From IMG/VR virus record IMGVR_UViG_3300033153_009093, positions 96,001 through 160,000 of that record: a stretch of 64,000 nucleotides of DNA; one strand, given 5' to 3'. The DNA is from a virus. A program made the translations under genes and the position numbers. The notes below the pieces were generated by a model that made no database searches, was not told the origin of the DNA, and saw only the letters and a list, made by a program, of their open reading frames with translations. Within the stretch, counting starts at the first letter, position 1. Every line of letters begins with the position of its first letter. Below, piece after piece: positions 1 through 64,000 of this stretch.

Positions 1-1
1 T

Positions 2-664
2 TTTATCTATTTCAGTAATATTATTTTCTAAAAAAGAAGGTGTGTCAATATTATATTTATCTATTTTCAATATATGAGTATCATTATTATATAAATTATA
101 ATTATCAATGTCAGTATATTGTTCATCGAAGTGTCTTTCAATTGATAATAATGATAATGGTAAAATTTCATTACCAAATTTTTCATAATATATTGAATCA
201 TTATAATCTGATGTATTATAATATTTGTATTCATTTAATGTATATACAGTATCGTAATATAAATCTAACTATATAGGATTGAACCCCGGTGGGTTTCCGT
301 TTATATAATTAGAACCTTTCATTAATTGTTGTCCAAATATATAAATACCGCTGATAAAGGGTTTATCTATTCCGTAATTGTCCCCATATAATATATTATA
401 TTCGAACTGTTTTAAAAATACCGTTAAATATTTTTCATATTTTGGCGACTAATAAAATATGGCAGTATATTTATTTTCTTTATCATTTGCAATATTATTA
501 CAAATGAATTGAACTTTATCATTAATTAGTCCATAATAAAAATTATTATCCATTAATGTATTGCTAGTTAAAAATAACTGTTTAATATATTTATCTAAAT
601 ATAAACTTTCATAGTTAGTCAAATAATTATAATAAATATCTTCCAATTTGTAAAAACTTTCCAT
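2..664 (-). CDS. Hypothetical (probable virion) protein, partial, runs off the left edge; 2 in-frame TAG
   Basis: ORF-track 449..664 continues in frame through TAG 449-451 and 269-271 with no TAA/TGA to the window edge. Confidence 0.7.
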
Positions 665-744
665 AATGAAACCAATTATATTATATTGTTTTTTGAAATT
701 AATTATACAATTACAATATTAAATATTTTTTATGGTATCAAAAT

Positions 745-3700
745 ATGCTTTTTAAAACTAATTTATATAATAGAAATTATTACCCTATAAAGATTTTTTC
801 TATTAATGAAAATATTCTCAATGATGATAAATCTACTATTTCAAATGATTAGATTATAACCAGTTCTACTTTCAATAATGATGAAGGAAAATTAATTAAA
901 CCTTTTCAAACCACATCATAGATAACATCTGTGTCATTAAATGAAAATGTAAATAATTTTAAAGGATATATATATTTAGATTCTACTATATACACAGATT
1001 CTATTGATTATGGTACATTTGGAATATTATCAGGTTAGGAAGCAAATATAAAACATCACTTTGTTACTTTAAAAACTGGTAAGATTTTCAATAATAAAAC
1101 AGGGGGTGTATTTACAAAAGATGACGCTGATAGTTTATCGGAAGAATCTAATATCTCTTTAAAATTTAGTATGAAAGATATATCAGATTAGAATGAGATA
1201 TTAAATCATTTAGAAATGTCAGGATTTAGTGGATATGATATAGAAGATTATGATTTTTTTGGAGATGGAATAAATTCATTAACTATCAACTCTCCGCCTG
1301 ATGACAACTGCACTAATCAATTTGTTAGAGGAAGTGTAATAAATGATTAGGACACATTAACTGAATTTATTGAAAATAATAATGGCACATTGAAATTATA
1401 TAAAGAAAATGACAATATATAGTTTGACATGGAGCTACCCGGAAGATTATTATCTGATATATTTACTTCACTAGATACAAGTTATAAAAACATGATAACT
1501 TCAGAAGATTATGAAAAAAGTTCTAACTCTTCTATTGATTTGCCTATGTTACAATGGTCTATAGGCATGACAGTTATTTTGCAGTTAAAAAATAAAAATA
1601 ATAATACTCCTTATAAAATAAATTTAAAAATTGTTACGCCTTTAATATTCCTTTTATTATTACCTGAAAATGATATAATTGAAGCAAATAAAAGTGATAT
1701 TAAACCATTGCTTAATTTAATTAATAATCCTTCTGATCTTGATAAAAATACATTATTAGTTATACCAACAAAAACAAAATTATTAACTAATCCTTCCAGT
1801 TATTATTCATCTAATATAAAAGTATCACCCTTATCATTAAATACTTTATCGTTTGATACTAATGTAAATAAAGATACTTTTTTTACTATTAATAATGTTC
1901 AATAGAAAGCATCAGATTATTATACTGATAATGACTTAATAACTTTTTCGTCCGAATCGTTTCCGATAAAAAGAATTATACCATCCAGTGCAAATAAATT
2001 GATAAATAATAATTTTGACATATTTATAGATACTACTGGAATAACAGAAAGTTATATCAATACTCTAATTATTAATTATTCTTATGATGGTACAACTTAT
2101 GATATTGAAACTGATATTGAAATAATTCCTACTCTAAATGAAAATGAACCAGAAATAATATATTTACCAAATTCTATACTTGTTGAAAATTCTCATAAAC
2201 ATAAAGTAATACAAAAAGATTTATATAGTAGCAAATTTATTGACTGTATTCATTTTTCAACATTAGGAGAGGATAAACTTAATTTTCAATTAAAAAATAT
2301 AGGCGAAGCGAATGCGATAATTGAAAATGTCGAAATAGAAAATGCCTATAAATAGTTAGACGATTTAGCTAATATAGAAAATAAAACATCTAAGGATTTA
2401 GAAAATATCGAATTACTTACAGAATGTACTAATCATCACATTAGTGCTATGAAATATGTGAATAATTCTTTAACTGATATAGAATTAGAAAATTTAATTG
2501 AAAGATCTTCTATTAAAAAATATATAAATTTTACATTATCAAACATTAATCAATCTTCATATAATGCATATGGGACATCTAATTTTAAAATATTTTTTAA
2601 TATAAATAGATTTAAAACGGATATAAATTATTTAAATGGTATACCTTTAATATTTAAAATAATTTATAGAAAAAAAGATTCACCAATTAAATATACTAAA
2701 TATATATTCAATAAATCTGCTTTTAATTTAAAATTTGTAGTCGGTAAAATGGAATTATTGTATAATAATGAAGTGGAAGATATAAAATATATTAGACCTT
2801 CATCAAGAAATACTTTATTTGTTGATTTATATAGAAATATTAAATTTGACAATATTTAGAATTCTATGAGTAAATTATTATCGACCGGAGTTTCTATAAA
2901 AGATTGTAAAATATTAAATATAAATAATATTAATAATATATCGACTAATGAATATTTTATAGATCGTTCACAATTTCCATTAAGTGTATCTTCATTAAAT
3001 AATATAAATATTAATACGTTATCATTTGATTTAAATTTACAGAATGAAAAATTTTATAAATTTAAATTAAGAATATATACATCTTATGAATATATTCCTT
3101 TCATTGATATCCCTTTAAATGTAATAGCAACAAATGTGGATGTTGAAAGTATAATAAAATTTGATTCTAATGATTTTTATGTAAAAAATAATAAATATTT
3201 TTTATCATTAATAAAATTACAAACAAAAAATAGAAAATTATCTATAGTTAATACTTCTAATATAGATATTATGATATTAGATATAGACATTTACACCATT
3301 TCTGATCATTTTGGAAATGATAATTTTGATATTACATTAAATAATAGTTTTAATTTTCCGTTCAAAATGACTAATAAGAATTCTTTAAAATTAGATATTG
3401 ATTTTATTGGTAAAGATTTTGGACACTATAACAACTTTATAATATTAAAAACAAATTTAGGAGATATATATTTAAGCATTTCTTCTTTCGTAAATACAAA
3501 GTATAAAGATGTATATGTATTAATGGAAAATAGAAAGGGTACAAAATTTACATCAACATTAACTGGCAGTGATGTAGATTATATTAAGTTAATAAACTTC
3601 GGAGATGATAAATGTTTTACTGAAATAACTAAATTAGGAGGATAGAATTTAAATAATTTTAAAATATCCGAAAATGCAAAACTATTACCGAATACTACCA

Positions 3701-4620
3701 ATTATATAGAAAATGTATTTACTCCTACATCAACGGGTAAAAAAATAAGTTAGGCTGATTTTAAATTAAATGATATGCTAGAAACTTATAAATTATTAAT
3801 AGACGAAGAGACTTACATAGCTAAATTACAAAATAGTCATATAATTGCTGAAATGATAGGAACCGCATTAAGTGAAACGGCAGTGCCAGTATTTAGTAAA
3901 AGTATTATAGATTTTGGATATATCTCTACTGATAATAAAAATAGATTAACTAGAGTAGATACCTTTGATATTGAAAATTATGGAATAACTCCTTTTTTAA
4001 TAACAAAGATATCAAATGTAAATTCTAAATCTCCTTTTAAAATATCTTTACTAAATGAAAGTTATCCTATAAAGGTAAATAAGAAAATATCAATTCCAAT
4101 ATATATTGATAATACTTTATTAGATGACAATAATAAAATATATTATGATATATTTAAATTTGAATTGCAAGATTTAAAAACAAAAAATGTTTTTAGTAAT
4201 GATATTATTGTTAAATTAGAACTTACTGAAGATGATAAAAAATATATATCATTAAATTCAGAACTAATAGAATTTGGATATTGTGAAATAAATAATTTTA
4301 AATCTGATTCCGTATCCATTAAAAATTTTTCAACAGATAAGTTATCATTAGATATATCTTATAGTGGCGATATAGAATTACAAACATTGAAAGAATTCGC
4401 TATCAATTTATAGCCTAATCAAACCTTCGATTTGCCTATTTATTTCTATCCTCATGGAATTGATAATTTTGAAGGTATAATACAATTAAAATTTGATGAC
4501 GATTATATTAAAAATATAAACCTTTTTGGGTATGGTGTAGATTTTCAGTTACCTTTGATAAAAATCGAAAATGAATTATTAAAGTATACTAACAATATTC
4601 AACAATATTTAAATAAATAA
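745..4620 (+). CDS. Large (1291 aa) probable virion protein with ASH/Ig-like beta-sandwich domains in the C-terminal half; 12 in-frame TAG
   Basis: Track ORFs 1429, 1999, 2449, 2866, 3775 and 4432 are all in one frame, separated only by TAG (850, 919, 1036, 1189, 1348, 1420, 1903, 2353, 2857, 3643, 3751, 4411). ATG at 745, TAA at 4618. The C-terminus FGYCEINN..SIKN..L*PNQTFDLPIYFYP..G.IQL...L.GYG resembles ASH/choice-of-anchor-D domains. Confidence 0.8.
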
Positions 4621-4664
4621 TATTTTACGGAATCGGTTATTTATCGCCTATTCCGTAAAATATT
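4619..4664. terminator. Bidirectional terminator-like inverted repeat between convergent genes
   Basis: 15-bp arms AATATTTTACGGAAT (4619-4633) / ATTCCGTAAAATATT (4650-4664). Confidence 0.7.
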
Positions 4665-5061
4665 ATAATCCAAATTCCTATAATATTTTATATAAGTTCA
4701 AAGGTTTCTTAACAGGGTAGTATACATTATCAAAATATACCACTAAACTAGAAATGTTATTCAATATTTGCTCAGACACTTCATCATACTTAACATATAC
4801 CATTAATGAATATTCTGTTCCTAATTTAGTATCATTTTCTTGCACAAATAACTTATTATAAGTATATATACATTTCATGCTATCTATATGAATATAGTCG
4901 TCCTGTGATATTGTAGTCATATCAACTGCGCTGTCATCAAAGGGGTTATTGACATTATTATAATTTGGCAAACATAAATCGCACATCGGATTATCAATCA
5001 TATTTGCTATTAAGTCAAACGCTTTTGATTGTATTGCCACTTTTAATTTCGAATATTCCAT
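4663..5061 (-). CDS. Hypothetical protein (1 in-frame TAG near the C-terminus)
   Basis: Track ORF 4678..5061 ends in TAG; read-through adds *EFGL then TAA at 4663-4665, next to the terminator. Confidence 0.65.
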
Positions 5062-7664
5062 TATTCCACCATAACAACATCGTCTAAGGTAACATTAAAT
5101 ATATAATCACTGTTATATGATATATATGAATATTTTAAATTAATATCATATTCATATATATGATTATACTTTCTATAATTTATTAACATTTGGACATAAC
5201 CTTCAGATGATATTTGATAAATTGTTGAGTCGCTTAATAAATCTTTATTTAATATAACAGGATTATTATTATTAGTATTAAATGATAATTCATTTACAGA
5301 TAGATTAATAAATTTATTATCATCAATATTATATAAAGTAATTAAATCATTATAATTATTTATCGAATTTATAAAATAATCAGAAAATGTATAATCATTT
5401 TCATCTGAATATAAACTATAATATGCATACTAATCTATTCCTATTACTTTATTAAATATAATAAATTTATTATCTGTATCCATGATATCATCATATTTAA
5501 AAAATGTTACAAGAAATGTTCCGGTCGTATCTGTTATATTTACTTTGTAAATATCTTCCCCTATTAATACTGACATCACATCTTCATATTCCGCAACATC
5601 TGTATTATCCATATCATAAGATTTAATAATATTAACGTCTGTTAAAATAAAATCTTGTAAATTTTCATAATTAGTTGTATCTATAGTTAAAATATCTTTA
5701 ACATAAGAAAAGGTATAATCGATTACTATAGGATCTTTATATATTTCAGTTAACTGTAATTGTTTTATTTCATTATATAAATGATAAATCAAATCATAAT
5801 TCAATTTATCATTTATATAATATTTATTAGATAATAGATAATAGTAATCAAATGAAATTGTTTGAATATAATCGAAATATAAAAATTTATACTTATAAAA
5901 GCTTTCATCCAATACCGTATTATTTCTAATAAAATGATTATCTAAAATATCTAATGCATCATTTTCATTATCAATCGCTATAATAGATAGCATATTATGA
6001 GGTAATATATTTATATCATCATTTATTAGTATAACATTATCTATTCCATTAGTATGTATATAATAAGATAATGAGTATTCTTCGCTTTTTATAAAGTCGT
6101 TATAGATTACATTTGCAGTATCAAATGTTTTATTAAATTTATACAAGTTATCAAAATCCTAAGATAAATTATATATATAATTATGCAATTTATTATAGTC
6201 CTACTATTCATCCATATAATCATTTACTACAAAATCAATTTCATAATGATCTACATCCAAAGAATATGAGTAATATAATTCATCATTATTTATAGGTATC
6301 AGTCCACCTATAGCAACTTTATATTGTCGTAAATAAAATGTTTCGTAGTTTATATTATCAGACACATATAAAACTATCGGCAAATTTGTAGTAGTGTCAA
6401 ATCCTTGGATATCTATAAATTCCGCTGTCTCTATACTTCCAATATTTGAATCTACAAAATCACCATGAATATCCTAAAATTCTATTTGCTTTGTTAAATA
6501 ATTTCTATACTTTTTAATACTATTATAGCTACTTATAAATTCATCATAATCTTCATCTAATATAACTGTAGAATCATTATTGTAAGCTGTTTTTATATAG
6601 TTATATAAATAATTATTATATGATTTAAATTCTATATTGACTATCTCTTCTTGTTTATATAACTTTAATTGATTTGATGTTATCGAATTACTTGGTACCT
6701 AATCTGATAAAGTGCTTTCCTCAATATCATTAAATGTAAATTTTAAATCCTATCTAACAAATGGATGCGGATAATTATCCACATATTCACTATGTCCATT
6801 TTCTGTTACTTTTATACTATAAGGATATTTATCTGCGCTAGTTACAATATATGAATATTGCTCAAAACTAAATATTGCCGATGGAATGTAACTTTTAACA
6901 TCATTTAAAATATCATATAATGTATTTTTTAATTTATAATTATCTTGGCTTCCGTAAATATATACATACTTTTCATATCCATTAAAATTTATTTTAAAAG
7001 TAAATCCATTATAGATAACTTTATATGGTAAATAATTTGAATATATATATAATTCTTTGTATGATAACGAATTTTGCAATTGTTCAAATTCCGATTCATT
7101 TAATCCTTCAGTTTTTATTAATACTAAATCAGGATATTCTATATTTGATTTAGGATAATATACTGTTGTAGGTGTCTCTATTTTCTTTTCAACTATATTA
7201 AATAAATAATCATCAATGGGATCTATTTCTATTCTATTATACGAAATAGATTTTATCGATGATAAGTAACCGGAGTCCTTTTCATTCTTTATAATATTAT
7301 CTACAAATATACCCTTAGTATCAATATCATTTGAATAGGTCTAAATAAATTTTATATTATTAGGATACTTTATAGATGTTATTATAAATATTTCACAAGC
7401 ATTGAATTTTGATAATATCATCTAATGAATAAGCTATAATTTTTCTACATTAGATAAATTGGCATCAATTTTTACATCATCAATTTTATCATATAGCCCA
7501 TATACATATTTTATTATTGTTGAGCTTTTATTTTCTGAATACTTATGATATAGATATGTTGAAAAAATATAATCCATTTTTTCATTAACGGCATATTGTT
7601 GCATACCTATCGTATCGCTGAATATGTATTCTATATTTAGATTATTAGAATTAAATCCTAACAT
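5061..7664 (-). CDS. Large (867 aa) probable virion/baseplate-region protein; 10 in-frame TAG including a TAG-TAG pair
   Basis: Track ORFs 7434..7664, 6750..7079 and 5430..6146 share one frame with only TAG between them. The final TAA overlaps the next ATG (TAATG at 5061-5063). Confidence 0.8.
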
Positions 7665-8281
7665 TATATAGACCTCTATAAAAATTTACTTAATTCTAAA
7701 TTATTTATATCATTAGATATAAATAATTTTATATCACTATCGACTATTTTATTCTTTATTACATTATCTTTAAAAATATAAGCTATTTTATTATTAGATA
7801 AATTGTAAATTGTAGGAAATATATATACCAATTCGTTATCAACTGATAATAATATTATAGAAGAAAAGTTATTTATATCATTATCAGAATCTATGGTAAG
7901 AATTAACATATTATTAATATAACTAATATTCTTTAATTCAATAATTTGAGTATATGTATTATATAATATAGATGAATAATTTATCCAGTACCTATAAATA
8001 TCACTGTATTCATCATTACCATCATTGTATGATACAGTTAAATCAATATAATCCTTATTTATAGAATTGCCTATATTAATAATTTTAATATACCCTTTCA
8101 AGTTATAAGAAGTGTCCTTTACAATTGTAAAAGGTGTGTTTATATATTCTATATTTAGATTATCCGTTGACGTAATATCGTCAATTTGGAGGTCTGCGGT
8201 TCCTTGATTAATAATATCAAATCCGAAATTTTTTAATGTATATAATTCTTTTATACCAAGTTCAACACTGTATTCATTCAT
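7664..8281 (-). CDS. Probable virion protein with an ASH/Ig-like domain
   Basis: FDIINQGTADLQIDDI motif typical of ASH-like domains. TAG at 7676 is followed by RSI and a TAA overlapping the next ATG. Confidence 0.6.
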
Positions 8282-8292
8282 ATCAATTCCTA

Positions 8293-8802
8293 TTAAATAT
8301 TTGTAACATTAGAAAAATTCGTTAATAGATTATCTTGATCTTTTGTATCATTTAAATATTCAAAAAAATTATCTAATTCAATATATCTATTAACTGAAAC
8401 CAAATAATTTAAATCTAATGATAGCATATTAGGAATGATATAGTTTGTATCATCAAATTTTTTTATCTACACTGCTATTAATGTTTTAGTGGATGAAGGT
8501 TCATTCTATTTATAAGCACTATCGGTATTGATAGTAATATTATTAATAGGTTTATAATTTAAATTGTACTCTTCTATATTTAATGATTCTGATAAATTAG
8601 TAACTATTTGATTAAATATATATACATTATTATTTTCAATAAAATTTGAAATATTTATTTCATTAATAATTAAATCATTCTATAAAGTATTAATATATGC
8701 CAAATCTTTTTCTTCGGTATATCTAATGATATATAAATCAAATAACATAAACATCTAAGTAGATAAGCATAATTTAAAATTATCATTCGTGTACTATTTC
8801 AT
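8293..8802 (-). CDS. Hypothetical protein (169 aa) missed by the ORF track; 5 in-frame TAG
   Basis: Manual translation MK*YTNDNFKLCLST*MFML...TL*NDL...YK*NEP...AV*IKKF..., closing on TAA 8293-8295. Confidence 0.7.
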
Positions 8803-8806
8803 AATA

Positions 8807-10069
8807 TTACCCATTCACTAACATTACAGGGATTGTTAAAGTTTCACCTGATTTAGCTATATCAAAAATTAAATCATTAAAATAATTAGCATTGCTACTT
8901 AAAAATGAAAGATTATATAAATTATCTATATTTTTTAATGTACTCTATGGAATATTCTTCCTATCTTGTAATATTCTTCCTATTGAATTTGTTTCAATTG
9001 CTATCGGCATAGAATTTTTAAATCCATCAGAATATTCTTTATATTTCTTTATCTAATAATATCTGGATGAATATTTCGTTTCAATTAGATTTTTAGGTTT
9101 AGCTCCATTATATAAATGAAACAATCCATCATGTTCTAATTGTATTTTATTAAAAATAATATCAAAAAACTTTTTAGTAAATTCAAAAGGTATATATCTA
9201 TAAATGCCATTATTTTTATTTAAAAAAATTCCAACAGTAAATAGTGACTGAACAATAAAATAATTATCATTCAAATTTTCAATATCTGATTTAATAGTTG
9301 TCTAATTAGAATTGTATATAGAATTTAAACTGATATCTATAATACCGCTACTTGTTATTGATGTTAAATATTTATTATTATAATATAATTTAATATTATC
9401 TACGTCATCAGTGGTAGTATAAATAAAAAAATGAACAGGATAATAAACACCATTTAAATAAAATAAATAAAAATTGCTATGGTAAACTTTATGAATATTT
9501 GATTTTATTATTATGGTAGGATTGAAAATTGTTCTGATGTTATCTTCATCATCGATATAATATTTTCCAACTAATTCTTTTATCGAATGAATATTCCCTG
9601 ATAATGTTATTAGTTTTTCTACATTTTCTATTTCATAAAAAGGATAATATTCATTAGAATGAATATTATCATTTTTTAATGTATTATATCGTTTATAATA
9701 ATTATCATTATTAATAATAGAATACTATTCATCTAAAGTTAAATTATCATTATATAATGATAATTTTATTGCTTCATTTGCAGCATCTATTGCAATATTA
9801 TCTGTTTGAGTAGCGGATTTTATAAATCGATCTTTATAAAAATTTTCCTAAGATTCTGATAAATCTCCTGTATAAGAAAATAAATCTATAGGATTTTTAT
9901 TATACATTACATTATACAATGGCATATCGGATTCAAGATATATTAAATTACCAGAATTGATATTTTGTAAATTGAATTTATAGCTCTATAATGTTGGATG
10001 ATTTGATACGGCTTTTATATTATAATTTGATAATATATGCTGCACTTTATCGTAAGAAGAATATAACAA
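8807..10069 (-). CDS. Hypothetical (probable virion) protein, about 420 aa; 6 in-frame TAG
   Basis: Open frame from TTG 10069 to TAA 8807 interrupted only by TAG; contains track ORF 9053..9274; start codon uncertain. Confidence 0.7.
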
Positions 10070-10091
10070 TTAATAAACCTATACAACGAAT

Positions 10092-11402
10092 TTAAACATT
10101 TTCAAATATACAATCATCAAATTCGTTTTTTAGTATATTAATTTTAATTTTAATACTTTTAATAAATACATTATTGAAATATTTACTATTATCAATTAAA
10201 TCATATACAATGGCATCTTTTTTATTATCACTTTTTCGTACAATCCGCCCTATTGTTTGAATAAGAGATTTTCTTCCCATTATAGGAGTTGCCAATATTA
10301 ATCGATTTAAAGCGGCATAATCAAAGGCATGCGAAGCATATTTATAAGTTGCTACAATTACGTTATCATTTATTTTATCAATATCATTTTTTTCAGAAAA
10401 TAATTTAGCAGAAGTTATATTTTTTTCTTTTAAATAATCATACACAAAATTAAGTTGTTTTTTTGTTAAACAAATAATTATTATTTTATTATTTTGTTCT
10501 ATTTCTTTTTTTGTGATATTATAAATATTAGATATCCATTCTTTAGATTCATGTAATTTTGAATTATATATCGATCTTGCTTGAATAAAATTTCTATTCC
10601 ATAAATACGAAATCCTTTTACCGTACTTTTCACCTAACCCACTATCGAATTTTATAAACTTTACAGTAGGTTGATAATCATATGAGCCATAAGTAACTAA
10701 TATATCATCGAATATAGATTTAACTAAAATATTTTTTTCTTTATCAAGATAAGGCGTAGCAGATAATCCTATTACATTTTTAGTGTTGAATAACAATGAA
10801 GCTGATGCATATTTAGTACCCATCTTATGCGCCTCATCCCAAAATATTAGATCGATTCCTATTGATCTAAATAATGGATAAAATTCTTTTATATTATTTT
10901 TTACTTTTGAAGCTAATGTCTGAGGTGTTGTGATGATAACTTTTTTATTTTCGACATCAAAAATTTTTCCTTTTATTAATCCAATTTCAGAATCTGTAAT
11001 ATTTGTATGTCGTAAAAATTCTTCTCTCCATTGTTCGACAATTTTTTCAGTATCAATAAGAATTAATGTTTTTTTATTTAAATAATGTGCTAAATATATT
11101 GAACAAACAGTCTTACCAAATCCAGGCCTTGCGTGCAATATACCATTTATACATCCAGTAGTAGTATAAACATTCAATAAATTATCAATTATACTTATTT
11201 GTTCCTTTCTTAATTTAGAAACAAATTTATATTTTAATATTTCTTCAGCTTTAAATTTTTTATCACTATAAGTTAAAATATCTTTATTATGTGCATATTT
11301 TAATATATTTCTAGGAAGGTATATATAATCATCTGTAGAATGTAAAGTATAAGGTTCATACTTTTCAATAAACGGACTATCTTTATTCAATAAACAAAAC
11401 AT
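10092..11402 (-). CDS. uvsW: UvsW-like superfamily 2 DNA helicase
   Basis: PGFGKT Walker A, DEAH, LSATP and QTIGRIVR motifs. Confidence 0.8.
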   Translation of the reverse strand: MFCLLNKDSPFIEKYEPYTLHSTDDYIYLPRNILKYAHNKDILTYSDKKFKAEEILKYKFVSKLRKEQISIIDNLLNVYTTTGCINGILHARPGFGKTVCSIYLAHYLNKKTLILIDTEKIVEQWREEFLRHTNITDSEIGLIKGKIFDVENKKVIITTPQTLASKVKNNIKEFYPLFRSIGIDLIFWDEAHKMGTKYASASLLFNTKNVIGLSATPYLDKEKNILVKSIFDDILVTYGSYDYQPTVKFIKFDSGLGEKYGKRISYLWNRNFIQARSIYNSKLHESKEWISNIYNITKKEIEQNNKIIIICLTKKQLNFVYDYLKEKNITSAKLFSEKNDIDKINDNVIVATYKYASHAFDYAALNRLILATPIMGRKSLIQTIGRIVRKSDNKKDAIVYDLIDNSKYFNNVFIKSIKIKINILKNEFDDCIFENV

Positions 11403-11405
11403 AAA

Positions 11406-11609
11406 TTAATACAAACTCACAGTTAAATAAACAACTTTATTATTCTTATCTATTATTACAGCCTTATTTATTCCATCAATTATATTTGATGTTGTACTTT
11501 CGTAATTATCAATCGATAAACTTATATTATATGTCAAAAACTCTTCTCTTTCAATTTCATTATCCATTGCCGCCTCTGCTATCATTGACTAAATTTCCGC
11601 AATTTCCAT
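11406..11609 (-). CDS. Small hypothetical protein (67 aa); 1 in-frame TAG at codon 7
   Basis: MEIAEI*SMIAEAAMDNEIERE..., ends TAA 11406-11408; fills the gap between neighbouring genes. Confidence 0.6.
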
Positions 11610-11622
11610 ATTAACTAAACCT

Positions 11623-12666
11623 TTAATTATATAATTTTGATATACTATAATCAATAAACGTTGTTGAATCGTTAATATTAATTACATCATTAATAATTCT
11701 ACTTTTACTATATAATTCTAATGCTATATTTTTCAATTCTCTATTATATTTGTTCTTTAAATATATTATTAATTTATATAATCCTATAGAAAAACTAATA
11801 AAATCAAATTTTTTAATTGAGATTAAAAAATAACTATTTATAAAATTATAATCCGTCAATTTCATAGAATTTATTTCTTCAACAAAGAATGTATCAAATA
11901 TTTTGCCATTTATCATTTGATAATTAGTAAAATATTTAATTATTAAATTTTTTATAATATTATCAAATAGTAATATCGTAATATATTTCGCTTCTTCCAA
12001 TTTATTTAATTTTATTAATATATATGCCGCTATTAATATATTACTATAACTAAAATAATTAAAAGGGTATATTATTTGAATATCATTTAAATATTCTTTA
12101 AATTTTTTACTTTTATAATAAGAATAACTATTTAACATTATAGAAAATAATATTTCCGAATTATAATATATTTTTAAATCTTTTTTTAATTCAATAGTAA
12201 TATTTTTTAAATCTGTATCTATTTTTGTTATAAGGCTGTTTACATTTGAATCTTTTTTTAATTCACAACCTAACACCCTTTCATTTGTTTTTGTATATTT
12301 TATTTTTTTTGGGGTTTTATATTTCGATATCAAAATTTCATAAGGATAATAATATTTATTAAAATCAGGAATAATTGAATTTTCATCTTTTATCATTTCT
12401 GGGGCTGGTTTCCCTACAATAAACTTATTCTTATTATAAAAAATATTACAATTTTGCAAACTAACCTTTAATTTACTATCCCTTTTTAATAAAGTATCAA
12501 CATATATAAATTTATTTTTTCTTTTTAATAAATAAGAATTTATTTTTAAACTATCAAAGATTTTTTCTTTTATAATATTATAATCAATTTCTGATTCATC
12601 TAATAATTCTTTTAATAATAATGTTGTTACATAATTTATAACATAATCTTTATTTATTTTTTCCAT
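11623..12666 (-). CDS. Hypothetical protein
   Basis: Track ORF; start moved to ATG 12666 (MEKINK) because the upstream part overlaps the tRNA gene. Confidence 0.65.
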   Translation of the reverse strand: MEKINKDYVINYVTTLLLKELLDESEIDYNIIKEKIFDSLKINSYLLKRKNKFIYVDTLLKRDSKLKVSLQNCNIFYNKNKFIVGKPAPEMIKDENSIIPDFNKYYYPYEILISKYKTPKKIKYTKTNERVLGCELKKDSNVNSLITKIDTDLKNITIELKKDLKIYYNSEILFSIMLNSYSYYKSKKFKEYLNDIQIIYPFNYFSYSNILIAAYILIKLNKLEEAKYITILLFDNIIKNLIIKYFTNYQMINGKIFDTFFVEEINSMKLTDYNFINSYFLISIKKFDFISFSIGLYKLIIYLKNKYNRELKNIALELYSKSRIINDVININDSTTFIDYSISKLYN

Positions 12667-12713
12667 ATAAATTCTTATTATTATATTGTAAATAATTGAT
12701 ATTAATAAAGAAA

Positions 12714-12787
12714 TGGACTCGGTTAAGAGAATCGAACTCCTATACACAGATTTAGAGTCTGTTATCTTGCCATTAGATCAAACCGAG
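12714..12787 (-). tRNA. tRNA with anticodon CUA (reads UAG); inferred tRNA-Trp(CUA)
   Basis: CTCGGTT TG ATCT AATGGCA AGAT A ACAGA CT-CTA-AA TCTGT GTAT AGGAG TTCGATT CTCTT AACCGAG T CCA. All four stems pair, with a GG D-loop, TTCGA T-loop and encoded CCA. The amino-acid identity is inferred. Confidence 0.95.
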
Positions 12788-12839
12788 TTTTATCTAACAT
12801 ATTTAATTAATCTATATCATTTTTTATTTTAATATACAA

Positions 12840-13379
12840 TTATGCATATTGCCAAGTTAATTTTAATTTTTTGTCACTAGGATGTTTCCCGGCAGATTCT
12901 CTTTTTCCTCTACAACATTCGGAAATGTGTTGATGTCTTGTATTTGCATGATTACCAGCTTTTCTTAATGAAAGAAACATAGAATTTAATTCAGGACAAT
13001 AGACTTTTTTTCTAGGTTTATTATGTAATCCATTTTCAAAAGCATGATCGCTATTTTCTTGATTAGTCATCCATTCCAAATCTTTCCAATAGTTATTTAA
13101 CTTATTACCATACTTATGATTTACTTGTGGTTTATTTTTAAAATTATCAACGAAATGAATAGCAACTAATCTATGAATAACATACGACTTCCCTTTTCCA
13201 TTATTACTAAACCATACATTAGCATATTTATTTCTAAAAGATGTTTTTAAAATAACACCTTCGGGGTATCTATGAAAACTTTTAACATTTCCCCATGATG
13301 ATATTTGATACAACCCTTCGTATCCTTTTACATCCTTCCACGTTTCAGACTCTCTATTTTTTATTTTTGTATCTGGCAT
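12840..13379 (-). CDS. NUMOD4-HNH homing endonuclease
   Basis: ETWKDVKGYEGLYQISSWGNVKS (NUMOD4), HRLVAIHF, VNHKYGNKLNN (HNH-like, with the usual HKDG Asp changed to Tyr). Confidence 0.85.
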   Translation of the reverse strand: MPDTKIKNRESETWKDVKGYEGLYQISSWGNVKSFHRYPEGVILKTSFRNKYANVWFSNNGKGKSYVIHRLVAIHFVDNFKNKPQVNHKYGNKLNNYWKDLEWMTNQENSDHAFENGLHNKPRKKVYCPELNSMFLSLRKAGNHANTRHQHISECCRGKRESAGKHPSDKKLKLTWQYA

Positions 13380-13411
13380 AATTATAGTATTATTTTAATT
13401 AAATTATTTAT

Positions 13412-14929
13412 TTAAAATAGCGAAACATTTTGTGATACTTGATTATTAGATTTTGTTTTCTTTTCAAATTGACCTAACATTCCGCCCCCTTCTTCGGCAC
13501 TACACTTTTCAAATCTTGCAAAATTAGGACGATATCTACAATTTATTATAGTACCATCTTCATGATATCTATGTTTTTCATTATATAATACGACCATATT
13601 ATATCCTAAATCTTTATAAGTATCTTTTACCTGCATTGTAATAACGATATCGGCATTTTCATATTTTGACCAACCGCCTCCAATGTCCGTACCACTTGGC
13701 ATTTCGTCATCGCTTTTACTTTTTCTTGCGCCTTCTCTATTAAACTGCGATACAGTTAACCCGCAAGTGTCATATTTTTTTGAAACAGCTTTGAAATCAT
13801 CTACAATATTCCCTACAACTTCATCACTTCTCAATGTTTTTCTATTATCAATAGGTAACATTTTATCTACATAGTCAAGCATAATAGAATATACAATAGA
13901 ATCTTTAAACTTTAATAGAGTTCTATCAATGCATGCTTCTATAGCTAACATATTATGACGTTTAGGTGGCAATTCAACTACGACTAATATAGTATTTTTA
14001 TCCTTTTGTTTTAAATATAATTTTATGATTTCTTTTCTTTTCTGATCATCCAATATATCATACTTTAATTTATTAATATCTATATCAGTTATATTTGAGA
14101 TAATCCGTAAAAAAGTTTCTGTTTTAGAATTTTCAAAAGTAAAATAGAAAACAATATTTTTTTTATTACCAGTTTTTTTAGACCGTAAGTGTTCTGCCGT
14201 TGAATGGCACAGAAACATTGATTTCCCGGCCCCGGAAGCCCCGATTAATATACCTATTCGTTTCTTCTCTATAAATCGAATTTCGCTTAATATTGAAACT
14301 TCTCGACACTCTTCTTGAACTACAGCCGATTCTTGTAAAGCTTCATCAATATCATCGATATCATTTTCTAAAACAAAATCGTCATTTATTAAAGAATCAT
14401 CATATGTCAAAAATATTTTTGATAATCTTTGTTCGTATTCTATTGTTGGGTCTTCTATTGTATAAAATTTATTATATAAATCATATAAATCAATAATAGA
14501 TTTATGAAGAGATAAAAATTTAATAACTTTATCAAATTCTATATTTATTGAACTATTATTAAATCTATTTGAATCTTTATTATTAACAATGTAATTTATA
14601 AATTTTTGTACTTTATTAAATGTATTATTATCTATTGTGTTTTCTATTTTATTTATAATACTTTGTTTTATAGAAACAATATCAGCATTTATACTTATTG
14701 TTTTTGATTCTATAATTAAAGATAATATTTTTATGAAGGCAGGATTATCCGTTTCATATACTAATGATAGTGATTTATAGGACTGTTGTTTTGTAGTAAA
14801 AAAATAATTTAAGAAACTATTTATATTTAATAATGATGCGTCTTTAAAATTAGTAATGTCATATCTTAATAAACCTATACATAATAAAGATATATACTCA
14901 GGTGTTAAATATTTTTTATCTATAATCAT
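13412..14929 (-). CDS. Replicative DNA helicase (DnaB/T4 gp41-like)
   Basis: GASGAGKS Walker A, LDYVD Walker B, SQFNREG motif. Confidence 0.8.
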   Translation of the reverse strand: MIIDKKYLTPEYISLLCIGLLRYDITNFKDASLLNINSFLNYFFTTKQQSYKSLSLVYETDNPAFIKILSLIIESKTISINADIVSIKQSIINKIENTIDNNTFNKVQKFINYIVNNKDSNRFNNSSINIEFDKVIKFLSLHKSIIDLYDLYNKFYTIEDPTIEYEQRLSKIFLTYDDSLINDDFVLENDIDDIDEALQESAVVQEECREVSILSEIRFIEKKRIGILIGASGAGKSMFLCHSTAEHLRSKKTGNKKNIVFYFTFENSKTETFLRIISNITDIDINKLKYDILDDQKRKEIIKLYLKQKDKNTILVVVELPPKRHNMLAIEACIDRTLLKFKDSIVYSIMLDYVDKMLPIDNRKTLRSDEVVGNIVDDFKAVSKKYDTCGLTVSQFNREGARKSKSDDEMPSGTDIGGGWSKYENADIVITMQVKDTYKDLGYNMVVLYNEKHRYHEDGTIINCRYRPNFARFEKCSAEEGGGMLGQFEKKTKSNNQVSQNVSLF

Positions 14930-14931
14930 TT

Positions 14932-15780
14932 TTATTTTAATAAAGGAGAGAATTTTGTCATTATGTTAGCTACAAATAAATATTTAATATTATTTGTAAT
15001 TAAATCTGTCGGATCTAAACTATTGCTTAATTTATCATGTTCATATCTAAAAAAATCTGTCGGATCAGCATATTCTACATAATCATATAAAATTTCATTT
15101 AATTCTTTTAAACTATTAATATTTCCTATTATAAAATTAACAACATAATTTAAAATTTTACGATACGCTGGAATATTTACCCAACCGCCTGTATATTTTA
15201 TATTGACTATTTTATTATCATTTAAATAATATACTCCATTTTTTTTATTTAATACAATGACATGGTCGTACTTTTTATACTTTGTTATCTTTAAAAATCT
15301 ATCACTCACATACATTTCGGCAGAAACATTAGTATCTAATGTAGAAAATTCAATATCATCATAATTCATTCTTTTTATTATCAATGATTTTGTTGACATT
15401 TTATGTAATTTAAAAAAATTCAAAAAAAATACATTTCTTATAGCTACCATATATCTATTTAGTTTTATATTATTACATAATAATCTTTTATAAAATAATC
15501 CAAACTCTACAACTCTTTTTTGTTTAGACATAGAATTACAAATTGAAATATATTCATCGATAATGTTACTTTTAATAATGTTATTACAAGCTATTAAAAA
15601 ATTTACATTAAATGAAATGATATCAATAGAGTTAATATCATTTAATACCGACTCTTCTTCATAGAAAAAATCAGAATTTTTAGGATATATATTATAATAT
15701 TTTTTTAATAAATTTAAACATGATATATTATTTATAAATTCTTTTGCGCTTGCCTCTCTAATATCATTTATTACGCTCAT
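14932..15780 (-). CDS. Hypothetical protein
   Basis: 282-aa ORF in the replication gene run; no motif recognised. Confidence 0.6.
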   Translation of the reverse strand: MSVINDIREASAKEFINNISCLNLLKKYYNIYPKNSDFFYEEESVLNDINSIDIISFNVNFLIACNNIIKSNIIDEYISICNSMSKQKRVVEFGLFYKRLLCNNIKLNRYMVAIRNVFFLNFFKLHKMSTKSLIIKRMNYDDIEFSTLDTNVSAEMYVSDRFLKITKYKKYDHVIVLNKKNGVYYLNDNKIVNIKYTGGWVNIPAYRKILNYVVNFIIGNINSLKELNEILYDYVEYADPTDFFRYEHDKLSNSLDPTDLITNNIKYLFVANIMTKFSPLLK

Positions 15781-16282
15781 AAGTTTTTATTATTTCAGTT
15801 ATAGGTAATAATTTATAATTATTATTATCGTAGCCTACGTCAATAGCTCTATCATTATATTTAATTTTTCCATGAGCATGTCCGTGTAAATGAATAGAAT
15901 TTTTATAATAATCAGGCTATTCGTATAACGGATAATGAAATAAATTAAATATATAATTATTATAATTTAATGTACAAATAGTATTATTTAAAATAATTAT
16001 TTTATTACTAATAGTTATATTATACTTTTTGAATTTATCATGATTACCAATCAATAAATAAATTTTTCCATTTAATTTATTCATTAGATTTATAGTATCT
16101 TTAACTTTCGCAGAACTAAAATCGCCAATATAATAAATTTCATCTGATACATTTATTTGATTGTTCTATTGAGAAATTAAAGATTTATTTACTGTTTTTA
16201 CATCTTTCCCTAATTGATATCTATTATTATGATATAAATAATTACTATCAAAGAAATGATGATCTGCGCTTACATATATCAT
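15764..16282 (-). CDS. Calcineurin-like metallophosphoesterase (172 aa) missed by the ORF track; 2 in-frame TAG at conserved Trp sites
   Basis: SADHHF, ISQ*NNQI..YYIGDF, LIGNHD, FHYPLYE*PDYY, HLHGHAHG, AIDVG. TAG at 16166-16168 and 15917-15919. Confidence 0.9.
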
Positions 16283-16286
16283 ACTG

Positions 16287-16502
16287 TTATTCCTTAGTAA
16301 ATATATAAATTCCATCCTTATATTTATCAGAAAACGAAAAAGGAAAATAACTTCTGCTAATTTTCCGATAAATATATGACGTGTAAAGTATTATAGATTG
16401 TTCAGGTCTTGGCATAACTTGTACAACTATCATAAAATTTTTATCTAAATTAGCAGGAAATCCATGTTCGTGTATACAATCTTCTAATTTTAAGTCTTTC
16501 AT
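16287..16502 (-). CDS. Small hypothetical protein
   Basis: Track ORF lying between neighbours on the same strand. Confidence 0.5.
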   Translation of the reverse strand: MKDLKLEDCIHEHGFPANLDKNFMIVVQVMPRPEQSIILYTSYIYRKISRSYFPFSFSDKYKDGIYIFTKE

Positions 16503-16511
16503 AGTTTAAAA

Positions 16512-17564
16512 TTATTTCTTATCCTCTAAAATTGAATATTCATAAATAGCATCTTCGCTAAAAATTGAATAGTTATTAGGGAGGTTATTGTTTTTTTTCT
16601 TTAATAGATTATCACAAAATTCAGGATCAAAAGGATTATACATTAACTTAACCTTTTTCAATAATAATTCTGTATAATAATCATAATTTATTTCCAATAC
16701 CTGAAATAAATCCTTAATGGATGAAGTTTCTTTCTGCAAAACTTCATCTGGTATAGTTATATCTTTTATAATATCATCTATTTTTTTATTTTCAGTTTTA
16801 ATATGGTCATACTTAGCAAAGCGTTGTAGTATATCAGGTACATATGACTCATCTTTTAATTTAACACATAACCATTTACCTTTCCCTGTCCGGTTTTCCC
16901 AAAAATTTTCACCTGTTATAGCATCGTATATAACTGTCCCTTTATAATAACCTGCAACATTCTTTAATTCGTCAAGTTTTTTGTTAACGTTGACAGGTAA
17001 CGAAAAGTATGATAAAATATCATAAATATTATCAGCATCTATTTTATAAAAATCAGAAATATACTTCTTGATTATCTTATACAAAATATCAAATCTATCA
17101 TAAACATTACTATCAGCATCTATGTTTTTTATATAAGATATTAAATCTTCTACAAGTATTTTTACAAATTTATTTGTTACCCGTTTTCCTTCTACACCTT
17201 TAAGATCAATATCATAATAGGACGTACCATCATCTTTATATTTTATGATAACAGATATGTATCTTTTTTTTGCATATAATATCATAGACTTAATAAGATA
17301 TTCATTTTTAAAGTCTACTTTCAGTAATGGCTTTTCTTCTTTTTCTCTTATTTGAATATTATGTTTATGTAAGAAATCTAATAAATAATTATCATTAATT
17401 TCATCTTGTAAAATATTTACATATTCTAATGCTTTTGTATTATTAGATTCTATGTCAAACGGCAGTTTTAAAAATAAACTATCCGTATCAATATAAATCA
17501 AATTCTTTAAATTTGTATTTGAATCTATATTTAATAAATCGTCTACTTCTTTAAAATATATCAT
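16512..17564 (-). CDS. Family B DNA polymerase, C-terminal part only
   Basis: YIDTDSLF (region I), KKRY, KGVE; no exonuclease, DxxSLYP or NSxYG motifs in this ORF. Confidence 0.8.
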   Translation of the reverse strand: MIYFKEVDDLLNIDSNTNLKNLIYIDTDSLFLKLPFDIESNNTKALEYVNILQDEINDNYLLDFLHKHNIQIREKEEKPLLKVDFKNEYLIKSMILYAKKRYISVIIKYKDDGTSYYDIDLKGVEGKRVTNKFVKILVEDLISYIKNIDADSNVYDRFDILYKIIKKYISDFYKIDADNIYDILSYFSLPVNVNKKLDELKNVAGYYKGTVIYDAITGENFWENRTGKGKWLCVKLKDESYVPDILQRFAKYDHIKTENKKIDDIIKDITIPDEVLQKETSSIKDLFQVLEINYDYYTELLLKKVKLMYNPFDPEFCDNLLKKKNNNLPNNYSIFSEDAIYEYSILEDKK

Positions 17565-17673
17565 AATGATTATTATTAAAATTTATTTTTAATTTAAAAT
17601 ATAAATAGCTATTTCAATATTAACACATTTTATCATCAAATTCATTAACTATTTTTCAAAGCTAATCAGTAAT

Positions 17674-18108
17674 TTAAATAATAATTTCGCTAGAATTAAA
17701 ACTATTAATTAAAAAACTTATTATATTAATATTTCTTGTTTTGGAATATTCTACTTTATTATCATAAATATCTGATATGATTAGTTTATTATTTCTAATA
17801 TAATAAACTAATCTGTATATTATATTTTCTTTTTTATAATTAGTGCAATGTATAAAATTTTTTACAATTTCATGATTATATACTAATTGATTTATCGCGC
17901 CCTGATATTCTGATTTTATAAAATTCTTATGACTCTTTAACTCTAACTATATAGCTTGATTACTCTTTTGAGCAAATATATCTATGCCAGCTGTGGAACT
18001 CCCTTTAGAGTAAATAAAATATCCTTGGGATCTTAAAGCTTTACGTATATCGCCTTCAAATCTTGCACCTGTCCTTTTATTATTAATAGCTTGTTTTCTA
18101 CTCATCAT
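17674..18108 (-). CDS. Hjc-like PD-(D/E)xK nuclease / Holliday junction resolvase (144 aa); 1 in-frame TAG
   Basis: GARFEGDIRKALRSQGY...GIDIFAQK..AI*LELK; TAG at 17947-17949; missed by the ORF track. Confidence 0.7.
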
Positions 18109-18648
18109 AAATCCTTCAATTGTAATATAATTTTTAACAAGTTGTCAAATTCTTTTTGTTTATCTTTGGTCTAATTTTCTTCAAAAATGTGTAGTAATCT
18201 ATACCCTTTCTCATTACACATATCAGTTTTCATTTGATGATATTCTTCAGCGTTCATCTTTACTTTAGTTCTTTTCAAAATCATGTCATTAGAATGTCAG
18301 TACTTACCGTTAAATTCAATTGCGAGCATTAAGGAAGGTATCAATATGTCTAGTTCATAAGGCTTGATTATAGAACGATCTGACTGTATATAATCAATAC
18401 TTTTAGAATCAAGAAAAGTGTATATTTCTAGTTCTGCTTTTGAAATGTTATGAGAACATTTTGGACAACCTTGTTTTGAATTTAAATGATTCATCGGAGC
18501 CTGCTCAAATTCTCCATGAATAGGGCAAATAATTTTAACCTTAGTGTTTGTATTAATATAATTTACTAATGAATAATTATAAAAATGATTATGAACTTTA
18601 TCTTCTCGTTTACTGAACTTTCTTTACTTTTTCAATATTTATAGCCAT
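18105..18648 (-). pseudogene. Decayed DUF723-like Zn-repeat / PD-(D/E)xK homing endonuclease
   Basis: CPIHGEFEQ and IEFNGKY-TGA-HS (TGG in the paralog), a frameshift near 18620, and TAG at 18171; stretches near-identical to 20202..21103. Confidence 0.75.
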
Positions 18649-18794
18649 TAATATAATCCTTTATTTTTACAATTTATTAAAACGGCTGTAATGGCCGCTG
18701 TATTCAATTGTAATTCTTTTGGGGGCATCGCTATATATAATCCTTTTCCGTTCAAAATAGAACGGCCTGACAGCCTGCATTAACAAATAGTTTA

Positions 18795-18989
18795 TCAGTT
18801 CTTAAAAGAGTCTATTGATATTTTTTTAAATTTATTTGAAGTAGATGAAAAACTTTTTAGTAAATTTCTAACTTTTAATGCATTTGATGAATTACTTTTA
18901 TCTCCAAATACTTGTATACGATATTCCAATTCTCTTACTGAAGATAATACTTCATTTGTTATCTCTTCTAAGTTTGAATAATTCCTCAT
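18795..18989 (-). CDS. Possible histone H1-like (Hc1-type) small protein
   Basis: Similar length and layout to 29716..29910 (F.DK.N.S.AL.VR..L...FKK.S). Confidence 0.4.
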   Translation of the reverse strand: MRNYSNLEEITNEVLSSVRELEYRIQVFGDKSNSSNALKVRNLLKSFSSTSNKFKKISIDSFKN

Positions 18990-19171
18990 TATTTATCCTT
19001 ATCTTTTTCAAATTGATTATTTTTATTTTCGGCAACCTTTCTAATTTCATCAGCAATTTCAATATCATTAACTAATGCAATACAATACTCATCAATAAAA
19101 AGATTTAACCATCCTTCACATCCTTTAGTATTAATATTTACATAATTAAAATCCATATCATTACTCACCAT
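18989..19171 (-). CDS. Small hypothetical protein
   Basis: Track ORF coupled to its neighbours. Confidence 0.5.
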   Translation of the reverse strand: MVSNDMDFNYVNINTKGCEGWLNLFIDEYCIALVNDIEIADEIRKVAENKNNQFEKDKDK

Positions 19172-19803
19172 TTAATGATATATTCATTTCTATTATTAGA
19201 AAATACTTTATCTTTAAAATCGTGATAGTGATATGTGCAATCATTTTTAATTATAGATACAGCATTTAATGCATCGATATCATTTTTATCATTTGGAATA
19301 TAAACTAAATTATTATCTTTACAAAGATCTTCGAGATATTTATTACATTGAAAATTTGAGTTTGATATAATATATTTTGAATGAATTTTATATAAATCTT
19401 CTTGTTTTTTTCCATTATCAGATAATTTAATTATATAATAATTACTTTCGCCTATATATTTATATATAAGACCTTGAAATATTTCATTATTATAATTAAC
19501 TAATACAATTTTATCATCCCCGTAATCATATTCAGGATCACGTACTATCTCAGTATCTACATTAACAAAATGCGGCATAGTTGCATACGAATCTTGTATA
19601 ATATTTTCAATTCCTTCCATCAACTTATCAGTCAGTATAGTTTTTTGAAAATAGCTATAAAAGTGTTTTTTTTGAATATCGATAATTCCTTTGTCATTAT
19701 CTATATTAATATTAATGGCACCTTCCTCGTTATCAATTTTTGTACCATCATCTATTCTCATATATACTGTAAATTTCATATAATAAATTTCCTCTATTCT
19801 CAA
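19165..19803 (-). CDS. Hypothetical protein
   Basis: 212-aa track ORF. Confidence 0.6.
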   Translation of the reverse strand: MRIEEIYYMKFTVYMRIDDGTKIDNEEGAININIDNDKGIIDIQKKHFYSYFQKTILTDKLMEGIENIIQDSYATMPHFVNVDTEIVRDPEYDYGDDKIVLVNYNNEIFQGLIYKYIGESNYYIIKLSDNGKKQEDLYKIHSKYIISNSNFQCNKYLEDLCKDNNLVYIPNDKNDIDALNAVSIIKNDCTYHYHDFKDKVFSNNRNEYIIKW

Positions 19804-19805
19804 TT

Positions 19806-20202
19806 TTATAATTGTTTTATTTCTTCGATCAATTTAGTAGTTGAATATTGTTTATAATGATTTATTGTCATAGTTACTTTTGCAATATCTGAACCAATTA
19901 TTTTATTATGGTCATAATCAGCACCTTTAACAATTATATCCGGCTTAATTTTTTTTATCAATTCATAAGGTGTATCTTCTTCAAATATATAAACTTCGTC
20001 AATATAAATTATACTATATAACATTTCCAATCTATCAATATCATCCATTACAGCACTTCTATTTTTTAATCTATAAATTGAATCATTGGAATTTATACCA
20101 ACTATCAATTTATCATTTGGAAATATATTTTTTATTTCTTTAAATAATGCGATATGTCCTGGATGAAAAAAAAAAAAAACATCCATTAGTGAATATTTTC
20201 AT
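19806..20202 (-). CDS. rfaE: RfaE/HldE-type nucleotidyltransferase domain, frameshifted in a poly-T run
   Basis: ATG 20202 gives MKIFTNGC, then T14 (A14 at 20166-20179), then HPGH..IVGINSNDSI.RLK..RLEML..FEEDTPYELI..PDIIVKGADY in a different frame. Confidence 0.8.
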
Positions 20203-21103
20203 TACTTTACCTTTTTAATAAACTTTTTATTTTATCTAATTGTTTTTGTTTATCTTTAATCTAATATTTCTCAAAGATATGTAATAACTTATACCCTTTT
20301 TCTTTACATATATCAGTTTTCATTTGATGATATTCATCAGCGGTATAATTTTTCTTATATTTCTTTTTTATCATCTCATCAGAATGCCAATAACTGCCAT
20401 TAAATTCAATCGCAAAACTCTTTGAGGGTATTACTATATCCAGTTCATAAGGCTTGATTATAGACCTATTGGACTGTTCATAATCAATATTTAAAGAGTC
20501 AAGAAAAGAACATATTTCTTTTTCCGGTTTTGAAACTTGATTTGAGCATTTTGGACAACTTCTTCCGCTTAAATGACTATTTGGTGTTTGTTTAAATATA
20601 CCATGCTTAGGGCAAATTATTTTTATTTTAACCAGACTACCTTTATATTTTATTAATGAGTAGTCGTATTTATTATTATGTAATTTATTTGATTTATTAA
20701 TAAAAGTATCATCTGTTATAGTTCGTCTATTACATTTTGGACAACCTGAGCCATATAAATGAGAATTTGCTTCTTGCTAAAATATACCATGAACTTTACA
20801 AATAATTTTAATCTTTTTATGAATGGTTATATAATTAACTAACTTATAATTATATTTCTAACAATGTACTTTAATTGCTTTTTCAATAAATTCTTCTGTA
20901 GTTAATTTTTGAAAACCTGAACACTTTAGACAACCTTGTCCGCGTAAGTGTTTATTAGGAGTTTGATTAAATTCTCCATGAATAGGGCAAAGTATTTTAA
21001 CTTTTACATGAGCATTTACATACTTAACTAATTTATAATTATATTTCTAACCATGAACATTTATAGCTCGTTCTATAAATTTTTCAGTCGTTAATCTCTT
21101 CAT
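20202..21103 (-). CDS. DUF723-like Zn-repeat homing endonuclease with a C-terminal PD-(D/E)xK domain (about 300 aa); 4 in-frame TAG
   Basis: Three repeats H..KY.Y..V.Y....K.KI.C..HG.F.Q....H..G..C.KC, then ELDI, IEFNGSYWHS, LHIFEKY*IKD. TAG at 21047, 20858, 20777 and 20261; missed by the ORF track. Confidence 0.85.
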
Positions 21104-21109
21104 TATTAA

Positions 21110-21835
21110 TTATTCTCCGCAACTTGCACTTAAATTAACAGGTTCGGTATTTCCGGTGATTTTTTCTAATATTATATCCACTGTCATAATTCTAGCAGTT
21201 AATTGAATAGAAAGACTTCCTCCGTCCTTTTTACATTCCAAATTAAAACTTTCTAAAAATTGCTGATTATCATATAATGGTAAAGAATCAAATTGAAATA
21301 ATTCCTATTTTCTTAATTTTTTATACGTCATTACTCCGCTGTTAATATCCATTGTTTGATATAATTTATCATTATAAATAACTGAAAGATTAGACATTAC
21401 ACCTATAGCAATATTATAAATAGTATCAACTATAGGGTTCATGTCTTCTGTTAATGTCGCAGCTAATAAAATTTCATCCAATATATAATCAAAGTGTATA
21501 AGTTCTTCCATGCAATCTATATATGAAAAAGTTTCATTCAATGAAATTTTATTAATAAATGCTCTTATGCACTTTTCATCTACATTTCCATCTTGATCCG
21601 CTATCTAATTTAAATTATGGTATGCTTTCATTTGAGCTTGATAACTCGAAGGTAAACTAGTTACATTTAATATAGTATCATCGTCATCATAACAACCTTC
21701 TAATTTAAATGATACTTCGCATACAATTGTATCATTAATATGCTATATATCAAACATATTATATTTTAATGCTCTTGTCATATACGCAGGAGTTTTATTA
21801 GTATTGACATCATCTGATATTACAACTATATCCAT
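21110..21835 (-). CDS. Hypothetical protein (241 aa); 3 in-frame TAG
   Basis: Contains track ORF 21305..21541; open from ATG 21835 to TAA 21110 except for TAG. Confidence 0.7.
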
Positions 21836-21846
21836 ATACCTTACCT

Positions 21847-22839
21847 TTATACAATTTTCTTAATTAATACATCTGTCAATTTATAATTATTATTAATATA
21901 TTGATCATTTAAATCTATAAAATTTTTACTAGGGATAATGGCATACACATTATTATATAATTTATATTTATATATTTTTTTATTATTAGATAATGTATTG
22001 ATAATATTGGTAATAAACTTTAACTTATTAATATCATTATCAATAATTAAATATATATTATCATAAAAAAACTTTCCTGTATTCAATAAAAAATGAAATA
22101 ATTTTTTATAATTCTTGCTACATAAAGCTAAATAATTTGAACTGGTTCCGTTTTGTAAAATGTCAGATACATTAATAGTTATTAAATCAAACAAGCTTTC
22201 AGATATATATAAGTTCGAAAATCTATAATCATTTATCAAATAATAATAATCCAATTTATCATTATTTAATATTGAATAATTTATTTCTTTTATCTTTTTA
22301 TAAGAATTCTTAGATTTAATATCATATTTATATAAAAATTTTGAATAAAAACTTTTATATATTAAAGTATTTTCAATGCAATCAATATTATAATTCTTTA
22401 ATATATTATATGTCCTATTATCATTGCATCCTAATCGATACTTTACAAAATGATAGGCAATGCAATCAGTATTTATAGTATTTTCATTGTTAAATATATT
22501 TACAATATCATATTTATAATCAACATTTATTTTTATTTTATTTCCTTTTTTAGAGAAATCGTAAGTATAAAAATTAAAATACTGATCTAATAAAGTATTT
22601 ATGTATTCTTTATTATTACCACTTTTTAATTCTTTTAATAGATTATAAACTATTCCACCTTCATTACATTTATAACAATAAAAAAATCCATTATTATAAT
22701 CTATTCTCATATGAGGTTTATTGTTTTTACTTCTACCACATAGAACGCAATTATATTGATTTACATTATCGCTGATTTCCTTTTTATTATCTAAATATTG
22801 TTCTATAAAGGAAATTACCTGATATATATATTCATTCAT
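21847..22839 (-). CDS. DNA primase (Zn finger plus TOPRIM, T4 gp61-like)
   Basis: CVLCG...FYCYKCNEGG zinc finger; YISESLFDLI and IIDND TOPRIM motifs. Confidence 0.75.
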   Translation of the reverse strand: MNEYIYQVISFIEQYLDNKKEISDNVNQYNCVLCGRSKNNKPHMRIDYNNGFFYCYKCNEGGIVYNLLKELKSGNNKEYINTLLDQYFNFYTYDFSKKGNKIKINVDYKYDIVNIFNNENTINTDCIAYHFVKYRLGCNDNRTYNILKNYNIDCIENTLIYKSFYSKFLYKYDIKSKNSYKKIKEINYSILNNDKLDYYYLINDYRFSNLYISESLFDLITINVSDILQNGTSSNYLALCSKNYKKLFHFLLNTGKFFYDNIYLIIDNDINKLKFITNIINTLSNNKKIYKYKLYNNVYAIIPSKNFIDLNDQYINNNYKLTDVLIKKIV

Positions 22840-23939
22840 ATTAAATATTTTTTAACAACGGATATTACATTTTCTACATCTATAGTAGACGTATTTCTAT
22901 TTTCAAACATGACCATTAATAATGTCATTAATACTTCCATCTTTTCGCTATTATTTGTATCAATAAATTCATCTAACGTTATATCAAATTTTTCACATAT
23001 ATCATCAATTGATAAAGTTGAATCCATATCATTATTATTTTTTGCCAATTTTAATAATGAATTCAGTTCATATTCTATTTGTATTTCGCCTATAGAATAA
23101 TCTTTATATAGCTCTTCTTTAAAAGTATTATCTATAACTACTGAAGGATCATGAATAATAAATTTTACATATGAATGGTTATTAATATTCAATTTTGCAA
23201 TATTATGATAGACATCACTATCTTTCCAAATATGAAAAGTATAATACTTTATAGAGTACTTATTTTGTAATATTTTAATATTATTCTTTTCTATTAATAA
23301 AAAATTATTGTTATCATAAGAATCATTATAATTCGAATTTATAGCACTGCCTATATTTAATATATTAAAATTATTCCTATTTTTAAAAAAAGGAACATGA
23401 TTATGTCCATTTATTAAATAGACAATTTTATCAACCTTTTCAAATATAGGAATTATATTAAAAAAAGTTGATCGGAATTTATATATTTCAGAAAAATCAT
23501 TATGAGAATACAAATAATAATTCTTATATGATGTATCATTTATATATTCTTTAACATTATTAAATAAGATAGAATAATCTATACTGTTAAAAATATAAGG
23601 AATATAGATATTATTATTTTCAAAAGTTAATTCATTATATATTTTTATGTTATCATTTAATAATAATAATTCATAAATACTTTCTGTTTTAGTTATTAAA
23701 TCATGATTACCAACTAAGATATTAATATCTTTAATATCTTTGTATATCAATATCAACTCTTTAAATAATTTTAAAGAGGCATTATCTATTGTAGACGATG
23801 TAAAAATATCCCCTAAAAAAACAACTGAATCAATATCATATAACCGATTCATTTGTTTAAGAAAAGGATATAGTAATTTTGAATAAAAACTAACATTATT
23901 TTTATTTAAATGAACATCGCCTATAATTAATTTACTCAT
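22836..23939 (-). CDS. SbcD/Mre11/T4 gp47-like nuclease
   Basis: IGDVH, LGDIF, VGNHD, NGHNH phosphoesterase motifs. Confidence 0.8.
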   Translation of the reverse strand: MSKLIIGDVHLNKNNVSFYSKLLYPFLKQMNRLYDIDSVVFLGDIFTSSTIDNASLKLFKELILIYKDIKDINILVGNHDLITKTESIYELLLLNDNIKIYNELTFENNNIYIPYIFNSIDYSILFNNVKEYINDTSYKNYYLYSHNDFSEIYKFRSTFFNIIPIFEKVDKIVYLINGHNHVPFFKNRNNFNILNIGSAINSNYNDSYDNNNFLLIEKNNIKILQNKYSIKYYTFHIWKDSDVYHNIAKLNINNHSYVKFIIHDPSVVIDNTFKEELYKDYSIGEIQIEYELNSLLKLAKNNNDMDSTLSIDDICEKFDITLDEFIDTNNSEKMEVLMTLLMVMFENRNTSTIDVENVISVVKKYLI

Positions 23940-23956
23940 ATTTTTAATATTTTATT

Positions 23957-24268
23957 TTATATTATAATTTCTACTAATGTAGCAATATTCATACCATCAA
24001 TCTTAATATGATACAGCGGTTTATACTTTTTGTCAACTATGAATATGTTTTTAATTCCTAATAGTATGTAATTAAAAAAATTAAATAATTGTTGTTTATT
24101 GATCATTCTATTATTGATAAACTTATTATATTCCACTTGTTTCCATTCTGTTAATATATGCTCTAAAAAAATATAAATATCATCAATATTTGACATATCG
24201 TTATAAATATTAATAATTATATAAATATCATTATCATATAAACTTATAGTGTTATCAGAAACATTCAT
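23957..24268 (-). CDS. Hypothetical protein
   Basis: Track ORF. Confidence 0.5.
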   Translation of the reverse strand: MNVSDNTISLYDNDIYIIINIYNDMSNIDDIYIFLEHILTEWKQVEYNKFINNRMINKQQLFNFFNYILLGIKNIFIVDKKYKPLYHIKIDGMNIATLVEIII

Positions 24269-24276
24269 TTATATCT

Positions 24277-25410
24277 TTACCTTTTTTTAGCACCTTCATC
24301 TATCTTATCGATAATAGTTTCTATATCTTGTGATTCTGATGCATTTTCTGAAATTTTCATTGCGGTTGAAATTGATGTAAACCTATCTAATTGAATCTTA
24401 TCATTTTCAAAATAATAATTAAAAATTCTTTCTTTTGATTCTTCTACAAATTTTTTATCATCATCGGGGTAAAACTCATTGAAGATGCTATTAATAGCAT
24501 ACTTCCATTTATTGACACATTTATCGGTTAATAAATATTGATAAAAATCTTTTAATCGATGTTTATTATCTTTATCATCTGCAAAGAAATACCAACCTGA
24601 CCTTGATCCTATATCCTTTTTTGATTTCAAATAATTAATAAGTGTCAACGGGGAGTCGTATCCTGAAGTATTTGTAACTTCGAATTCTATTTTTCTATGC
24701 GGTGATATTATTTTACTTTTTTTAGTTTGTATAGTTGACACAAATCCAAATTCAGGATTAATCAATTTTGACTTCTTTCTTGTTGCATATAATGTCAAAA
24801 ATGATTTATGTTTTACAGCATTACAAGAAGGTGGTTCAACGGGCATATATTGACCTTGCATACTTTCCCTATGCTGATTCAAAGCAAACATAGTTAAATT
24901 ATTATCATAAAATTTTGTAATTCTAAATAATTTAGTAAATGCTCTTGCTTGCATCCCTATCTTTTCATATCCATCCAACTCTTCATTGGCGGGAGTTTGT
25001 TGTAATGTATCCCATATAATAAATAAATCTACTCCGGGATTATTTTCTTTAACCTCGAAAATAATTTGTCCCGCTCTTTCAATTGATTCGGGATTAAGAA
25101 TTATAACATTATCTAGGTTTTCTATTCCTAATGATTTTAATCTCATACCTGTTACTGATTCTTCTGTATCAAAATACAAAGCGATATATTCTTTTGATTG
25201 TTTTATATATGATGATAATATTTGTATTGCCAATGTCGATTTTCCAACTGATGAAGTTGCCCAAATATATTCCAATTGATATTTTGGCATACCACCTGAA
25301 CCAATAAAAGCATCAAATATAGGATTTCCTGTTAAAAAGAAATCATAATTATCATCTATTTTTATAATGTCCTTTTTTAATGTTTTGCGCAAAGCATCTA
25401 AATTTACCAT
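24277..25410 (-). CDS. recA: RecA/UvsX-like recombinase
   Basis: TSSVGKST Walker A, YFDTEES, IIWDTL, NQHRE, SGWY motifs. Confidence 0.8.
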   Translation of the reverse strand: MVNLDALRKTLKKDIIKIDDNYDFFLTGNPIFDAFIGSGGMPKYQLEYIWATSSVGKSTLAIQILSSYIKQSKEYIALYFDTEESVTGMRLKSLGIENLDNVIILNPESIERAGQIIFEVKENNPGVDLFIIWDTLQQTPANEELDGYEKIGMQARAFTKLFRITKFYDNNLTMFALNQHRESMQGQYMPVEPPSCNAVKHKSFLTLYATRKKSKLINPEFGFVSTIQTKKSKIISPHRKIEFEVTNTSGYDSPLTLINYLKSKKDIGSRSGWYFFADDKDNKHRLKDFYQYLLTDKCVNKWKYAINSIFNEFYPDDDKKFVEESKERIFNYYFENDKIQLDRFTSISTAMKISENASESQDIETIIDKIDEGAKKR

Positions 25411-25432
25411 TTCATATCCTTTTTATTTAATA

Positions 25433-25954
25433 TTATAGCGTATCAGGAGAAAGCATATTATCAATATCATCAATATCCTCACCTGATGATAAGTCCATTT
25501 TTATTCTATCATTATCTAATTTTTGTAATTTTAATAAATTATTGGTTATATCATTTAAAATTGTTCTTCGGTCTGATATAACTTGTCTAATTAAATCTAA
25601 CATCTTTACAATATTTTCTTCATTAGTCATTTCATTATGACTATCAATATATTTTTTAAATAATAGTTTTTGATACTTATATTCCTTAATAGCCAATTTA
25701 AGCATTAGAATTATTGATCTGAATGTTATATTTTTAGACATTGAATCAGTGAGACTTGTTATATTATCTATATCAGAAATTACATCATCTGCATAAATAT
25801 TTAATTCATCATTCTCTTTTAATAAATCAAAAAAGAGTTTAACGCTAGATGTATTATTATAACTGTTACTGTTAACATTTTGTTCGGGCCTTAAATTTTG
25901 AATATTATTTTTTATATTTTCAAAATTCGTTAGTGGTATATTTTTTTGTTCCAT
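25433..25954 (-). CDS. Hypothetical helical protein
   Basis: 173-aa track ORF. Confidence 0.55.
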   Translation of the reverse strand: MEQKNIPLTNFENIKNNIQNLRPEQNVNSNSYNNTSSVKLFFDLLKENDELNIYADDVISDIDNITSLTDSMSKNITFRSIILMLKLAIKEYKYQKLLFKKYIDSHNEMTNEENIVKMLDLIRQVISDRRTILNDITNNLLKLQKLDNDRIKMDLSSGEDIDDIDNMLSPDTL

Positions 25955-26023
25955 GTTTATTTACCTATAATAAAATTATATATAATTAATTTCATAATCT
26001 AATACATAAAAAGGATTATTATA

Positions 26024-26518
26024 ATGCTTCGGATACCTAATATATTTATAGAAAATATTACCCATATATCAGCTAAACCTTTCTTTGATATAAAATTTGA
26101 TTCCATAAAAGGAGTTAATATAAATAATGATTTTTTAGACATCATTTTTTACAGGTCATTAATAGGAAAAGTATCTTCTAAAAAAAATGGAATCAAAATA
26201 AGATACTTTGATGAAAATAATAATATATTACATAATTCTAATATTTCAAAATTTAAAAAAACTATTTATGAAAACAAAAAAATAGTATCAAATAAAAATA
26301 GTATCAAAATTAAAAAAAGTAATAATTGTAAATACCTAACTCGATTAGAAATTATTTTTACATATAATAGTATAGACACTATTATATTTGATACTAAAAT
26401 TCCACAGAATACAATATTTTCTGAAAACACTAATGGAACTATTAAAAGTGGCATAGCTATTCCTTTAAATGAAACTAATATTGAATTGTATAATAAATTT
26501 CAAATAATATATAAATAA
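26024..26518 (+). CDS. Hypothetical protein, first gene of a plus-strand island with the tnpB-like gene
   Basis: Track ORF with an AGGA SD-like motif upstream; next ATG is 1 nt after its TAA. Confidence 0.6.
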   Translation: MLRIPNIFIENITHISAKPFFDIKFDSIKGVNINNDFLDIIFYRSLIGKVSSKKNGIKIRYFDENNNILHNSNISKFKKTIYENKKIVSNKNSIKIKKSNNCKYLTRLEIIFTYNSIDTIIFDTKIPQNTIFSENTNGTIKSGIAIPLNETNIELYNKFQIIYK

Positions 26519-26519
26519 T

Positions 26520-27851
26520 ATGAAAAAGTGTATAAAAAATTATTCTATAAACATATCATCATCTAATTATAATAAATTAACCAATTATTTATTATACTAT
26601 AATAAGTGTAAAAATTTATTTTATAATAAATATTAGAATGATATCGGTACAATATATTTACCATATAAATATGAACTACGAGATACATTAGTTTCAAATA
26701 TAAAAAATAATGATTTGAATATTAATGAATTGGATTTATTAAAAAGCGTTCCCGCTAAATTATAGAAAAACGCATTAACTGAATCTATAACTAATTTAAA
26801 ATCTAATTAGTCTAATACAAAAAATAGAATTAGACAAAAAATAAAAAAGAACAAAAATTTTTCTGAAAAAGATACTCATTATTTATATTATGTACTTAAA
26901 TCAAATAACATATTACATAATATAAATAATGGAGATTTGAATATAACCTTAGAAAAATTTGATGTAAATTATAAAAAACTTAATTCATATTTATATCGAC
27001 AAATAAAAAAAGAAAAAAGAAAACCTTATTCTAAAAGTAATAGTTATATTATAGATAGTAGCTCGCAAATATTATACAAACAAATAGATAATAATTTAAT
27101 TTGTTTCCTATCAACATTAAAAAAACGAGAAAGGATTTTAATCCGTTTATCAAATAGTATAAAATATAAAGGCGATATTCGTATAGTATTAAAAAATAAT
27201 AAAATGGAACTACATAAAGTTATTAATATTAAACCTCAATTAAATAACAACAATTCTATTACTGGAATTTATATTGATTTTAATAATTTATTCACAACCC
27301 AAAATAATATTTATGGTAAAAATTTCGATAAACTATTAAAAAAATTTGCACATATTATTCACTGTAAATCAAATAAAAGGGAAATCCTTAAATCAATGAA
27401 TAATATACTAATACAAAAAAATAACTTAGGTACAAAAAAATAGCACAGTAAAAAAAGAAAATTTATTAATGAATTAAATTCCTTTATAAATTTGAATTTG
27501 AATTTATTAATTAAAGAAGAGCGGCCTAAAACTATTATTATAAAAAAAATAAATAAATATTTATTATATAATAATAGAGATAATTTATTTAATATTCCAA
27601 ACCATCATTTATAGATCTTAAATAATTATATAATAAATTACATTTATAAACGATTAGAATACAAAACACAATTAAATCAAATTAATATAATATTAGATAG
27701 TTCAAATTATACAATCAAAGTATGTAATAATTGTAAAAGTAGAAATACTATTATTACAAAAGGGTACTTTAAATGTAATAATTGCATGGTTAGTATAACT
27801 AAAACATCTAATACAATAAACAATATGATTGAGCATCACGGTGTTAATTAA
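26520..27851 (+). CDS. tnpB: TnpB-like (IS200/IS605 OrfB) protein with all three RuvC acidic residues apparently lost (443 aa); 5 in-frame TAG
   Basis: PAKL*KNALTESITNLKSN*SN, GDIRIVL, GIYIDFNNLF, NNLGTKK*, KRLEYK, CNNC..CNNC zinc finger. TAG at 26634, 26763, 26808, 27441 and 27612. Confidence 0.75.
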
Positions 27852-27961
27852 TGTTGTTTACCTAACTGGTTTTTGGAAAATGTATATTTATATACATTAC
27901 TGGTTTAACCTAACTTCACGGAAAGAGAAATTTAAATTCAGTTAATAGTAAATTCCCTTAT

Positions 27962-27992
27962 ACCGGAGAAGATTTTCTTCTCCGGTTTTTTT
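27962..27992 (+). terminator. Rho-independent terminator ending the tnpB-like transcript
   Basis: 11-bp stem ACCGGAGAAGA/TCTTCTCCGGT, TTT loop, followed by a T run. Confidence 0.85.
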
Positions 27993-28443
27993 ATAGATAC
28001 TTTTCAATTTTTTTATTAGTACTTTCATGTAAAATCATATCACTTTTATTTTTATTAAAATATGATTTTGGTGTGCCTTCAAATTTTCTCGACATTCCCC
28101 TCTAATCGGCAATCATTTGAAGTATGTATTTTTTTGGCATTTCAATAGGAATTATTTCATTTTTCCTTGTTACAGATACCTAGTAATTCTAATGATGTTT
28201 ATTTCTTTTTTGATGTTTATTCTACCCTTGTTGAAATAATTTATCGTTTCCATCAGATTTACAATAATTATTTAAGCTATCTTTCTTTTCAAAAAAGATA
28301 GCAGATGGTATAAATTCGGATGGTAAAAATTTTGATAAGTCATGAGTAATTGCATGATAATATAGTCCCATGTTGATACATTCTATTCCTACATTCTTTT
28401 TATGCTCAATAATATATTTAAAATATTTCTAATATTTATTCAT
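27991..28443 (-). CDS. DUF5662-like HD-related phage protein (150 aa) missed by the ORF track; 5 in-frame TAG, all at conserved Trp positions
   Basis: MNKY*KYF..HK..HDLSKF.PSEF..QG*NKHQKRNKHH*NY*V..EMP.KY..QMIAD*RG. TAG at 28429, 28222, 28189, 28180 and 28102. Confidence 0.85.
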
Positions 28444-28453
28444 TTTTTAACCT

Positions 28454-29458
28454 TTAATTAAATAATTTATTATTTAACTTAATAATTTTTGATTTCATAT
28501 TAGCAATAGAAAAGTTTATACTTTTACTTATATCTTTTTCAACGAATATATAATAATACATTACCATTGACATAAATATATCTCCGCATCCTGAAGTAGT
28601 ATTTATATTATTTATAATAGTATGACTTATATCTATTTTAAATTCTTTTATTTCTTTTTCATTACTATTATCAAAATAAATAATATCTTTAATGCCTCTA
28701 GTTATAATAAGGTACTTATAATCATACGCATATATTAAATCTTTTACCGGTTCATATTCTTTTTCATTTAGTTGTATTATAGTTTCGGTATTATATACGC
28801 TCTTTAATTTAGAAATCAATTCTTTAAAATATAATATCTTATGAGGTTTTGTATTTAAAAATAATGTATCTATTTTCCATTCATTATAAATAATATCATT
28901 TAATAAATTTTTTATAGATTCTTCAGTAAAGTACCCCTTATCATAATCTATAAGTATTAAAGAATTATTTTTTTCTTTAAACGCATAATTACAATTGATA
29001 TGTTTCATTTTTATATCATTATCAATATCAAACCGATAAAAAATTTTGTTTTGTTTTTTTGAATAGAATCTAAATTTTACTGTCGGTTTAATAGTATCAT
29101 TAAGATAATATATCGGCCTCATTTTAATTATATCAAAATGGCGATAGTTCTTATTGCTTAGATATTTTATACTTCTATCAAATATCTCTTGTAAATTAAA
29201 TCCATGCAATTTATCGTCATAGTTCACGTAATTAAAATTTGGTAATAAGTATTTAACATTATAGTCAAAATTTAAATCGTTGTTGATAATATCTAATAAA
29301 TTTTCTAATATAAATCCACAACCACCGGGGTATACCGATAATGAATTATAATAACCTTTATATGATTCACTATTTACAATTTCTTGATTTTGTGATATAT
29401 TTACATTATCAATATAAACATCTGCAATATAGTCACCTAAAATTACACTATTATTCAT
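28454..29458 (-). CDS. rfaE: RfaE/HldE-type heptose-7-phosphate kinase domain (PfkB family)
   Basis: VILGDYIADVY, PGGCG, IDYDKGYFT, TSGCGDIF. Confidence 0.7.
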   Translation of the reverse strand: MNNSVILGDYIADVYIDNVNISQNQEIVNSESYKGYYNSLSVYPGGCGFILENLLDIINNDLNFDYNVKYLLPNFNYVNYDDKLHGFNLQEIFDRSIKYLSNKNYRHFDIIKMRPIYYLNDTIKPTVKFRFYSKKQNKIFYRFDIDNDIKMKHINCNYAFKEKNNSLILIDYDKGYFTEESIKNLLNDIIYNEWKIDTLFLNTKPHKILYFKELISKLKSVYNTETIIQLNEKEYEPVKDLIYAYDYKYLIITRGIKDIIYFDNSNEKEIKEFKIDISHTIINNINTTSGCGDIFMSMVMYYYIFVEKDISKSINFSIANMKSKIIKLNNKLFN

Positions 29459-29657
29459 TTAATTCTCTTTCTTCTTTTAATAAATTATCATGTCGCTGAG
29501 AAATATTCTTTTCACATTCTTTAAAATTGGTGATTAATAGTTTCAATATTTCTTTTTTTTTATTTACATTATCTATTACATCATATTCTTGTATTAACTT
29601 AATAATGACATCAATGTCTATCATAATATATTTATATCATTTTTTATCTTAATAAAT

Positions 29658-29688
29658 AAAAAAGGCTGCGCTAAAAGCACAACCTTTT
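29658..29688 (-). terminator. Rho-independent terminator after the Hc1-like gene
   Basis: Minus strand AGGTTGTGC-TTTTA-GCGCAGCCT followed by a T run. Confidence 0.65.
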
Positions 29689-29715
29689 CATCTTTAATTA
29701 TTTTTCTGTCTTAGT

Positions 29716-29910
29716 TCAGAATGTTTTACAATCAGCAACTGATTGACTTCTAAAATCTTTAAACAACTTTGCCAATTCTAAAGTTTGTTTTCTAGCTCGC
29801 TTCGCTGCCACCTTTTTCTTTTTTATCGCATAATCGTCCAGTTCAGCAACTAATTCTTCAATAAGACCTTTAATACCACTTACGATTTCGACAGATTTTA
29901 ATTCTTCCAT
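29716..29910 (-). CDS. Histone H1-like (Hc1 family) small basic protein
   Basis: KKKKVAAKRARKQTLELAKLFKDFRSQSV matches the 'AG.RARK..LEL..L.KEFR..S' pattern. Confidence 0.65.
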   Translation of the reverse strand: MEELKSVEIVSGIKGLIEELVAELDDYAIKKKKVAAKRARKQTLELAKLFKDFRSQSVADCKTF

Positions 29911-29947
29911 AAATATATCACCTTCCTTTCTATTTTAATAAGTTAAT

Positions 29948-32413
29948 TTAATCACATCTTGAATATCCACAGGATATACATTTTATACAGCCGCCTTCAT
30001 CTAATAATATTTCCTTACAATTGGGACAGTTATTACTATTATTAGAATATACATTTTCATTTATATATACCTTTAATACCCTTGAAACTACAGCTACAAA
30101 ATCACTAACAAAATTACTAGATTTTTTAAGTTGTTTTATAATGAATTCATGATATACTCCATGTCTCAATGATAATGAAATCATCCTTGTTAATGCTTTA
30201 TATTCATCATTCATGAATAATTCAGTTATTTCATTATATTCAATATATGAGTTTCTAAATGGAATTTTTAAAGTATAATTCCCATGATTTTTTATTATTA
30301 TTCCTTTTTTAACATTTTGCGAAATATTAAAAAATTCATTTTTCTTCCCGGCAAATATTTCATATGGAGCATCGTTTAATATTCCTATAAGAACTATCCA
30401 CTTTTCTCCAGCCACTGAACAGTGATGTATTTTACAACTTAATTCCTTTGGCCTCTTCGGTGCGCATTGATAAGTGATACTATCAGGTCTATATAATTTA
30501 TCAATGCAACTTTTTACTTTTTTCTTATCATATTTTAATTTATGCTCTATTGGATTTTCAAAAATCAAGATACCTTCTCTTGAACCTTCACGATACACTG
30601 ACAACGCTTTTAAGCCTTTATTAAAGGCATCGGAGTATATATCCCCTATTTTTTGAAAATCAAAATCAAAGGGCAAATTATACGTTACAGAGATGGCGGC
30701 ATCAACCCATCTTTGAACCTTGCTCATTAATTCTACCTTTTTAAAGGGGTCAATTTCATGAGCAGGTGATAATAAATCAGTATCGATATATTTATTTACA
30801 ATATTAATTATTTTTTCACCAATTTTACCATCTGTATCTAACTCTGATCCGCTAAAATTATTAATTAAATTATAATCAAATACATCACATTTCCCTATTT
30901 CTTTCATTTTGCTTAATACTATTTTTTTAATAACACTTGGTAAAACAAAATAGTAATCATATTCATTTTTAGAAACTGCTCTTGTTTTTCTCCAATAAGC
31001 AAACCCTATAGTTGGTTCTATGCCAGATGATAGGCAATCATTCGGAAATGTCATTGAAATTGAACCAGTGGGGGCTACTGATAATAAAGCTCCATTTCTA
31101 ATTCCAGTATTGTAAAATAAATCTTTTAAATCACTAAACTCGTTAAATAAATTTTTTAAAAATTTAGTTTCTTTTAATGTTCCTGTTTCTTTTCCACGTA
31201 TCCAAGCAGAACATGGCCCTCTTTCGATGGCTAATTCGCAAGAAGCTTTAAATGCATAATATTGATAATATTTAAAAAATAAATCAACTGCCATAATAGC
31301 TTCATCTGAATCATATTTAATATTATTATTATAAAACCACATATGAAGGTTTGTTACACCTAATCCAATTTCTCTTAAATCTTTAACAATTTTTAATTGT
31401 TCTGGTAATGGAGATTTATAATCATTGTCAATTTCAAATTGAATTACATTATCCATAAACCTAACCAATGAATAAGTTTTCTCTTTCATAAAATCATGAA
31501 AATTATTAGTATCAATAAAAGGCACTTCTTCCATATTTAAAGATGCCAATGCACATACTCCATAATTAGGTAAAGGTTTTTCAGAACAAGCATTTGTTCC
31601 TATAATTTCATAACCTAACGCTTCTTGAATAGAGCCGTCTTTCATCCTATCAATGAATTGTATACCCGGTTCAGCATGATCATACGATTGCTTACATAAT
31701 AAATTAAATATATAAGATGCATCTACAAATTTTGAAATCTTATGATCTTTTAAATCGAAATATAATTCCCATTTTTCATTATTATGAACTGCCTTCATAA
31801 AATTATCTGATATTTGCACAGATATATTCATATTTTTTAAAGTATCTAAATCACTTTTAGCTGTAATAAAATCAATTACATCAGGATGAGAATCTTTAAT
31901 AGCACTAAGAATGGCCGGTCTTCTACCTTTCTGACCGACCTCATCCGCAATAGAATCAAAAGATTTCATCCAATTAATAACACCTTCTGATACTTCAGAA
32001 CTATTATTAACCGCAGTTCCTTTAGGTCTTAATTTTGAAAATTCTATACCAAGGCCTTGTCTATATGCCGCCATTTTAGCACATTCATATCTAGCTTTAT
32101 AAATAGCTTCTAAAGTATCATCACCTATAACTACACTAGTACAATTAAATAAACTGATTTTTTTAGATTTATTATTAATACCGGATATAATAGAACCACC
32201 GGGCCGCCAAATGCCTTTTAATAAATCCTCTTTCCAGTTATTTTTCCATGAAGTTTCTTCAGTTTCAATTGAAACTGAAGAAACTTCAGTCGCAATATTA
32301 TCAAAACATTGTCTAACTGTTTGGGTTTTATTTTTTAAATACTTAGATTTAAAAATATCTATTCTCATTTGATCATTATTAAAATAATCATTTATAGCTG
32401 TATTATCTTTCAT
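29948..32413 (-). CDS. nrdJ: Class II (adenosylcobalamin-dependent) ribonucleotide reductase
   Basis: PGGS, LFNC, TNACSEK, GLGV, RNGALLSVAPTGSIS, YREGSREG, C-terminal KRPKEL...CPNC..GGC.KC..CGYSRC. Confidence 0.9.
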   Translation of the reverse strand: MKDNTAINDYFNNDQMRIDIFKSKYLKNKTQTVRQCFDNIATEVSSVSIETEETSWKNNWKEDLLKGIWRPGGSIISGINNKSKKISLFNCTSVVIGDDTLEAIYKARYECAKMAAYRQGLGIEFSKLRPKGTAVNNSSEVSEGVINWMKSFDSIADEVGQKGRRPAILSAIKDSHPDVIDFITAKSDLDTLKNMNISVQISDNFMKAVHNNEKWELYFDLKDHKISKFVDASYIFNLLCKQSYDHAEPGIQFIDRMKDGSIQEALGYEIIGTNACSEKPLPNYGVCALASLNMEEVPFIDTNNFHDFMKEKTYSLVRFMDNVIQFEIDNDYKSPLPEQLKIVKDLREIGLGVTNLHMWFYNNNIKYDSDEAIMAVDLFFKYYQYYAFKASCELAIERGPCSAWIRGKETGTLKETKFLKNLFNEFSDLKDLFYNTGIRNGALLSVAPTGSISMTFPNDCLSSGIEPTIGFAYWRKTRAVSKNEYDYYFVLPSVIKKIVLSKMKEIGKCDVFDYNLINNFSGSELDTDGKIGEKIINIVNKYIDTDLLSPAHEIDPFKKVELMSKVQRWVDAAISVTYNLPFDFDFQKIGDIYSDAFNKGLKALSVYREGSREGILIFENPIEHKLKYDKKKVKSCIDKLYRPDSITYQCAPKRPKELSCKIHHCSVAGEKWIVLIGILNDAPYEIFAGKKNEFFNISQNVKKGIIIKNHGNYTLKIPFRNSYIEYNEITELFMNDEYKALTRMISLSLRHGVYHEFIIKQLKKSSNFVSDFVAVVSRVLKVYINENVYSNNSNNCPNCKEILLDEGGCIKCISCGYSRCD

Positions 32414-32416
32414 AAA

Positions 32417-33028
32417 TTAAATACCAAAAAATTTATCAACATCTTCATATAACTGCAATAACCCATTATTCTTATTAATAAATTTATATTTAAATCTTAT
32501 TTTATCCAATTCAATTTCTGATACATGTTCGTCCCATTTTTTTGTTGTAGGATTTTCTATCTTGGCGCATGTAGATTCTTTTTGATTATTAACGTAAGTA
32601 AATTCATTAATAAATCTTATATCATCTACTATATAAGATTTGTCTAAATGATAAGCGTTTCTAAAACAAGTAACCCAATGATAAGAGTTTCTAACTCTAA
32701 AAATATCTGTTCCTATATATTGTAATAAATATCTATAAATATCGCAAATTTTACAATATTCTATAGCTTTAATGCTGTCTATATTTTCAATTGTTAATTT
32801 ATCATACTTAAATTTTTTTAATTCCCTTTTTAAAGGGTCAAGATTTAATACCTTCCCAGTATAAAAATTGTTATTAGTTTTATCAATATCGGTTAATCCT
32901 GAGATATTATATACTAGCCTTTTCAATGGTGTAGCAAAAGAATAAATTGGTATATTTAATCGTCTTGATAAATATTTTGATATCTCAGTTTTTCCTGATC
33001 TCTTTTTTCCCGCTAATCCTATAATCAT
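32417..33028 (-). CDS. Deoxynucleoside monophosphate kinase
   Basis: IIGLAGKKRSGK, FATPLK, RYLLQYIGTD, IVDDIRFINE, HVSE. Confidence 0.85.
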   Translation of the reverse strand: MIIGLAGKKRSGKTEISKYLSRRLNIPIYSFATPLKRLVYNISGLTDIDKTNNNFYTGKVLNLDPLKRELKKFKYDKLTIENIDSIKAIEYCKICDIYRYLLQYIGTDIFRVRNSYHWVTCFRNAYHLDKSYIVDDIRFINEFTYVNNQKESTCAKIENPTTKKWDEHVSEIELDKIRFKYKFINKNNGLLQLYEDVDKFFGI

Positions 33029-33072
33029 ACTTTATCCTATAATTATATTTAATTTTTCTTTTTTCAATAATA

Positions 33073-33543
33073 TTATTTTAAACCAGTACTGCCTATACCA
33101 CCACCTCTATCGTTTCCTAATTCTTTTAATTGTTTAACAGAATGAGCAACAATATATTTAACTGGTATTACTCTGTCAATAATTGCTTGTGCTACTCTAT
33201 CGCCCTTTTTAAAACTAACAACTTCACCGCCAAGATTATACCACATGACAAAGATTTCTCGACCCCTATAATCGGAGTCAATTATACCTGTTGTATTTTT
33301 AAAAATTAGCTCAGTTTTAGCCGAAAGGCCTGATCTAGGATATATCTTCATACAATAACCATCAGGTATTGATATAAATAATCCCGTTTTAATCATTTTA
33401 TTTTCAAATGGAGTTATTGTAAAATCTTCCGAACACCTAATATCTACAGCGGCAGAATTAATAGTTGCGTAATTCATGTCTTGTATATCATCGCCATTGT
33501 CATTTTTTTCTGACCAAAAATGTACTTCTACAGTTTCTTGCAT
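33073..33543 (-). CDS. dut: Trimeric dUTPase
   Basis: AAVDI, PRSGL, GIIDSDYRG, RVAQ, RGGGIGSTG. Confidence 0.92.
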   Translation of the reverse strand: MQETVEVHFWSEKNDNGDDIQDMNYATINSAAVDIRCSEDFTITPFENKMIKTGLFISIPDGYCMKIYPRSGLSAKTELIFKNTTGIIDSDYRGREIFVMWYNLGGEVVSFKKGDRVAQAIIDRVIPVKYIVAHSVKQLKELGNDRGGGIGSTGLK

Positions 33544-33651
33544 AATATTTTTTTGTTAATATTTATAGTAAATTTCTAATAATATATTGGTAAGTGTCCC
33601 AATCAATAATATTATTTAAAGTTAATTTAATTAGTATTTTTTCTGACACCT

Positions 33652-34626
33652 TCATTTTTCTACCTTTTCAAATAAAAAGCATTTGACATTATCGTAATCA
33701 TTTTTATAAATACCATAATATTGTACAATGTTATTAACTTTTTCAGTATATAAATCTTGTATAATATAATCTCTTATTTGTTTTATAGATTTAGGTATAG
33801 CAGAAGGCTTTCTTTTCTTAAAATCTATATCATTTTTTATTCGATATTCTATATCTTTTAATGAGATGTCATCGATATGATATAAATAATTTCCTATTTT
33901 CACTGTTTCGTAAACTTTACTTTTTATTTTATGACCTAAAGCTGATACAACTTTATATTTACAACATCTTAATTTAGCATTATCGTAATCATAAGGAACG
34001 GATACTACATCAGCAGGATTTATTTTAACTTGTATTAAAATTCCTTCATCTGATCCATAAAAATTTTTAGCATATGAATATGACGCTGCATGAAGTCCAA
34101 CAGAACAAGTAACTTTTCTATCCGAACAAACTTCAGCTCTGTCCATTTCGACAATTGAACCGACCGAATTATTAAAAGTGTTTGTTGCAAAATCTTTAAA
34201 ATTAGAAGTAACTTTTTTATAAGCTATAAAATGTCCATCGACTGTTAAGGGATATTTATTATGTTCTAAAAATAAATATAATTCGGAAATAGAATCTTCT
34301 GATTTATTATTTATTAAATTATTCCAAAAATTTAATAAATTATCAAAGGGTAATCCGTTATTATGAAAATCTACAATTTTATTAGAAATATAATCGCTTA
34401 CTTTCCGACCATATGAATATACTGAACCATTTAATATACAAAATTTATCATTACTTTCGGCTTCAATAAAATCCTTTACATCTACAAGCTTTCTAATCTT
34501 TTTAAAATCGCCATCTTTTATTAATTTTAAAATCTTATCATATAATGCAGTTTTTTTATTTACATCAAAAACTTCGTCTTCGTATGATATTACAATGCCA
34601 TTTTTTAATATATGGTAATTAAACAT
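33652..34626 (-). CDS. rIIB: rIIB-like protein
   Basis: ELYLFLEHN..PLT.DGHFIAYKKV, C..GLH, VKINPADVVSVPYDY..AKLRCCKY; adjacent to rIIA; start moved to ATG 34626. Confidence 0.85.
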   Translation of the reverse strand: MFNYHILKNGIVISYEDEVFDVNKKTALYDKILKLIKDGDFKKIRKLVDVKDFIEAESNDKFCILNGSVYSYGRKVSDYISNKIVDFHNNGLPFDNLLNFWNNLINNKSEDSISELYLFLEHNKYPLTVDGHFIAYKKVTSNFKDFATNTFNNSVGSIVEMDRAEVCSDRKVTCSVGLHAASYSYAKNFYGSDEGILIQVKINPADVVSVPYDYDNAKLRCCKYKVVSALGHKIKSKVYETVKIGNYLYHIDDISLKDIEYRIKNDIDFKKRKPSAIPKSIKQIRDYIIQDLYTEKVNNIVQYYGIYKNDYDNVKCFLFEKVEK

Positions 34627-36763
34627 TTTCTTTTTTCGCCTCATTATAGATATTAATATAATCAACAAAATTATATATTTCATCATCGCTATTAGTATAA
34701 TACTTTATATAATCTAATAAAGGATATTTTATGAAAAATATATCAATTCCTTTACTAAACTTTTTTATTTTTCTTTTTATAAAATTTTGTTTGATCTCTA
34801 CTTCGTTTATTTTTTTTCTACTAATTCGTCTAAATAATCTAAAAAAATTATACATATGAGCGTTATAATCTAAAATATTTTTATCATTTATTTTAAGATA
34901 ATAAGAATCATAATCTAAAATAAATTTTTTAAATTTATTATCTTCTATCAATTCAAAATATTCTTTTAGATTATATATTTTTTTCAATCTATTAACATAA
35001 TCGATATCATTAGACCTACATCCTACATTATTATTACAATAATAATAAAAATTTATTTGATTAATATTATCAATCAAATGCTGTTGAAATAAATTAGTTA
35101 AATCTTCTAATGAAAGTATCTCTTTTCCATCTAAAATTTCCGGTTGATATTTATTATACTTTAAAATAATTATAGTATCTTCTGTTAAATAGTTATATAT
35201 ATTTGTTAATTCTACATAATTACCTATATCATCTTTCCTGCCTTTATATAAAATATAATGAGTGTAATTATTTTGTAAATCTATTTGATTACAATACTTT
35301 AATTCTACCTTTTTAGAATAGCTTTGATACTCATAATAATAGTTACTACGATTTGATACCGTTGTAGTTTTCGCAAACATGTCAGAGTAACTATAAACAT
35401 TTTCTAAAGTACTCAGGGATTTAAATAATTGTAATATTTCTTTAGTTTTTCTACGTTTTGTATCTATTGATGCCGTAATAATAGTAACATTTTCTATATT
35501 ATTACTATTGCAAAATTGTTTTATCTTTGATTTATTTATTATTTTGGTAAATTTATCATTAATGATTATAACATCTACCATCAGTGGTTTAGATATATAC
35601 ATGCTATTGGAATAATTAATAGCATTCAAACGATTATGTATTCTATTAATTTTATATTGCGTTAAAATATATCCATAATCTCTTAAATCGATATAAAAAT
35701 TAGTATTAGAATAGTAAATAGAAAAGAAATTATTTGAAATTTGGAATTTAGTTAAAAAATAAAAAAGTTCTAAATCTTTTTCTTTAATTATATTATATAA
35801 ATCTTTAATATATTCTACATCTGAAATGTCAATACTTTTTGAAATTTTTTTACATATAATATCTATTTTGGAATTTAAAACATCATGCGTATTATTATCA
35901 TTAAATATAGCTTCTCTATTAATAACTGGAAATAATTCCCCGGTATTAAAAAATAAATATACCGCCATTCTATATTTTGTATTTATTTTATTATGAGGTA
36001 TATAGTTATTAACACTATCATATATTATACCATCTATAACTATAATAACATCATTATTATCTTCTTTTAAATAACCCTCATATCTTGAAGTATCTACAAT
36101 AGCGGCAGACTTATTTTGAATATACTTAATTGTATAATCTTCAAATGAAAATGTATTATTATTATCAATAATATTAGGTCTTACTTTCCAAAAGAAAGAA
36201 GTTCTAAAAACACATTTAGCAGCTTTTGATAAATCTTTAGAATTGATATTAACTTTTATTATAGTACCATTACATTTATCAACTTCTTTCTTTGATAACA
36301 AATCCAATTTACCTATATTATTATCAAGATATGCAATATATTTATATTCTATTTTATTATATACAGTCGTTATATTAAAAGAATCGGTATAACTCCATGC
36401 AGTTTTAGCACCTATACCAAATCCTCCGGTTTCATTATTATTAGTTGATTTAGTGCTATTGCCAAGTTTAACAAATACTTTAGCAATTCTGTCAGAAGAA
36501 AGACCTATGCCATAATCTATAAACCGAATATATGGATCAATAGGTGTAGGTAATATGACATCTATAGGAATTTCCGATTTTAATGCTTCTCTATGGGAAT
36601 CCCTTGCATTGCTCATATACTCTTGTATTAGTATTTTTAATGGGTTCTTATAAAGTTTAGTGGAAAGTATATCAAATATAATTGCTTCATTTTCAATACC
36701 AAATTTCATAGTATCAACACAATCGGATTTTTTTACTTTGAACGAATCGTAATCAATCTTCAT
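34619..36763 (-). CDS. rIIA: rIIA-like protein (GHKL ATPase N-terminus)
   Basis: LSTKLYKNP..EYMSNARDSH, DYGIGLS, STK..GGFGIGAK. Confidence 0.85.
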   Translation of the reverse strand: MKIDYDSFKVKKSDCVDTMKFGIENEAIIFDILSTKLYKNPLKILIQEYMSNARDSHREALKSEIPIDVILPTPIDPYIRFIDYGIGLSSDRIAKVFVKLGNSTKSTNNNETGGFGIGAKTAWSYTDSFNITTVYNKIEYKYIAYLDNNIGKLDLLSKKEVDKCNGTIIKVNINSKDLSKAAKCVFRTSFFWKVRPNIIDNNNTFSFEDYTIKYIQNKSAAIVDTSRYEGYLKEDNNDVIIVIDGIIYDSVNNYIPHNKINTKYRMAVYLFFNTGELFPVINREAIFNDNNTHDVLNSKIDIICKKISKSIDISDVEYIKDLYNIIKEKDLELFYFLTKFQISNNFFSIYYSNTNFYIDLRDYGYILTQYKINRIHNRLNAINYSNSMYISKPLMVDVIIINDKFTKIINKSKIKQFCNSNNIENVTIITASIDTKRRKTKEILQLFKSLSTLENVYSYSDMFAKTTTVSNRSNYYYEYQSYSKKVELKYCNQIDLQNNYTHYILYKGRKDDIGNYVELTNIYNYLTEDTIIILKYNKYQPEILDGKEILSLEDLTNLFQQHLIDNINQINFYYYCNNNVGCRSNDIDYVNRLKKIYNLKEYFELIEDNKFKKFILDYDSYYLKINDKNILDYNAHMYNFFRLFRRISRKKINEVEIKQNFIKRKIKKFSKGIDIFFIKYPLLDYIKYYTNSDDEIYNFVDYINIYNEAKKENV

Positions 36764-36850
36764 AATTTTTTATTATTAGTTTAATTTTATTTAAAAAAGT
36801 ATAAGTTATATAAATTATAACACATTATGAAGATAAAATCAACACAAATA

Positions 36851-38086
36851 TTATGTCAATGTTTCAAGAATATAATTTTTAAAATTATCAACAATTTGTT
36901 TTTTAACTGTAATATTCCATTCATTACAACAGCACGGAGCATAATCTTTATATCTCATATCATAGTCTTCAGATTCATGTAACGATTTTTGAAAATCGCA
37001 AATATCGTCCGCCTTCTTTACATGAATAAAACAAGGAGAAGTTGGACAATCGGATTTTATGTTTAAAGATTTTGTATATTTATAATATTTAGTTCTGCAT
37101 TCATATGGAAATGGGCCGTATAACCCAATAGCAGGCTTTTCAATACCTTCACGAAAATGAAATAGTGCAGTATCAACACTAATACAAAGAGTAGCATCAT
37201 ATGCATCAAGAAAAAATTCATCAAGATTTTTAGCTGCTATAATTTTAATTCTGTCATCTTTTAAATTATTAATATAATTTATATCTTCGATTCTTAAATT
37301 CAATTCATGGATATATATATTTACATCCTTATTATTAATACATTCAATTACGGATTCATAAATATCCTGAAATCTCATAGACCTAATTATAGCAGTAGAT
37401 CTAGGATTAATTAAAATACTAGGTTTATCAGAATCTATATTAGATTTATTATTATTTATTCTTGCTGTTTTTAATTGAGGTCTTCCCCATTCAAAGTCAA
37501 ACTCATCAATCCCGATAGTTTTATATTGTAATTCATACCAATTATCTTTACTATTTTCAATAACACCTTCATAATAAATAGTCTTATACCTACTATTTAC
37601 TCGTTTTTTTTCTAAAGAGTTATTACTTTTATATCTTACAATTGGCGAAAAATAAGATATAAATGTCACTGGTTCTCGATACCATTTAAACACGCTTCTA
37701 TATTTTTCTTGAGAAATGAATTTTAAATTTTTAGATTTCTTATTTAAAAATTGTACTATATTCATTGAAATAGAAGATAAAGCGATTAAATCGCCTATGC
37801 CTCCGGTTCTTAATATAATAGGAAATACCATTTTATTTTCTTTTGTAAAATCTAATTTATCTATAACATCGTCAATATTTTTTTCATATTTAACAATTTT
37901 ATTATAAATATTTTTTACTTGAGATGCTATCATATGTCTATCAGAAGTTCTAATAACTTCTATTAACCTTTCTTTAAATGTTAACCATATAGTATCAGCG
38001 AATAAATACATATGTTTAGGTTGTATTTTTATATCATTATCATTAATATTGATAGAAATACTTTTTTTAAATTCAACAATTTTCAT
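36851..38086 (-). CDS. Glycosyltransferase family 9-like (heptosyltransferase-like)
   Basis: RTGGIGDLI, ISVDTALFH, IGLYGP, C-terminal Cys cluster (CPTSPC). Confidence 0.7.
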   Translation of the reverse strand: MKIVEFKKSISININDNDIKIQPKHMYLFADTIWLTFKERLIEVIRTSDRHMIASQVKNIYNKIVKYEKNIDDVIDKLDFTKENKMVFPIILRTGGIGDLIALSSISMNIVQFLNKKSKNLKFISQEKYRSVFKWYREPVTFISYFSPIVRYKSNNSLEKKRVNSRYKTIYYEGVIENSKDNWYELQYKTIGIDEFDFEWGRPQLKTARINNNKSNIDSDKPSILINPRSTAIIRSMRFQDIYESVIECINNKDVNIYIHELNLRIEDINYINNLKDDRIKIIAAKNLDEFFLDAYDATLCISVDTALFHFREGIEKPAIGLYGPFPYECRTKYYKYTKSLNIKSDCPTSPCFIHVKKADDICDFQKSLHESEDYDMRYKDYAPCCCNEWNITVKKQIVDNFKNYILETLT

Positions 38087-39023
38087 TAATATTACACCTT
38101 ATATTATTTATTTTTTTTAATAGATAATTATAATTATCTATTATATTTTTTTCATTAACAATATTTAATGATATATTATCATCAAAATTATTAATATATA
38201 ACTTCATTATTTTTAATAGTTCTGTTATATTAAATTGCTTACAATTATAACAAGCATCTTCTATACAGTTTATATCATCAAAATTTATATTGAAGTATTT
38301 TATAAAATACTTCAATAAATTATTATACAAATGACATTCAGTACCAGTTTTATATTTAATGATATACTTTTTCATATTATCTATATCATCAAAATTAATA
38401 AAATTATTTAATGATTTTGACATTTTTTCTTTTTCATTGCTTCCATAAATAACATTATTAGAAATATTAATTTTTATATTTTTTATATTTAATTTTTTAT
38501 AAATATCTTTCATAATGTTAATATTTGATTTTTGATCATTTGCTAAAAAAACAGTTGTTATTTCATTATCATTATGATATAATAATACATCAAAAGTTTG
38601 TAAAACTGGATATAATAAAAATCCCAAAGATTTATTCTTACTATTTTTAAATGTAGGATTTTTTAATAATTTTGATGTATTTATTAACGGAAGATATTTA
38701 TATGTTAAAGAAGTATGATAATTATTAATGTTTTTATTATTTTGAAATATAAATAATAATTTATTAATATTATTATCAATGTTTTTATTATTATATATTA
38801 AATATGTTTTATATAATGAATAAATCTTTTTTGCTAGTAAAATAGAATTATTATTTATTTTATTAGCTGAAATATTAGATAATTCTGAATGAGTTTCAGC
38901 TAGTAAAATAAATATTTTATTAACATTTTTAAACATTATATTATCAAACATATTTAAAATTGTCATAACATGTCCAATATGTAAATTATTTCCCGTTGAT
39001 CTAATTCCAAAATATATATTCAT
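38073..39023 (-). CDS. trpS: Divergent tryptophanyl-tRNA synthetase-like protein (class Ic)
   Basis: GIRSTGNNLHIGH, YPVLQTFDVLLY, ANDQKSN, KMSKS, C-terminal C..CK; contains no TAG and no TGG. Confidence 0.8.
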   Translation of the reverse strand: MNIYFGIRSTGNNLHIGHVMTILNMFDNIMFKNVNKIFILLAETHSELSNISANKINNNSILLAKKIYSLYKTYLIYNNKNIDNNINKLLFIFQNNKNINNYHTSLTYKYLPLINTSKLLKNPTFKNSKNKSLGFLLYPVLQTFDVLLYHNDNEITTVFLANDQKSNINIMKDIYKKLNIKNIKINISNNVIYGSNEKEKMSKSLNNFINFDDIDNMKKYIIKYKTGTECHLYNNLLKYFIKYFNINFDDINCIEDACYNCKQFNITELLKIMKLYINNFDDNISLNIVNEKNIIDNYNYLLKKINNIRCNINENC

Positions 39024-39044
39024 AAATTATTCCCTTTTAAAATA

Positions 39045-39092
39045 TATTTATATATATCATATTTTTTTAAAAAAATATGATATATATAAATA
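39045..39092. promoter_or_regulatory. Perfect 48-bp palindrome at the divergent strand switch
   Basis: TATTTATATATATCATATTTTTTT|AAAAAAATATGATATATATAAATA is self-complementary; it lies between the ATGs at 39023 (-) and 39134 (+). Confidence 0.6.
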
Positions 39093-39133
39093 AATATAAG
39101 AAATAGAATTAATATTAACCAATAAAAAAATTT

Positions 39134-39490
39134 ATGAATTTCATTAATTATTTTGATAATATATCAGAATTTAAATATAAAAAAGATATTATAAAAGAAA
39201 TCAATATGATATATCATATTGATTTATCAGATAAAGATTATAAAAATAATATTAATAATTTATTAAAGAAGGAAATTATTGATAAATCTTCTAAAAAAGG
39301 AAAATGTGGCTACATATCTGTTTCATTTTTAAAAAGTAAAAATTTTTCGGATGGAGCATTGTATTTTAATTCATTAAAAAACAAAAAACACAATGCTCAG
39401 GATTTTAATAAAAAACATGATATAGAAGTTATAATACCTTTTAATAAAAACGATTGTATTATAGAATTAAATTTAATGGATGAATTATAA
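39134..39490 (+). CDS. Hypothetical protein
   Basis: Track ORF. Confidence 0.55.
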   Translation: MNFINYFDNISEFKYKKDIIKEINMIYHIDLSDKDYKNNINNLLKKEIIDKSSKKGKCGYISVSFLKSKNFSDGALYFNSLKNKKHNAQDFNKKHDIEVIIPFNKNDCIIELNLMDEL

Positions 39491-40540
39491 ATGTGTAAAT
39501 TTATTACTAATTTAAATTATAAAAAAAATTTTAATAATAAGAAGTATGATTATATTCTTATTGATATAAACAGTTTGACTTTAGTGCCTTATCTTAATAG
39601 TGAAAAATATTTTTCAAAAGATAACATTAACATTACTCCTTTTATTGAAACTATAAAGTTATATGCTAATTATAAAAAATATTTTCCGAAAGCAAAATTT
39701 ATATTTGCTATTGACGGGGGTATATCTCCTACAATTTTAAAAGTTTACCCTGATTATAAAAAAAATAGAAATTCAAAAAAATATACATCAAAACATTATA
39801 ATTCAACAATTTGTAAAAATATATATGATTACAATGTAGGATTATTAATAGCTTTATTTGATAAATTGCAAGAGTTTTTTATTTATGATATTAGAAGAAA
39901 TGAAGCTGATTTTATTATTGGCTATATAGCCAATAAATTATCAAAAAATAATAAATGTTTGATATTATCTCATGATAAAGATTTATTATTTGCATATAAT
40001 AAAAACAATAATATTGATATAATTTATAAATATATCAATATGAAATATAATAAAGTTTTATATTATTATGTTGATTCATTTGAATGTTTATTACATATAA
40101 TAGATTTCAGATATTTAAAAAATGAAATAGAATTGCTCTATTACCGGTCTTTAGTTGGCGATACAAGTGATAGTATTAAAAAACCTTTCGGTTTAAAATC
40201 AAAAAAAATTGTTAATAATATGTTTGAAAATTGTTATTTAGAAAATATCAATGTTACTTATGAATATATTATTGGATATTTTTCAGAAAAATTTAATAAT
40301 AAAAAAGTATTAGATAATTTTATTGTTGATTTTCGAAGAAATTTATTGATAATGAATATTTTCAATGAAAATATTATATTGCAAAATGATAAAATAAAAT
40401 TGAATGCATATATTGATGATGTAAAATATAAAAACAATGAAAAAATTGAAATTAATTCAATACATAGTTTATTTTCTAAATATGGATTGTATTTAGAAAA
40501 AGATAATATTAATAAAATGTTTAAATATTTAAAAGGTTAA
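39491..40540 (+). CDS. 5'-3' exonuclease / T4 RNase H-like (FEN family) nuclease
   Basis: IDINS, AIDGG, YPDYKKNR, EADFIIG, SHDKDL, LVGDTSD.IK. Confidence 0.8.
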   Translation: MCKFITNLNYKKNFNNKKYDYILIDINSLTLVPYLNSEKYFSKDNINITPFIETIKLYANYKKYFPKAKFIFAIDGGISPTILKVYPDYKKNRNSKKYTSKHYNSTICKNIYDYNVGLLIALFDKLQEFFIYDIRRNEADFIIGYIANKLSKNNKCLILSHDKDLLFAYNKNNNIDIIYKYINMKYNKVLYYYVDSFECLLHIIDFRYLKNEIELLYYRSLVGDTSDSIKKPFGLKSKKIVNNMFENCYLENINVTYEYIIGYFSEKFNNKKVLDNFIVDFRRNLLIMNIFNENIILQNDKIKLNAYIDDVKYKNNEKIEINSIHSLFSKYGLYLEKDNINKMFKYLKG

Positions 40541-40548
40541 TAGCTACA

Positions 40549-41304
40549 ATGAAAAATAAAACTTACATTAAAACCCCAAAAAAAGAAAATACTACAACAT
40601 CATTATCAAATTCTAAATTTGATGAATCTCTATCATTAAATAATATTTAGTTTGGTGGCAATTCGAAAGTATCAAATACTTCTGAAGAAATAGAAGAAAC
40701 ATCGAATACAGAAGAAACGGCAGATTCCCCGGAAAATTTTTTCTTTGATATGGGAAATGTTTCATTAAAAGATAATTTCACTATATATTTTGACTCGCCA
40801 GTATATTCTAATTCTGTAAATATGGCAATGGATTTATTAAAACAGGTTAATAGAAATATTGCAATGACAGAATTAGAATATCCTGAATTGAAAGGTTTAT
40901 TAAATGTAAAATTTATTATCAATTCAGGTGGCGGTGAAATTATTCAAGGTTTGAGATTATTCGATTCTATAAGAAATAATGCGTTTCCTGTAAATACTAT
41001 TGCATCTGGAATGGCCGCAAGTATGGGAATAATTTTATTAGTAGCAGGACATAAAGTTCAAGCGGTAGAAAATAGCGTATTAATGATTCATCAGTTATCT
41101 GCTGGAATGGGTGGAAAATTTTTTGAATTAAGAGATCATATGAAATTTTATACAGAATTGCAGAATAAATTGTCTGCAATTTTAATAGAAAATTCAAAAG
41201 CGAAAAAAGAAGACGTACTTAATTTTATGAAAGGTGAATCGTTTATATTAACTAAAGACGCTTTAAAATTAGGTATCATAGACGAAATAGTAAAATCTAT
41301 ATAA
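40549..41304 (+). CDS. clpP: ClpP-like protease with an N-terminal extension crossing 1 TAG
   Basis: INSGGG, GMAASMG, MIHQ, EA-like DALKLGIID. In-frame ATG at 40549 with TAG at 40648-40650; alternative start at ATG 40750. Confidence 0.8.
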
Positions 41305-41315
41305 TCGGAGTTATA

Positions 41316-41696
41316 ATGAAAAAAAATGTAAGTGCATCATCATTACTGAAAAATATAATTGGCGATAATGATTTTAAAAAGTATATTGACGAACATTCAA
41401 TTGATTTAAATCAATTAGTTGAATTATTATCAATTGATTTAAATTATATTTATAGAAATATAATTGATTCTTTTGATATAGATATGGAGTATAATAAATC
41501 AAAAGAATTGAGCATTTCTATAAATTTTATTCAAAGTTCATCTATACTAAATGATGACCTTTTTGATAAAGCCATATATTATTATGATAAATATGAACAA
41601 TACTTAATTGATAATGAGTTATATGATATATCAGTAGATTTTAATGTTACTACTGAAAATGAAAACGTTAAAATAATAACAGTATATTCTACTTAA
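41316..41696 (+). CDS. Hypothetical protein
   Basis: Track ORF. Confidence 0.55.
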   Translation: MKKNVSASSLLKNIIGDNDFKKYIDEHSIDLNQLVELLSIDLNYIYRNIIDSFDIDMEYNKSKELSISINFIQSSSILNDDLFDKAIYYYDKYEQYLIDNELYDISVDFNVTTENENVKIITVYST

Positions 41697-41710
41697 TTAT
41701 CGGTGATGTA

Positions 41711-42214
41711 ATGGCTAAAAGAACAAATAATTATAAAAGAACATCAGAAAGAAGAGATTATAAAAAATCTAAAAATGTATAGAAAACTCTAGATTTTTTA
41801 CAAACTAATGGCAGATTGCCACTTAAAAGTAATTTATCACATTCAGAAGTAAATAGTAGATGTTTATTCTATTATAATAGAATTCAAGAAATAAACATTT
41901 TTTTTATTGAAAATAAATATGATAAAACTTTATTGAAAAAAAGGAAATCAGAGTATCAGGATTATATAATAAATTTGGTTAGTATTGTTATTAGTTCTGT
42001 TATAAAACGATTTAAAACTTTATATCCAGCTTATTACGATGATGTATTTACAGACTGCGTTGTAGATATTCTTATTAAAATAGAAAAAAATAAATATGAT
42101 AATAAGAAGTCATCATAGCATAGTTATTGTTATGAGACTTCTTATTAGGCATGTATAAAATATATACATGCTAAAGCTCAATATGAAAATAATACTGTAC
42201 AGTTAATTCAATAA
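41711..42214 (+). CDS. Possible phage sigma-factor-like protein (T4 gp55-like); 3 in-frame TAG
   Basis: YYDDVFTDCVVDILIKIEKNKYDNKKSS*HSYCYETSY*ACIKYI resembles the gp55/sigma region-2 'FD..K..N.FAY.TQ...AF' pattern. TAG at 41780, 42116 and 42146. Confidence 0.4.
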
Positions 42215-42219
42215 TTATA

Positions 42220-42912
42220 ATGAAAAAATTTATAACTTCATATAGTAATAAAAAAATAAAACCATAGAAGGATGATATTTGTAATTTAAAAGAGAATGGA
42301 CTACTTCTTCCTTATTACAATAAAAGATATAAAAACTTTATGTATAATATTGATAATACTTTAATACATAAAGTTTTTTATTATAATAAAGATAGGAAAA
42401 TTTCTGGTTTTTATTTTGATAAATATAAAAAAATATCATTTGATATGTTAGACAATTTACCATTTGATACTGATCATTTTATTACCTATGAAATTATAGG
42501 ATATTCCATTTTTGTAATTAGTAATAATAAAACTATTTATTCATTTAATAAGTATAAAAAATGTGACAATGAATTAAATAATTATATTGATAATAATTAT
42601 AAATTAAAATATTTAATAAATAAATATGATAAATATATTTTTGAATTTAAATTATTCGACAATGAATTATTTTTAATAAGTATTTTTAATAATATTGAAA
42701 TTAAGAATTATACATTTATTAAAAATGTTTCAAATATGTATGATATAAAAATTCCGAAGTTGGTTAATTCTAATTTATATAAATTCGGAAATGGTATGAT
42801 GGATGTATTTTATAATGATTACTATTGGAATAATTCAATTTTTTTAAAGAATAGAAACTATTATTTAACTTTTATGTTTCAAAATAATAAATATCTATTA
42901 TATAAGTTATAA
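42220..42912 (+). CDS. Hypothetical protein; 1 in-frame TAG in the N-terminal part
   Basis: ATG 42220 is in frame with track ORF 42340..42912; TAG at 42265. Confidence 0.6.
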
Positions 42913-42945
42913 TTTCATGTAACTTATATAATAGATATTATACTA

Positions 42946-43674
42946 TTAAGATACCGCTTCTATACCATATTTGGTAGCCGTGACTCGTTTCATAGGTACA
43001 TCGCCTTGTCTGAAATTTATTTCAACTTCTACAGTTGAAACATCAGGGTTAAATGGATCGGTGACATCAAAATAAGTATCAATGTCAACAAGATAAGCAT
43101 TTCTTGTAGTTCCATCTGGATAATTTACTTTTTTACGGTATGTGATAGTTCTTGAACCAAAATCATCCGTTGGCTGATCTACAGATTTAGAAGTTACAAT
43201 CTAATTACCTTCTGCCGGTATAGCTATTTCATTAGATATAGTATATAGACCATCAGCAGTAGTTACAGCCAATAAATTAGCAGGGGTAGGGGTAACATCC
43301 AAATCTTTCCAAGTGGCGTTTATTTCCACCGTACAGCTTTTAATTTTAAGGGGTGTACATGCTAAGGTAGTGACTGCTGTACCATCGATAGCCAAGCCAG
43401 CTAAAAATGATGCATCTTGACCTTTAGCTAATTCGGTCGGTTTATATTTTGGCATAGCTTCTTCTGTTAATTTAACAGAAACGTTTTCATAACATAAGTT
43501 AGGATCGGATAATACACCTATAGAACAAATAGAAAATTCATCTTCAAAAGAATAAGATTTTTCTATATTTTTTATAAACATATGAACGGTATCACCACAA
43601 TCTAATTCACCTTCAGAAATTCTGAAGTCTGTTTTAGTTTTATAACCGGAGGTTGTCCCGAAACGTATTGACAT
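42946..43674 (-). CDS. Probable abundant virion protein (242 aa; tail-tube-like composition, unassigned); 1 in-frame TAG
   Basis: Track ORF ends at TAG 43201-43203 and the frame stays open 85 more codons to TAA 42946; higher GC, rich in Gly/Ala/Thr. Confidence 0.65.
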
Positions 43675-43820
43675 AATTTTTACCTTTATTAAAAATATAA
43701 TATAATTATTTTCATTTATGAAATTAATTTAAATTTTTATAATTATAGAATAAAAATAATAAATGTCACATTTTCATTAAAAACTGTAATTAATATATAT
43801 AATTAAATAGGATAAGATAT

Positions 43821-44423
43821 ATGAACAATGGATATATTGTACAAGGTGTAGGTGAATCTACAGGGTGTAGAATGATGACAGAAATTTTAATTCAGTCAGG
43901 ATGTATTGGTAAATTTGGACATGAACAGGAATTTCAAAAATATATTCATAATAAGAAACAATTTATAACATGGTTAAAAAGTAAACAATATAATAATTTT
44001 GTTGTAAGATTTAGTTTTCCACACGGACAATATTTACCAGATTTACATGATTGGTATTTAAAATTAAAAACAGTATATGATAATGTATATATAATACTTA
44101 CGACACGTTCTTGGATATGTCAAGAAATTGGGACAATAGGCGGAAACCATTTAAAAAATAATCCTAATATACTAATACCTACGTTAAATGATAGAATTAC
44201 AAAGAGTTATAAAAAGATATTTTCAGATTTAGATAAAATAGAAAATGGCAATTATACTAAATTTACCGTTATGAATATGGGCGATTTGATCAAATATCCA
44301 AAAGAGCATATAGAATATTTATTTAATAGATTAAATTTAACTATTCCATTAGATTTTAATTATAATTTTATCAGAAAAGACTCAGATGAAAAAAGAATAT
44401 TACAATATATAAAACAAAGATAA
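43821..44423 (+). CDS. Possible sulfotransferase-like P-loop protein
   Basis: IVQGVGESTGCRMMTEIL N-terminal motif, HEQ, SFPH, TTRS. Confidence 0.35.
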   Translation: MNNGYIVQGVGESTGCRMMTEILIQSGCIGKFGHEQEFQKYIHNKKQFITWLKSKQYNNFVVRFSFPHGQYLPDLHDWYLKLKTVYDNVYIILTTRSWICQEIGTIGGNHLKNNPNILIPTLNDRITKSYKKIFSDLDKIENGNYTKFTVMNMGDLIKYPKEHIEYLFNRLNLTIPLDFNYNFIRKDSDEKRILQYIKQR

Positions 44424-44424
44424 A

Positions 44425-44625
44425 ATGAATAAATGTAAAAATTGCGGTAATGAATTAAGTAAAGGTATATACAAAAATAATTTAATTAATTTTTGTAAAG
44501 CATGCGGATATGGATTGAATAATGAAAATGATAATATAATAAATCTTACAAATTGTAATTTTTGCAATTTGTGGTTTTTTAAAAAAACAGAAACATTGTG
44601 TAAATGTAGACAATTAACTGAGTGA
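44425..44625 (+). CDS. Small Cys-rich zinc-ribbon protein
   Basis: CKNCG, CKACG, CNFC, CKC. Confidence 0.55.
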   Translation: MNKCKNCGNELSKGIYKNNLINFCKACGYGLNNENDNIINLTNCNFCNLWFFKKTETLCKCRQLTE

Positions 44626-44631
44626 TTAAAT

Positions 44632-44868
44632 ATGAATAATAGTATAATTTAGTTTAAAAAAGAAAATAATATTTGTAAAGTTATAAAATATGAATCGGAA
44701 TTAAATTTAGATCACATTGTCAAATTAAATGATATTGTTTTTGAAAAATATTCTATATTATCAAAAATGGTACAAAAAAATAAAGTATATAAGTAGATAG
44801 GTATTTTAGAAAAAAAAAGAGTAAGAATATATGCAATAAAAACAAAATCGATAATTGGTATTTCATGA
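44632..44868 (+). CDS. Small hypothetical protein; 2 in-frame TAG
   Basis: MNNSII*FKKE...VYK*IGIL..., ends TGA 44866. Confidence 0.5.
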
Positions 44869-44880
44869 TGGTATATATTA

Positions 44881-45519
44881 ATGAGCAATGATAATATAAC
44901 GATAATATTTGATAAAAAATTTTTATTTTATACAGATAAAATGTTTGGGGATTTAGATTTTTTTAATGATAAATTTTAGATGATATTTAAGTCTTTTTCT
45001 TTCATTAAAACAAATATAAATAGAAACTTTAAGTATAGTGATAAAATGGGAGTAATGTCACTGGCAAATAAAGTATTTAAAGAAGTATCAAGAGATTTAA
45101 AATTATTTAATAATTATATATATAATCCAGAAGATAATATACAGGTTAGTATATCGTATTTTAAATCTCTTTATGATGCTTTTAATATATATGATATTGA
45201 TTTCGTTAATAGAATTAAATTAATGATATTGGCATATGAATAGAATATTATTTCGGTAAATTCATTATTGAAATCTAATACTTATAAACATTATTTAAAT
45301 AAAGAACATGATATACTTGAAATAATAAAAAATAATACTACTGATAAAAATTTATTAGAACATATTCGGACAATAAATGAAGTAATGAAAATATATAAAG
45401 AATTGTCCGAATATAACTTAAAAGATGATATAGATAATTCGAGAACCATTTACCGAAATAATATTATTTCTATGGTAAAAGATTATAATGATAAATATCA
45501 AGAAGATATTATATTATAG
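44881..45519 (+). CDS. Hypothetical protein (212 aa); 2 in-frame TAG
   Basis: Joins track ORFs 44980..45243 and 45268..45519 through TAG 44977 and 45241. Confidence 0.65.
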
Positions 45520-45544
45520 AATATTGATAAATAAAAGGAAAATC

Positions 45545-45853
45545 ATGAGCGAAAGTTTTGAAAATGTAATTGATAAATATCTTGGATATAGAGTAAAAGA
45601 TCGTGTAACAGGTATAGAAGGGGTTGTAACTTCTGTTTGTTTTGATTTATATGGTTGCATCCAATGTATACTACATCCGGGATTAAACGAAAGCGGAGAA
45701 ATCAGAGATACTAATTGGTTTGATCTTAATAGAATGATTATAATATCCGATGACCCTGTAATGGAGTCGCCTCACCATTCATTAAAAAGAGATGCTAAAA
45801 AAAATCGCATATACGACAAAGGGCCGACTAATAAACCAATGCAAAAAATCTAA
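45545..45853 (+). CDS. Conserved-looking phage hypothetical protein
   Basis: LGYRVKDRVTGIEGVVTSVCFDLYGC...WFD pattern; start moved to ATG 45545. Confidence 0.6.
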   Translation: MSESFENVIDKYLGYRVKDRVTGIEGVVTSVCFDLYGCIQCILHPGLNESGEIRDTNWFDLNRMIIISDDPVMESPHHSLKRDAKKNRIYDKGPTNKPMQKI

Positions 45854-45864
45854 TTAAAATAATT

Positions 45865-46851
45865 ATGAATTTACCTATATCATATTCCAAATTCAATACA
45901 TTTTGCTTTTGTCCATTGAAATATTGTCATCAATATGTAATAAAAACTCCATCAGAGTTTAAAATACAATATCCTTTAGTATTAGGCCAATTGACTCATT
46001 TATTTATACAATTATTCAATGATGAAAAATTTGATAAAGGAGATATTTTAAATTTAAAAAACGATTTAGATCAATTATACGATTTAATAGATTTAAAATA
46101 TCCCGCTTTTTACAATGATCAATATAAAATAAAACAAATTGATATATCGAAAAATGTAAGTAATTTAATAAATTTCATAAATGAAAGCCCGGCAGTATTT
46201 TTTCATGCGGTGAAATTATTTAATGTATATAATTCTACATTTTTTCCGAAAATAAATATGTCATCTGGTATATTATCAGAAATGACATTTCATAATATTA
46301 TACCAGTATCAGATGAATTTACGGTATGTTTATATGGAAGTATAGATATATTTTTCTATAATTTAATTGATGGGATATTAAATTATATTTATATTAGTGA
46401 TATAAAAAGTGGTAAGAGATTATATGATCATTACTTTGATCAATTATTTTTTTATTTATTTAATATACGTGATTATAATATTGAACTAGGTAAAAAAATA
46501 ATTGATAATACTGATAATATTAAAGTTATTAGTACTTTAAAAGATAAAATAACCGATGAAAATAGTAAGTTAGTACTTTTTTCACTGCAAGAAAATTTAC
46601 ATGTTAAGAAAGATTTTAAAGTAATTAAAAATGAATATGAAGATTTTATAAGTAAGTTGTATAGAATATTACAAAATGATATTTATTTTTTACATAAAGA
46701 TAAAGATTTTATAGTATTAAGTGAAATTTTTAATAAATATAAAGAAGAATATAATTTGAAGAGTATGACTGAATGCCAAAAGAAAGATGTTAGTTATCTT
46801 TGTAACTTTTGTGATTTTATAGAAGTTTGTGAGTATAGAAAATTGAAATAA
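45865..46851 (+). CDS. Cas4/RecB-like PD-(D/E)xK exonuclease
   Basis: SYSKFNTF.FCP, GSIDIF, DIKSGK, C-terminal C..C.F...C. Confidence 0.75.
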   Translation: MNLPISYSKFNTFCFCPLKYCHQYVIKTPSEFKIQYPLVLGQLTHLFIQLFNDEKFDKGDILNLKNDLDQLYDLIDLKYPAFYNDQYKIKQIDISKNVSNLINFINESPAVFFHAVKLFNVYNSTFFPKINMSSGILSEMTFHNIIPVSDEFTVCLYGSIDIFFYNLIDGILNYIYISDIKSGKRLYDHYFDQLFFYLFNIRDYNIELGKKIIDNTDNIKVISTLKDKITDENSKLVLFSLQENLHVKKDFKVIKNEYEDFISKLYRILQNDIYFLHKDKDFIVLSEIFNKYKEEYNLKSMTECQKKDVSYLCNFCDFIEVCEYRKLK

Positions 46852-46867
46852 TTGGAGATAGTTTTTA

Positions 46868-47086
46868 ATGGTTAATATAACAGTTGAAAAAAAATCATAT
46901 GAATCATTATATGGAATGATAAGTAGATTTAATAAAAAGGTAGAGGATGAAGGTATTTTAAAAGATTATAAATTATCCCAAATGAGAAAACAAGATAGAC
47001 TGACTTTTAAAAAATTTACTGCGGAAAGAAGAAGAGAAAAGCAACAAAAAAGAATTCAGTTAGCTATGAATTCATCTCGATCATGA
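46868..47086 (+). CDS. rpsU: Ribosomal protein bS21 homolog
   Basis: ESLYGMISRFNKKVEDEGILKDYK...RRREK matches the S21 pattern 'LKRFKR.....G.L.E.K'. Confidence 0.7.
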   Translation: MVNITVEKKSYESLYGMISRFNKKVEDEGILKDYKLSQMRKQDRLTFKKFTAERRREKQQKRIQLAMNSSRS

Positions 47087-47994
47087 AAACTACATACAAA
47101 ATATCAAAGAATTTTTTAAAAAATAAAGATTATAAAATTTGTATATTTGATGTTAATTCTTTATTTTTATTTAATGGCAAAAATAGTATAAGGTTAATGT
47201 ACGATTTTATAGCTAATTTAAGAAAAACATTCCCTGACTTATTAATAATAAACGTAATAGATAATGGTATTAGTAATATTTTATTAAATAAATATCCATA
47301 TTATAAAGCGAACAGAAATCATTCAATAAAAAGTAATAATATTATTATTAATAAATTTGGAACAATAAATAGTTTTAAGGCAAAAATCGGCAGAATACAT
47401 AAGTTAGATGAATCATTCAATAAAAATTTAACGTTTTATTATCCAGGTGAAAGTGATTTTAAAATAGGATAGATTTTAAAATATATAAATAAATATACAT
47501 CGTTATCTAGCGATAATATATTGACGGTTTCATTAGATAAAGATTTTTTATTAACAACGATATTAAGTGATTTTTTATTAAAAAGAAGAATAAATAAGAA
47601 GACACATTATTGTTTGATAGACAGTAATGTTAATATTGAACAAGTGAAAAGTGTTTTTGGAATAGAAAAATTGAATATTAAAAATCCATATGATTATTTT
47701 TATTTCTTAATATTAAATGGCGATAGAATAGATAATATAAAAAAATTATTTACAAAAGGTCAATCGATAAAAATTTTGAATAATATATTAGATGATTTTG
47801 ACGATATTAATTTAAACTTATTATTAAAATATTCAAAAAAAATATCAAATGAGATTGATACGAAATCTATTTATGACAATGGTTATTTAGTCGATTTATT
47901 TAATGATGATATTTTTACAATAACGGAAAAAAATATAATGAAATGGATTATGAATTATTTTTTTCAAAACAATAATATAAATATTTTATTATGA
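47083..47994 (+). CDS. Second FEN/RNase H-like 5'-3' nuclease; 1 in-frame TAG
   Basis: FDVNS, VIDNG, YPYYKANR, ESDFKIG*I, SLDKDF, LNGDRIDNI. Joins track ORFs 47083 and 47521 via TAG 47470-47472. Confidence 0.75.
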
Positions 47995-48434
47995 GAACAT
48001 TAAAATATATAAATTTAACTGATACAGATATAGATTCTACATTAGAATCTTTTAATGCAATTTATCAATCGATAGATGATGATAAATTTATTGATTATAT
48101 TAATAATTATTATAAAAATGATCAAAAAATTTATCCTTATAACATTGAGGAATTGCAACATTTTTGTAATAGTATTATAAAATTTATTACTTTAAAAAGA
48201 AATAAATTAAGAATTAAAACAAATTTGAAACTTAATAAAGTTGATTTATTTTCTAATATTTTTGAAGATGGATACACAATTTCTATTAATGTATATTTTT
48301 GGATAAATATATTATTTGAATATAATTTTTCAAAGTATGAAATATATGATAATATTGATGACATGGAAGACGCATATAGAGGAATGTACACTGATTATTT
48401 GATGGAACATGACAGAAATAAAGCAAATAGTTGA
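47991..48434 (+). CDS. Hypothetical protein
   Basis: Track ORF with ATGA overlap. Confidence 0.55.
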   Translation: MRTLKYINLTDTDIDSTLESFNAIYQSIDDDKFIDYINNYYKNDQKIYPYNIEELQHFCNSIIKFITLKRNKLRIKTNLKLNKVDLFSNIFEDGYTISINVYFWINILFEYNFSKYEIYDNIDDMEDAYRGMYTDYLMEHDRNKANS

Positions 48435-48464
48435 TTAATTAATAAACTTCGTGGTTAATTTTAT

Positions 48465-50237
48465 ATGAAATTAAAAAGTAATAATATTAAATTAAATTTA
48501 GCAAATAGAAATAGTATAAAAAAAAATACATCAACTCCTAGTAAAAATTAGGATAGTATTACTGATAATCCTGCCATTAGAGATAAAATATTATCAAATA
48601 CTAAATATGATATTCTTAATGAATCAGGATCAGAAATTAATAACGCTGCAATGAAAGCGTTTACTGATATGGGAATAGCTGTCAGTGATGTAAATGTAAA
48701 TGATCCGTTATCTCATAAAAATGTTATTAAGAGAGTTAATTTATATTTAAAAAGATTTCCGGAAGTCGAATATATTGTAGATATGATAGCATCATCCGTG
48801 ATATATTCATCATCCAGTAATACTAAAAAAATACAATGTACGTTAAGAGGAGATTATAAAACGTTAAATGGTTCGGACAGCACAATATCAGACAGTACAG
48901 AAAATGTCGATATCAGTGTCGATATCAATGATATAAAAGTTAAAAAAATAGATTCATAGTATGATGATTTAAATTTACAAATTGGTAATTTATTTAAAAA
49001 GAATAATATTAAATTAGCTCTATATGATTTTATAAAGTCTATAGTAAATTATGGATGTAGTATATTTTATATCAATGATACTGCAAAATACGAAGATGTT
49101 TCATTTTATAGTTTGGATGAATTAGATTTTTCATTTGAAAAAGATGAGGTTCATACTAATGCACTTTTGAATGAATTGAAAAGAGAAGATAGTAAAATAT
49201 TTGAAATATCAGAATTAAATAATGAAATTAAAAAGTTTAATTCAAATATAGTAACTGCAAAATTAAAAGAAGACGATACAGAGTTGGATATATCAAAAAT
49301 GTATTTTATTTCCGAAAAAGGTATTTTTGGAAAATCTAAGGTAATGAAAATAATTCATTATTTAAAGACTGTTGAGTTATTGGAGCTATCTTTACTTATT
49401 GAAAGATTATCAAAAACGAAAACTACACATGTATAGAAACTGGATTTAGATAAAGTTGAAGAAGAAGATTTATCTTCAACATTATTATTATATAGAAATT
49501 TATTAAAATCAAAGGTAGCACTGAATTACGATGAAGAAAATGATAATATGCAATTTGATTTTGTAAAAAATCTAGTTGATAATAATATTTTGGTACCTAC
49601 AGAAAATGATAACTTAACAATTGATACATTAAAATCTGATTTTAAGCCATTATTAGATGATGTAAGTTATTATTAGGATAAAATATATTTATCAATGGGA
49701 CTACCTTCGTATTACAGAAACTCCGATTCAAAGACGTATACAAACAATAATATGTTAATAATGCATGATAATGTATATTCTATGAAAATTAGACATTATC
49801 AACTTATAATAAATAATTTATTAACATTTTAGATTGAGAATTGGTTAAAAGTTAATTTTTCAAAAATATCAGTTAAATACTTAAATATAAATATACCAGA
49901 ATTTATTCCTTTAAGTGAGCGGAAAGAAACAGATATCGATAAATCTGGAAAATTTATCAATATGTTTTCGCAATTAGAAAGTACTTTAGGTGTAAAATTA
50001 AAAAGAGAATTTGTATTAAATAAATTATTTCCTAATGATATTATATCCGATATGGTAGAAGTGGAAGAAATGGATATTAAAAATGATATAGATTCTAATG
50101 AAAATAAAAAAGATGAAATAATGTCAATGTTTGAAGAAGGTGAAAACAAAAAAGAAAGCCTAAAGTTTTTTAGTATCACTAAACAAGATAATATAGATAT
50201 TATTAGGTATGATTTAAATTTAAGTATAAATTGGTGA
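48465..50237 (+). CDS. Portal protein (T4 gp20-like, 590 aa); 5 in-frame TAG
   Basis: PEVEYIVDMIASSVI, LKTVELLELSLLIERLS...V*KLDL, DDVSYY*DKIYLSMGLP follow gp20 motifs. TAG at 48549, 48957, 49434, 49674 and 49830. Confidence 0.7.
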
Positions 50238-50713
50238 AAATGATGGATTTAAAAAAATATAAAAACTGTTATGTTAAGTTGATAAATATCAATAATATGG
50301 CGGAAATTTATGGTACATTGGTCGATTTTGATTCTAAGGGAAATATTTGTTTATCAAGGTCAATAATTTCAGTAAATAAATTAATTGCTGATCCCGCATC
50401 AACAGTTAATAAAATTATTAAATATAATTATGCAGAACGTGAAGGAAGTACTATATCAAGTATTTTAGGGCCGATGTATAATAACGTTAACAATGATACA
50501 ATAGTTTGGCTGAATATTAATAATTTTGCATTTATTCCTATCCACGATAATGCTTCAGTTTTAATTGAGGATGCGGAAAATTCGAAAAAGTTAATTTCAG
50601 AATGGATAGATAATGTATACAGTAATTACAATGAAATGTATGAATTATTAAATAATTCAGAAGATGAAAACTCAGAATCTTTAAATGATACAGAAAAGGA
50701 AAAAGAAAAATGA
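50231..50713 (+). CDS. Sm/Lsm-like fold protein
   Basis: YVKLI...EIYGTLVDFDSKGNICLS resembles the Sm1 motif. Confidence 0.45.
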   Translation: MVKMMDLKKYKNCYVKLININNMAEIYGTLVDFDSKGNICLSRSIISVNKLIADPASTVNKIIKYNYAEREGSTISSILGPMYNNVNNDTIVWLNINNFAFIPIHDNASVLIEDAENSKKLISEWIDNVYSNYNEMYELLNNSEDENSESLNDTEKEKEK

Positions 50714-51054
50714 TAAGAGAATTAACAACTAGATACGGGTTAACGTATATTGGCGCATATGAAAAATCAGATGATAAATATCATTATTATAAAGATGTTA
50801 TGATGGTTTCTATGAAACCTGTAAAAGTTAATGATGAAAAATATAACATGGTACCTGCGGTAGATGTTATAAATATATTTTCAAATGATAGCGACTTTAA
50901 GTTTAAAGTCGGAGATGTAATTTATCAAGGGGAAGTTGAATATGAAAATTTTATCAAATTATATCTTGATACTCTTCAAATGTATCAAAGTGCGAAAATT
51001 AAACATGGTACATTTAAAGAAGATGATACAAATATAAGCATTCAAAAAAAGTAA
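50710..51054 (+). CDS. Phage Sm-like domain protein (putative)
   Basis: Short N-terminal beta-hairpin (RELTTRYGLTYIG) and layout similar to T4-like phage Sm-like proteins. Confidence 0.35.
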   Translation: MIRELTTRYGLTYIGAYEKSDDKYHYYKDVMMVSMKPVKVNDEKYNMVPAVDVINIFSNDSDFKFKVGDVIYQGEVEYENFIKLYLDTLQMYQSAKIKHGTFKEDDTNISIQKK

Positions 51055-51395
51055 TGGTTTATCAAAATTAGAAAGAAATAAAATCCGATGATATTATAGA
51101 ATTAATAACCGTAAATTTTCTTAGATTAATAGGATTAGTTAAGTATAATAAAAAAAACCACATATTACTAATTGATCCTTGTATTGTTGATGTAAAAAAA
51201 GTAGAAAATATTGAAAATAATACCGTACATTTTATTACAAATATGTTACCGTTTAGATTAACAGGAGATAATAATGAGGCATTATTTAATTATAAAAAAT
51301 TAAGTAGTATATCTATAGTATCATCAGATAAATTTATAAATATGTAGGATATGAATGTAACCGAATTTGCAAAACTTTATTTACATTCTAAATAA
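51054..51395 (+). CDS. Third small beta-rich (Sm-like?) protein, missed by the ORF track; 2 in-frame TAG
   Basis: TAATG-coupled start; MVYQN*KEIK...INM*DMNV...; TAA at 51393. Confidence 0.6.
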
Positions 51396-51414
51396 AAAAT
51401 AAGGAAATTGAAAA

Positions 51415-52116
51415 ATGTATAATTATTTAAATGAGTTAGCTTTTTACAAAGGCAAATCGGTCATGATCATTGAAACTTCTATCGGAGTTTCTTATGGTAA
51501 ATCCAGTCCATTTTTAAAGTTTAAATTTGCTCCAAGAAATGATTATAAATCGCCCGGTCAATGGAATGATGAAAACGTATTTTGGGTAACTTCGTATGTC
51601 GATCTGTGTTTGTTTGTAAAAGGAATTAAGGATGTCGCAAGTGGAAATGAGCAAAAATATGAATTGAAAAATCCTTCAAAAGGTGTAACTGTAAGTATAT
51701 ATTCTTCTAAGAATGATAAGGACGGGACAGAGTATATAAATTTTGCTTTTTATAAAGGTGAAACTAAAATTCATGTATCACTTATTAAATCAACTGAGTT
51801 TTTTGCTTTGTATACATATTATAAAAACTTACTTGATAATTATAATATAGTTTCGCAAACTGCGTTATTGAAATATGACGTTTGGTACGAATATGTTGGT
51901 AAGAAAGCACAAGGAAATGGTTCATATAATAATAACAAAAAAACATCATATACTAACGATAATAATAACAAAAATCAGTCATATACTAACGATAATAATA
52001 ATTATAAACCATCAAAAAATAATTCAACAATGAATACTGCTATGAATTCGATGGAAAATGATATAAAATCTTCTCAAAATAATTTTGATTTTAGTGATAA
52101 TGATGTACCCTTTTAA
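51415..52116 (+). CDS. Putative single-stranded DNA-binding protein
   Basis: Beta-rich N-terminal domain, Asn-rich linker, acidic ...DNDVPF tail typical of SSBs. Confidence 0.5.
   Translation: MYNYLNELAFYKGKSVMIIETSIGVSYGKSSPFLKFKFAPRNDYKSPGQWNDENVFWVTSYVDLCLFVKGIKDVASGNEQKYELKNPSKGVTVSIYSSKNDKDGTEYINFAFYKGETKIHVSLIKSTEFFALYTYYKNLLDNYNIVSQTALLKYDVWYEYVGKKAQGNGSYNNNKKTSYTNDNNNKNQSYTNDNNNYKPSKNNSTMNTAMNSMENDIKSSQNNFDFSDNDVPF
51946..52001 (+). repeat. Two copies of a 23-nt repeat in the SSB-like linker
   Basis: TCATATACTAACGATAATAATAA at 51946 and 51979 (SYTNDNNN x2). Confidence 0.8.
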
Positions 52117-52176
52117 CAAAAAGTCGGCAGGTATATAATTGATAAATTAATATAATAAATTCTGTTAGGAAATTGT

Positions 52177-53274
52177 ATGCCAAAAACAAAAAAATTAATA
52201 GTTACCCGCCCTACTAAAGGGGGCGGGTTATCGACATATTCGCAATCGTATAATGTCAATAACACTCCAAGTAAAGAATCTGATAATATAATAAATTCTA
52301 TAAAAATACAACATGCTATAAATGAAAGATATTTATTAAAAGATTATCTTAGAAGTTTAAAACTTTCCAATTTTGCAACATTTGATATAAAATTAATAAT
52401 ATCAAAAGTAAAAAACTTAAATGATATAGAAGAGTTATCAAAATTCATTATTGATAATATTGATCATTTAAATTTAATGGTAATATGTGGAATTTTTAAT
52501 AATATACCTAATAAATATGAATACTATGAAATAATATTTAGGCATATTATTGATAATTTGAATATCTCAGATGATAAATTATATTCTTTGATATATTCTT
52601 TGAATGATCATGATATGGTCTTAGGTTTATTACGGAAATCAAATAAATTAAAAACAGAAATATCAAATATTATTAATCCTTGTAATATTATACGCTTGTA
52701 TTATAGTAATATAAATCCCGAATGCATATACTCAGCTATTAACAGTTTTAATAATAATGATAATATATTAAAATATTTATCTAATAATATAAAATTATCA
52801 ACAGTAGAAAATAGAATTCTAGGTAGTTTTATTAAATATAATAATAATACTACAAAAGATACTAACTTATATTTAACATCTTTTGTAAATATATCACCTT
52901 ATATAGCTGCCGATATTTATAAAAGAGACATTGATATTGATATAGGATTATATTCTAGTGGAGTATATGAATTAAGTAATAAGAAAAAGGATATTGATAA
53001 ATTTTATTATAAAATAAAAGATATAAATGTTAATAACAATTCCAATTTTATAATTAATAATATTGGTTATTATTTAGATAATAATAATAAATGTTATTTA
53101 ATAATGTTATTAGAAATAAATAGTTCAAATATGCACAATTTTAATTTCATCGCCTTGCCATCAAAATTTACAGATATTAAAATAATTAATAAAATTATGA
53201 AAACTAATGGTGTAAAAAATAAAACGCAGATGATAAATTATAATTATAAAAAATATTTAGTGTGCAATAAATGA
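52177..53274 (+). CDS. Hypothetical protein
   Basis: 365-aa track ORF; start uncertain because a strong hairpin lies at 52204-52229. Confidence 0.55.
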   Translation: MPKTKKLIVTRPTKGGGLSTYSQSYNVNNTPSKESDNIINSIKIQHAINERYLLKDYLRSLKLSNFATFDIKLIISKVKNLNDIEELSKFIIDNIDHLNLMVICGIFNNIPNKYEYYEIIFRHIIDNLNISDDKLYSLIYSLNDHDMVLGLLRKSNKLKTEISNIINPCNIIRLYYSNINPECIYSAINSFNNNDNILKYLSNNIKLSTVENRILGSFIKYNNNTTKDTNLYLTSFVNISPYIAADIYKRDIDIDIGLYSSGVYELSNKKKDIDKFYYKIKDINVNNNSNFIINNIGYYLDNNNKCYLIMLLEINSSNMHNFNFIALPSKFTDIKIINKIMKTNGVKNKTQMINYNYKKYLVCNK

Positions 53275-54185
53275 ATAATATAATACCTTTTATTATACCA
53301 AAAGATATAAATTTTTATTTAAATAAAAATAAATATTATTTAATTATTGATTCTGATTATTTTGGTAAAGTTATCCGTTTCGGTGATTTTGTAATGTTGT
53401 CAAATTTATTATTTATTATTAAAATAAATTTAATAGAGCAATATGAAAATTTAAATATTGATAATTTTTATTTTTATTTAAATAATAAAAATAATATTAC
53501 TTTAAATAATCTTAATAGATTATTTAAATTATTTAAAAATTTATATGACCATAAAGTTAATATAAATAAAACTCAATATCATATTTATAATTTTAATCAA
53601 ATATTACCAAAAGGCAATTTATGGTTTTATAAATGTTATTTAGATAATTGTAATTATAAATTATCAAATAAATATAAAATGATATTACTTGATATTATCC
53701 CAGAAGATATAAATAAGAATACAGTATATATACTTCCTGTTATAAATAAAACTTATAACATTGAGCGAAATTGGAATATGCCTATGTTAAAGAATATTAT
53801 AAAAATTATAGATAAGCGGGATAATATAAAGATTATTTCAGTTGATAATTATCAACTGAGCGAAACAAATGAAAGATTACTAAAACAAGTTAGAAGTGAT
53901 ATAATTTTCTTGAAAAACGTTAATTGGTATGATATAATTAATGGAATATCATTAACATGTAAAGAATTTATTGGAGGTGATTGCGGTATGATGCATTTTG
54001 TTTCGGCTCTATCTGAACCTTATTCGCCTAATAAAATAACATGTTATTATAATACCCGAAATTGTAAAGAAGGAATAAAAGTATTTTATAAATATTTAAC
54101 TAATCATGATAATATATCAAGTGCAGTGGATTTTAAACCATTAGCACTATACAAAACTACTAATATAATTATAAAGAAATTTTAA
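53271..54185 (+). CDS. Divergent GT9-like glycosyltransferase
   Basis: RFGDFVM, FIGGDCGMMHFVSAL. Confidence 0.5.
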   Translation: MNNIIPFIIPKDINFYLNKNKYYLIIDSDYFGKVIRFGDFVMLSNLLFIIKINLIEQYENLNIDNFYFYLNNKNNITLNNLNRLFKLFKNLYDHKVNINKTQYHIYNFNQILPKGNLWFYKCYLDNCNYKLSNKYKMILLDIIPEDINKNTVYILPVINKTYNIERNWNMPMLKNIIKIIDKRDNIKIISVDNYQLSETNERLLKQVRSDIIFLKNVNWYDIINGISLTCKEFIGGDCGMMHFVSALSEPYSPNKITCYYNTRNCKEGIKVFYKYLTNHDNISSAVDFKPLALYKTTNIIIKKF

Positions 54186-54533
54186 ATGAAAAAGAAAAAA
54201 ATCATAAGTCCTTTAGAAGAAAGTATAATTAAATATTTAAAACAAAATAGAAAATTTAGTAGAACGGTCAAAATAGAAAATCAAGAAAATTATTATAATT
54301 TTATTTTGAATAAATTAGACAATTTATCAAATATTAATTATATTATTTTTCAAGATAGAATATATGAAAAAAGGCTGGAACGATTTTTATATACTGAAGA
54401 CACTTATGTTTTTATCATAAATGATAATGAGTTATTGAATAAATTAAAAGAAGTGAATTTTAATATATATAGTTATACCAATATATTATGTATTGAAAAT
54501 GACGAAGTTATATATTTAATGAACAGGAGTTAA
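54186..54533 (+). CDS. Hypothetical protein
   Basis: Track ORF. Confidence 0.5.
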   Translation: MKKKKIISPLEESIIKYLKQNRKFSRTVKIENQENYYNFILNKLDNLSNINYIIFQDRIYEKRLERFLYTEDTYVFIINDNELLNKLKEVNFNIYSYTNILCIENDEVIYLMNRS

Positions 54534-54599
54534 ATATAGAAAATATTAACAAAACTAATTAAATAAAATATTAAATATTTATTGGAGTATAAAATAACT

Positions 54600-55097
54600 A
54601 TGTACAATATAGCACAATTTGAAAAAGTTTTAGATTCATTATTAAGCGGTGATATAATACTTTGCGGAGGAAATGGCGGATCAATTTGTGATTCGATGCA
54701 CTTTGTAGCCGAGCTAACGGGAAGGTTTGATGGTAATACCAAAGAATATCCTGCTATTGCACTGGGTAGTAATCAAGCTGAAATAACGGCTTTTGGGAAT
54801 GATTATGGATATGAAAATATATTTATTCCATATATTAATGCATTTAAAAAAATTAATCCGTCATATTTATTTATTTCAACTTCAGGTACTTCAAAAAATA
54901 TATTAACGGCAATAAAATATATTAAAGATACATATAGTAATTATCACATTTCGTTATTAACAGGAGATGTTAATATTTCCGATACTGTTTATGATAATGT
55001 AAATTCCATACAAGTAAAATCAAAAAATACACAAATTATTCAAGAAAATCATATTGCAATTTTACATAAATTAGCTAAAAAAATAAAAGAGATATAA
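54600..55097 (+). CDS. gmhA: Phosphoheptose (sedoheptulose-7-phosphate) isomerase
   Basis: CGGNGGS.CDSMHFVAEL.GRF, TAFGNDYGY, STSGTSKN, IQENH; GGAG upstream of ATG 54600. Confidence 0.9.
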   Translation: MYNIAQFEKVLDSLLSGDIILCGGNGGSICDSMHFVAELTGRFDGNTKEYPAIALGSNQAEITAFGNDYGYENIFIPYINAFKKINPSYLFISTSGTSKNILTAIKYIKDTYSNYHISLLTGDVNISDTVYDNVNSIQVKSKNTQIIQENHIAILHKLAKKIKEI

Positions 55098-55100
55098 AGA

Positions 55101-55493
55101 ATGTTTAATAAGGCGGCATATAAACATTCTGATCCTGTAAAATATAAAGTGGTCGATTATTTAAATAAAAAGGGAACGTATACTATTTGTATCGAAGATA
55201 AATCGACTGAAGATATTAAAGCTTTGGTTCCTTTTAATATTGAAGTGGAACATAGGACAGTGTGGAAAGGGGAACGATTTCCATATCAATCAATCAGTGT
55301 CCCTTATAGAAAGTATAGACATAAAAAGAAAAATACCTTTTTTTATGTAGTAAATAATGAAATGACTTATGCTTATATTATTAATAGTATTTTATTATCG
55401 CAAGATTATTTAGTTATAAAAAATACTACTCGTGTTAAAAAAGAAAAGTTTTTTCATATACCTATAAATAAATGTAAAAAGATAAAATTATAA
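55101..55493 (+). CDS. Hypothetical protein, possible PD-(D/E)xK-like nuclease
   Basis: DIKA...IEVEHR..WKG.RFPY...PYRK. Confidence 0.45.
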   Translation: MFNKAAYKHSDPVKYKVVDYLNKKGTYTICIEDKSTEDIKALVPFNIEVEHRTVWKGERFPYQSISVPYRKYRHKKKNTFFYVVNNEMTYAYIINSILLSQDYLVIKNTTRVKKEKFFHIPINKCKKIKL

Positions 55494-55506
55494 AAAGGTT
55501 AATGGT

Positions 55507-55875
55507 ATGATGTAGTATTTTTATGATATAAGTAATGAAAGACATCAGGATATATTGGAGTATTCAATACAAAATTTTGATAATGATAATAAAATACATT
55601 TACAAAATACATTAACTGAAAATGAATTTGTAAATAATTATAAAAATATTGGAATAGATGTTTTAGTATTAAATTATAATAAAAAATTCCTTACAAGAAT
55701 AAGAAATGAAAGTATAAATTTAATAATTATTTGTAATGAGTATTTAGAAATAGAAAGATGTATTGATATTTTTGAAAAATCAAAACCAGCTAATTATCAA
55801 ATTATATTAACACCTAAAATGACTTCAACGGAAGTCATTATGAACTTAACAAATATACTTAACAATGAAAATTAA
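55507..55875 (+). CDS. Hypothetical protein; TAG at codon 3
   Basis: ATG ATG TAG TAT TTT... is in frame with track ORF 55555..55875. Confidence 0.55.
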
Positions 55876-55877
55876 TT

Positions 55878-56099
55878 ATGCCTATATATGAATATGAATG
55901 TCCAGAGTGTAATACAGTCTGTGAAAAATTATTAACAATTTCTAATACTACTAACCCGAAAATGTTACACTGTGATACTTGTAAAAAAGACCAACTTATG
56001 AATAAGTGTATATCGCTATCAACATTTAAGTTAGTTGGTAGAGGGTGGGGTAAAGATGGTTACGTAGATACTTATGAACAAACAAAGGATTTAATATAA
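55878..56099 (+). CDS. FmdB-family zinc-ribbon protein
   Basis: MPIYEYECPEC...CDTC...F.LVGRGW...Y. Confidence 0.8.
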   Translation: MPIYEYECPECNTVCEKLLTISNTTNPKMLHCDTCKKDQLMNKCISLSTFKLVGRGWGKDGYVDTYEQTKDLI

Positions 56100-57103
56100 T
56101 GTCAGTAGAAATAATAACGCCAATAGTGAACGTTGTAGATTTTGATAAAATAATAAGCGAAAAAACTACTGAAACGCCCTCGGCTTATGTAATGGAATAT
56201 GTTTGTAGAGTTTGTTATAATTCATATGATAAAATTAAAGCAGATTCTTATATTAAATTATTATCTGATGCCGCTAAACGAGGGCATAGGTCTATATTTG
56301 ATTTTTCAAATGTACAATTTGTTTTTCATATAAATGATCATCAAACATTTATAAGTTTAGATCATTTTTTTGAAAGTGAAAAATATTTAAATCATGAAGC
56401 ATATACACTTAATAGTAACAGTAATGCTATAATGGTAACAGGTTCAATAAGATCATTTATTGAACTATTAGAAAGATATACTTATTTAAGTTTTGAATAT
56501 ACCTTTGTTTTTTCACAGATATTTTCCGCACTATATGATAATTACGAATATATTATAACTAATTGGCCTTCATGTCCAGAGCTTCTAAATTTTTATAACA
56601 AAATTGTAGGCGAGTGTGATTATAATGAAAGAATACTTTTTACTGATATTATAGATAAAGTAAATGTAAAGCAAGACAAAATCCACCGAAAAATTTTAGT
56701 CGAATTAACAACTGATAGAGGATTACATAATGAACTGGTTAGACATAGACCTGCTGAACATATGGCAGAGTCACAAAGGTATGTTCGATATGGTACAGAT
56801 AAAAATCCGCTAAAAATTTGCATTGATTCTAAACGGTTTTCAGATGAAGATTATGTTACGATATTAAAAGAATCTAGTGAGGTTTGTTATGGTGCTTATA
56901 AAAAGCTTTTAGACGGCAAATACGCCCCGCAAGTTGCAAGGGCGACCTTGCCTATGGGCACCGCTTTAAAGTCGTTTATATATTGCAATATGGAAGAATG
57001 GGAGCATGTCGTGAGACTTCGCTATGCGAAAGATGCTTTACCCATGGCACAGGAAGTTACTGGAGAAATATTTAAACAAATGGTAAATAAAAAATTATTT
57101 TGA
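56099..57103 (+). CDS. thyX: Flavin-dependent thymidylate synthase
   Basis: RGHRSIF, HNELVRHR...ESQRY, ARATLP, LRY...A. Confidence 0.85.
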   Translation: MSVEIITPIVNVVDFDKIISEKTTETPSAYVMEYVCRVCYNSYDKIKADSYIKLLSDAAKRGHRSIFDFSNVQFVFHINDHQTFISLDHFFESEKYLNHEAYTLNSNSNAIMVTGSIRSFIELLERYTYLSFEYTFVFSQIFSALYDNYEYIITNWPSCPELLNFYNKIVGECDYNERILFTDIIDKVNVKQDKIHRKILVELTTDRGLHNELVRHRPAEHMAESQRYVRYGTDKNPLKICIDSKRFSDEDYVTILKESSEVCYGAYKKLLDGKYAPQVARATLPMGTALKSFIYCNMEEWEHVVRLRYAKDALPMAQEVTGEIFKQMVNKKLF

Positions 57104-57104
57104 T

Positions 57105-57383
57105 ATGATTTTTAAATTTAAAGAAGATCAACAATATAGCAATGAAATTAATATTGATTTTGATGACATATCATCAAAATCAATATATTGTTTATATTAT
57201 AAACAATACAATGTTGCAGTAAATTGTATTCTGATTGAAAAATTAGATAGCATGATAGCATACGGTGATAATGAAAAAGAAGTAATTGATTATAGAAATG
57301 AACTGGTAGAAAATAAAAAATATATACCAGTTCATTTATATATTAAAAATATTCCAAATATTGTAAGTTATAAATGTCAATAA
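57105..57383 (+). CDS. Hypothetical protein
   Basis: Track ORF. Confidence 0.5.
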   Translation: MIFKFKEDQQYSNEINIDFDDISSKSIYCLYYKQYNVAVNCILIEKLDSMIAYGDNEKEVIDYRNELVENKKYIPVHLYIKNIPNIVSYKCQ

Positions 57384-59083
57384 AATCAATAAAAATAGAT
57401 AAAATAAAATTATCAAATTTTATGACCTTTAATAATTATCAAATTGATAATTTATCAAAATATAAAATAATTTTTATATGCGGTCATAATGCACAAGGTA
57501 AATCGACAATTACAAGCGAAGCCCCTTATTTTACGTTCTTTAATAAACCATTAAGATATAGCAAAATAGAAGAATTATTAGCATGGGGTTATGATCATAA
57601 TTCTAAAGATAAAGCCTTTGCAGAATTATCTTTAAATATTATAGATGATAATAATAATTCTTCAGATTTAATAATTAAAAGAAATATTATTGGTAGTCGT
57701 TATAAGTTCGATGTAAGTAATAATGATAATCATTTATATGATGATTTATATTCCGCTAAAAATATTACATCCTTTAATAATTCGTTAAAAGATTTATTAG
57801 ATATTAATGAATCTATATTTTCTATACTATATTTAAAAAGTCCCTTCAGTCAAGTTATCTTTGATAGTAATAGCGAACTACTATCAAAGATAACTAAATC
57901 GGAATATATAAATGAATTACGAAATGATTTTAGAAAAACGTGCAATGAATTAAAAATAAATATTGACAATTTAAAAGGGACTATTGAAAAGCAAAATCAA
58001 CTTACATCTTCAATAAAAAAACAACTAAATAAAATTCTTGATAACTCGGAATATCAAGAAAATAAATCAGATATAAAAAGAATAGTTTCTAGTATTGAAA
58101 AAATAGAAAATGAATTAAATCTTTTAACAGAAAAAACTAAGAAAAATAAATTAGAACATAATAAATATTCTAATAAAAAGAATGAATTAAAAGATTTAAT
58201 AAATAAAATAAATTTGTTCATTAGACAATTGGAAGAGGAAAGAAAAAAAATGCTAGACCTTATAAACAAAGGTCAGTGCTATACATGCAAGCAACCAATA
58301 GAACAAAATTTATACAATAATCAAATAGATATTATTGAAAAGAAGATAAAAGAATACAGAGATTATTTATTAAAAAATTCATCTAGTATGAAGTCTATTA
58401 GTGATATCGTTAATAGAATTTCTAATAATGTTAATACATTTCAAAACGATAAAGATTCTCTTTATCAAAATATAAGAAAATTATCTAATTTAAAAGCTTC
58501 ATTAAATCAATCAATTATTAATCATGATCAAAATAAAAAAAATAATCACGATATTTTAAAGAAAATACGAGAGACTATTATTAATTTGAATGATGAGTTA
58601 TCAATAATAAGTGCTGATTATAAAATAATCAGCGGCATTTCAAAATTATTACTGGCAAAAAATTCTGAATATATTAATGAATTTTATAATAAAAAAATTT
58701 ATAATTTTAATTTGGTTTTTAAATCTATATTAACTAAGTTGACAAATAATAAATTTAATGACGTTAAGATATTATTGAATAATAAACCTATTTTAAATGA
58801 CGGCATACAATATAAAGCATTATCAACGAGCGAGAGAAAATTTATAGATATATCATTTGTTATTGCATACATTGTATATTTATCAACAAATTTAAAATTT
58901 AAAACATTTATTTTGGATGAATTTTTTGATAATTATGATAAGAAAAATATTATTCATATTTATAATACAATGTATGAAATTGCAAAAGAGTATGATTTAC
59001 AACTACTCATAACAACAAATAAATCGGATTATTTATTTAATGAAATTGAAAAACGAGAAGATATAAAAATTATTACTTTATAA
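57374..59083 (+). CDS. SbcC/Rad50/T4 gp46-like ATPase
   Basis: NFM, GHNAQGKST, coiled coil with CYTCKQ zinc hook, LSTSER signature, LDEFF. Confidence 0.85.
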   Translation: MSIKSIKIDKIKLSNFMTFNNYQIDNLSKYKIIFICGHNAQGKSTITSEAPYFTFFNKPLRYSKIEELLAWGYDHNSKDKAFAELSLNIIDDNNNSSDLIIKRNIIGSRYKFDVSNNDNHLYDDLYSAKNITSFNNSLKDLLDINESIFSILYLKSPFSQVIFDSNSELLSKITKSEYINELRNDFRKTCNELKINIDNLKGTIEKQNQLTSSIKKQLNKILDNSEYQENKSDIKRIVSSIEKIENELNLLTEKTKKNKLEHNKYSNKKNELKDLINKINLFIRQLEEERKKMLDLINKGQCYTCKQPIEQNLYNNQIDIIEKKIKEYRDYLLKNSSSMKSISDIVNRISNNVNTFQNDKDSLYQNIRKLSNLKASLNQSIINHDQNKKNNHDILKKIRETIINLNDELSIISADYKIISGISKLLLAKNSEYINEFYNKKIYNFNLVFKSILTKLTNNKFNDVKILLNNKPILNDGIQYKALSTSERKFIDISFVIAYIVYLSTNLKFKTFILDEFFDNYDKKNIIHIYNTMYEIAKEYDLQLLITTNKSDYLFNEIEKREDIKIITL

Positions 59084-59124
59084 TAAAAAATTAATATAAT
59101 AGCAGGATTGTTGGAATATCTAAC

Positions 59125-59153
59125 TTGACATCATATAGTAAATATGATAAGGT
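59125..59153 (+). promoter_or_regulatory. Possible sigma70-type promoter for the right-hand accessory block
   Basis: TTGACA at 59125-59130, 17-nt spacing to TG-n-TAAGGT; the -10 match is weak. Confidence 0.35.
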
Positions 59154-59200
59154 ATAAAAAAACTTATATAAACTTTTAAATTAAACTTAATGAATTATAT

Positions 59201-59470
59201 ATGAAGAAAAAAACTTTTAGTAAAAAAATTATTTATTTAAATATTTTTATTATTATTGTATATATTTGCGAATATATGGCACCTGAAAGTATTATGAATT
59301 ATATAAATAACCCATATACAAATGAAAGGTTATTGTTATTATTTAATAATAGTGAAAATTTTTCACTTAAACCATTATTGAATATAGAATTTGATACATT
59401 GTATGGTTTTGTATTTTTATGCGTTGATGTTATAATAGTGAGTATTTATAAATATAGAATTGAAAAATAA
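59201..59470 (+). CDS. Small membrane protein
   Basis: Two hydrophobic stretches. Confidence 0.5.
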   Translation: MKKKTFSKKIIYLNIFIIIVYICEYMAPESIMNYINNPYTNERLLLLFNNSENFSLKPLLNIEFDTLYGFVFLCVDVIIVSIYKYRIEK

Positions 59471-59480
59471 TTAAAATACT

Positions 59481-60041
59481 ATGAAAAATAATAAAGGAAT
59501 TTCATTAATAGAAATATTAATAGTTTTAGCTATTTTAGGAATCTTCTCAGCGATATCATATCCTCATTTTAATAAGAAACGGTATATTATTAAATCAGAT
59601 GCAATGAATTTATGGACTATATGCAGTAGAGCAAAGAGCGAAGCTGTAAAACGAAATAGAATTTTATACGTAGGCATTGATGGAAAGGATGTCGATTTTT
59701 ATACAGATAATCAACTAGTTAATTCGTATTATTTAAATTATTTTAATATTCATACGGATAGCGTAACAGGGGGAGAATTAGGAGGAAAAGAAGTTCCTAA
59801 AATAATACCCGATGAAGTTATACAACAATGCGGAGGGATTCTTCCGGGTTGTCAATCTATTGAAGATTGGTATAAGTCATTTGAAGGCAAATATTATGAA
59901 TATATTTTTTCATTTAATCAAATGGGAATAACTAATGCAGAAATATTATTAAAATTAGAAGTCGATAATGAGTTATTAGATACTTTAAATATTAACTTTA
60001 TAGGAACAATTAAAACGGTATTATATACTAATGAAATCTAA
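59481..60041 (+). CDS. Type IV pilin / FimT-GspH-like protein
   Basis: KG|ISLIEILIVLAILG prepilin N-terminus; ARSEA-like AKSEAVKRN. Confidence 0.8.
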   Translation: MKNNKGISLIEILIVLAILGIFSAISYPHFNKKRYIIKSDAMNLWTICSRAKSEAVKRNRILYVGIDGKDVDFYTDNQLVNSYYLNYFNIHTDSVTGGELGGKEVPKIIPDEVIQQCGGILPGCQSIEDWYKSFEGKYYEYIFSFNQMGITNAEILLKLEVDNELLDTLNINFIGTIKTVLYTNEI

Positions 60042-60489
60042 AAAAGAAATGTCACCTTGCCCTCTTTGCGGATGTGTTAAATTTGAAATGTTGGATGATA
60101 ATGATAATGACAATAATCAAGTGGCAGCTATTTATTGCACTAAATGCCCTTATGGGGTAGAAGATAGCAGTAAAACCTTATCAAAATTAATAGATATTCA
60201 TAATCATAGACTAACGATTTGTCCAGTTTGCGAAGGTGATTCAATAACCGCTGATATAGCTAAACGAATGGGTCACAGACCCGATATAGCATTTTTAAAA
60301 ATACTTAAATTAGAAAATCGTTTAATTGAATTAGGGGAATTGAATAATTCTCCTTGTTTTATCTGCGGGTATAAAGGTGAAAATTATTTTAATCCTTTAT
60401 TTCATAACTGCATGTCTCGAAGAAAAGATAGTAATTATATGAAAAATGACTCTTTAACCTGCGATGATGTATATGAAATGTATGAATAA
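60031..60489 (+). CDS. Lar-like zinc-binding protein
   Basis: PCPLCG...CTKC, CPVCEG, CFICG. Confidence 0.5.
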   Translation: MKSKKEMSPCPLCGCVKFEMLDDNDNDNNQVAAIYCTKCPYGVEDSSKTLSKLIDIHNHRLTICPVCEGDSITADIAKRMGHRPDIAFLKILKLENRLIELGELNNSPCFICGYKGENYFNPLFHNCMSRRKDSNYMKNDSLTCDDVYEMYE

Positions 60490-60913
60490 TGGCGATATAA
60501 AAATTTTTATTTCAGGATCAATTTCAATTAAAAAATTAGATGCCAATATAATCAAAAGATTAAATAATATTATTGAAAAAAGATATCATATTATTATAGG
60601 TGACGCTGGCGGAATAGATTATTTGGTTCAAGAATTTTTATTTAAAAGAAAGTATGAAAATGTTACAGTTTATTCAACCGGTAATCCAAGAAATAATATA
60701 GGGTTATGGGAAAATGTTTGTGTATATTCAAATAAAGTTTTTGGAACAAGAGAATATTTTACAGAAAAAGATAAAGTATTAACAAATGATTGCACTTATG
60801 GTTTTGTTATTTGGGATTATAAGAGCAAAGGAACATTAAATAATATAAATAGATTACAACGATTGAAAAAGAGAGTGTTAGTTTATTTTAATAATAAATT
60901 TATTATTAAATAA
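60482..60913 (+). CDS. SLOG-like hypothetical protein
   Basis: IFISGS, IIGDAGGID...Q.FL, RE.F..KD..LT.DC.YGFVIWD..S.GT. Confidence 0.5.
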   Translation: MNNGDIKIFISGSISIKKLDANIIKRLNNIIEKRYHIIIGDAGGIDYLVQEFLFKRKYENVTVYSTGNPRNNIGLWENVCVYSNKVFGTREYFTEKDKVLTNDCTYGFVIWDYKSKGTLNNINRLQRLKKRVLVYFNNKFIIK

Positions 60914-60915
60914 TT

Positions 60916-61440
60916 ATGGAATCATTTTTAATTGCTATCCAAGGTATGCTCCAGTTTTTATTTTTATTAGGTATAATAAAATACATTTTACTTAGTAACA
61001 AATATAATATATTGAATATTAAATACATTAATATTGTTACTAAGTGGAATAATTTAGTATTACGTGTTAATGAGAGTAATAAGTCAAATAATACTAATAT
61101 ACCTTTTACGAGCAAAGAATTAAAGCTAATAATGAAAAGGTGTCATCCTGATAAAAATAGTAATGACTTAGATAATAAAAAATTAATACAAGATAGTAAT
61201 AATGACACTTTGGAAGAAGTGGCAAATAATTTAAAGCATAAAAGTGATAAAGAAAATATATTGCCAGATGAAGGCATTGGGGTTGTAGCAGAAATATAGT
61301 CTATATCATGTATAGGCAAATCTAACTGGTATGAAGTTGTATATAGGCTAAATGATGAATGGCATTCTTATATAGGTAGTAAAACCTTTGAAGATGGAGA
61401 AAAGGTTATAAGGTGGAAATATCCCGAAAGTTGTTTTTAA
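60916..61440 (+). CDS. Protein with a J-domain-like HPD motif, extended through 1 TAG
   Basis: KRCHPDK; TAG at 61297-61299 followed by 46 sense codons and TAA 61438. Confidence 0.5.
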
Positions 61441-61515
61441 TAGACACTTTAGAAATGTTATGCCCTAATTGACATTCTCAAATGAAAACTTCCATGGAGA
61501 GGACAAAAGAGATAA

Positions 61516-62037
61516 ATGTACTTCTTTACAAGCGATGAACATCTAGGCCATGCGAATATTATTAAGTACTGCAATAGGCCATTTAATTCAGTTCAAGAAA
61601 TGGATGCTCATTTAATTCAGTGTCATAATAGAGTGGTATCTAAAGGGGATACCGTAGTTCACGCTGGCGATTTTACGTTAATAAAAGATTTTAGAAAAAT
61701 AAAAAGAAATTACATTGATAAATTGAATGGTAATCATATTTTTTTAAAAGGAAGTCATGATTATTGGTTAGAAAATGACCATCTTGTTATTTTTCAAAAA
61801 ACTATAAAATCGCAATTTTTAGTTGTTTGTCATTATGCTATGAAGACTTGGCATAGATCGCATTATAATAGTTGGCAATTGCACGGGCATTCTCATGGTA
61901 CATTAAAATCAGAGGGAAAGCAATTAGATATTGGAGTGGATAATAATAATTATTATCCCTTTTCTTTTGATGATATTTTAATAATTATGAATACGTTAAA
62001 AAATAATTTTAATTATACTGATAGAAGTAAAGGTTGA
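61516..62037 (+). CDS. Calcineurin-like metallophosphoesterase (standard codons only)
   Basis: TSDEHLGH, AGDF, GSHD, CHYAMKTW, QLHGHSHG, LDIGVD. Confidence 0.85.
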   Translation: MYFFTSDEHLGHANIIKYCNRPFNSVQEMDAHLIQCHNRVVSKGDTVVHAGDFTLIKDFRKIKRNYIDKLNGNHIFLKGSHDYWLENDHLVIFQKTIKSQFLVVCHYAMKTWHRSHYNSWQLHGHSHGTLKSEGKQLDIGVDNNNYYPFSFDDILIIMNTLKNNFNYTDRSKG

Positions 62038-62320
62038 TAATAAAAAATGATAGAATGTCACCAATGCGGTAATGAAATTCCTGAACATATAAATGATACA
62101 TGGAATGAATTTTCAAAATTAACAAAAGATGAAGTATGTCAGTTAATTAAATATAAAAGATAAAAAATTATGTCAGAAAAAAATAAAAAAATAGATAAAT
62201 ATCATTATCATGAATTTTTAGATAGATGCGCAGTGATTCAAGATAATATAGAATATTTTTTAAGAGAGCATCCTGTTGCGAATAAAACTGTAATAAAAAA
62301 AATTATAAGGAAAAATGAAT

Positions 62321-62629
62321 ATGGTCATTGATTATTATGATTGTGATGTCTGTAATAAAAACGGAGTTTATGAAGAATATATAAGTTAGTGTAATAATTG
62401 CTAGAAAAATATATGCAGTAGTTGTACATTAAAAGAAAGCAAAGATGTTCCTTATATAGGATCTGATATTAGAGAAGATGTTGCTGGTTATATAAAAAGT
62501 GAATTTTGTCCATTTTGTAACGGTGATAAAATATCAGACAATCAAAGGCTAATTTTTTTATTAGATATTGTAAATATGCCAATAGAAGATCTTGATAAAA
62601 GCATTTTAGAAAAAACAAAACATAAATAA
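62321..62629 (+). CDS. Cys-rich hypothetical protein; 2 in-frame TAG
   Basis: CDVC..YIS*CNNC*KNICSSC...FCPFC; missed by the ORF track. Confidence 0.6.
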
Positions 62630-62636
62630 TTAATCA

Positions 62637-63335
62637 ATGAAATATATGGGTAGTAAAAATCGGATATCAAAATTTATTTTACCAATTATATTAAAAGATA
62701 ATTTACCTAATCAGTGTTACGTAGAACCTTTTGTCGGAGGCGGTAATATGATTGATAAAGTTACAGGTAATAGAATCGGTTCAGATATAAATAAGTATGT
62801 TATAGATGCATTAATTTCGATTAGAGATGAAGTGGATAATTTTCCGAAAACTAATAAAGATTTTACAGAAGCTGACTATATTAGTTTAAAGAAAAGTGAT
62901 AACTATAAATATAAAGGATATGCAGGGTTTTCGTTTAGTTACGGAGGTAAATGGTTAGGAGGATGGAGAAGAGATAGAGAAAAAAAGAGAGATTATATAA
63001 ATGAATCATATAGGAATGCAAAAAAACAAAGTAAATTTCTTCAGGATATCGTATTTATAAATATTAGTTATGAAAATTTAGAAATACCAAAAAATAGTAT
63101 AATTTATTGCGATCCACCTTATATAAATACTACTACTTATAAAAATAAATTTAATCATGATATATTTTGGCAATGGTGTAGAAATAAAAGTATTGAGGGA
63201 CATAATGTTTTTATAAGTGAATATGTTGCGCCTATTGATTTTGAATGTATTTGGGAAAAAGAAATAACTTCTAGTTTAACAAAAAATACTGGCAGTAAAA
63301 AAGGAGTAGAGAAATTATTTAAATATAAATATTAA
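62637..63335 (+). CDS. DNA adenine methyltransferase (Dam/D12 class)
   Basis: YMGSK, YVEPFVGGG, IYCDPPY. Confidence 0.88.
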   Translation: MKYMGSKNRISKFILPIILKDNLPNQCYVEPFVGGGNMIDKVTGNRIGSDINKYVIDALISIRDEVDNFPKTNKDFTEADYISLKKSDNYKYKGYAGFSFSYGGKWLGGWRRDREKKRDYINESYRNAKKQSKFLQDIVFINISYENLEIPKNSIIYCDPPYINTTTYKNKFNHDIFWQWCRNKSIEGHNVFISEYVAPIDFECIWEKEITSSLTKNTGSKKGVEKLFKYKY

Positions 63336-63394
63336 TTTTTAATATACATGGATTCAATTTATTAGTCAAATAAATAAGATACGTGAGCATTTAA

Positions 63395-63844
63395 ATGAAA
63401 GTGATTAAAGGTGATTTAATTAAGTTAGCGAAAGAAAGGAAATTTGATGTCATAACGCACGGCTCGAACTGTTATAATTGTATGGGTGCCGGAATTGCTA
63501 AACAAATTAAACAAGAATTTCCTGAAGCATATAAAGCTGATTTGAAAACAAAAAAAGGCGATAGATTAAAATTAGGTTCATATTCAGAAGCTTATGTTAA
63601 AAAATATAATTTAATAATTATTAATGCGTATACTCAATATGGTTATTGGGGAAAAGGCGGAAAACCGAACGCGGATTATATGGCAATTGAAAAAGTATTT
63701 AAAAAAATAAAAGAAAATTATAATGCTAAACAGATTGGCATTCCTTTGATTGGTACTGGATTAGCAGGCGGTGATTGGAATAAAATTTCTAATATTATTG
63801 ATAGTATGAATTTTAATAATATAACATTAGTTGAATATGAATAA
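63395..63844 (+). CDS. Macrodomain protein (ADP-ribose binding/hydrolase)
   Basis: GDL, NC..MGAGIA, NAYTQ, PLIGTGLAGG.W. Confidence 0.88.
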   Translation: MKVIKGDLIKLAKERKFDVITHGSNCYNCMGAGIAKQIKQEFPEAYKADLKTKKGDRLKLGSYSEAYVKKYNLIIINAYTQYGYWGKGGKPNADYMAIEKVFKKIKENYNAKQIGIPLIGTGLAGGDWNKISNIIDSMNFNNITLVEYE

Positions 63845-63879
63845 AGAATCTGAAATCTAAAATATATAAAATAAAAGCT

Positions 63880-64000
63880 ATGAGTTATGATATAGATTTA
63901 AATTGTCCGGTTACAAATAAAGTAATAGGATTTGAGTTTAAACACGATATAAAAGGTGGCACATATGCTATAGGTGGCAGCGATGAAGCTTCATTGAATA
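63880..64000 (+). CDS. Phage hypothetical protein, partial at the right edge
   Basis: MSYDIDLNCP...GGTYAIGG...A.LN. Confidence 0.5.
   Translation, partial: MSYDIDLNCPVTNKVIGFEFKHDIKGGTYAIGGSDEASLN

Follow-up and report, generated by a model that had tools for sequence, protein, structure and literature searches.

Evidence for UAG as a tryptophan codon in an AT-rich phage that encodes a divergent tryptophanyl-tRNA synthetase and a tRNA(CUA)

Gene content of the window

The stretch analyzed here (the window, 64,000 nucleotides) covers positions 96,001 to 160,000 of IMGVR_UViG_3300033153_009093, a very AT-rich phage genome of 180 kb. Its gene set was derived from ORF calls of our own in which TAG was treated as a sense codon, and two complete relatives, G001 and G002, were compared with the studied phage in 211 orthologue alignments. 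The longest read-through ORF (745..4620, plus strand) encodes a structural protein of 1291 aa that carries an Ig-like domain at its C-terminus, and contains 12 TAG, one TGG and no TAA or TGA, in contrast to out-of-frame triplets, about 5% of which are TAA alone; the codons facing its TAGs in the G001 and G002 orthologues are TAG, TGG, TAT, TTT and few others. A structural gene of 867 aa (5061..7664, minus strand) carries 10 TAG and no TGG, and G001 has TAG or TGG at nine of these ten sites. Two late genes of 173 aa and 372-420 aa (8293..10069, minus strand) have 5 and 5-6 TAG, respectively, and again no TGG.

The block at 10092..15780 (minus strand), comprising a SNF2-type helicase, a conserved 347-aa gene, the tRNA described below, an HNH/NUMOD4 endonuclease, a DnaB-type helicase and a 282-aa gene, is TAG-free except for a small unvalidated ORF with one TAG (11406-11654). 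The order DnaB, tRNA, 347-aa gene, helicase is common to the studied phage, G001 and G002. The gene at 15764..16315 (minus strand; 183 aa, two TAG) belongs to no Pfam family, and the label of phosphoesterase given to it in the sequence-only reading is without Pfam support; of its two TAGs, both placed there at conserved Trp sites, one stands opposite TGG in the paralogue 61516-62037 and the other opposite CAT, the corresponding codons of the orthologues are TAG/TAG and TAG/TGG. A DUF723/DUF4379 (Vsr-like) gene of homing-endonuclease type (20207..21103, minus strand) contains four TAG and one TGG; in a paralogue from another part of the genome, TGG stands at one of the TAG sites and AAT, AAT and AAA stand at the remaining three. 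Of the two DUF723-like genes proposed earlier, only one matches the DUF723 family. A gene of 241 aa with three TAG and no TGG (21110..21835, minus strand) could be assigned to no family.

The TnpB/Cas12f-like gene (26520..27851, plus strand; Pfam PF07282) has five TAG and no TGG, with TAG at all five sites in G001 as well, and is a mobile-element gene written in the code of the phage. The DUF5662 gene (27991..28443, minus strand; Pfam) likewise has five TAG and no TGG. It is followed by a TAG-free nucleotide-metabolism and replication block (28454..40540; Pfam labels taken from syntenic relatives) with RNR large subunit, DNMK, dUTPase, rIIB, rIIA-like, GT9, tryptophanyl-tRNA synthetase (TrpRS), a small gene and FEN. 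Further TAGs occur on the plus strand: one in the N-terminal extension of a ClpP-like protease (40549..41304); three in a gene of 167 aa (41711..42214), where the orthologue codons are GAA/TTT/TGG and GAG/TTT/TAG; three in an SLT lytic transglycosylase (44881..45534), which is uninformative on the amino acid, as they lie in unconserved Pfam columns; one in a second FEN-like gene (47083..47994), facing, as had been noticed before, a Tyr codon (TAT) in the paralogue 39491-40540, and TGG in G001 and TAT in G002; and five, next to two TGG, in a gene of 590 aa (48465..50237), with TGG in G001 at all four TAG sites that could be aligned.

TAG as a sense codon

The presence of in-frame TAG is confirmed both for the window and for the genome. 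Our ORF calls gave 79-81 in-frame TAGs across 26-27 genes of the window, in agreement with the earlier count of about 80 in about 27 genes, and 303 TAG versus 289 TGG among the 55,484 codons of the whole genome. As had been claimed, no gene needs TAG as its stop: every gene ends with TAA or TGA (177 and 39 genome-wide). The TAGs are evenly distributed along the gene length and are carried by terminase, capsid-region, giant structural and SLT genes, whereas there are none in 28,173 codons of the replication, nucleotide-metabolism and TrpRS genes. No promoter motif separating the presumed early and late gene classes was found when looked for. In-frame TAG, a matching tRNA and the lack of TAG in replication genes meet the criteria of a stop-codon-recoded phage, the timing of expression being unmeasured.

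The near absence of TGG from TAG-rich genes, also part of the sequence-only reading, was reproduced, with 13 TGG versus 79 TAG in the TAG genes of the window and 47 versus 303 in those of the genome, the TAG-free genes containing 242 TGG. TGG makes up 0.17% of codons in TAG genes versus 0.86% in TAG-free genes; TAG and TGG summed amount to 1.07% of codons overall and 1.28% in TAG genes, that is, to a normal level of Trp, and the frequency of Gln is equal in the two gene classes. The TAG/(TAG+TGG) ratio in late genes, 0.87, matches the ordinary synonymous A/(A+G) ratio of 0.84-0.91 (CAA, AAA, GAA and TTA shares), which fits the supposed origin of these codons by TGG-to-TAG transitions under AT pressure.

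Residues opposite TAG in related phages and in standard-code homologues

In the alignments with G001 and G002, the residues opposite TAG (n=464) were Y in 120 cases, W in 114, F in 43 and Q in 3. At three loci of related phages, TAG was opposite TAG in 35 cases, TGG in 24 and aromatic codons in 12. Tabulation of the homologous residues, suggested earlier as a check, thus revealed a dominance of W and aromatics and almost no Q.

Standard-code homologues point in the same direction. Among 150 diverse DUF5662 representatives, four of the five TAG sites fall into columns with 79%, 80%, 92% and 85% W; the fifth, also supposed to be a conserved Trp site, corresponds to a column of L/W/I/F. The TAG columns contain no Q, and Y does not exceed 3% in the four W-rich ones. 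When TAG was read as W, Y, X or Q, the Pfam score of the DUF5662 protein was 114.1, 98.9, 93.1 and 91.6 bits, respectively, the W reading being the best and the Q reading the lowest in Pfam scoring. The terminase homologue P0006 (table 11) has W at seven of the nine TAG sites, and in seven distant terminase homologues W occupies three TAG sites in 6/7 or 7/7 sequences and F/Y occupies two; altogether, three of the nine terminase TAGs lie in all-W or near-all-W columns of standard-code homologues. For the TnpB-like gene, three standard-code homologues carry W, Y, H or L opposite the five TAGs (site by site Y/H/W, W/L/W, W/W/W, Y/Y/L and H).

Taken together, these data demonstrate that TAG is an in-frame sense codon equivalent to Trp in evolution. 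Trp-dominated columns and interchangeable TAG and TGG satisfy the criterion of a TAG = Trp code, the presence of Trp in the protein itself being inferred. The proposal of UAG = Trp rather than Gln is supported by the columns, the Pfam scores and the codon ratio, and all the suggested tests that were run favoured it.

The phage tRNA(CUA) and TrpRS

The sole tRNA of the genome is a tRNA(CUA) (12714..12787, minus strand; ARAGORN, 59.4 bits with the Rfam tRNA model). It has an ordinary cloverleaf (7-nt D-loop with GG, T-loop TTCGATT) with anticodon loop CUCUAAA, a C1:G72 pair, discriminator U73, a 4-nt variable loop and encoded CCA. The same C1:G72, U73 and anticodon loop are present in the tRNA(CUA) of G001, which carries 22 tRNAs, and of G002; tRNA-Trp(CCA) is absent from all three genomes. 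The identity elements of bacterial tRNA-Trp are the G73 discriminator and the CCA anticodon, and bacterial TrpRS requires G73. The phage tRNA does not meet these criteria, only its CU-NNN-AA loop being Trp-like; in view of U73 and the anticodon CUA we group it functionally with Trp-inserting suppressors and do not count it among the bacterial tRNA-Trp. A tRNA-Pyl would be recognized by an atypical build and accompanying pylS and pylBCD genes; the ARAGORN label tRNA-Pyl is the default name for every CUA anticodon, and the Trp-conserved columns speak against, without excluding, a Pyl reading of TAG.

The divergent TrpRS (38073..39023, minus strand; 316 aa, Pfam PF00579) is encoded without TAG or TGG, i.e., the protein contains no Trp. 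It has the motifs HIGH, YPVLQTFDVL, DQ and KMSKS and, C-terminally, C-x22-C-x4-C-x2-C; HIGH, KMSKS and the Trp-pocket motif YP.LQ..D are invariant in 15 family members, in accordance with the Rossmann-fold catalytic domain of class Ic. The family profile matched the 4Fe-4S TrpRS of Thermotoga maritima (PDB 2g36) with E 3.5e-24 and 88.8 bits, the cysteine motif included, versus 28.3 bits for the best TyrRS; the best 50 matches in a fold search with the AF2 model (pLDDT 86) were all TrpRS. By profile and fold, the phage synthetase is therefore closer to TrpRS than to TyrRS, its charging with Trp being an inference. Fourteen relatives are located on phage-sized contigs with conserved synteny. TrpRS and tRNA(CUA) both exist and are conserved together, as evidenced by their occurrence in all three complete genomes. 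In G001 and G002 the tRNA adjoins an RF2 gene; the studied genome, unlike its relatives, contains no RF2. No decoding machinery had been named in the sequence-only reading; both tRNA(CUA) and TrpRS are confirmed in the window.

Proposed decoding of UAG and alternative explanations

We consider it highly probable, in the absence of peptide and aminoacylation data, that UAG is a Trp sense codon read by the phage TrpRS/tRNA(CUA) pair in the decoding of late genes. Early and middle genes (replication, nucleotide metabolism, TrpRS), assigned as such from gene function only, are free of TAG, with Trp spelled TGG, so that an unmodified host would be able to translate them. The genome also encodes tRNA(CUA) and the divergent four-cysteine, Thermotoga-type TrpRS, which most likely loads Trp onto this tRNA; since U73 and C1:G72 are unlike the G73 needed by bacterial TrpRS, the two presumably work only with each other. 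Their synthesis would then open the structural, packaging, lysis-type and resident mobile-element genes to translation, the timing again being inferred. AT-biased mutation has presumably driven TGG to TAG up to the ordinary synonymous A/G level, with TAG accounting for 87% of Trp codons in the presumed late genes, and host RF1 is supposed to be outcompeted in some way, in a genome without RF2.

Some small room is left for charging of the phage tRNA(CUA) by a host enzyme, with UAG still meaning Trp and the phage TrpRS serving another purpose, such as raising the Trp-tRNA supply or replacing a shut-down host TrpRS. Charging by the phage enzyme has no experimental support, recoded phages rarely encode synthetases and probably use host enzymes (Borges et al.), and the 22 tRNAs of G001 imply that these phages supplement translation in general. 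However, U73 and C1:G72 are kept in three diverged tRNAs despite the G73 requirement of bacterial TrpRS, there is no tRNA-Trp(CCA) in the three genomes for the TrpRS to serve, and the synthetase and tRNA(CUA) co-occur in all three complete genomes.

Decoding as Tyr, or as an ambiguous aromatic mix by a class Ic synthetase that drifted towards Tyr, is much less credible. C1:G72 is a mark of archaeal tRNA-Tyr, no single codon stands opposite TAG more often than TAT among the three phages, with Y slightly ahead of W, and the single synthetase sequence scored marginally better on the NCBIfam model tyrS (40 bits) than on trpS (32 bits), both far below the cut-off. Yet W accounts for 25% of the residues opposite TAG versus about 1.5% expected of a Tyr codon, and the facing-residue profile of TAG is that of TGG, which is itself most often opposite Tyr. 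In a likelihood test with substitution tables drawn from the same 211 alignments, W was the best identity for TAG, 189 nats ahead of Y and 740 nats ahead of Q. The W-rich DUF5662 columns with little Y, the higher Pfam score of W over Y, and the profile and fold searches, which give TrpRS throughout, likewise oppose Tyr.

That the phage is an ordinary code-15 phage with UAG = Gln can hardly be maintained. Many phage tRNA(CUA) are substrates of E. coli GlnRS, Gln is the sole amino acid to which phages have been reported to reassign TAG, and public gene callers translated the relatives accordingly, the database proteins P0001-P0005 of close relatives being stored with Q at the TAG sites ('with_TAG=Q'). 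But these Q residues are merely TAG codons under table 15; CAA/CAG is opposite TAG in 0/71 cases at the three related loci, 3/464 in G001 and G002 and 1/92 among the orthologue codons of window genes, so the code-15 criterion of Gln-dominated columns is not met; moreover, Q would leave the late proteins with 0.17% Trp and gives the lowest Pfam scores. No more tenable is A-to-I editing of the middle base of TAG to UGG in mRNA, which has a precedent in the amber/W site of hepatitis delta virus and would likewise account for the evolutionary equivalence of TAG and Trp with no change of the code, given about 300 sites to be edited and a dedicated tRNA(CUA) in three genomes, adjoining RF2 in two.

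Comparison with known recoded systems

The closest parallels to the UAG = Trp system are the TGA-recoded 'Jade' phages with their module of TrpRS, tRNA(UCA) and RF1 (Borges et al., bioRxiv 10.1101/2021.08.26.457843), along with AP1 TrpRS:tRNA(UCA), a UGA pair of phage origin described recently (PMC12636597); in these, too, a phage TrpRS and a suppressor tRNA put Trp at a stop codon. Further shared traits are kit genes in the standard code, concentration of the recoded codon in late or lysis genes, and an accompanying release factor for the remaining stops, which in the present case is RF2 and is confined to the relatives. In contrast to both, the codon is UAG and not UGA, which calls for a synthetase that tolerates U35 rather than C35 in the anticodon; the tRNA has U73, not G73 or A73; the TrpRS belongs to the Thermotoga type with four cysteines, and the studied genome lacks a release factor. 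Code-15 phages (crAss-like, Lak and related gut phages) share late-gene TAG, tRNA(CUA), TAG-free early genes and, in some (Lak, Agate), RF2, as in the relatives of the studied phage; they differ in inserting Gln, in lacking the dedicated synthetase, and in that their TAG adds to CAA/CAG, while the studied late genes replace TGG almost wholly.

The same reassignment is known from the plastid code of Balanophora and Thonningia (NCBI table 32), with rare TGG and TAG never used as a stop in an extremely AT-rich genome; this, however, applies to organelle DNA of about 15-21 kb that is recoded as a whole, without a division into early and late genes, and we know of no encoded tRNA(CUA) and TrpRS pair in it. 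The amber suppressor su+7 (supU) of E. coli, a tRNA-Trp with CUA, has the same Trp-type loop CU-CUA-AA and is largely mischarged with Gln by GlnRS; the evolutionary record of the studied phage indicates Trp, and the acceptor end of its tRNA is unlike that of bacterial tRNA-Trp. The T. maritima TrpRS is the best match to the phage enzyme in sequence and fold, with C-x22-C-x(4-6)-C-x2-C aligned; identity is only about 19%, the spacing in the studied subclade is x4 and not x6, the phage enzyme presumably reads CUA and not CCA, and a 4Fe-4S cluster in it is putative.

Novelty and implications

No report of UAG = Trp in a phage was found in the literature searched; the earlier description as a new code rests, for phages, on this absence alone, and does not hold for biology as a whole, since Balanophora plastids use it. 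On balance, and with somewhat less assurance than for the decoding itself, we think it likely that an AT-rich T4-like jumbo phage clade (160-276 kb) employs UAG = Trp, undescribed for a virus or free-living cell, by means of a self-contained orthogonal pair of a CUA-accepting iron-sulfur-type TrpRS and a tRNA with U73 and C1:G72, in most members together with RF2, gating late and mobile genes that pipelines mistranslate as code 15. Reports of phage stop recoding have so far covered two assignments, TAG to Gln and TGA to Trp, whose prevalence has been attributed to the ease of co-opting host GlnRS and TrpRS (Borges et al., 10.1101/2021.08.26.457843). A clade reading TAG as Trp with its own synthetase would break this rule, phages being able to build a code that host enzymes would not give. 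Gene callers offering only tables 4, 11 and 15 would place Gln at about 1% of late-protein residues, at conserved Trp sites, of which the stored proteins P0001-P0005 are examples; annotation, structure prediction and homology searches suffer from it. A natural TrpRS:tRNA(CUA) with an unusual discriminator is also a candidate orthogonal pair for amber code expansion with Trp analogues, which would complement the phage-derived UGA pair (PMC12636597), and the near-equilibrium TAG/TGG ratio illustrates, in a clean natural case, how AT pressure leads to codon capture.

Reading frames of the phage genome

The genome is a single contig of 180,374 bp with a GC content of 24%, an IMG/VR virus record which was rated complete by CheckV; the window corresponds to its positions 96,001-160,000. 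It is phage-like and distantly T4-like, its gene content including a large terminase, a Gp23-type capsid gene, rIIA, rIIB, a ribonucleotide reductase, a DnaB-type helicase and giant structural proteins, and its RNA genes comprise one tRNA (anticodon CUA) and one tmRNA. When TAG was read through and only TAA and TGA were taken as stops, 216 genes were called, which together occupy 92% of the genome; 177 of them end on TAA and 39 on TGA, and they contain 303 TAG and 289 TGG codons in frame. About 80 TAGs in about 27 genes of the window had been counted in the sequence-only reading, and our recount (79-81 TAGs in 26-27 genes) confirmed this observation. The frames are real: one of them stays open for 1291 codons despite 12 TAGs, meeting neither TAA nor TGA, even though about 5% of all out-of-frame triplets are TAA. 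TAG sites are distributed evenly along the genes without piling up at the 3'-ends. Some TAGs do fall within a few codons of the gene end, for example in window 4663-5061 and 7664-8281, but there the alignment with orthologues continues past the TAG, which faces sense codons. Outside the window, a TAG is located 3-4 codons before the end of two small TGG-bearing genes (genome 168279-168719 and 174113-174307), and these terminal TAGs could be true stops.

Pseudogenes or assembly errors were rejected as a source of the TAGs, as independent relatives from metagenomes have either TAG or TGG at the same positions and the genes are never interrupted by TAA or TGA. Recoding of TGA or TAA was rejected as well: read-through of TAG by itself suffices, raising the ORF total (ORFs of at least 100 aa, six frames summed, relative to genome length) from 0.78 to 0.98.

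The giant late genes encode proteins of 2092 aa, with 12 TAGs (window 2-664 (-), extending to genome position 90386), and 2213 aa, with 5 TAGs (genome 82074-88715 (-)); no family match was found for either of them.

The amino acid encoded by TAG

Six independent lines of sequence evidence point to tryptophan. The 69 TAG-bearing genes contain 303 TAG and only 47 TGG codons (TGG being 0.17% of codons), while the TAG-free genes contain 242 TGG (0.86%); TAG and TGG add up to 1.07% of the codons overall, which is normal for Trp, and the Gln frequency is alike in the two sets (2.1% and 2.3%, respectively). The ratio TAG/(TAG+TGG) in the TAG genes is 0.87, equal to the share of A-ending codons at ordinary twofold A/G sites (CAA 0.84, AAA 0.87, GAA 0.91, TTA 0.88), and therefore TAG and TGG act as synonymous codons under AT pressure; it is 0.67-0.69 in the relatives, which are less AT-rich. 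The origin of TAG by TGG-to-TAG transition in an AT-biased genome, proposed from sequence alone, agrees with this equilibrium.

Two complete relatives in IMG/VR, G001 (276 kb) and G002 (233 kb), were found by a scan with the alignment of the tryptophanyl-tRNA synthetase (TrpRS) family, and their full genomes were compared with that of the phage; TAG plus TGG make up 1.0-1.3% of their codons, following the same pattern. In 211 orthologue alignments of the three genomes, TAG faced TAG in 135 pairs, and otherwise Y 120, W 114, F 43, N 23, I 22 and L 19 times, among others, and Q only 3 times, so that Trp and the other aromatic residues prevail and Gln is nearly absent. The partner profiles of TAG and TGG are nearly identical. 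With substitution tables estimated from the same 211 alignments, the best reading of TAG by likelihood is Trp, exceeding Tyr by 189 nats and Gln by 740 nats. For the window genes only, the codons facing TAG were TAG (39), TGG (18), TAT/TAC (13), TTT/TTC (6) and CAA (1). Within the genome, paralogue matches were mostly spurious, of low complexity and 20-25% identity, and only three real pairs were used.

The terminase gene (9 TAG, no TGG), used as a query, retrieved 13 proteins of 45-78% identity with a mixture of Q and W in the TAG columns. For two of them, P0001 and P0002, the stored protein could be reproduced from DNA only with TAG read as Gln, and the Q residues at the terminase TAG columns of relatives are artefacts. 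In P0006, a table 11 translation, seven of the nine sites are W and two are Y. Codon pairs with the loci of P0001, P0002 and P0006 comprised TAG-TAG (35), TAG-TGG (24) and TAG-Phe/Tyr (12), with no TAG-CAA/CAG. Seven distant standard-code terminase homologues have W in six or all seven sequences at three TAG sites, and F/Y at two more. A search of IMG/VR for terminase relatives by exact peptide words found none.

In the DUF5662 gene (window 27991-28443), queried with Q placed at TAGs as the conservative choice, the residue at four of the TAG columns is W in 79%, 80%, 92% and 85% of 150 diverse representatives. Of the five conserved Trp sites which had been proposed for this gene from the sequence alone, four are thus Trp-dominant columns of the family, which has five such columns in all, whereas the fifth TAG falls within an L/W/I/F column. 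Pfam scores for this gene were 114.1 bits with W at TAG, 98.9 with Y, 93.1 with X and 91.6 with Q; for the terminase N-domain they were 23.1 with W, 21.9 with Y and 19.7 with Q, and for the SLT gene they did not discriminate between residues. The residues facing TAG in three homologues of the TnpB-like gene are W, Y, H or L.

Taken together, these lines of evidence show that TAG is a sense codon treated by evolution as Trp, and the earlier interpretation of UAG as Trp is supported. Tyrosine, the sole serious alternative residue and a frequent partner of TAG in the orthologue alignments, is disfavoured by the likelihoods, by the Trp-conserved columns and by the affinities of the synthetase (see below). 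Glutamine (code 15) is rejected, every test being against it.

Terminase relatives in public protein collections (P0001-P0005 and the DNA loci L008 and L010) are stored with TAG as Gln, their conserved Trp sites appearing as Gln. The clade is in this way systematically mis-annotated by gene callers that know only tables 4, 11 and 15.

Phage-encoded tRNA(CUA) and tryptophanyl-tRNA synthetase

The tRNA(CUA) (window 12714-12787 (-)) forms a regular 74-nt cloverleaf with the anticodon loop CU-CUA-AA, a 4-nt variable loop and encoded CCA. Its acceptor end is unusual in having C1:G72 and the discriminator U73. The stems of the tRNA(CUA) of G001 and G002 differ throughout from those of this phage by compensated changes, and C1:G72, U73, the anticodon loop and CCA are kept in all three. 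A tRNA-Trp(CCA) is absent from the three genomes, even though G001 has 22 tRNAs. The tRNA(CUA) of G001 (G001:C1:112953-113043) is 91 nt long, those of the other two genomes being 74 and 76 nt, and has a long variable arm with the stem GGG/CCC and the loop TTTAATTA; a spare Trp anticodon hairpin or CCA mimic was sought in this arm and is absent. When annotated phages were searched with the tRNA by BLAST, only the anticodon arms of other suppressor tRNAs matched, which is uninformative as identity evidence.

G001 and G002 share the gene order DnaB, RF2, tRNA, 347-aa gene, helicase. Their RF2 genes (G001:C1:111431-112543, L097; G002:C1:92519-93649, L096), located just upstream of tRNA(CUA), are free of TAG and encode the SPF and GGQ motifs. 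Here the RF2 slot between DnaB and the tRNA is filled by an HNH/NUMOD4 homing endonuclease gene (window 12840-13379), and no release-factor domain was found across the whole genome. The 347-aa gene (window 11623-12666 (-)), directly downstream of tRNA(CUA), has neither TAG nor TGG; the gene in the equivalent position is 35% identical to it in G001 and only weakly conserved in G002, and it matched no Pfam family and gave no convincing Atlas or fold match. The motif AATGATATA(G/T)A occurs 20-45 nt upstream of tRNA(CUA) in all three genomes (here within window 12790-12850 (-)) and resembles an extended -10 element; chance is not excluded, because the 9-mer has 35 copies in this genome. A PolyA_pol domain (PF01743, a family including CCA-adding enzymes) was detected on L010 in the orthologue of the gene at genome 25022-26269 (-), which adjoins the terminase outside the window; tRNA(CUA) already has an encoded CCA.

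The synthetase gene (window 38073-39023 (-)) matches PF00579 and has 14 relatives, 39-68% identical to it, on contigs that reach 276 kb, with the conserved order ClpP, FEN, small gene, TrpRS, GT9, rIIA, rIIB, dUTPase around it. The motifs HIGH, YP[VI]LQ.FD, DQ and KMSKS and four C-terminal cysteines show no variation within the family. The family profile aligned with T. maritima TrpRS (2g36) over nearly the full length (E 3.5e-24), including the cysteine motifs, through which the latter enzyme binds a 4Fe-4S cluster. The thirteen top matches of the profile search were all TrpRS, the best TyrRS reaching 28 bits, and all 50 of the 50 best structure matches of the AlphaFold model (pLDDT 86) were TrpRS. 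Scored alone with NCBIfam, the window synthetase gave 40 bits with tyrS and 32 with trpS, both far below the cut-off, and two of its relatives scored higher with trpS than with tyrS. The gene contains neither TAG nor TGG, and synthesis of the enzyme therefore needs no Trp decoding. tRNA(CUA) and TrpRS are encoded in TAG-free gene blocks and conserved together.

Proposed mechanism and comparison with known codes

The phage TrpRS is inferred to charge tRNA(CUA) with Trp, and U73 together with C1:G72 may separate the phage pair from host TrpRS and tRNA-Trp; G73 is required by bacterial TrpRS. Charging of tRNA(CUA) by a host enzyme remains possible, though we consider it improbable. Editing of mRNA from UAG to UGG is not excluded without RNA reads and is unlikely, because a dedicated tRNA(CUA) is conserved. 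With the phage pair acting on UAG, TAG-free genes would be translated first, and TAG-bearing ones only once the pair accumulates, this order being inferred. In the early-type genes TAG is wholly absent from 28,173 codons, which is an argument for TAG being a stop codon in the host itself. No convincing promoter motifs distinguishing TAG genes from TAG-free ones were found. The inferred order is the gating model that was proposed for other codes (Borges et al., bioRxiv 10.1101/2021.08.26.457843).

According to the same work, phages with a code unlike that of the host use only TAG->Gln and TGA->Trp, the Jade phages having TrpRS, RF1 and tRNA(UCA) for the latter; TAG in the present phage, in contrast, behaves as Trp. 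In a 2025 screen of 213 phage suppressor tRNAs, mass spectrometry of 29 tRNA(CUA) in extract revealed Gln at UAG for 28 and Ala for one, with functional GlnRS and TyrRS pairs for UAG; Trp was observed at UGA only and never at UAG. TAG->Trp is established in Balanophora plastids, and our literature search, made in a limited collection, found no report of UAG as Trp in a phage. Within the scope of that search, this is a new form of phage stop-codon recoding, with a different amino acid and its own synthetase and tRNA.

Outside the window, the genome encodes a full-length tmRNA (genome 171981-172339 (-), L007:11981-12339; Rfam RF00023, 100.7 bits), the tag of which is predicted by ARAGORN as ADDYAIAMAA, closed by TGA. 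This ribosome-rescue RNA may be connected to the recoding, as the phage rewires termination.

TAG codons read as Trp also occur in mobile-element genes, namely the TnpB-like gene (window 26520-27851 (+)) and DUF723-type endonucleases (window 20207-21103 (-)), and these elements are therefore adapted to the code of the phage. The nearest standard-code TnpB homologue resides on a 30.7-kb contig of GCA_020718545.1 (L095), which is probably another phage of this kind, since it is packed with DUF723 genes and carries one PDDEXK gene.

Follow-up and report, generated by a model that had tools for sequence, protein, structure and literature searches.

The window analysed here is a stretch of 64,000 nucleotides (positions 96,001 to 160,000 of IMG/VR record IMGVR_UViG_3300033153_009093), to which all coordinates below refer. 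At and next to positions 745-10069 it holds the following features, with in-frame codons given as TAG:TGG here and throughout.

697..704, no strand assigned: palindromic AATTAATT, in an 80-nt gap from which two giant TAG-using genes diverge
745..4620, plus strand: TAG-using gene, 1291 aa, 12:1, with a weak Cep192_D4 Ig-like domain at the C-terminus
4663..5061, minus strand: gene, 132 aa, with a single TAG five codons 5' of TAA that aligns with TAT in relatives
5061..7664, minus strand: TAG-using gene, 867 aa, 10:0, no recognisable family
7664..8281, minus strand: gene, 205 aa, 1:1, with a TAG read as sense four codons before TAA
8293..8802, minus strand: TAG-using gene, 169 aa, 5:0, no recognisable family
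8807..9925, minus strand: TAG-using gene, 372 aa, 5:0, start corrected to ATG at 9925, beta-rich core
10092..11402, minus strand: UvsW-like SF2 helicase, 0:4, with TAG present in relatives (2:2, 3:1 and 1:1)

The counts that a first-pass annotation had given for 745..4620, 5061..7664 and 8293..8802 were reproduced. Its 6:0 for 8807..10069 holds from a TTG start; all relatives begin at ATG 9925, so the true gene is the shorter one. Orthologues of 745..4620 have 9:0 in relative L013 and 9:2 in L014, and those of 5061..7664 have 9:4, 8:2 and 11:2. In 4663..5061 the residues beyond the TAG are conserved, which marks this codon as sense. The four TAG-using genes of the region have no Pfam, PHROG, PDB-sequence or fold match, and a fold match sought for the beta-rich core of 8807..9925 was not found. 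As no family or fold is recognisable, their earlier description as virion genes was inferred from size and position, and none of these searches bears it out.

The whole phage genome (180 kb) has 218 ORFs with 299 in-frame TAG and 294 TGG codons. The genome is AT-rich, and its recoded modules are dispersed along it. When TAG is read as a sense codon, coding density rises to 92% from the 69% of the standard code, so in-frame TAG is needed for full-length genes. The longest ORFs reach 2213 aa and end at TAA or TGA; up to 20 TAGs are found within a single gene, and there are six tandem UAG-UAG pairs.

TAG is read as Trp in this phage, as the first-pass annotation had assumed. In alignments with relatives, TAG columns pair with TAG (101), TGG (34), TAT (21), CAT (8), TTT (5) and CAA (1), and a Gln codon stands opposite TAG in only one out of 171 TAG pairings (101 TAG-TAG and 70 with other codons). 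TGG is depleted in TAG-using genes, from 0.87% to 0.14% of codons, and Gln and Tyr codons are unchanged. Furthermore, two TAG columns of the terminase correspond to an invariant W in standard-code terminases. Two features of the window could supply the decoding.

12714..12787, minus strand: tRNA with a CUA anticodon, the sole tRNA of the genome, flanked by TAG-free genes
38073..39023, minus strand: divergent class Ic aminoacyl-tRNA synthetase, nearest to TrpRS, with 0 TAG and 0 TGG here and in three relatives

The tRNA(CUA) has syntenic copies in relatives L012 and L014. Both code-change genes are compatible with the standard code, the TrpRS-like gene lacking TAG and the tRNA lying in a TAG-free run. 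A release-factor gene was looked for in the genome and not found.

The first-pass annotation had claimed that TAG:TGG usage is bimodal between genes, and the genome-wide result is stronger than that claim. A two-class binomial mixture had a BIC of 354, compared with 684 for a single class and 364 for three classes, and the two classes have TAG shares of 0.012 and 0.874. Permutation of the TAG/TGG labels gave z = 24. Among genes with at least four Trp sites, the TAG share is below 0.1 in 20, above 0.7 in 30 and intermediate in four. About 59% of the Trp-containing genes fall in the TAG-free class, in which TAG appears forbidden, and 41% in the TAG-using class, in which it is permitted. The genes of this phage therefore fall into two codon classes, and the classes are not driven by composition.

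That local AT content alone produces the split, a refuting condition named by the first-pass annotation, is almost certainly wrong. Gene GC is correlated with TAG share (Spearman rho = -0.50), with a GC of 0.266 in TAG-free and 0.233 in TAG-using genes. However, GC accounts for only 11.5% of the deviance in TAG share and gene identity for 76%, and GC-matched genes are still divided (18, 1 and 28). Out of frame, TAG:TGG is alike in both classes (1121:507 in TAG-using and 1297:617 in TAG-free genes), and for the remaining A/G synonymous pairs the classes differ by only 3-5 points. Moreover, each gene keeps its class in relatives with GC from 19% to 27%.

The TAG-free class contains the DNA polymerase (0:4), helicases, primase, UvsX, NrdJ, rIIA/rIIB-like genes, thymidylate synthase, ligase, CCA-adding enzyme (0:1) and the TrpRS-like gene. 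In the TAG-using class are the terminase (TerL, 9:0), major capsid protein (1:1), head protease, transglycosylase, resolvase, HNH endonuclease and nearly all large unannotated genes of the central block. A phosphoesterase gene also carries TAG. Members of both classes within the window include the following.

24277..25410, minus strand: UvsX/RecA recombinase, 0:4, TAG-free also in three relatives
29948..32413, minus strand: NrdJ ribonucleotide reductase, 0:10; relatives 0:11, 0:10 and 0:12
62637..63335, plus strand: Dam-type D12 adenine methyltransferase, 0:5, TAG-free
20207..21103, minus strand: HNH homing endonuclease (phrog_559), 4:1, TAG-using, inside a run of replication genes
21110..21835, minus strand: TAG-using gene, 241 aa, 3:0, separated by 11 nt from the TAG-free primase gene upstream
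26520..27851, plus strand: TAG-using gene, 443 aa, 5:0, with a weak TnpB/Cas12f TNB domain
27991..28443, minus strand: DUF5662 protein, 5:0, TAG-using
40549..41304, plus strand: ClpP-type head maturation protease, 1:0, its single TAG conserved in relatives
44881..45534, plus strand: SLT lytic transglycosylase, 3:0, TAG-using
48465..50237, plus strand: TAG-using gene, 590 aa, 5:2, its 'portal' label without support

TAG use is kept in relatives at 21110..21835 and in three relatives at 26520..27851. The earlier zero-TAG counts for NrdJ, UvsX/RecA, the UvsW-like helicase and Dam were reproduced, and the statement that replication genes lack TAG holds in this phage, but three relatives have TAG in the UvsW-like helicase. 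The count for the supposed portal gene was right, but no search supports its identity. Recoded codons are thus concentrated in structural and packaging genes and absent from replication genes, and most TAG-using genes are unannotated. Exceptions to the link between function and class are the TAG-using phosphoesterase, and one HNH endonuclease and one SLT gene (0:3), which are TAG-free and have TAG-using paralogues. No holin or spanin was identified in the genome.

In T4, replication genes are early or middle and structural genes late; uvsW and the packaging resolvase are late as well, and translation of I-TevI is delayed. This phage has a T4-like repertoire with rIIA/rIIB, UvsX, a UvsW-like helicase, gp46/47-like proteins and a Gp23-type capsid. 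The codon classes of its annotated genes parallel the timing known from T4, and the parallel extends to the resolvase and, among relatives, to the UvsW-like helicase. By analogy with T4-type phages, the TAG-free class may thus be called early and the TAG-using class late, in line with the early/late division suggested previously.

The TAG-free genes could also be recent gains from standard-code phages or hosts, too young to have built up TAG. Horizontal transfer is frequent for nucleotide-metabolism and repair genes, and the TAG-free genes are slightly GC-richer. We consider such a mosaic origin most improbable: these genes are syntenic and still TAG-free in relatives at 50-80% amino-acid identity, a distance at which synonymous A/G sites are already saturated, and codon usage elsewhere is nearly equal between the classes.

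In the permissive class, TAG and TGG exchange like a neutral A/G synonymous pair. Among relatives, TAG has a frequency of 0.87 and mixed TAG/TGG pairs occur at 0.21, with 0.22 expected; for AAA/AAG, taken as the comparison pair, the frequency is 0.88 and mixed pairs occur at 0.19, with 0.22 expected. The TAG share of the central block is 0.82 compared with a synonymous A/(A+G) of 0.856. TAG positions along genes are uniform (KS p = 0.15) without N-terminal bias, and the median first TAG of TAG-using genes is at codon 40. The forbidden class, in contrast, has 247 TGG where neutrality predicts about 207 TAG. This exclusion of TAG is conserved across relatives; NrdJ, UvsX, a glycosyltransferase and others are TGG-only in three relatives with GC of 19-27%.

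These results bear on the idea that positive selection maintains TAG in late genes and lysis genes, where it would block premature or host-forced expression; the bimodality would then be a regulatory device that has evolved as such. The observed pattern is what the published model predicts (10.1101/2021.08.26.457843), and the homing endonuclease, transglycosylase and head protease use TAG. Relatives retain the single TAGs of the protease, resolvase and capsid genes, and at 21110..21835, directly behind the primase gene, TAG could be the sole control of timing. Nevertheless, the permissive TAG share (0.82-0.87) equals the neutral synonymous A share, turnover between relatives is that of random assortment, and lysis-type genes show no enrichment over the genome background (SLT genes 3:0 and 0:3). 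No sign of selection for TAG was seen in share, turnover or position. As the share is that of neutral A/G and no positional bias exists, TAG seems to be forbidden in early genes and not selected in late ones. We regard a selected gate, the strong form of the idea in the first-pass annotation and in Borges et al., as unlikely.

Alternatively, UAG might always be read, but slowly or incompletely, and be purged wherever efficient or accurate translation is needed, with no role in timing. Only one TAG and one TGG occur in the major capsid protein, which is presumably made in the largest amount, and its gene has the highest GC among the late genes. On the other hand, the division into two classes is all-or-none and not graded. 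The approximately 150 TAG-free genes include many small ORFans which are unlikely to be highly expressed, and translation must nonetheless run to the end in the terminase and the giant proteins, with their 9-20 TAGs. An effect of decoding efficiency is therefore improbable.

We consider it probable that the two classes reflect a constraint on those genes whose translation precedes the code change, together with AT mutation pressure in the others. The published model of recoded phages likewise has late proteins delayed until the code of the cell is changed (10.1101/2021.08.26.457843). The strictness with which about 150 genes avoid TAG points indirectly to a stage at which UAG cannot be read. 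The forbidden class would comprise the proteins needed while the cell still terminates at UAG, and its translation would precede the build-up of phage tRNA(CUA) and TrpRS. In the permissive class, TAG and TGG would be interchangeable and would have drifted to the AT-biased equilibrium. TAG-using proteins could not be completed before the code change, which would place a translational gate on late functions, including TAG-using genes that follow a TAG-free gene within a few nucleotides and probably share its transcript. Such a gate would be a by-product of the early-gene constraint and AT pressure and not a selected enrichment of TAG.

The two classes may also differ in transcription. The palindromic AATTAATT is found in 11 out of 22 gaps upstream of TAG-using genes and in six out of 68 upstream of TAG-free genes (p = 9e-5, for a motif chosen after inspecting the data and with about a dozen independent sites, divergent gaps counting twice because the motif is palindromic). 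It lies 29-48 nt 5' of start codons, is five-fold enriched in non-coding DNA and is kept at orthologous gaps of relatives; the gap with the copy at 697..704 also has the motif in L013 and L014. This hints that AATTAATT is a candidate class-specific, perhaps late, promoter element of a separate transcription class. In T4, timing is set by transcription, with TATAAATA late promoters. Unlike in T4, TATAAATA is not enriched here, being present in one out of 22 TAG-using and seven out of 68 TAG-free gaps, and only 7% of its 216 copies are non-coding; the timing layer of this phage would be the genetic code.

The previous proposal that phage tRNA and TrpRS simply outcompete host RF1 is hard to square with up to 20 TAGs per gene. 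In a stronger version of our reading, which we hold to be doubtful, the switch of code would be obligatory and nearly complete. Proteins with 12-20 UAGs, and the tandem UAG-UAG pairs, would then require a putative factor that almost abolishes RF1 termination, and TAG would set timing by translation alone, also for genes that share a transcript with early genes.

In known stop-codon-recoded phages (crAss-like, Lak, Agate, Jade and others), early genes use the standard code and late genes are recoded (Borges et al., 10.1101/2021.08.26.457843; Peters et al., PMC9523058). This phage resembles them in several ways: its structural, packaging and lysis-type genes, as well as a homing endonuclease gene, contain in-frame recoded stops, its replication and code-change genes are compatible with the standard code, and its AT-rich genome encodes its own suppressor tRNA. 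Like Jade phages it carries its own TrpRS, and like Jade, Agate and Lak phages it has recoded modules scattered along the genome. Borges et al. (10.1101/2021.08.26.457843) describe two reassignments, TAG to Gln and TGA to Trp, and no others. In contrast to those phages, the codon here is TAG with the meaning Trp and lysis genes are not preferentially enriched; a further difference is that no release-factor gene was found. A code with TAG as Trp was not found reported for any phage in the literature searched. It is known from the plastid of Balanophoraceae (NCBI table 32; PMC10268348), where extreme AT pressure likewise turns TGG into TAG. However, the organelle has one code, with no two-class structure, infection cycle or competing host code.

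Because Trp has a single standard codon, the choice between TAG and TGG cleanly assigns each gene one of two states. This label sorts about 120 mostly unannotated genes into those which must be readable in the standard code and those for which the phage code suffices, and it makes the hypothesis of recoding as timing directly testable. Going beyond published surveys, the codon share of late genes was quantified and lies at the neutral mutational equilibrium, and therefore early-gene constraint alone can explain the pattern; stop codons need not have been selected in late genes. The proteins of 1,000-2,000 aa with a dozen or more UAGs raise the question how termination at UAG is silenced. If the near-complete switch were true, the TAG/TGG state of each gene would read out the temporal programme of the phage.

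The window covers positions 96,001-160,000 of a virus record (180,374 bp with inverted terminal repeats, GC 24.1%, 100% complete according to CheckV). Reading TAG as a sense codon raised the coding density of this record from 69% to 92% and gave ORFs as long as 2,213 aa. The genome carries one tRNA and one aminoacyl-tRNA synthetase:

window 12714-12787, tRNA with anticodon CUA, the sole tRNA in the genome
window 38073-39023, class Ic aminoacyl-tRNA synthetase (TrpRS-like), the sole one in the genome

The closest solved structures to the TrpRS-like gene product are TrpRS (2g36, E = 2e-7), and the NCBIfam tyrS and TrpRS models score about equally. Trp codons, be it TAG or TGG, are absent from this gene and from its orthologues in three relatives (loci L015-L017), with TAG:TGG counts of 0:0 in all four. 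The divergent gap at 39024-39133, between the TrpRS-like gene and the gene from 39134 onwards, holds a long near-perfect AT-rich palindrome, atatatatcatatttttttaaaaaaatatgatatatat, which may be an operator or bidirectional regulatory site for this code-change gene. ARAGORN gives the tRNA(CUA) at the syntenic position in the closest relative (L014:1469-1559) a length of 91 nt, compared to 74 nt here; an intron or a long extra arm could account for the difference.

Several observations bear on the meaning of TAG. Genes with in-frame TAG (TAG-using genes) have TGG at 0.14% of their codons versus 0.87% elsewhere, with Gln and Tyr codons unchanged. Related phages were obtained via a protein index, scans of IMG/VR with the TrpRS-like protein and UvsX having yielded none. 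The database proteins of the relatives had been translated with TAG as Q, which is why the TAG columns of the terminase alignment show a mixture of Q and W. Distant standard-code terminases have an invariant W at two of the phage's terminase TAG columns. In codon alignments against five related loci, TAG was paired with TAG 101 times, TGG 34, TAT 21, CAT 8, TTT 5 and CAA once, and this pairing profile agrees with the substitution profile of TGG. In five genes the only TAG lies 2-8 codons ahead of TAA or TGA. Two of these five, both in the window, were compared with relatives, in which TAT or ATT stands opposite the near-terminal TAG, so it is read as sense. TAG as a true stop was rejected for both genes checked in the window, as the residues past TAG are conserved.

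The first-pass annotation had described TAG versus TGG usage as bimodal between gene classes. All of its counts were reproduced on recount, with one gene start corrected: the gene given as 8807-10069 is TAG-rich and free of TGG as claimed, but all relatives start at ATG 9925, so that it spans 8807-9925 with a count of 5:0. The bimodality holds across the whole genome, where 218 called ORFs contain 299 in-frame TAG and 294 TGG codons. Among the genes with at least four TAG/TGG sites, the TAG share is below 0.1 in 20, above 0.7 in 30 and intermediate in four, and shuffling of labels among sites gave z = 24. Of binomial mixtures with one, two and three classes (BIC 684, 354 and 364), the one with two was preferred; its classes have TAG shares of 0.012 and 0.874 and hold 59% and 41% of the genes. 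A third, middle class is thus unsupported (BIC 364 versus 354).

Local AT content alone had been named as an explanation that would refute the proposed translational switch, and it does not account for TAG frequency: 11.5% of the deviance is explained by gene GC and 76% by gene identity. The split persists among genes of matched GC (0.20-0.27), at 18, 1 and 28. Between the classes, other A/G synonymous pairs differ by 3-5 points, while TAG/(TAG+TGG) goes from 0.012 to 0.90. Out of frame, the TAG:TGG ratio is alike in both classes (1121:507 and 1297:617), and therefore the effect is confined to in-frame TAG. The class of each gene is kept in three relatives with a GC content of 19%, 23% and 27%.

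Annotated functions of the two codon classes (TAG:TGG counts in brackets)
TAG-free, replication: DNA polymerase, two helicases and a UvsW-like one, primase, UvsX
TAG-free, nucleotide metabolism: NrdJ, dUTPase/dCTP deaminase, dNMP kinase, thymidylate synthase
TAG-free, other: rIIA/rIIB-like genes, SbcC/Mre11-like genes, ligase, polynucleotide kinase, tRNA nucleotidyltransferase, Dam, one HNH endonuclease, one SLT gene
TAG-using, virion and packaging: large terminase (9:0), Gp23-type capsid protein (1:1), ClpP-type head protease (1:0)
TAG-using, enzymes: SLT transglycosylase (3:0), RusA-like resolvase (1:0), HNH endonuclease (4:1), phosphoesterase (2:0)
TAG-using, further: DUF5662 protein (5:0), TnpB-like protein (5:0)

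About 45 more TAG-using genes had no family match, among them all the large genes of the central block and the four genes of 745-10069, and no late sigma factor bearing TAG was recognisable among the small TAG-using genes. The TAG-using gene at 26520-27851 (443 aa) matches the Cas12f/TnpB TNB zinc ribbon weakly, at an E of 5e-5 that does not reach the Pfam cut-off, and three relatives keep the gene in this position. The NrdJ of the window has 821 aa without an insert, and its homologues P0030, P0033, P0034 and P0038 in related phages have about 1150-1200 aa with intein/LAGLIDADG domains.

The four genes of 745-10069 can reasonably be regarded as putative virion genes, from their size and position. 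Pfam gave just two below-threshold matches for them, a Cep192_D4 domain and DUF7652; PHROGs gave no credible match for the four large genes, nor did PDB sequence searches for three of the genes, with only three marginal antibody matches at E 0.011-0.5. An exhaustive profile search with the 372-aa protein of 8807-9925 found 28 relatives only, all clade-restricted. AlphaFold2 reached a pLDDT of 36 with 4 sequences and a confident core at residues ~100-260 with 17 sequences; Foldseek against PDB and BFVD found no match at E <= 0.001, and the top VIA-align Z of 5.8 was within noise. With no usable result from the profile, PDB-sequence, HMM or fold searches, a conjectured sheath/tube/tape-measure gene order was dropped. 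The 372-aa protein's profile also matches nine repeats in the 2091-aa protein P0164 of a relative, indicating a ~50-aa repeat module common to the small protein and the giant central-block proteins.

Some families are found in both classes. Paralogous phrog_559 HNH endonucleases are TAG-free at genome 39814-41268 (0:3) and TAG-using at window 20207-21103 (4:1), and the SLT transglycosylase genes are likewise divided (0:3 at genome 34448-35005, 3:0 at window 44881-45534). The UvsW-like helicase (10092-11402) is the sole annotated gene seen to change codon class between genomes, with 0:4 here and 2:2, 3:1 and 1:1 in the relatives at L012, L013 and L014. The uvsW gene belongs to the late genes of T4, and by analogy late timing may account for the tolerance of TAG in the relatives' copies; this argument leaves the TAG-free state of the copy in this phage unaccounted for.

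Within TAG-using genes, TAG/TGG behaves like a saturated neutral synonymous pair. The TAG frequency is 0.87 and mixed TAG/TGG pairs make up 0.21 versus 0.22 expected by random assortment, comparable to AAA/AAG in the same genes (0.88, with 0.19 mixed versus 0.22 expected). To prevent circularity, class was also set by position, and in the central block (21.4-105.9 kb) the TAG share is 0.82 versus a synonymous A/(A+G) of 0.856. TAG is spread uniformly along genes (KS p = 0.15), the median first TAG being codon 40. TAG-free genes contain 247 TGG codons, of which neutrality would make ~207 TAG. The following genes stay TGG-only across the genomes:

NrdJ, 0:10 in this phage; 0:11, 0:10 and 0:12 in three relatives
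UvsX, 0:4 in all four genomes
glycosyltransferase-like gene, 0:5 in all four genomes

TAG-using genes scattered in the replication region (21110-21835, 26520-27851, 41711-42214, the head protease and the resolvase) retain TAG in relatives. As orthologues are thus stably TGG-only or TAG-retaining by class, what maintains the pattern is purifying selection that removes TAG from one class. In the TAG-using class, nothing indicated that TAG is selected for.

No enrichment of the T4 late promoter TATAAATA was found. The sigma-70-like TTGACA-N15-19-TAnnnT precedes 7 of the 68 TAG-free genes and 1 of the 22 TAG-using genes, a difference in the fitting direction and not significant. An exploratory search identified the palindrome AATTAATT, with 42 genome copies, 16 of them in the non-coding 7.7%, sitting 29-48 nt ahead of start codons. 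It is present in 11 of the 22 upstream gaps of TAG-using versus 6 of the 68 of TAG-free genes (p = 9e-5) and conserved at the relatives' orthologous gaps, including window gap 665-744; because the motif was found post hoc and divergent gaps were counted twice, it is a lead only. Many TAG-using genes of the replication arm lack the space for their own promoter, for example 21110-21835, which begins 11 nt past the primase gene. Should these genes share transcripts with their neighbours, their timing would be controlled by the codon alone.

A protein with 12-20 TAGs, each suppressed at 90%, would arithmetically be made at 12-28% yield, and therefore UAG termination must be almost abolished late in infection. 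The genome has no RF-1 domain gene and no recognisable release factor gene or RF1 inhibitor. Beyond the window, at genome 171981-172339 (-) (L008:13981-14339), lies a full-length tmRNA (Rfam RF00023, 100.7 bits) with the tag peptide ADDYAIAMAA according to ARAGORN. It may be relevant where ribosomes stall or terminate at UAG, and could help in naming the host.

Borges et al. (10.1101/2021.08.26.457843) report the same arrangement in TAG=Gln and TGA=Trp phages, those two reassignments only, and put forward the model considered here too, of late proteins delayed until the code has changed, with the standard code kept in the code-change genes and recoding in a homing endonuclease. The phage described here shares this two-class recoding logic; unlike in those phages, its recoded codon is TAG with the meaning Trp. 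In the literature searched, TAG=Trp was found only in Balanophoraceae plastids (PMC10268348). A known recoding logic is thus applied here to a codon meaning that we did not find reported for phages. The point added is that the codon share of the putative late genes lies at neutral equilibrium; this speaks more for constrained early genes than for a gate shaped by selection.

What the first reader, a model, noticed from the sequence alone, without database searches (positions are those of the whole stretch)
12714..12787. CUA-anticodon tRNA with identity elements unlike bacterial tRNA-Trp or tRNA-Gln
Seen: a complete cloverleaf with anticodon loop CU-CUA-AA, C1:G72, discriminator U73, A10:U25 and a 4-nt variable loop. 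The anticodon loop differs from tRNA-Trp (CU-CCA-AA) by one base, and the T arm resembles E. coli tRNA-Trp (from memory). Established: bacterial Trp and Gln tRNAs typically carry G73 and a weak or different 1:72 pair. Inference: the acceptor end has drifted to avoid host GlnRS/TrpRS and to match the phage TrpRS. The ORF track hides this gene inside a false N-terminal extension of 11623..12747.
Basis: partly seen in the sequence, partly recalled or inferred. Interest (0 to 1): 0.88.

Follow-up and report, generated by a model that had tools for sequence, protein, structure and literature searches.

The report
Phage tRNA that reads TAG as tryptophan
This 180-kb phage carries a single tRNA, which reads the stop codon TAG, and the phage's late genes show that TAG means tryptophan. 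That code is not described for phages in the papers I could search, and the tRNA's unusual acceptor end looks matched to the phage's own tryptophan-loading enzyme.

Summary
The tRNA is real. It lies at window 12714-12787 on the minus strand: 74 nt, anticodon CUA, C1:G72, U73, A10:U25, 4-nt variable loop, encoded CCA (Rfam 59.4 bits). It is the only tRNA in this complete 180-kb, 22% GC phage.

TAG is a sense codon in about 90 genes and means tryptophan, not glutamine or tyrosine.
- All five TAGs of a DUF5662 gene fall on that family's five Trp-dominant columns.
- Terminase TAGs sit on the invariant Trp columns and swap with TGG in relatives.
- TGG falls from 0.85% to 0.17% of codons where TAG (1.11%) is used.

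The synthetase at 38073-39023 is a Thermotoga-type, four-cysteine TrpRS with no Trp codon of its own.

Six related jumbo phages carry a homologous TrpRS and a tRNA(CUA) at the same locus. Three of the seven tRNAs, this one included, are short; four have a long, tRNA-Tyr-like variable arm. All seven keep C1:G72, with U73 in six and C73 in one.

Charging was not tested, and descent from tRNA-Trp is unproven.

This scan has noted TAG-to-Trp phages on other DNA. The papers held report UAG-to-Trp only for Balanophora plastids.

The parts
12714..12787 (-). tRNA(CUA). 74 nt, class I shape, C1:G72, U73, A10:U25, loop CUCUAAA, 4-nt variable loop, CCA encoded. It is the only tRNA in the 180-kb genome.
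   Evidence: ARAGORN; Rfam RF00005 59.4 bits; no other tRNA in the rest of the genome; covariation.
12810..12819 (-). Promoter-like TGATATAGAT (extended -10 type) preceded by an A run, 22 nt upstream of the tRNA 5' end. Similar motifs precede the tRNA(CUA) of four relatives and this phage's TrpRS gene and tmRNA gene. Function is inferred only.
   Evidence: Flank comparison; genome-wide motif list. The generic promoter scan was no better than shuffles.
11623..12666 (-). Conserved 347-aa ORF of unknown function directly downstream of the tRNA. The ORF-track version 11623-12747 has a false N-terminal extension that runs into the tRNA.
   Evidence: Translation; orthologues follow the tRNA in L013-L016 with invariant M1. 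No Pfam, NCBIfam or PHROG hit, no fold match and no reliable Atlas lead.
12840..13379 (-). NUMOD4/HNH homing-endonuclease gene just upstream of the tRNA.
   Evidence: Pfam PF07463 and PF13392. A NUMOD4 gene sits at the same place in relative L013.
13412..14929 (-). DnaB-like helicase. It is the synteny anchor used to find the tRNA locus in relatives. It is TAG-free.
   Evidence: Pfam PF03796; homologues and loci; tree.
38073..39023 (-). Phage TrpRS, 316 aa. It has HIGH and KMSKS motifs and four invariant Cys (C230, C253, C258, C261) that align to the [4Fe-4S] ligands of T. maritima TrpRS. The gene has no TGG and no TAG codon.
   Evidence: PF00579; family alignment A1; profile against PDB, 2g36 E = 3.5e-24; AF2 pLDDT 86 with all 40 listed Foldseek hits TrpRS; codon counts.
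27991..28443 (-). DUF5662 gene with 5 in-frame TAGs. This is the in-window test case that fixes the meaning of TAG as Trp.
   Evidence: The 5 TAGs fall on the only 5 Trp-dominant columns of 120 homologues (91/118, 117/120, 120/120, 120/120, 119/120). Tyr and Gln columns carry ordinary Tyr and Gln codons.
745..10069 (.). Block of TAG-rich late or structural genes inside the window: 745-4620 (+) with 12 TAG; 5061-7664 (-) with 10; 8293-8814 (-) with 5; 8807-10069 (-) with 6. These are clients of the tRNA.
   Evidence: ORF lists with TAG read through; codon counts.

Best explanation
The gene encodes the phage's dedicated UAG-decoding tRNA, and it inserts tryptophan. Early genes, including the tRNA region, the replication genes and the TrpRS gene, contain no TAG, so the host's standard machinery can express them. 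The TrpRS gene needs no Trp codon at all. Once the tRNA(CUA) and the phage's Thermotoga-type Fe-S TrpRS are made, the enzyme charges the tRNA with Trp. The roughly 300 in-frame TAGs in late and structural genes are then read as Trp in place of TGG. The tRNA's C1:G72 pair and U73 discriminator, together with the CUA anticodon, are proposed to be the marks read by the phage TrpRS. The same marks lack what bacterial TrpRS (G73, C35) and GlnRS (weak 1:72 pair, G73, G10) need, so the pair would be insulated from the host. Shown here: the tRNA is real and is the sole tRNA; TAG means Trp; the enzyme belongs to the TrpRS family; tRNA and enzyme co-occur in all seven related phages; the acceptor signature is conserved. 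Inferred: who charges the tRNA, which nucleotides are identity elements, the timing of expression, and how host RF1 is outcompeted.
For: Existence.
- ARAGORN and Rfam find the tRNA.
- It is the only tRNA in the genome.
- The cloverleaf covaries.

TAG is a sense codon.
- Coding rises from 51 to 62 kb in the window with the ORF count almost unchanged (74 vs 77).
- ORFs of 1291 and 867 aa appear when TAG is read through.
- The 300 TAGs are spread evenly along the genes.

TAG means Trp.
- DUF5662: 5 of 5 TAGs fall on the only 5 Trp-dominant columns, although the query was translated with Q at TAG.
- TerL: TAGs sit on the three most conserved Trp columns and on none of the Tyr columns.
- TAG here corresponds to TGG in relatives' TerL at up to 5 positions, including columns where distant homologues have L, E or F.
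- TGG is 0.85% of codons in TAG-free genes and 0.17% in TAG-bearing genes, where TAG is 1.11%. Tyr and Gln codons do not change.
- The same shift is seen in three related genomes.

The enzyme is a TrpRS.
- The family profile hits T. maritima TrpRS 2g36 at E = 3.5e-24 over its full length, with all four cluster cysteines aligned.
- All 40 listed Foldseek hits (ranks 1-50) are TrpRS.
- The gene has no TGG and no TAG.

Co-occurrence.
- tRNA(CUA) and TrpRS are both found in 7 of 7 clade phages examined.
- For the phage in MAG G002, the TrpRS lies on a second contig of the same bin.
- None of the four genomes read in full encodes a tRNA-Trp(CCA), although two carry 21-22 tRNAs.

Acceptor signature.
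- C1:G72 is present in 7 of 7; position 73 is U in 6 and C in 1.
- This holds across short and long body plans.
- The combination is absent from the 44 other phage tRNAs.
Against: - No aminoacylation, expression or proteomic data exist. No public sequencing run could be listed.
- The tRNA and the TrpRS are 25 kb apart, not in one operon.
- The host is unknown, so the host enzymes' identity rules are assumed from E. coli and B. subtilis, not tested.
- This phage has no release-factor gene, unlike four relatives that carry RF2 beside the tRNA. How RF1 competition is handled is open.
- Four relatives charge, presumably with the same enzyme family, a tRNA with a long Tyr-like arm. The recognition rules are therefore not simple, and the acceptor-signature reading rests on seven sequences.
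- In ortholog pairs within the clade, TAG also often aligns with Tyr codons: 76 Tyr against 68 TGG. I attribute this to one-step TAG-to-TAT/TAC mutation at Trp sites, but it is a loose end.
Confidence: 0.75

Rival explanations
1. The tRNA(CUA) inserts Trp but is charged by the host's TrpRS. The phage TrpRS has another job, for example raising total Trp-tRNA supply or charging host tRNA-Trp(CCA) during infection.
For: Borges et al. proposed that recoded phages mostly rely on host synthetases. The body of this tRNA (D loop, short variable loop, T arm 14/17) resembles E. coli trpT. tRNA and TrpRS are not adjacent. An earlier scan note on a different TAG-to-Trp phage proposed host charging.
Against: U73 and U35 replace the two strongest known bacterial TrpRS determinants, G73 and C35 (established for E. 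coli and B. subtilis; not tested for this host). The TrpRS is kept in all seven phages with a tRNA(CUA), including complete genomes that encode only one or three tRNAs. The C1:G72 plus Y73 signature is conserved and is unlike trpT.
Confidence: 0.15
2. It is an ordinary code-15 amber suppressor. Host GlnRS charges it with glutamine, as in crAss-like and Lak phages and as E. coli su+7 mostly is.
For: TAG-to-Gln is the only published TAG reassignment in phages. Some database relatives of the terminase show Q at the TAG columns, which probably comes from pipelines applying code 15.
Against: No TAG falls on a Gln-conserved column, and Gln columns carry CAA or CAG. TAG sits on invariant Trp columns. 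TGG, not CAA/CAG, is depleted where TAG is used. The tRNA lacks the E. coli GlnRS elements: it has a strong C1:G72 pair, U73 and A10.
Confidence: 0.02
3. TAG means tyrosine. The class Ic enzyme is a TyrRS-like protein, and the tRNA is a supF-like tRNA-Tyr(CUA), as the long-arm relatives suggest.
For: The relatives' long-arm tRNA(CUA) genes BLAST to phage tRNA-Tyr. NCBIfam gave a marginally better weak hit to tyrS than to trpS. C1:G72 is the archaeal and eukaryotic tRNA-Tyr pair (general knowledge). TAG often aligns with Tyr codons within the clade.
Against: Tyr-dominant columns in TerL and DUF5662 carry TAT or TAC, never TAG, while Trp columns carry TAG. Tyr codon frequency is the same in both gene sets while TGG collapses. 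The profile and fold searches put the enzyme firmly in TrpRS, with the Thermotoga Fe-S motif. At 316 aa the enzyme is about 100 residues shorter than bacterial TyrRS, whose C-terminal domain binds the long arm (length; the TyrRS comparison is general knowledge, not tested here).
Confidence: 0.03

Closest known systems
'Code-change module' of TGA-recoded Jade phages (suppressor tRNA-UCA, TrpRS and RF1; Borges et al., bioRxiv 10.1101/2021.08.26.457843)
   Same: A phage-encoded suppressor tRNA and a phage TrpRS are written in standard code and predicted to switch on late genes that use a stop codon for Trp. Relatives of this phage also add a release factor.
   Different: The codon is TAG, not TGA, so the tRNA is CUA rather than UCA, and the matching factor in relatives is RF2 rather than RF1. 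Here the tRNA and TrpRS are 25 kb apart and this genome has no RF gene. That paper states that only TAG-to-Gln and TGA-to-Trp were seen in phages.
AP1 and HF2 phage TrpRS:tRNA(UCA) pairs (PMC12636597)
   Same: These are natural phage TrpRS and suppressor-tRNA pairs that insert Trp at a stop codon. AP1 is orthogonal in E. coli.
   Different: Those tRNAs read UGA and have G73 (AP1) or A73 (HF2). This one reads UAG and has U73 with C1:G72. The UAG suppressors characterised in that paper inserted Gln, Tyr or Ala, not Trp.
E. coli su+7 (supU), tRNA-Trp with anticodon CUA
   Same: It has the same anticodon loop, one base away from tRNA-Trp, and a similar T arm.
   Different: su+7 keeps A1:U72 and G73 and is largely mischarged with Gln by GlnRS (established knowledge, not tested here). 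The phage tRNA has C1:G72, U73 and A10 and serves a Trp code.
Balanophora plastid code (NCBI table 32, TAG = Trp) with a nuclear tRNA-Trp(CUA) (bioRxiv 10.64898/2026.01.09.698701)
   Same: The codon meaning is the same, the genome is also extremely AT-rich, and a CUA-anticodon Trp tRNA is used. It is the only UAG-to-Trp case in the papers held.
   Different: That case is a eukaryotic organelle with RF1 loss, an imported duplicate of the normal tRNA-Trp, and no dedicated synthetase. Here the code is used in only part of a virus's genes inside a standard-code host, with its own TrpRS.
Thermotoga maritima TrpRS with a [4Fe-4S] cluster (PDB 2g36)
   Same: It is the best sequence and fold match of the phage enzyme. 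The four Cys ligands in the anticodon-binding domain are conserved in all 15 family members.
   Different: Identity is about 19%. The spacing here is C-x22-C-x4-C-x2-C, against x6 in 2g36 and most family members. Its presumed substrate has a CUA anticodon and U73.

Membership tests
tRNA (Rfam RF00005) | Cloverleaf with conserved core nucleotides, scoring above the family gathering threshold | tested here: met
   59.4 bits against 29; ARAGORN. U8, A14, G18G19, U33, T-loop UUCGAUU and encoded CCA are read directly. Covariation supports the fold.
Canonical bacterial tRNA-Trp | Anticodon CCA, discriminator G73, A1:U72-type first pair (the E. coli/B. subtilis identity set) | tested here: not met
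   Anticodon CUA, U73 and C1:G72, against trpT with CCA, G73 and A1:U72. It works as a Trp tRNA by inference but is not a canonical member.
Canonical bacterial tRNA-Trp | Overall sequence relatedness to tRNA-Trp genes (isotype model) | tested here: inconclusive
   58% identity to E. coli trpT and T arm 14/17. BLAST of this tRNA against phage records hit only other CUA tRNAs plus one annotated tRNA-Arg and unannotated stretches. The short tRNA(CUA) of relative G002 gave mixed isotypes: Asn, Arg, Lys, Met, Trp. No isotype-specific models were available.
Code-15 (TAG to Gln) phage amber suppressor tRNA | In-frame TAG aligns with Gln in homologues | tested here: not met
   TAG aligns with Trp. Gln columns carry CAA or CAG. 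There is no CAA/CAG depletion.
Phage stop-codon recoding with a code-change module (Borges et al.) | Recoded stop concentrated in late or structural genes, while the module genes are in standard code | tested here: met
   TAG-rich blocks include the terminase gene and very long ORFs (presumed structural; mostly unannotated). The replication genes, the TrpRS gene and the tRNA's neighbours are TAG-free.
Phage stop-codon recoding with a code-change module (Borges et al.) | Suppressor tRNA, cognate aaRS and matching release factor encoded together | tested here: inconclusive
   tRNA and TrpRS are present but 25 kb apart. This genome has no RF gene. RF2 lies beside the tRNA in four relatives.
TrpRS (class Ic, Thermotoga Fe-S subtype), for the partner enzyme | HIGH and KMSKS motifs, TrpRS fold, and C-x22-C-x(4-6)-C-x2-C in the anticodon-binding domain | tested here: met
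   LHIGH, KMSKS and four invariant Cys; 2g36 at E = 3.5e-24 with the Cys aligned; all 40 listed Foldseek hits are TrpRS. Cluster binding and amino-acid specificity are not testable here.
Orthogonal aaRS/tRNA pair | tRNA not charged by host synthetases; enzyme does not charge host tRNAs | not testable with these tools
   Only indirect evidence: the acceptor signature is unlike trpT and tRNA-Gln and is conserved across the clade.

The most novel reading that the evidence does not exclude
A clade of AT-rich jumbo phages runs a TAG = Trp code, which would be the first such code in a virus or in a bacterial-type translation system. It does so with a self-contained, naturally host-insulated pair: an Fe-S TrpRS and a tRNA(CUA). 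Recognition would rest on C1:G72, a pyrimidine at position 73 and the CUA anticodon. It would be so independent of the tRNA body that the same locus holds either a minimal 74-77-nt tRNA or a long-arm, tRNA-Tyr-like one. This phage would carry the leanest kit: one tRNA, one synthetase, no release factor.
Probability: 0.55. Interest if true: 0.88.

Novelty: new variant of a known kind. Interest (0 to 1): 0.82.

Why it matters
Phage stop-codon recoding is known, but published surveys report only TAG-to-Gln and TGA-to-Trp. They explain these by host GlnRS and TrpRS being easy to hijack. A TAG-to-Trp code cannot arise that way, because a CUA-anticodon tRNA-Trp is normally captured by GlnRS. It therefore needs the kind of dedicated, insulated synthetase/tRNA pair seen here.

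- It gives a concrete and testable identity set: C1:G72, U73 and CUA.
- It offers a natural candidate for an orthogonal tryptophan amber-suppressor pair, which genetic-code-expansion work has had to engineer.
- It carries a practical warning. Annotation pipelines that assume code 15 put Gln at every one of these Trp positions, and some database relatives already show this.

Tried and rejected
- **Exact-pattern and protein-pattern scans of IMG/VR** with the single TrpRS and a 26-nt tRNA word found nothing.
- **A looser tRNA pattern** gave 25 viral loci. Only one was a clade member; one other held an unrelated tRNA(CUA) and the rest held none.
- **The single metagenome scan** gave one unrelated C1:G72/U73 CUA tRNA on a 3-kb contig.
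Relatives of a virus record cannot be drawn.
- **The closest relative's contig (L059)** ends before the tRNA site.
- **Isotype by BLAST**: this tRNA hit only other CUA tRNAs in phage records. The short tRNA of relative G002 gave mixed isotypes and no E. coli match. I make no isotype call from these.
- **The 347-aa neighbour** has no Pfam, NCBIfam or PHROG family. Its AF2 model has pLDDT 74, Foldseek gives nothing below E = 0.7, and the Atlas best score is 0.76. Function is left open.
- **The generic sigma-70 scan** around the tRNA was no better than shuffles, and no terminator was found. The TGATATA motif is too common in this AT-rich genome to count as evidence on its own.
- **Sequencing runs**: none was listed and no RNA holder is listed.
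- **The earlier scan idea of a variable arm that mimics a spare Trp anticodon hairpin**: the long arms of this clade have loops UUAAUU or UUAAC with no CCA, and this phage's tRNA has no arm at all. That mechanism does not apply here.
- **Naive pairwise codon tallies within the clade** could not separate Trp from Tyr. They were replaced by alignments to standard-code homologues.

Full report
**1. The observation**

- ARAGORN finds one tRNA in the 64-kb window, at 12714-12787 on the minus strand, with anticodon CUA.
- Rfam's tRNA model scores 59.4 bits against a gathering score of 29.
- Read 5' to 3' on the minus strand, the gene has:
  - a 7-bp acceptor stem starting C1:G72, U2:A71, C3:G70;
  - U8;
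  - a 4-bp D stem with A10:U25;
  - a 7-nt D loop containing GG;
  - a 5-bp anticodon stem and loop CUCUAAA;
  - a 4-nt variable loop;
  - T arm AGGAG/UUCGAUU/CUCUU;
  - discriminator U73 and an encoded CCA.
- E. coli trpT, fetched and aligned, has loop CUCCAAA, A1:U72 and G73. Its T arm is identical at 14 of 17 positions.
- The ORF-track gene 11623-12747 begins at a GTG inside the tRNA. The true start is the ATG at 12666, conserved as M1 in four orthologues.
- One correction: the synthetase is not next door. It lies at 38073-39023, 25 kb away.

**2. Context**

- The window is bases 96001-160000 of a complete 180,374-bp IMG/VR virus record with inverted terminal repeats and about 22% GC.
- The whole genome has exactly one tRNA, this one, plus a bona fide tmRNA.
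- Reading TAG as sense raises ORF coverage of the window from 51 to 62 kb with almost the same ORF count (74 vs 77). It fuses fragments into ORFs of 1291 and 867 aa.
- Genome-wide, about 300 in-frame TAGs lie in about 90 genes. Most are in the 47-106 kb late block (very long, mostly unannotated ORFs), and the terminase gene at 23-25 kb carries nine more. They are spread evenly along the genes.
- The replication genes around the tRNA and the synthetase gene are TAG-free.

**3. What TAG means**

Three independent tests give tryptophan.

- **DUF5662 gene (window 27991-28443).**
  - It has five TAGs. I translated them as Q, so as not to favour Trp, and it still recovered 200 homologues.
  - In an alignment of 120 of them, the five TAGs occupy exactly the five Trp-dominant columns (91/118, 117/120, 120/120, 120/120, 119/120).
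  - Tyr-dominant columns carry TAT or TAC in all but two cases, and there the query has Ser or Phe, never TAG. All Gln-dominant columns carry CAA or CAG.
- **Large terminase (genome 22947-24758).**
  - It has nine TAGs and no TGG.
  - Against 150 representatives, TAG sits on the three most conserved Trp columns and on no Tyr column.
  - In relatives' terminases, TAG here corresponds to TGG there at up to five positions. Some of these are columns where distant homologues have Leu, Glu or Phe.
- **Codon usage.**
  - TGG is 0.85% of codons in TAG-free genes but 0.17% in TAG-containing genes, where TAG is 1.11%.
  - Tyr and Gln codons are unchanged.
  - The same shift is seen in three related genomes of 276, 197 and 233 kb.

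Gln (code 15) and Tyr are therefore excluded at the level sequence analysis allows.

**4. The partner enzyme**

- The 316-aa protein at 38073-39023 belongs to PF00579.
- Single-sequence searches were ambiguous between TyrRS and TrpRS.
- A profile of 15 family members matches T. maritima TrpRS (2g36) over its full length at E = 3.5e-24. Four invariant cysteines align to that enzyme's [4Fe-4S] ligands.
- The AlphaFold model has pLDDT 86, and all 40 listed PDB neighbours (ranks 1-50) are TrpRS.
- The gene contains neither TGG nor TAG, so it can be made before, and independently of, the code switch.

**5. Relatives**

- Homologues of the TrpRS (39-68% identity) and of the DnaB-like helicase beside the tRNA (43-84% identity) lie on contigs of 39 to 276 kb with conserved gene order.
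- Including this phage, I found both a TrpRS and a tRNA(CUA) at the syntenic site downstream of DnaB in seven phages.
  - In this phage and four of the relatives the tRNA is followed directly by the 347-aa ORF's orthologue. In G002 that homologue lies about 5 kb away, and none was found in G003.
  - For the phage in MAG G002, the TrpRS is on a second contig of the bin.
- All use in-frame TAG.
- Four have RF2 beside the tRNA. This phage has no release-factor gene.
- None of the four genomes read in full encodes tRNA-Trp(CCA), although two carry 21-22 tRNAs.

**6. Two body plans, one acceptor signature**

- Four relatives have a 91-92-nt tRNA(CUA) with a 4-bp long variable arm. Its D and anticodon arms BLAST to phage tRNA-Tyr.
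- Three phages have a short class I tRNA of 74-77 nt: this one, G002 and G003.
- On a DnaB tree, this phage is nested with strong support (99/97) among long-arm phages.
- Yet its tRNA is only 36/74 identical to that of its nearest fully sampled relative. The tRNA gene at this locus was therefore probably replaced rather than trimmed. A homing-endonuclease gene sits beside it.
- Across all seven tRNAs, pair 1:72 is C:G, and position 73 is U in six and C in one.
- Every other stem position covaries freely.
- Among the 44 other tRNAs of the relatives, none combines C1:G72 with U73.
- The long arms' loops (UUAAUU, UUAAC) do not mimic a Trp anticodon.

**7. Mechanism**

- The best reading is a two-part kit. 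The host-readable early region yields the tRNA(CUA) and the Fe-S TrpRS. The enzyme loads Trp on the tRNA, and late genes written with TAG for Trp then become translatable.
- By established E. coli and B. subtilis rules, bacterial TrpRS depends on G73 and the CCA anticodon. GlnRS depends on a weak 1:72 pair, G73, G10 and U35.
- This tRNA offers U35 but has a strong C1:G72, U73 and A10. That is consistent with escape from both host enzymes.
- Charging, identity elements, timing and the fate of RF1 are inferences. Nothing here tests them.

**8. Comparison with what is known, and novelty**

- The closest system is the Jade-phage module (tRNA-UCA, TrpRS, RF1) for TGA-to-Trp. That study states that only TAG-to-Gln and TGA-to-Trp were seen in phages.
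- A 2025 screen of more than 200 phage suppressor tRNAs characterised TrpRS:tRNA(UCA), GlnRS:tRNA(CUA) and TyrRS:tRNA(CUA) pairs and a UAG-to-Ala tRNA. It reported no UAG-to-Trp.
- A 2026 jumbo-phage survey simply treats TAG recoding as code 15.
- In the papers held, UAG-to-Trp appears only for Balanophora plastids, where it is called exceptionally rare.
- Earlier notes of this scan report TAG-to-Trp phages on other DNA, one with a TrpRS and RF2. This report agrees with them. What it adds is the clade-wide tRNA comparison.
- I class the finding as a new variant of a known kind.

Noticed in passing
L007:11981-12339 (genome 171981-172339, outside the window): The phage encodes a full-length tmRNA (Rfam RF00023, 100.7 bits; tag ADDYAIAMAA). 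ARAGORN also predicts one in the related 197-kb contig. A ribosome-rescue RNA in phages that reassign a stop codon may be connected to the recoding.
   Followed up: partly
L013:12139-12229, L014:15507-15597, L015:14464-14555, L016:11604-11694: Four related phages have, at the same locus, a 91-92-nt tRNA(CUA) with a long variable arm whose body BLASTs to phage tRNA-Tyr. Yet TAG means Trp in the one relative read in full (G001). A Trp-code tRNA in a class II shape is odd in itself.
   Followed up: partly
L014:14000-15097, L015:12741-13838; also G002:C208 12278-13087 and G003 92630-93613: Release factor 2 genes (prfB, 357-385 bits) lie within about 2 kb of the tRNA(CUA) in four relatives. This phage and the fetched tRNA loci of its two closest relatives lack RF2.
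   Followed up: partly
window 11623-12666 (-): A conserved 347-aa protein follows the tRNA(CUA) directly in this phage and four relatives (more distantly placed in G002, not found in G003). It has no family or fold match and might belong to the recoding kit.
   Followed up: partly
P0021, P0024, P0025, P0026 (terminase homologues): Database proteins of related phages show Q at columns where this phage has TAG and the family has Trp. Public pipelines have probably translated these genomes with code 15.
   Followed up: no
L063-L072 (G002:C208, 197,384 bp) and L061: A near-complete jumbo-phage contig and a second phage contig carrying the TrpRS are binned inside a 'Candidatus Neomarinimicrobiota' MAG in GTDB. 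This is either bin contamination or a host hint.
   Followed up: no
window 38073-39023 (-): The four-Cys motif is C-x22-C-x4-C-x2-C here, against x6 in T. maritima TrpRS and most family members. This subclade also lacks a roughly 9-residue loop just before the first Cys.
   Followed up: no
L060:2142-2223: A 3-kb soil or metagenome contig carries another CUA tRNA (82 nt) with C1:G72, U73 and encoded CCA. Part of this was imposed by the search pattern, and its relationship is unknown.
   Followed up: no
window 4663-5061 (-), 7664-8281 (-); genome 168279-168719 (-): In three genes the only TAG lies 4-5 codons before the TAA/TGA that ends the read-through ORF. TAG could still act as a stop there, or these may be ordinary Trp codons.
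   Followed up: no
window 34619-36763 (-): A 714-aa protein gives weak HSP90-family and sacsin-type ATP-binding-domain hits. It lies in the conserved block next to the TrpRS and rIIB-like genes.
   Followed up: no

Follow-up and report, generated by a model that had tools for sequence, protein, structure and literature searches.

We show here that a gene of a large phage descends from a TnpB of the IS607 type and encodes a domesticated, nuclease-dead protein. The gene lies in a stretch of 64,000 nucleotides (hereafter the window), which is part of a complete phage genome of 180,374 bp and 24% GC from the T4-like, TAG-recoded jumbo phage group. Judging from alignments and phylogeny, it appears to represent an independent, IS607-derived clade of dead TnpBs in these phages, one that would be translated only where TAG stands for Trp. 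Nuclease-dead, TnpB-like repressors (TldRs) have been described in association with fliC_P in temperate Enterobacter phages and with oppF in Enterococcus (Wiegand et al., 10.1101/2023.11.30.569447; Xiao et al., 10.64898/2026.09.22.753285). Described only recently, they put what was a selfish RNA-guided nuclease to regulatory use, and for most of their clades the roles are unknown according to the authors (10.1101/2023.11.30.569447). The literature that we searched contained no description of dead TnpBs in T4-like jumbo phages.

Results

A TAG-recoded gene with a predicted TnpB fold

Under translation table 11 the interval 26520-27851 (+) breaks into fragments; when TAG is read through, it becomes the single 443-codon frame, closed by TAA, that the first-pass annotation had described as interrupted by five TAGs (Table 1). 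These are codons 39, 82, 97, 308 and 365 (at 26634, 26763, 26808, 27441 and 27612), and two other phages likewise have TAG at codons 39, 82 and 97. When the protein is aligned with relatives that use the standard code, TAG97 falls on an invariant Trp column, TAG82 on a nearly invariant one, and TAG39 and TAG365 on columns where several relatives have Trp, which makes three to four of the five at tryptophan columns of the family. Translation of this gene requires TAG to be a sense codon. Because most of the TAGs fall on Trp columns, the gene has no TGG at all, and both a tRNA with the anticodon CUA and a class-I synthetase of the Trp/Tyr type are encoded in the window, the amino acid is most likely Trp, in agreement with the earlier claim that translation depends on UAG being read as Trp.

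Standard domain searches say little about the protein: Pfam gave only a sub-threshold match to PF07282, the Cas12f1-like TNB zinc-finger domain (E 5e-5), PHROGs and NCBIfam gave zero matches, and so did tblastn against 50,697 GenBank phages. A word-indexed search found three full-length relatives (35-42% identity), and the profile built from them, run against 1.84 billion representatives, collected 5,700 proteins, 237 of them below 1e-30. This family profile matches Cas12f, TnpB, Fanzor and Cas12 chains in the PDB, with the family's (D/N)AD.NA motif aligned to the third RuvC motif of AsCas12f. The AlphaFold2 model, based on 82 sequences, reaches a mean pLDDT of 94.2 and a pTM of 0.86; its best Foldseek matches are all Cas12f/TnpB complexes, with E 1e-11 to AsCas12f, and ISFba1 and ISDra2 TnpB are found among the matches too. 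Comparison by profile and by structure, the kind of check that had been proposed for this gene, finds Cas12f and TnpB both times, and the protein of 26520-27851 is predicted to have a TnpB/Cas12f fold.

The catalytic residues are another matter. A Glu occupies the second RuvC motif in 117 of 131 family representatives, and most of them carry the DKG(F/Y) and AD motifs; the active relatives read IDKG(F/Y) at RuvC-I and (D/N)AD.NA at RuvC-III. With the catalytic columns placed by alignments of 131 and of 10 sequences, all three RuvC residues are found replaced (D by Y251, E by K342, D by T429). The first-pass annotation had pointed to GIYIDF, IIIKKI and SITKTS as the RuvC positions; the three motifs are present, and only the Asp of GIYIDF has to be reinterpreted, since it stands two columns off the catalytic one. 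It is because the Asp column is Y251, and not D253, that all three catalytic residues count as lost. We considered D253 as a replacement catalytic Asp and rejected it, as it is G in L004 and S/V in L005 and hence not conserved in the clade. Across the dead clade the Asp column of RuvC-I is Tyr in five of five proteins, the Glu column of RuvC-II is K or Q and the Asp column of RuvC-III is T or A, while the sister proteins of the clade keep D/E/D. The alignments place no intact triad of the kind found in active IS607/IS605 TnpB, and the protein is thus predicted to be nuclease-dead, as first suggested. Its zinc finger was rightly described as retained, the four cysteines C402, C405, C419 and C422 being invariant in the alignments.

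Table 1. Features of the TnpB-like locus and of the TAG-decoding genes (window coordinates)
Feature	Position	Strand	Remarks
tRNA, anticodon CUA	12714-12787
Upstream gene, 164 aa, beta-rich	26024..26518	+	stop 1 nt before the ATG of the TnpB-like gene
TnpB-like gene, predicted nuclease-dead	26520..27851	+	443 codons + TAA; 5 in-frame TAGs, most likely read as Trp
RuvC-I remnant, GIYIDF (aa 249-254)	27264..27281	+	catalytic Asp column = Y251 (27270-27272)
RuvC-II remnant, IIIKKI (aa 339-344)	27534..27551	+	catalytic Glu column = K342
TNB-domain zinc finger, CxxC-x13-CxxC	27723..27785	+	C402, C405, C419, C422; matches PF07282
RuvC-III remnant, SITKTSN (SITKTS, aa 425-430)	27792..27812	+	catalytic Asp column = T429
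Conserved noncoding 3' region, probably omega-RNA-derived	27852..27990	+	motif order as in active relatives
P1	GGTT 27868-27871 pairs with AACC 27907-27910	+	encloses the hairpin 27879-27898
P2	CTTC 27914-27917 pairs with G27921 + AAG 27923-27925	+
Equivalent of GAGCGAA, GAAAGAGAAA	27921-27930	+	GAGCGAA becomes GAGAAA in the window
Unpaired conserved tail	27926-27962	+
Candidate short guide, TAAATTCCCTTATA	27949..27962	+	if the scaffold ends at CAGTTAATAG (27948)
Intrinsic terminator	27962..27993	+	11-bp stem, loop, T run (27962-27986 + T run)
Convergent gene	27991-28443	-	tail to tail with the terminator
Class-I Trp/Tyr-type synthetase	38073-39023

A dead clade kept at one locus under purifying selection

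In a maximum-likelihood tree the five dead proteins are monophyletic (SH-aLRT 100) and sister (99) to intact proteins. Three of the intact sisters (L003, L039, L041) are encoded directly behind a MerR/HTH-resolvase gene, the serine-recombinase TnpA of IS607 elements, and other intact relatives occur in several copies per contig with differing flanks. The dead genes are single-copy, as seen in three complete phage genomes, and the one described here is the only TnpB-like copy in the complete 180-kb genome. It had been stated that no TnpA lies nearby, and this extends to the whole phage: neither a Y1 (PF01797) nor a serine-recombinase (PF00239) TnpA was found in the complete 180-kb genome, and a search with PF00239 only gave no serine recombinase in two complete relatives.

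The dead gene sits at the identical locus in at least six phage lineages, with full-length frames down to 37% identity. A minus-strand primase, Mre11-like phosphoesterase and UvsX/RecA come first, followed by a plus-strand pair (a beta-rich gene of about 170 aa and the TnpB-like gene) and by a conserved minus-strand gene of about 330 aa (334 aa); the same synteny is seen in the window, L034, L035, L036-38, L004, L005 and L008. Coupling of the TnpB-like gene to its upstream neighbor, proposed from the sequence alone, is borne out by the 1-nt spacing and by the pairing of the two genes, kept in six relatives (L034, L035, L036, L004, L005 and L008). The neighbor itself has a dN/dS of 0.13-0.22 and zero matches in Pfam, PHROG or NCBIfam; its AlphaFold2 model is of low confidence (pLDDT 53), and its structural neighbors in the Atlas are unnamed phage proteins only.

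Closer orthologues, TAG-recoded and broken up by gene callers, came to light when short fragments were searched for; among them are L034 and L035, which have full 443-codon frames at about 75% identity. Comparison of related phages by dN/dS had been suggested as a check on neutral decay, and none is apparent: the values are 0.12, 0.22 and 0.14 among the window, L034 and L035, and 0.14 for L001 versus L006. The TnpB-like gene is under purifying selection. Where this selection acts has shifted. Conservation in the dead clade peaks in the WED/REC half (0.45, versus 0.30-0.38 in the RuvC/TNB regions), and the active sister clade shows the reverse, with 0.45-0.52 in the RuvC/TNB half and 0.38 in the N-terminal half; constraint has moved from the RuvC half to the WED/REC half. 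Some copies have gone further. The RuvC lid region is deleted in L005, and the frame of L036-38 stops after codon 239 (239 aa) and is followed by a decayed C-terminal remnant, with the RNA tail deleted as well in L036. Because of the truncation in L036-38 and the deleted tail in L036, the gene must be dispensable in at least one lineage.

In place of the features that define a mobile element (TnpA, ends, variable flanks), we find a single copy at a fixed locus. The claim that the gene is domesticated therefore holds, on the grounds of this fixed single-copy locus, the absence of TnpA and the selection on the frame.

A 3' region that probably descends from an omega RNA

In the active relatives, the last part of the gene and the sequence 3' of it follow a common order: a P1 hairpin (CGGTTG...CAACC), then AAGACTC, then a P2 helix whose 3' arm leads into the invariant motif GAGAGCGAA, and after it another hairpin, the third, a stretch rich in U and a terminus of the form ...CAG or ...CGG. 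Past this terminus the copies diverge, which marks the guide. Both P1 and P2 show compensatory changes among these relatives. In the dead clade, L004, L001 and L006 keep P1, P2 and AAAGAG(CG)AAA in the same order and fold accordingly, and the motif order of the window agrees (Table 1).

The RNA of the window is an eroded version of this plan: P1 has shrunk to 4 bp, P2 is invariant and of minimal size, and the active relatives' P3 hairpin is absent. Several elements pointed out in the first reading of this region are real, although their meaning changes in part. The hairpin at 27879-27898 is confirmed by two compensatory changes in relatives. The strong terminator, at 27962-27986 with its T run, is the sole terminator-like site in 2.8 kb, versus 0.3 expected. 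The duplicated CCTAACT is present at 27861-27867 and 27909-27915; we rejected it as a target-site duplication, since the second copy is conserved and corresponds to the P1 3' arm plus the start of P2. The CTTCAC at 27914-27919 also exists, but it is the 5' arm of a shrunken IS607-type P2 and not, as had been thought, an IS200/605 right end.

Conservation of the 139-nt 3' region is high, above that of the CDS, with 83-90% identity among the window, L034 and L035, versus 61-72% at third codon positions and 72-84% in a promoter-bearing intergenic control. All 25 modelled pairs form in these three phages, with six compensatory changes (two in the hairpin and four in the terminator), a count that, with three sequences compared and the structure modelled on one of these, is supportive rather than conclusive. 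Among 12 loci, the best BLAST match of the tail at 27926-27962 is the same position in L004 (30/36 identical, E 7e-5). In the L005/L008 branch, P2, the GAGAAA motif and AAATTCCC are all absent.

Covariance models built from active relatives (R1 from 8, R2 from 11) missed the 3' regions of both the window and L004, and that of the window even with filters off; a match of R2 at 20843-20951 (-) with E 0.011 falls within a coding gene, and we regard it as spurious. In 46 kb, a covariance model built from active relatives only gave its two best matches at the 3' ends of L006 (E 0.07) and L001 (E 0.67), where they were expected. The 3' region of the window folds no better than shuffled sequences (z = +0.65), and Rfam gave zero families for it or for the omega RNAs of the active relatives. 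DNA-pattern scans of viral contigs with the tail motif returned only L004's own contig, and an nhmmer search of the phage genome with the tail of the dead clade gave no further copy of the RNA. Taken as a whole, the comparison supports descent of the 3' region 27852-27990 from the omega RNA of the family.

A candidate guide and the search for its target

The first-pass annotation placed a possible guide at 27920 (GGAAAGAGAAATTTAAATTC), and this position has to be abandoned: the stretch is nearly invariant among related phages and corresponds to GAGAGCGAA, an invariant scaffold motif in the active relatives, so it is scaffold and not guide. We took guide boundaries from the active relatives, at the ...CAG or ...CGG after which copies diverge, and two readings follow. 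The guide would be TAAATTCCCTTATA if the scaffold end of L009-type elements, ...CAGTAACAG, has its equivalent in CAGTTAATAG, whose last base is 27948. Alternatively, if TTATACCGG (CCGG, ending at 27966) is the scaffold end, the guide position would coincide with the 3' arm of the terminator and there would be no guide. The nearest active relatives (L002, L003, L040) end in ...TATCGG or ...GACCGG, which compare with TTATACCGG. The core of the candidate in the first reading is AAATYCCCWT, a motif common to the window, L034, L035, L004, L001 and L006 for which active scaffolds offer no counterpart. A candidate guide starting near 27949 (TAAATTCCC...) is the weakest step of our explanation.

Searching the phage genome with the candidate guide, as had been recommended, gave no match beyond chance. 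Across the 180-kb genome, any part of 27915-27966 has as many matches as shuffled sequences have, and the best ones for the guide candidates are within chance: a 14-mer at 1356-1369 (-) of the window, and an 11-mer at 71,920 (-) of the genome, inside an ORF. AAATYCCCWT occurs at chance level in two complete relatives. The flanks of L002, L010 and L011 gave an ambiguous TAM.

Discussion

The history that we reconstruct begins in an ancestor of the T4-like, TAG-recoded jumbo phage group, which captured one copy of TnpB, probably together with its omega-RNA gene. Transposase, element ends and the three RuvC residues then disappeared from this copy, which has since been kept as a single copy at a fixed locus, between the UvsX-like recombinase block with the small beta-rich gene on one side and the conserved 334-aa gene on the other. 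In the phage of today, the mRNA would run to the terminator at 27962-27993, the protein would bind the omega-RNA-derived part of the 3' transcript (about 27865-27962), and the resulting ribonucleoprotein would bind DNA by sequence without cutting it, as TldRs do, perhaps through a short fixed guide beginning near 27949 (TAAATTCCC...). The five TAGs would be translatable only once the phage tRNA(CUA) is charged, and the protein would therefore be expected alongside the TAG-rich, late-class genes. That the locus works like a TldR, through RNA-guided DNA binding without cleavage, is the most likely of the readings considered here, at about even odds.

The analogy itself can be examined point by point. 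As in TldRs, the origin lies in a TnpB whose RuvC triad has decayed and that is found without tnpA or transposon ends; the gene is phage-borne and has a fixed association with non-transposon genes, and directly 3' of it lies an apparently omega-RNA-derived element with a candidate short, conserved, guide-like stretch. Both guides of 9-16 nt and phage-borne TldRs have been published (10.1101/2023.11.30.569447). Among the features by which TldRs are recognized, the TnpB fold, the dead triad and the loss of transposon context in favor of a new gene association are all found in our predictions and comparisons, and the adjacent gRNA in part, as the motif order is shared while the covariance models miss the window. 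The differences are as clear. The dead clade described here is an independent one, sister to serine-recombinase (IS607) TnpBs, and it is found in T4-like jumbo phages without a serine recombinase, beside replication and recombination genes. Its translation needs TAG as Trp. Its scaffold is strongly eroded and is overlooked by covariance models of active relatives, and the candidate guide region runs straight into the terminator hairpin, with no guide-target match in the phage genome.

The main rival to TldR-like action is a guide-less RNA-binding role, in which the protein would bind its own omega-RNA-derived 3' UTR for autoregulation, RNA stabilization or a structural role, base-pairing DNA targeting having been lost. 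Judged by homology to the closest active relatives, the scaffold may end at TTATACCGG (27966), and the bases past this point are the 3' arm of the terminator, which change in close relatives only by compensatory substitutions. The missing DNA target in the phage genome and the lid deletion of L005 point the same way, and one published TldR homologue has no specific gRNA association. However, it is the WED/REC half that is best conserved, and in TnpB this half holds the guide-target heteroduplex. Likewise, the clade-specific AAATYCCCWT is unpaired and without equivalent in active scaffolds, and it stands where a guide would be expected to start. We see a guide-less ribonucleoprotein as possible, if somewhat unlikely.

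A decaying IS607 relic without present function, its frame open by chance or through selection on an overlapping transcript or terminator, would explain the loss of all catalytic residues, the erosion of the RNA helices, and the truncation of L036-38 with its decayed C-terminal remnant and, in L036, the deleted tail; but full-length frames in at least six lineages, down to 37% identity and with dN/dS of 0.12-0.22, invariant zinc-finger cysteines, an AlphaFold2 confidence of 94 and compensatory changes in the RNA hairpin make such a relic improbable. Rearranged RuvC sites are known in some TnpB and Fanzor lineages, and the third motif varies (AN, SG, AH) in many family members that keep D and E, yet a nuclease with relocated catalytic residues is hardly credible here, with three canonical positions non-acidic in five of five clade members, D253 not conserved and the RuvC regions the least constrained parts of the protein.

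Returning to a TldR-like ribonucleoprotein, a bolder version can be formulated. A phage clade, probably lytic, would use a dead-TnpB ribonucleoprotein with one hard-wired short guide (AAATYCCCWT...), conserved between phages with protein identities of only about 40-47%, the protein being made only when tRNA(CUA) decodes TAG as Trp, and would aim it at a conserved site in host or phage DNA in order to switch gene expression late in infection, or would carry it into the next cell. We consider this candidate scenario unlikely as a whole. If true, a TldR-type regulator would for the first time be seen outside temperate phages and bacterial operons, and its timing would be set by a switch of the genetic code.

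Two other groups of proteins help to situate the locus. IS607 TnpBs with an omega RNA (L003, L039, L041, L002) share with it 31-42% full-length identity, the same domain order and a 3' RNA in which a P1 hairpin, AAGACT, P2, GAGCGAA and a tail follow each other. Unlike the dead genes, these active relatives keep D/E/D and either adjoin a MerR/HTH-resolvase TnpA or are multi-copy with divergent flanks, and their RNA includes a P3 hairpin and runs to a defined right end, past which the guide DNA is variable. Cas12k (of type V-K CAST), Cas12m and dCas12f also combine a TnpB/Cas12 fold with an impaired RuvC site, and several of them are among the Foldseek matches. They act through RNA-guided DNA binding, a feature that is only proposed for the TnpB-like protein, and they differ in working with CRISPR arrays, crRNA and partners (TnsC/TniQ or sigma-E); the present locus contains no array, no repeat and no partner of this kind. 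The dCas12f that works with sigma-E is a naturally nuclease-deficient relative of Cas12 (PMC13472631).

The locus would add to the known conversions an independent, IS607-derived domestication in large T4-like phages, beside replication genes, and with it a built-in dependence on stop-codon reassignment. Should a fixed guide and its target be found, the locus would reveal what such a phage needs to silence, and would supply a DNA binder that is compact and dead by nature; if there is no guide, it would exemplify an omega RNA kept for another purpose. The group also provides natural intermediates of the process, from intact IS607 relatives through full-length dead copies and a copy with a deleted lid to a truncation that retains only the WED/REC half.

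TAG recoding of the TnpB-like gene and its orthologues

In all three phages compared (the window and the dead-clade loci L004 and L005), the TnpB-like gene carries TAG at codons 39, 82 and 97, each of which falls on a Trp column of the family. Because the shared TAGs occupy Trp columns, this gene constitutes an independent witness for the reading of TAG as Trp in this phage group. Besides its TAGs, the L004 gene contains one TGG, close to the C-terminus.

Positions of features in the window and of TnpB-like orthologues in related loci
Feature	Sequence	Position	Strand	Remark
In-frame TAGs of TnpB-like gene	window	26634, 26763, 26808, 27441, 27612		
Divergent intergenic region 5' of plus-strand gene pair	window	25955-26023		
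DUF5662 gene	window	27991-28443	-	Pfam E 5e-26
TnpB-like orthologue	L004	6001-7422		
TnpB-like orthologue	L005	5986-7311		
Shortened orthologue	L036	6001-6953		
Shortened orthologue	L037	1801-2835		
Shortened orthologue	L038	1664-2700		

Genomic neighborhood

Downstream, the TnpB-like gene lies tail to tail with a DUF5662 gene (5 TAGs, zero TGG), with which it has a common terminator. The DUF5662 gene is absent from the corresponding position in L004 and in the closer TAG-recoded orthologous loci L034 and L035, and is therefore a recent insertion at that position in the window. Upstream, the block TTACCTATAAT...TTATATATAATTAATTTC of the divergent intergenic region is conserved in L034 and L035, and probably serves as promoter(s) both for the plus-strand pair and for the 173-aa gene on the minus strand.

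L008 (JAOZRH010000017.1) was deposited as a Neomarinimicrobiota MAG. Its positions 1745-5639 hold a 165-aa gene, a 177-aa beta-rich gene, a TAG-split TnpB-like gene and a 325-aa gene; since this is the synteny of the phages, it is most likely a phage contig that was binned into a bacterial MAG. Roughly 200 nt 3' of the TnpB-like gene, the C-terminal part of its coding sequence recurs as a near-duplicate. L001, a dead-clade member that is not recoded, has a different setting from its TAG-recoded counterparts: its region (2086-14359) encodes five large DUF723 paralogues (498-756 aa), among which it is placed, and the beta-rich upstream partner is missing.

Truncation and possible inactivation elsewhere in the family

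What is left of the orthologue in three samples (L036, L037 and L038) is a 239-aa ORF comprising only WED/REC, followed 3' by a decayed but recognisable zinc-finger/C-terminal coding remnant. L036 has, in addition, lost a stretch of some 75 nt from its RNA tail; L037 and L038 retain that stretch in a degenerate state.

All three RuvC residues are also absent from a second monophyletic clade of the family (SH-aLRT 100; P0069, P0073, P0095, P0097, P0121, P0140 and P0145), unrelated to that of the window, in which the motifs read xFGY, IP-KLP and SK. Judged from its sequences, this clade is a candidate for another domestication. In many family members the third RuvC motif is AN, SG, AH or TH instead of AD, with the first Asp and the Glu retained (P0022-P0025, P0035, P0063 and others), pointing to partial inactivation on a wide scale or else to relocation of the third residue.
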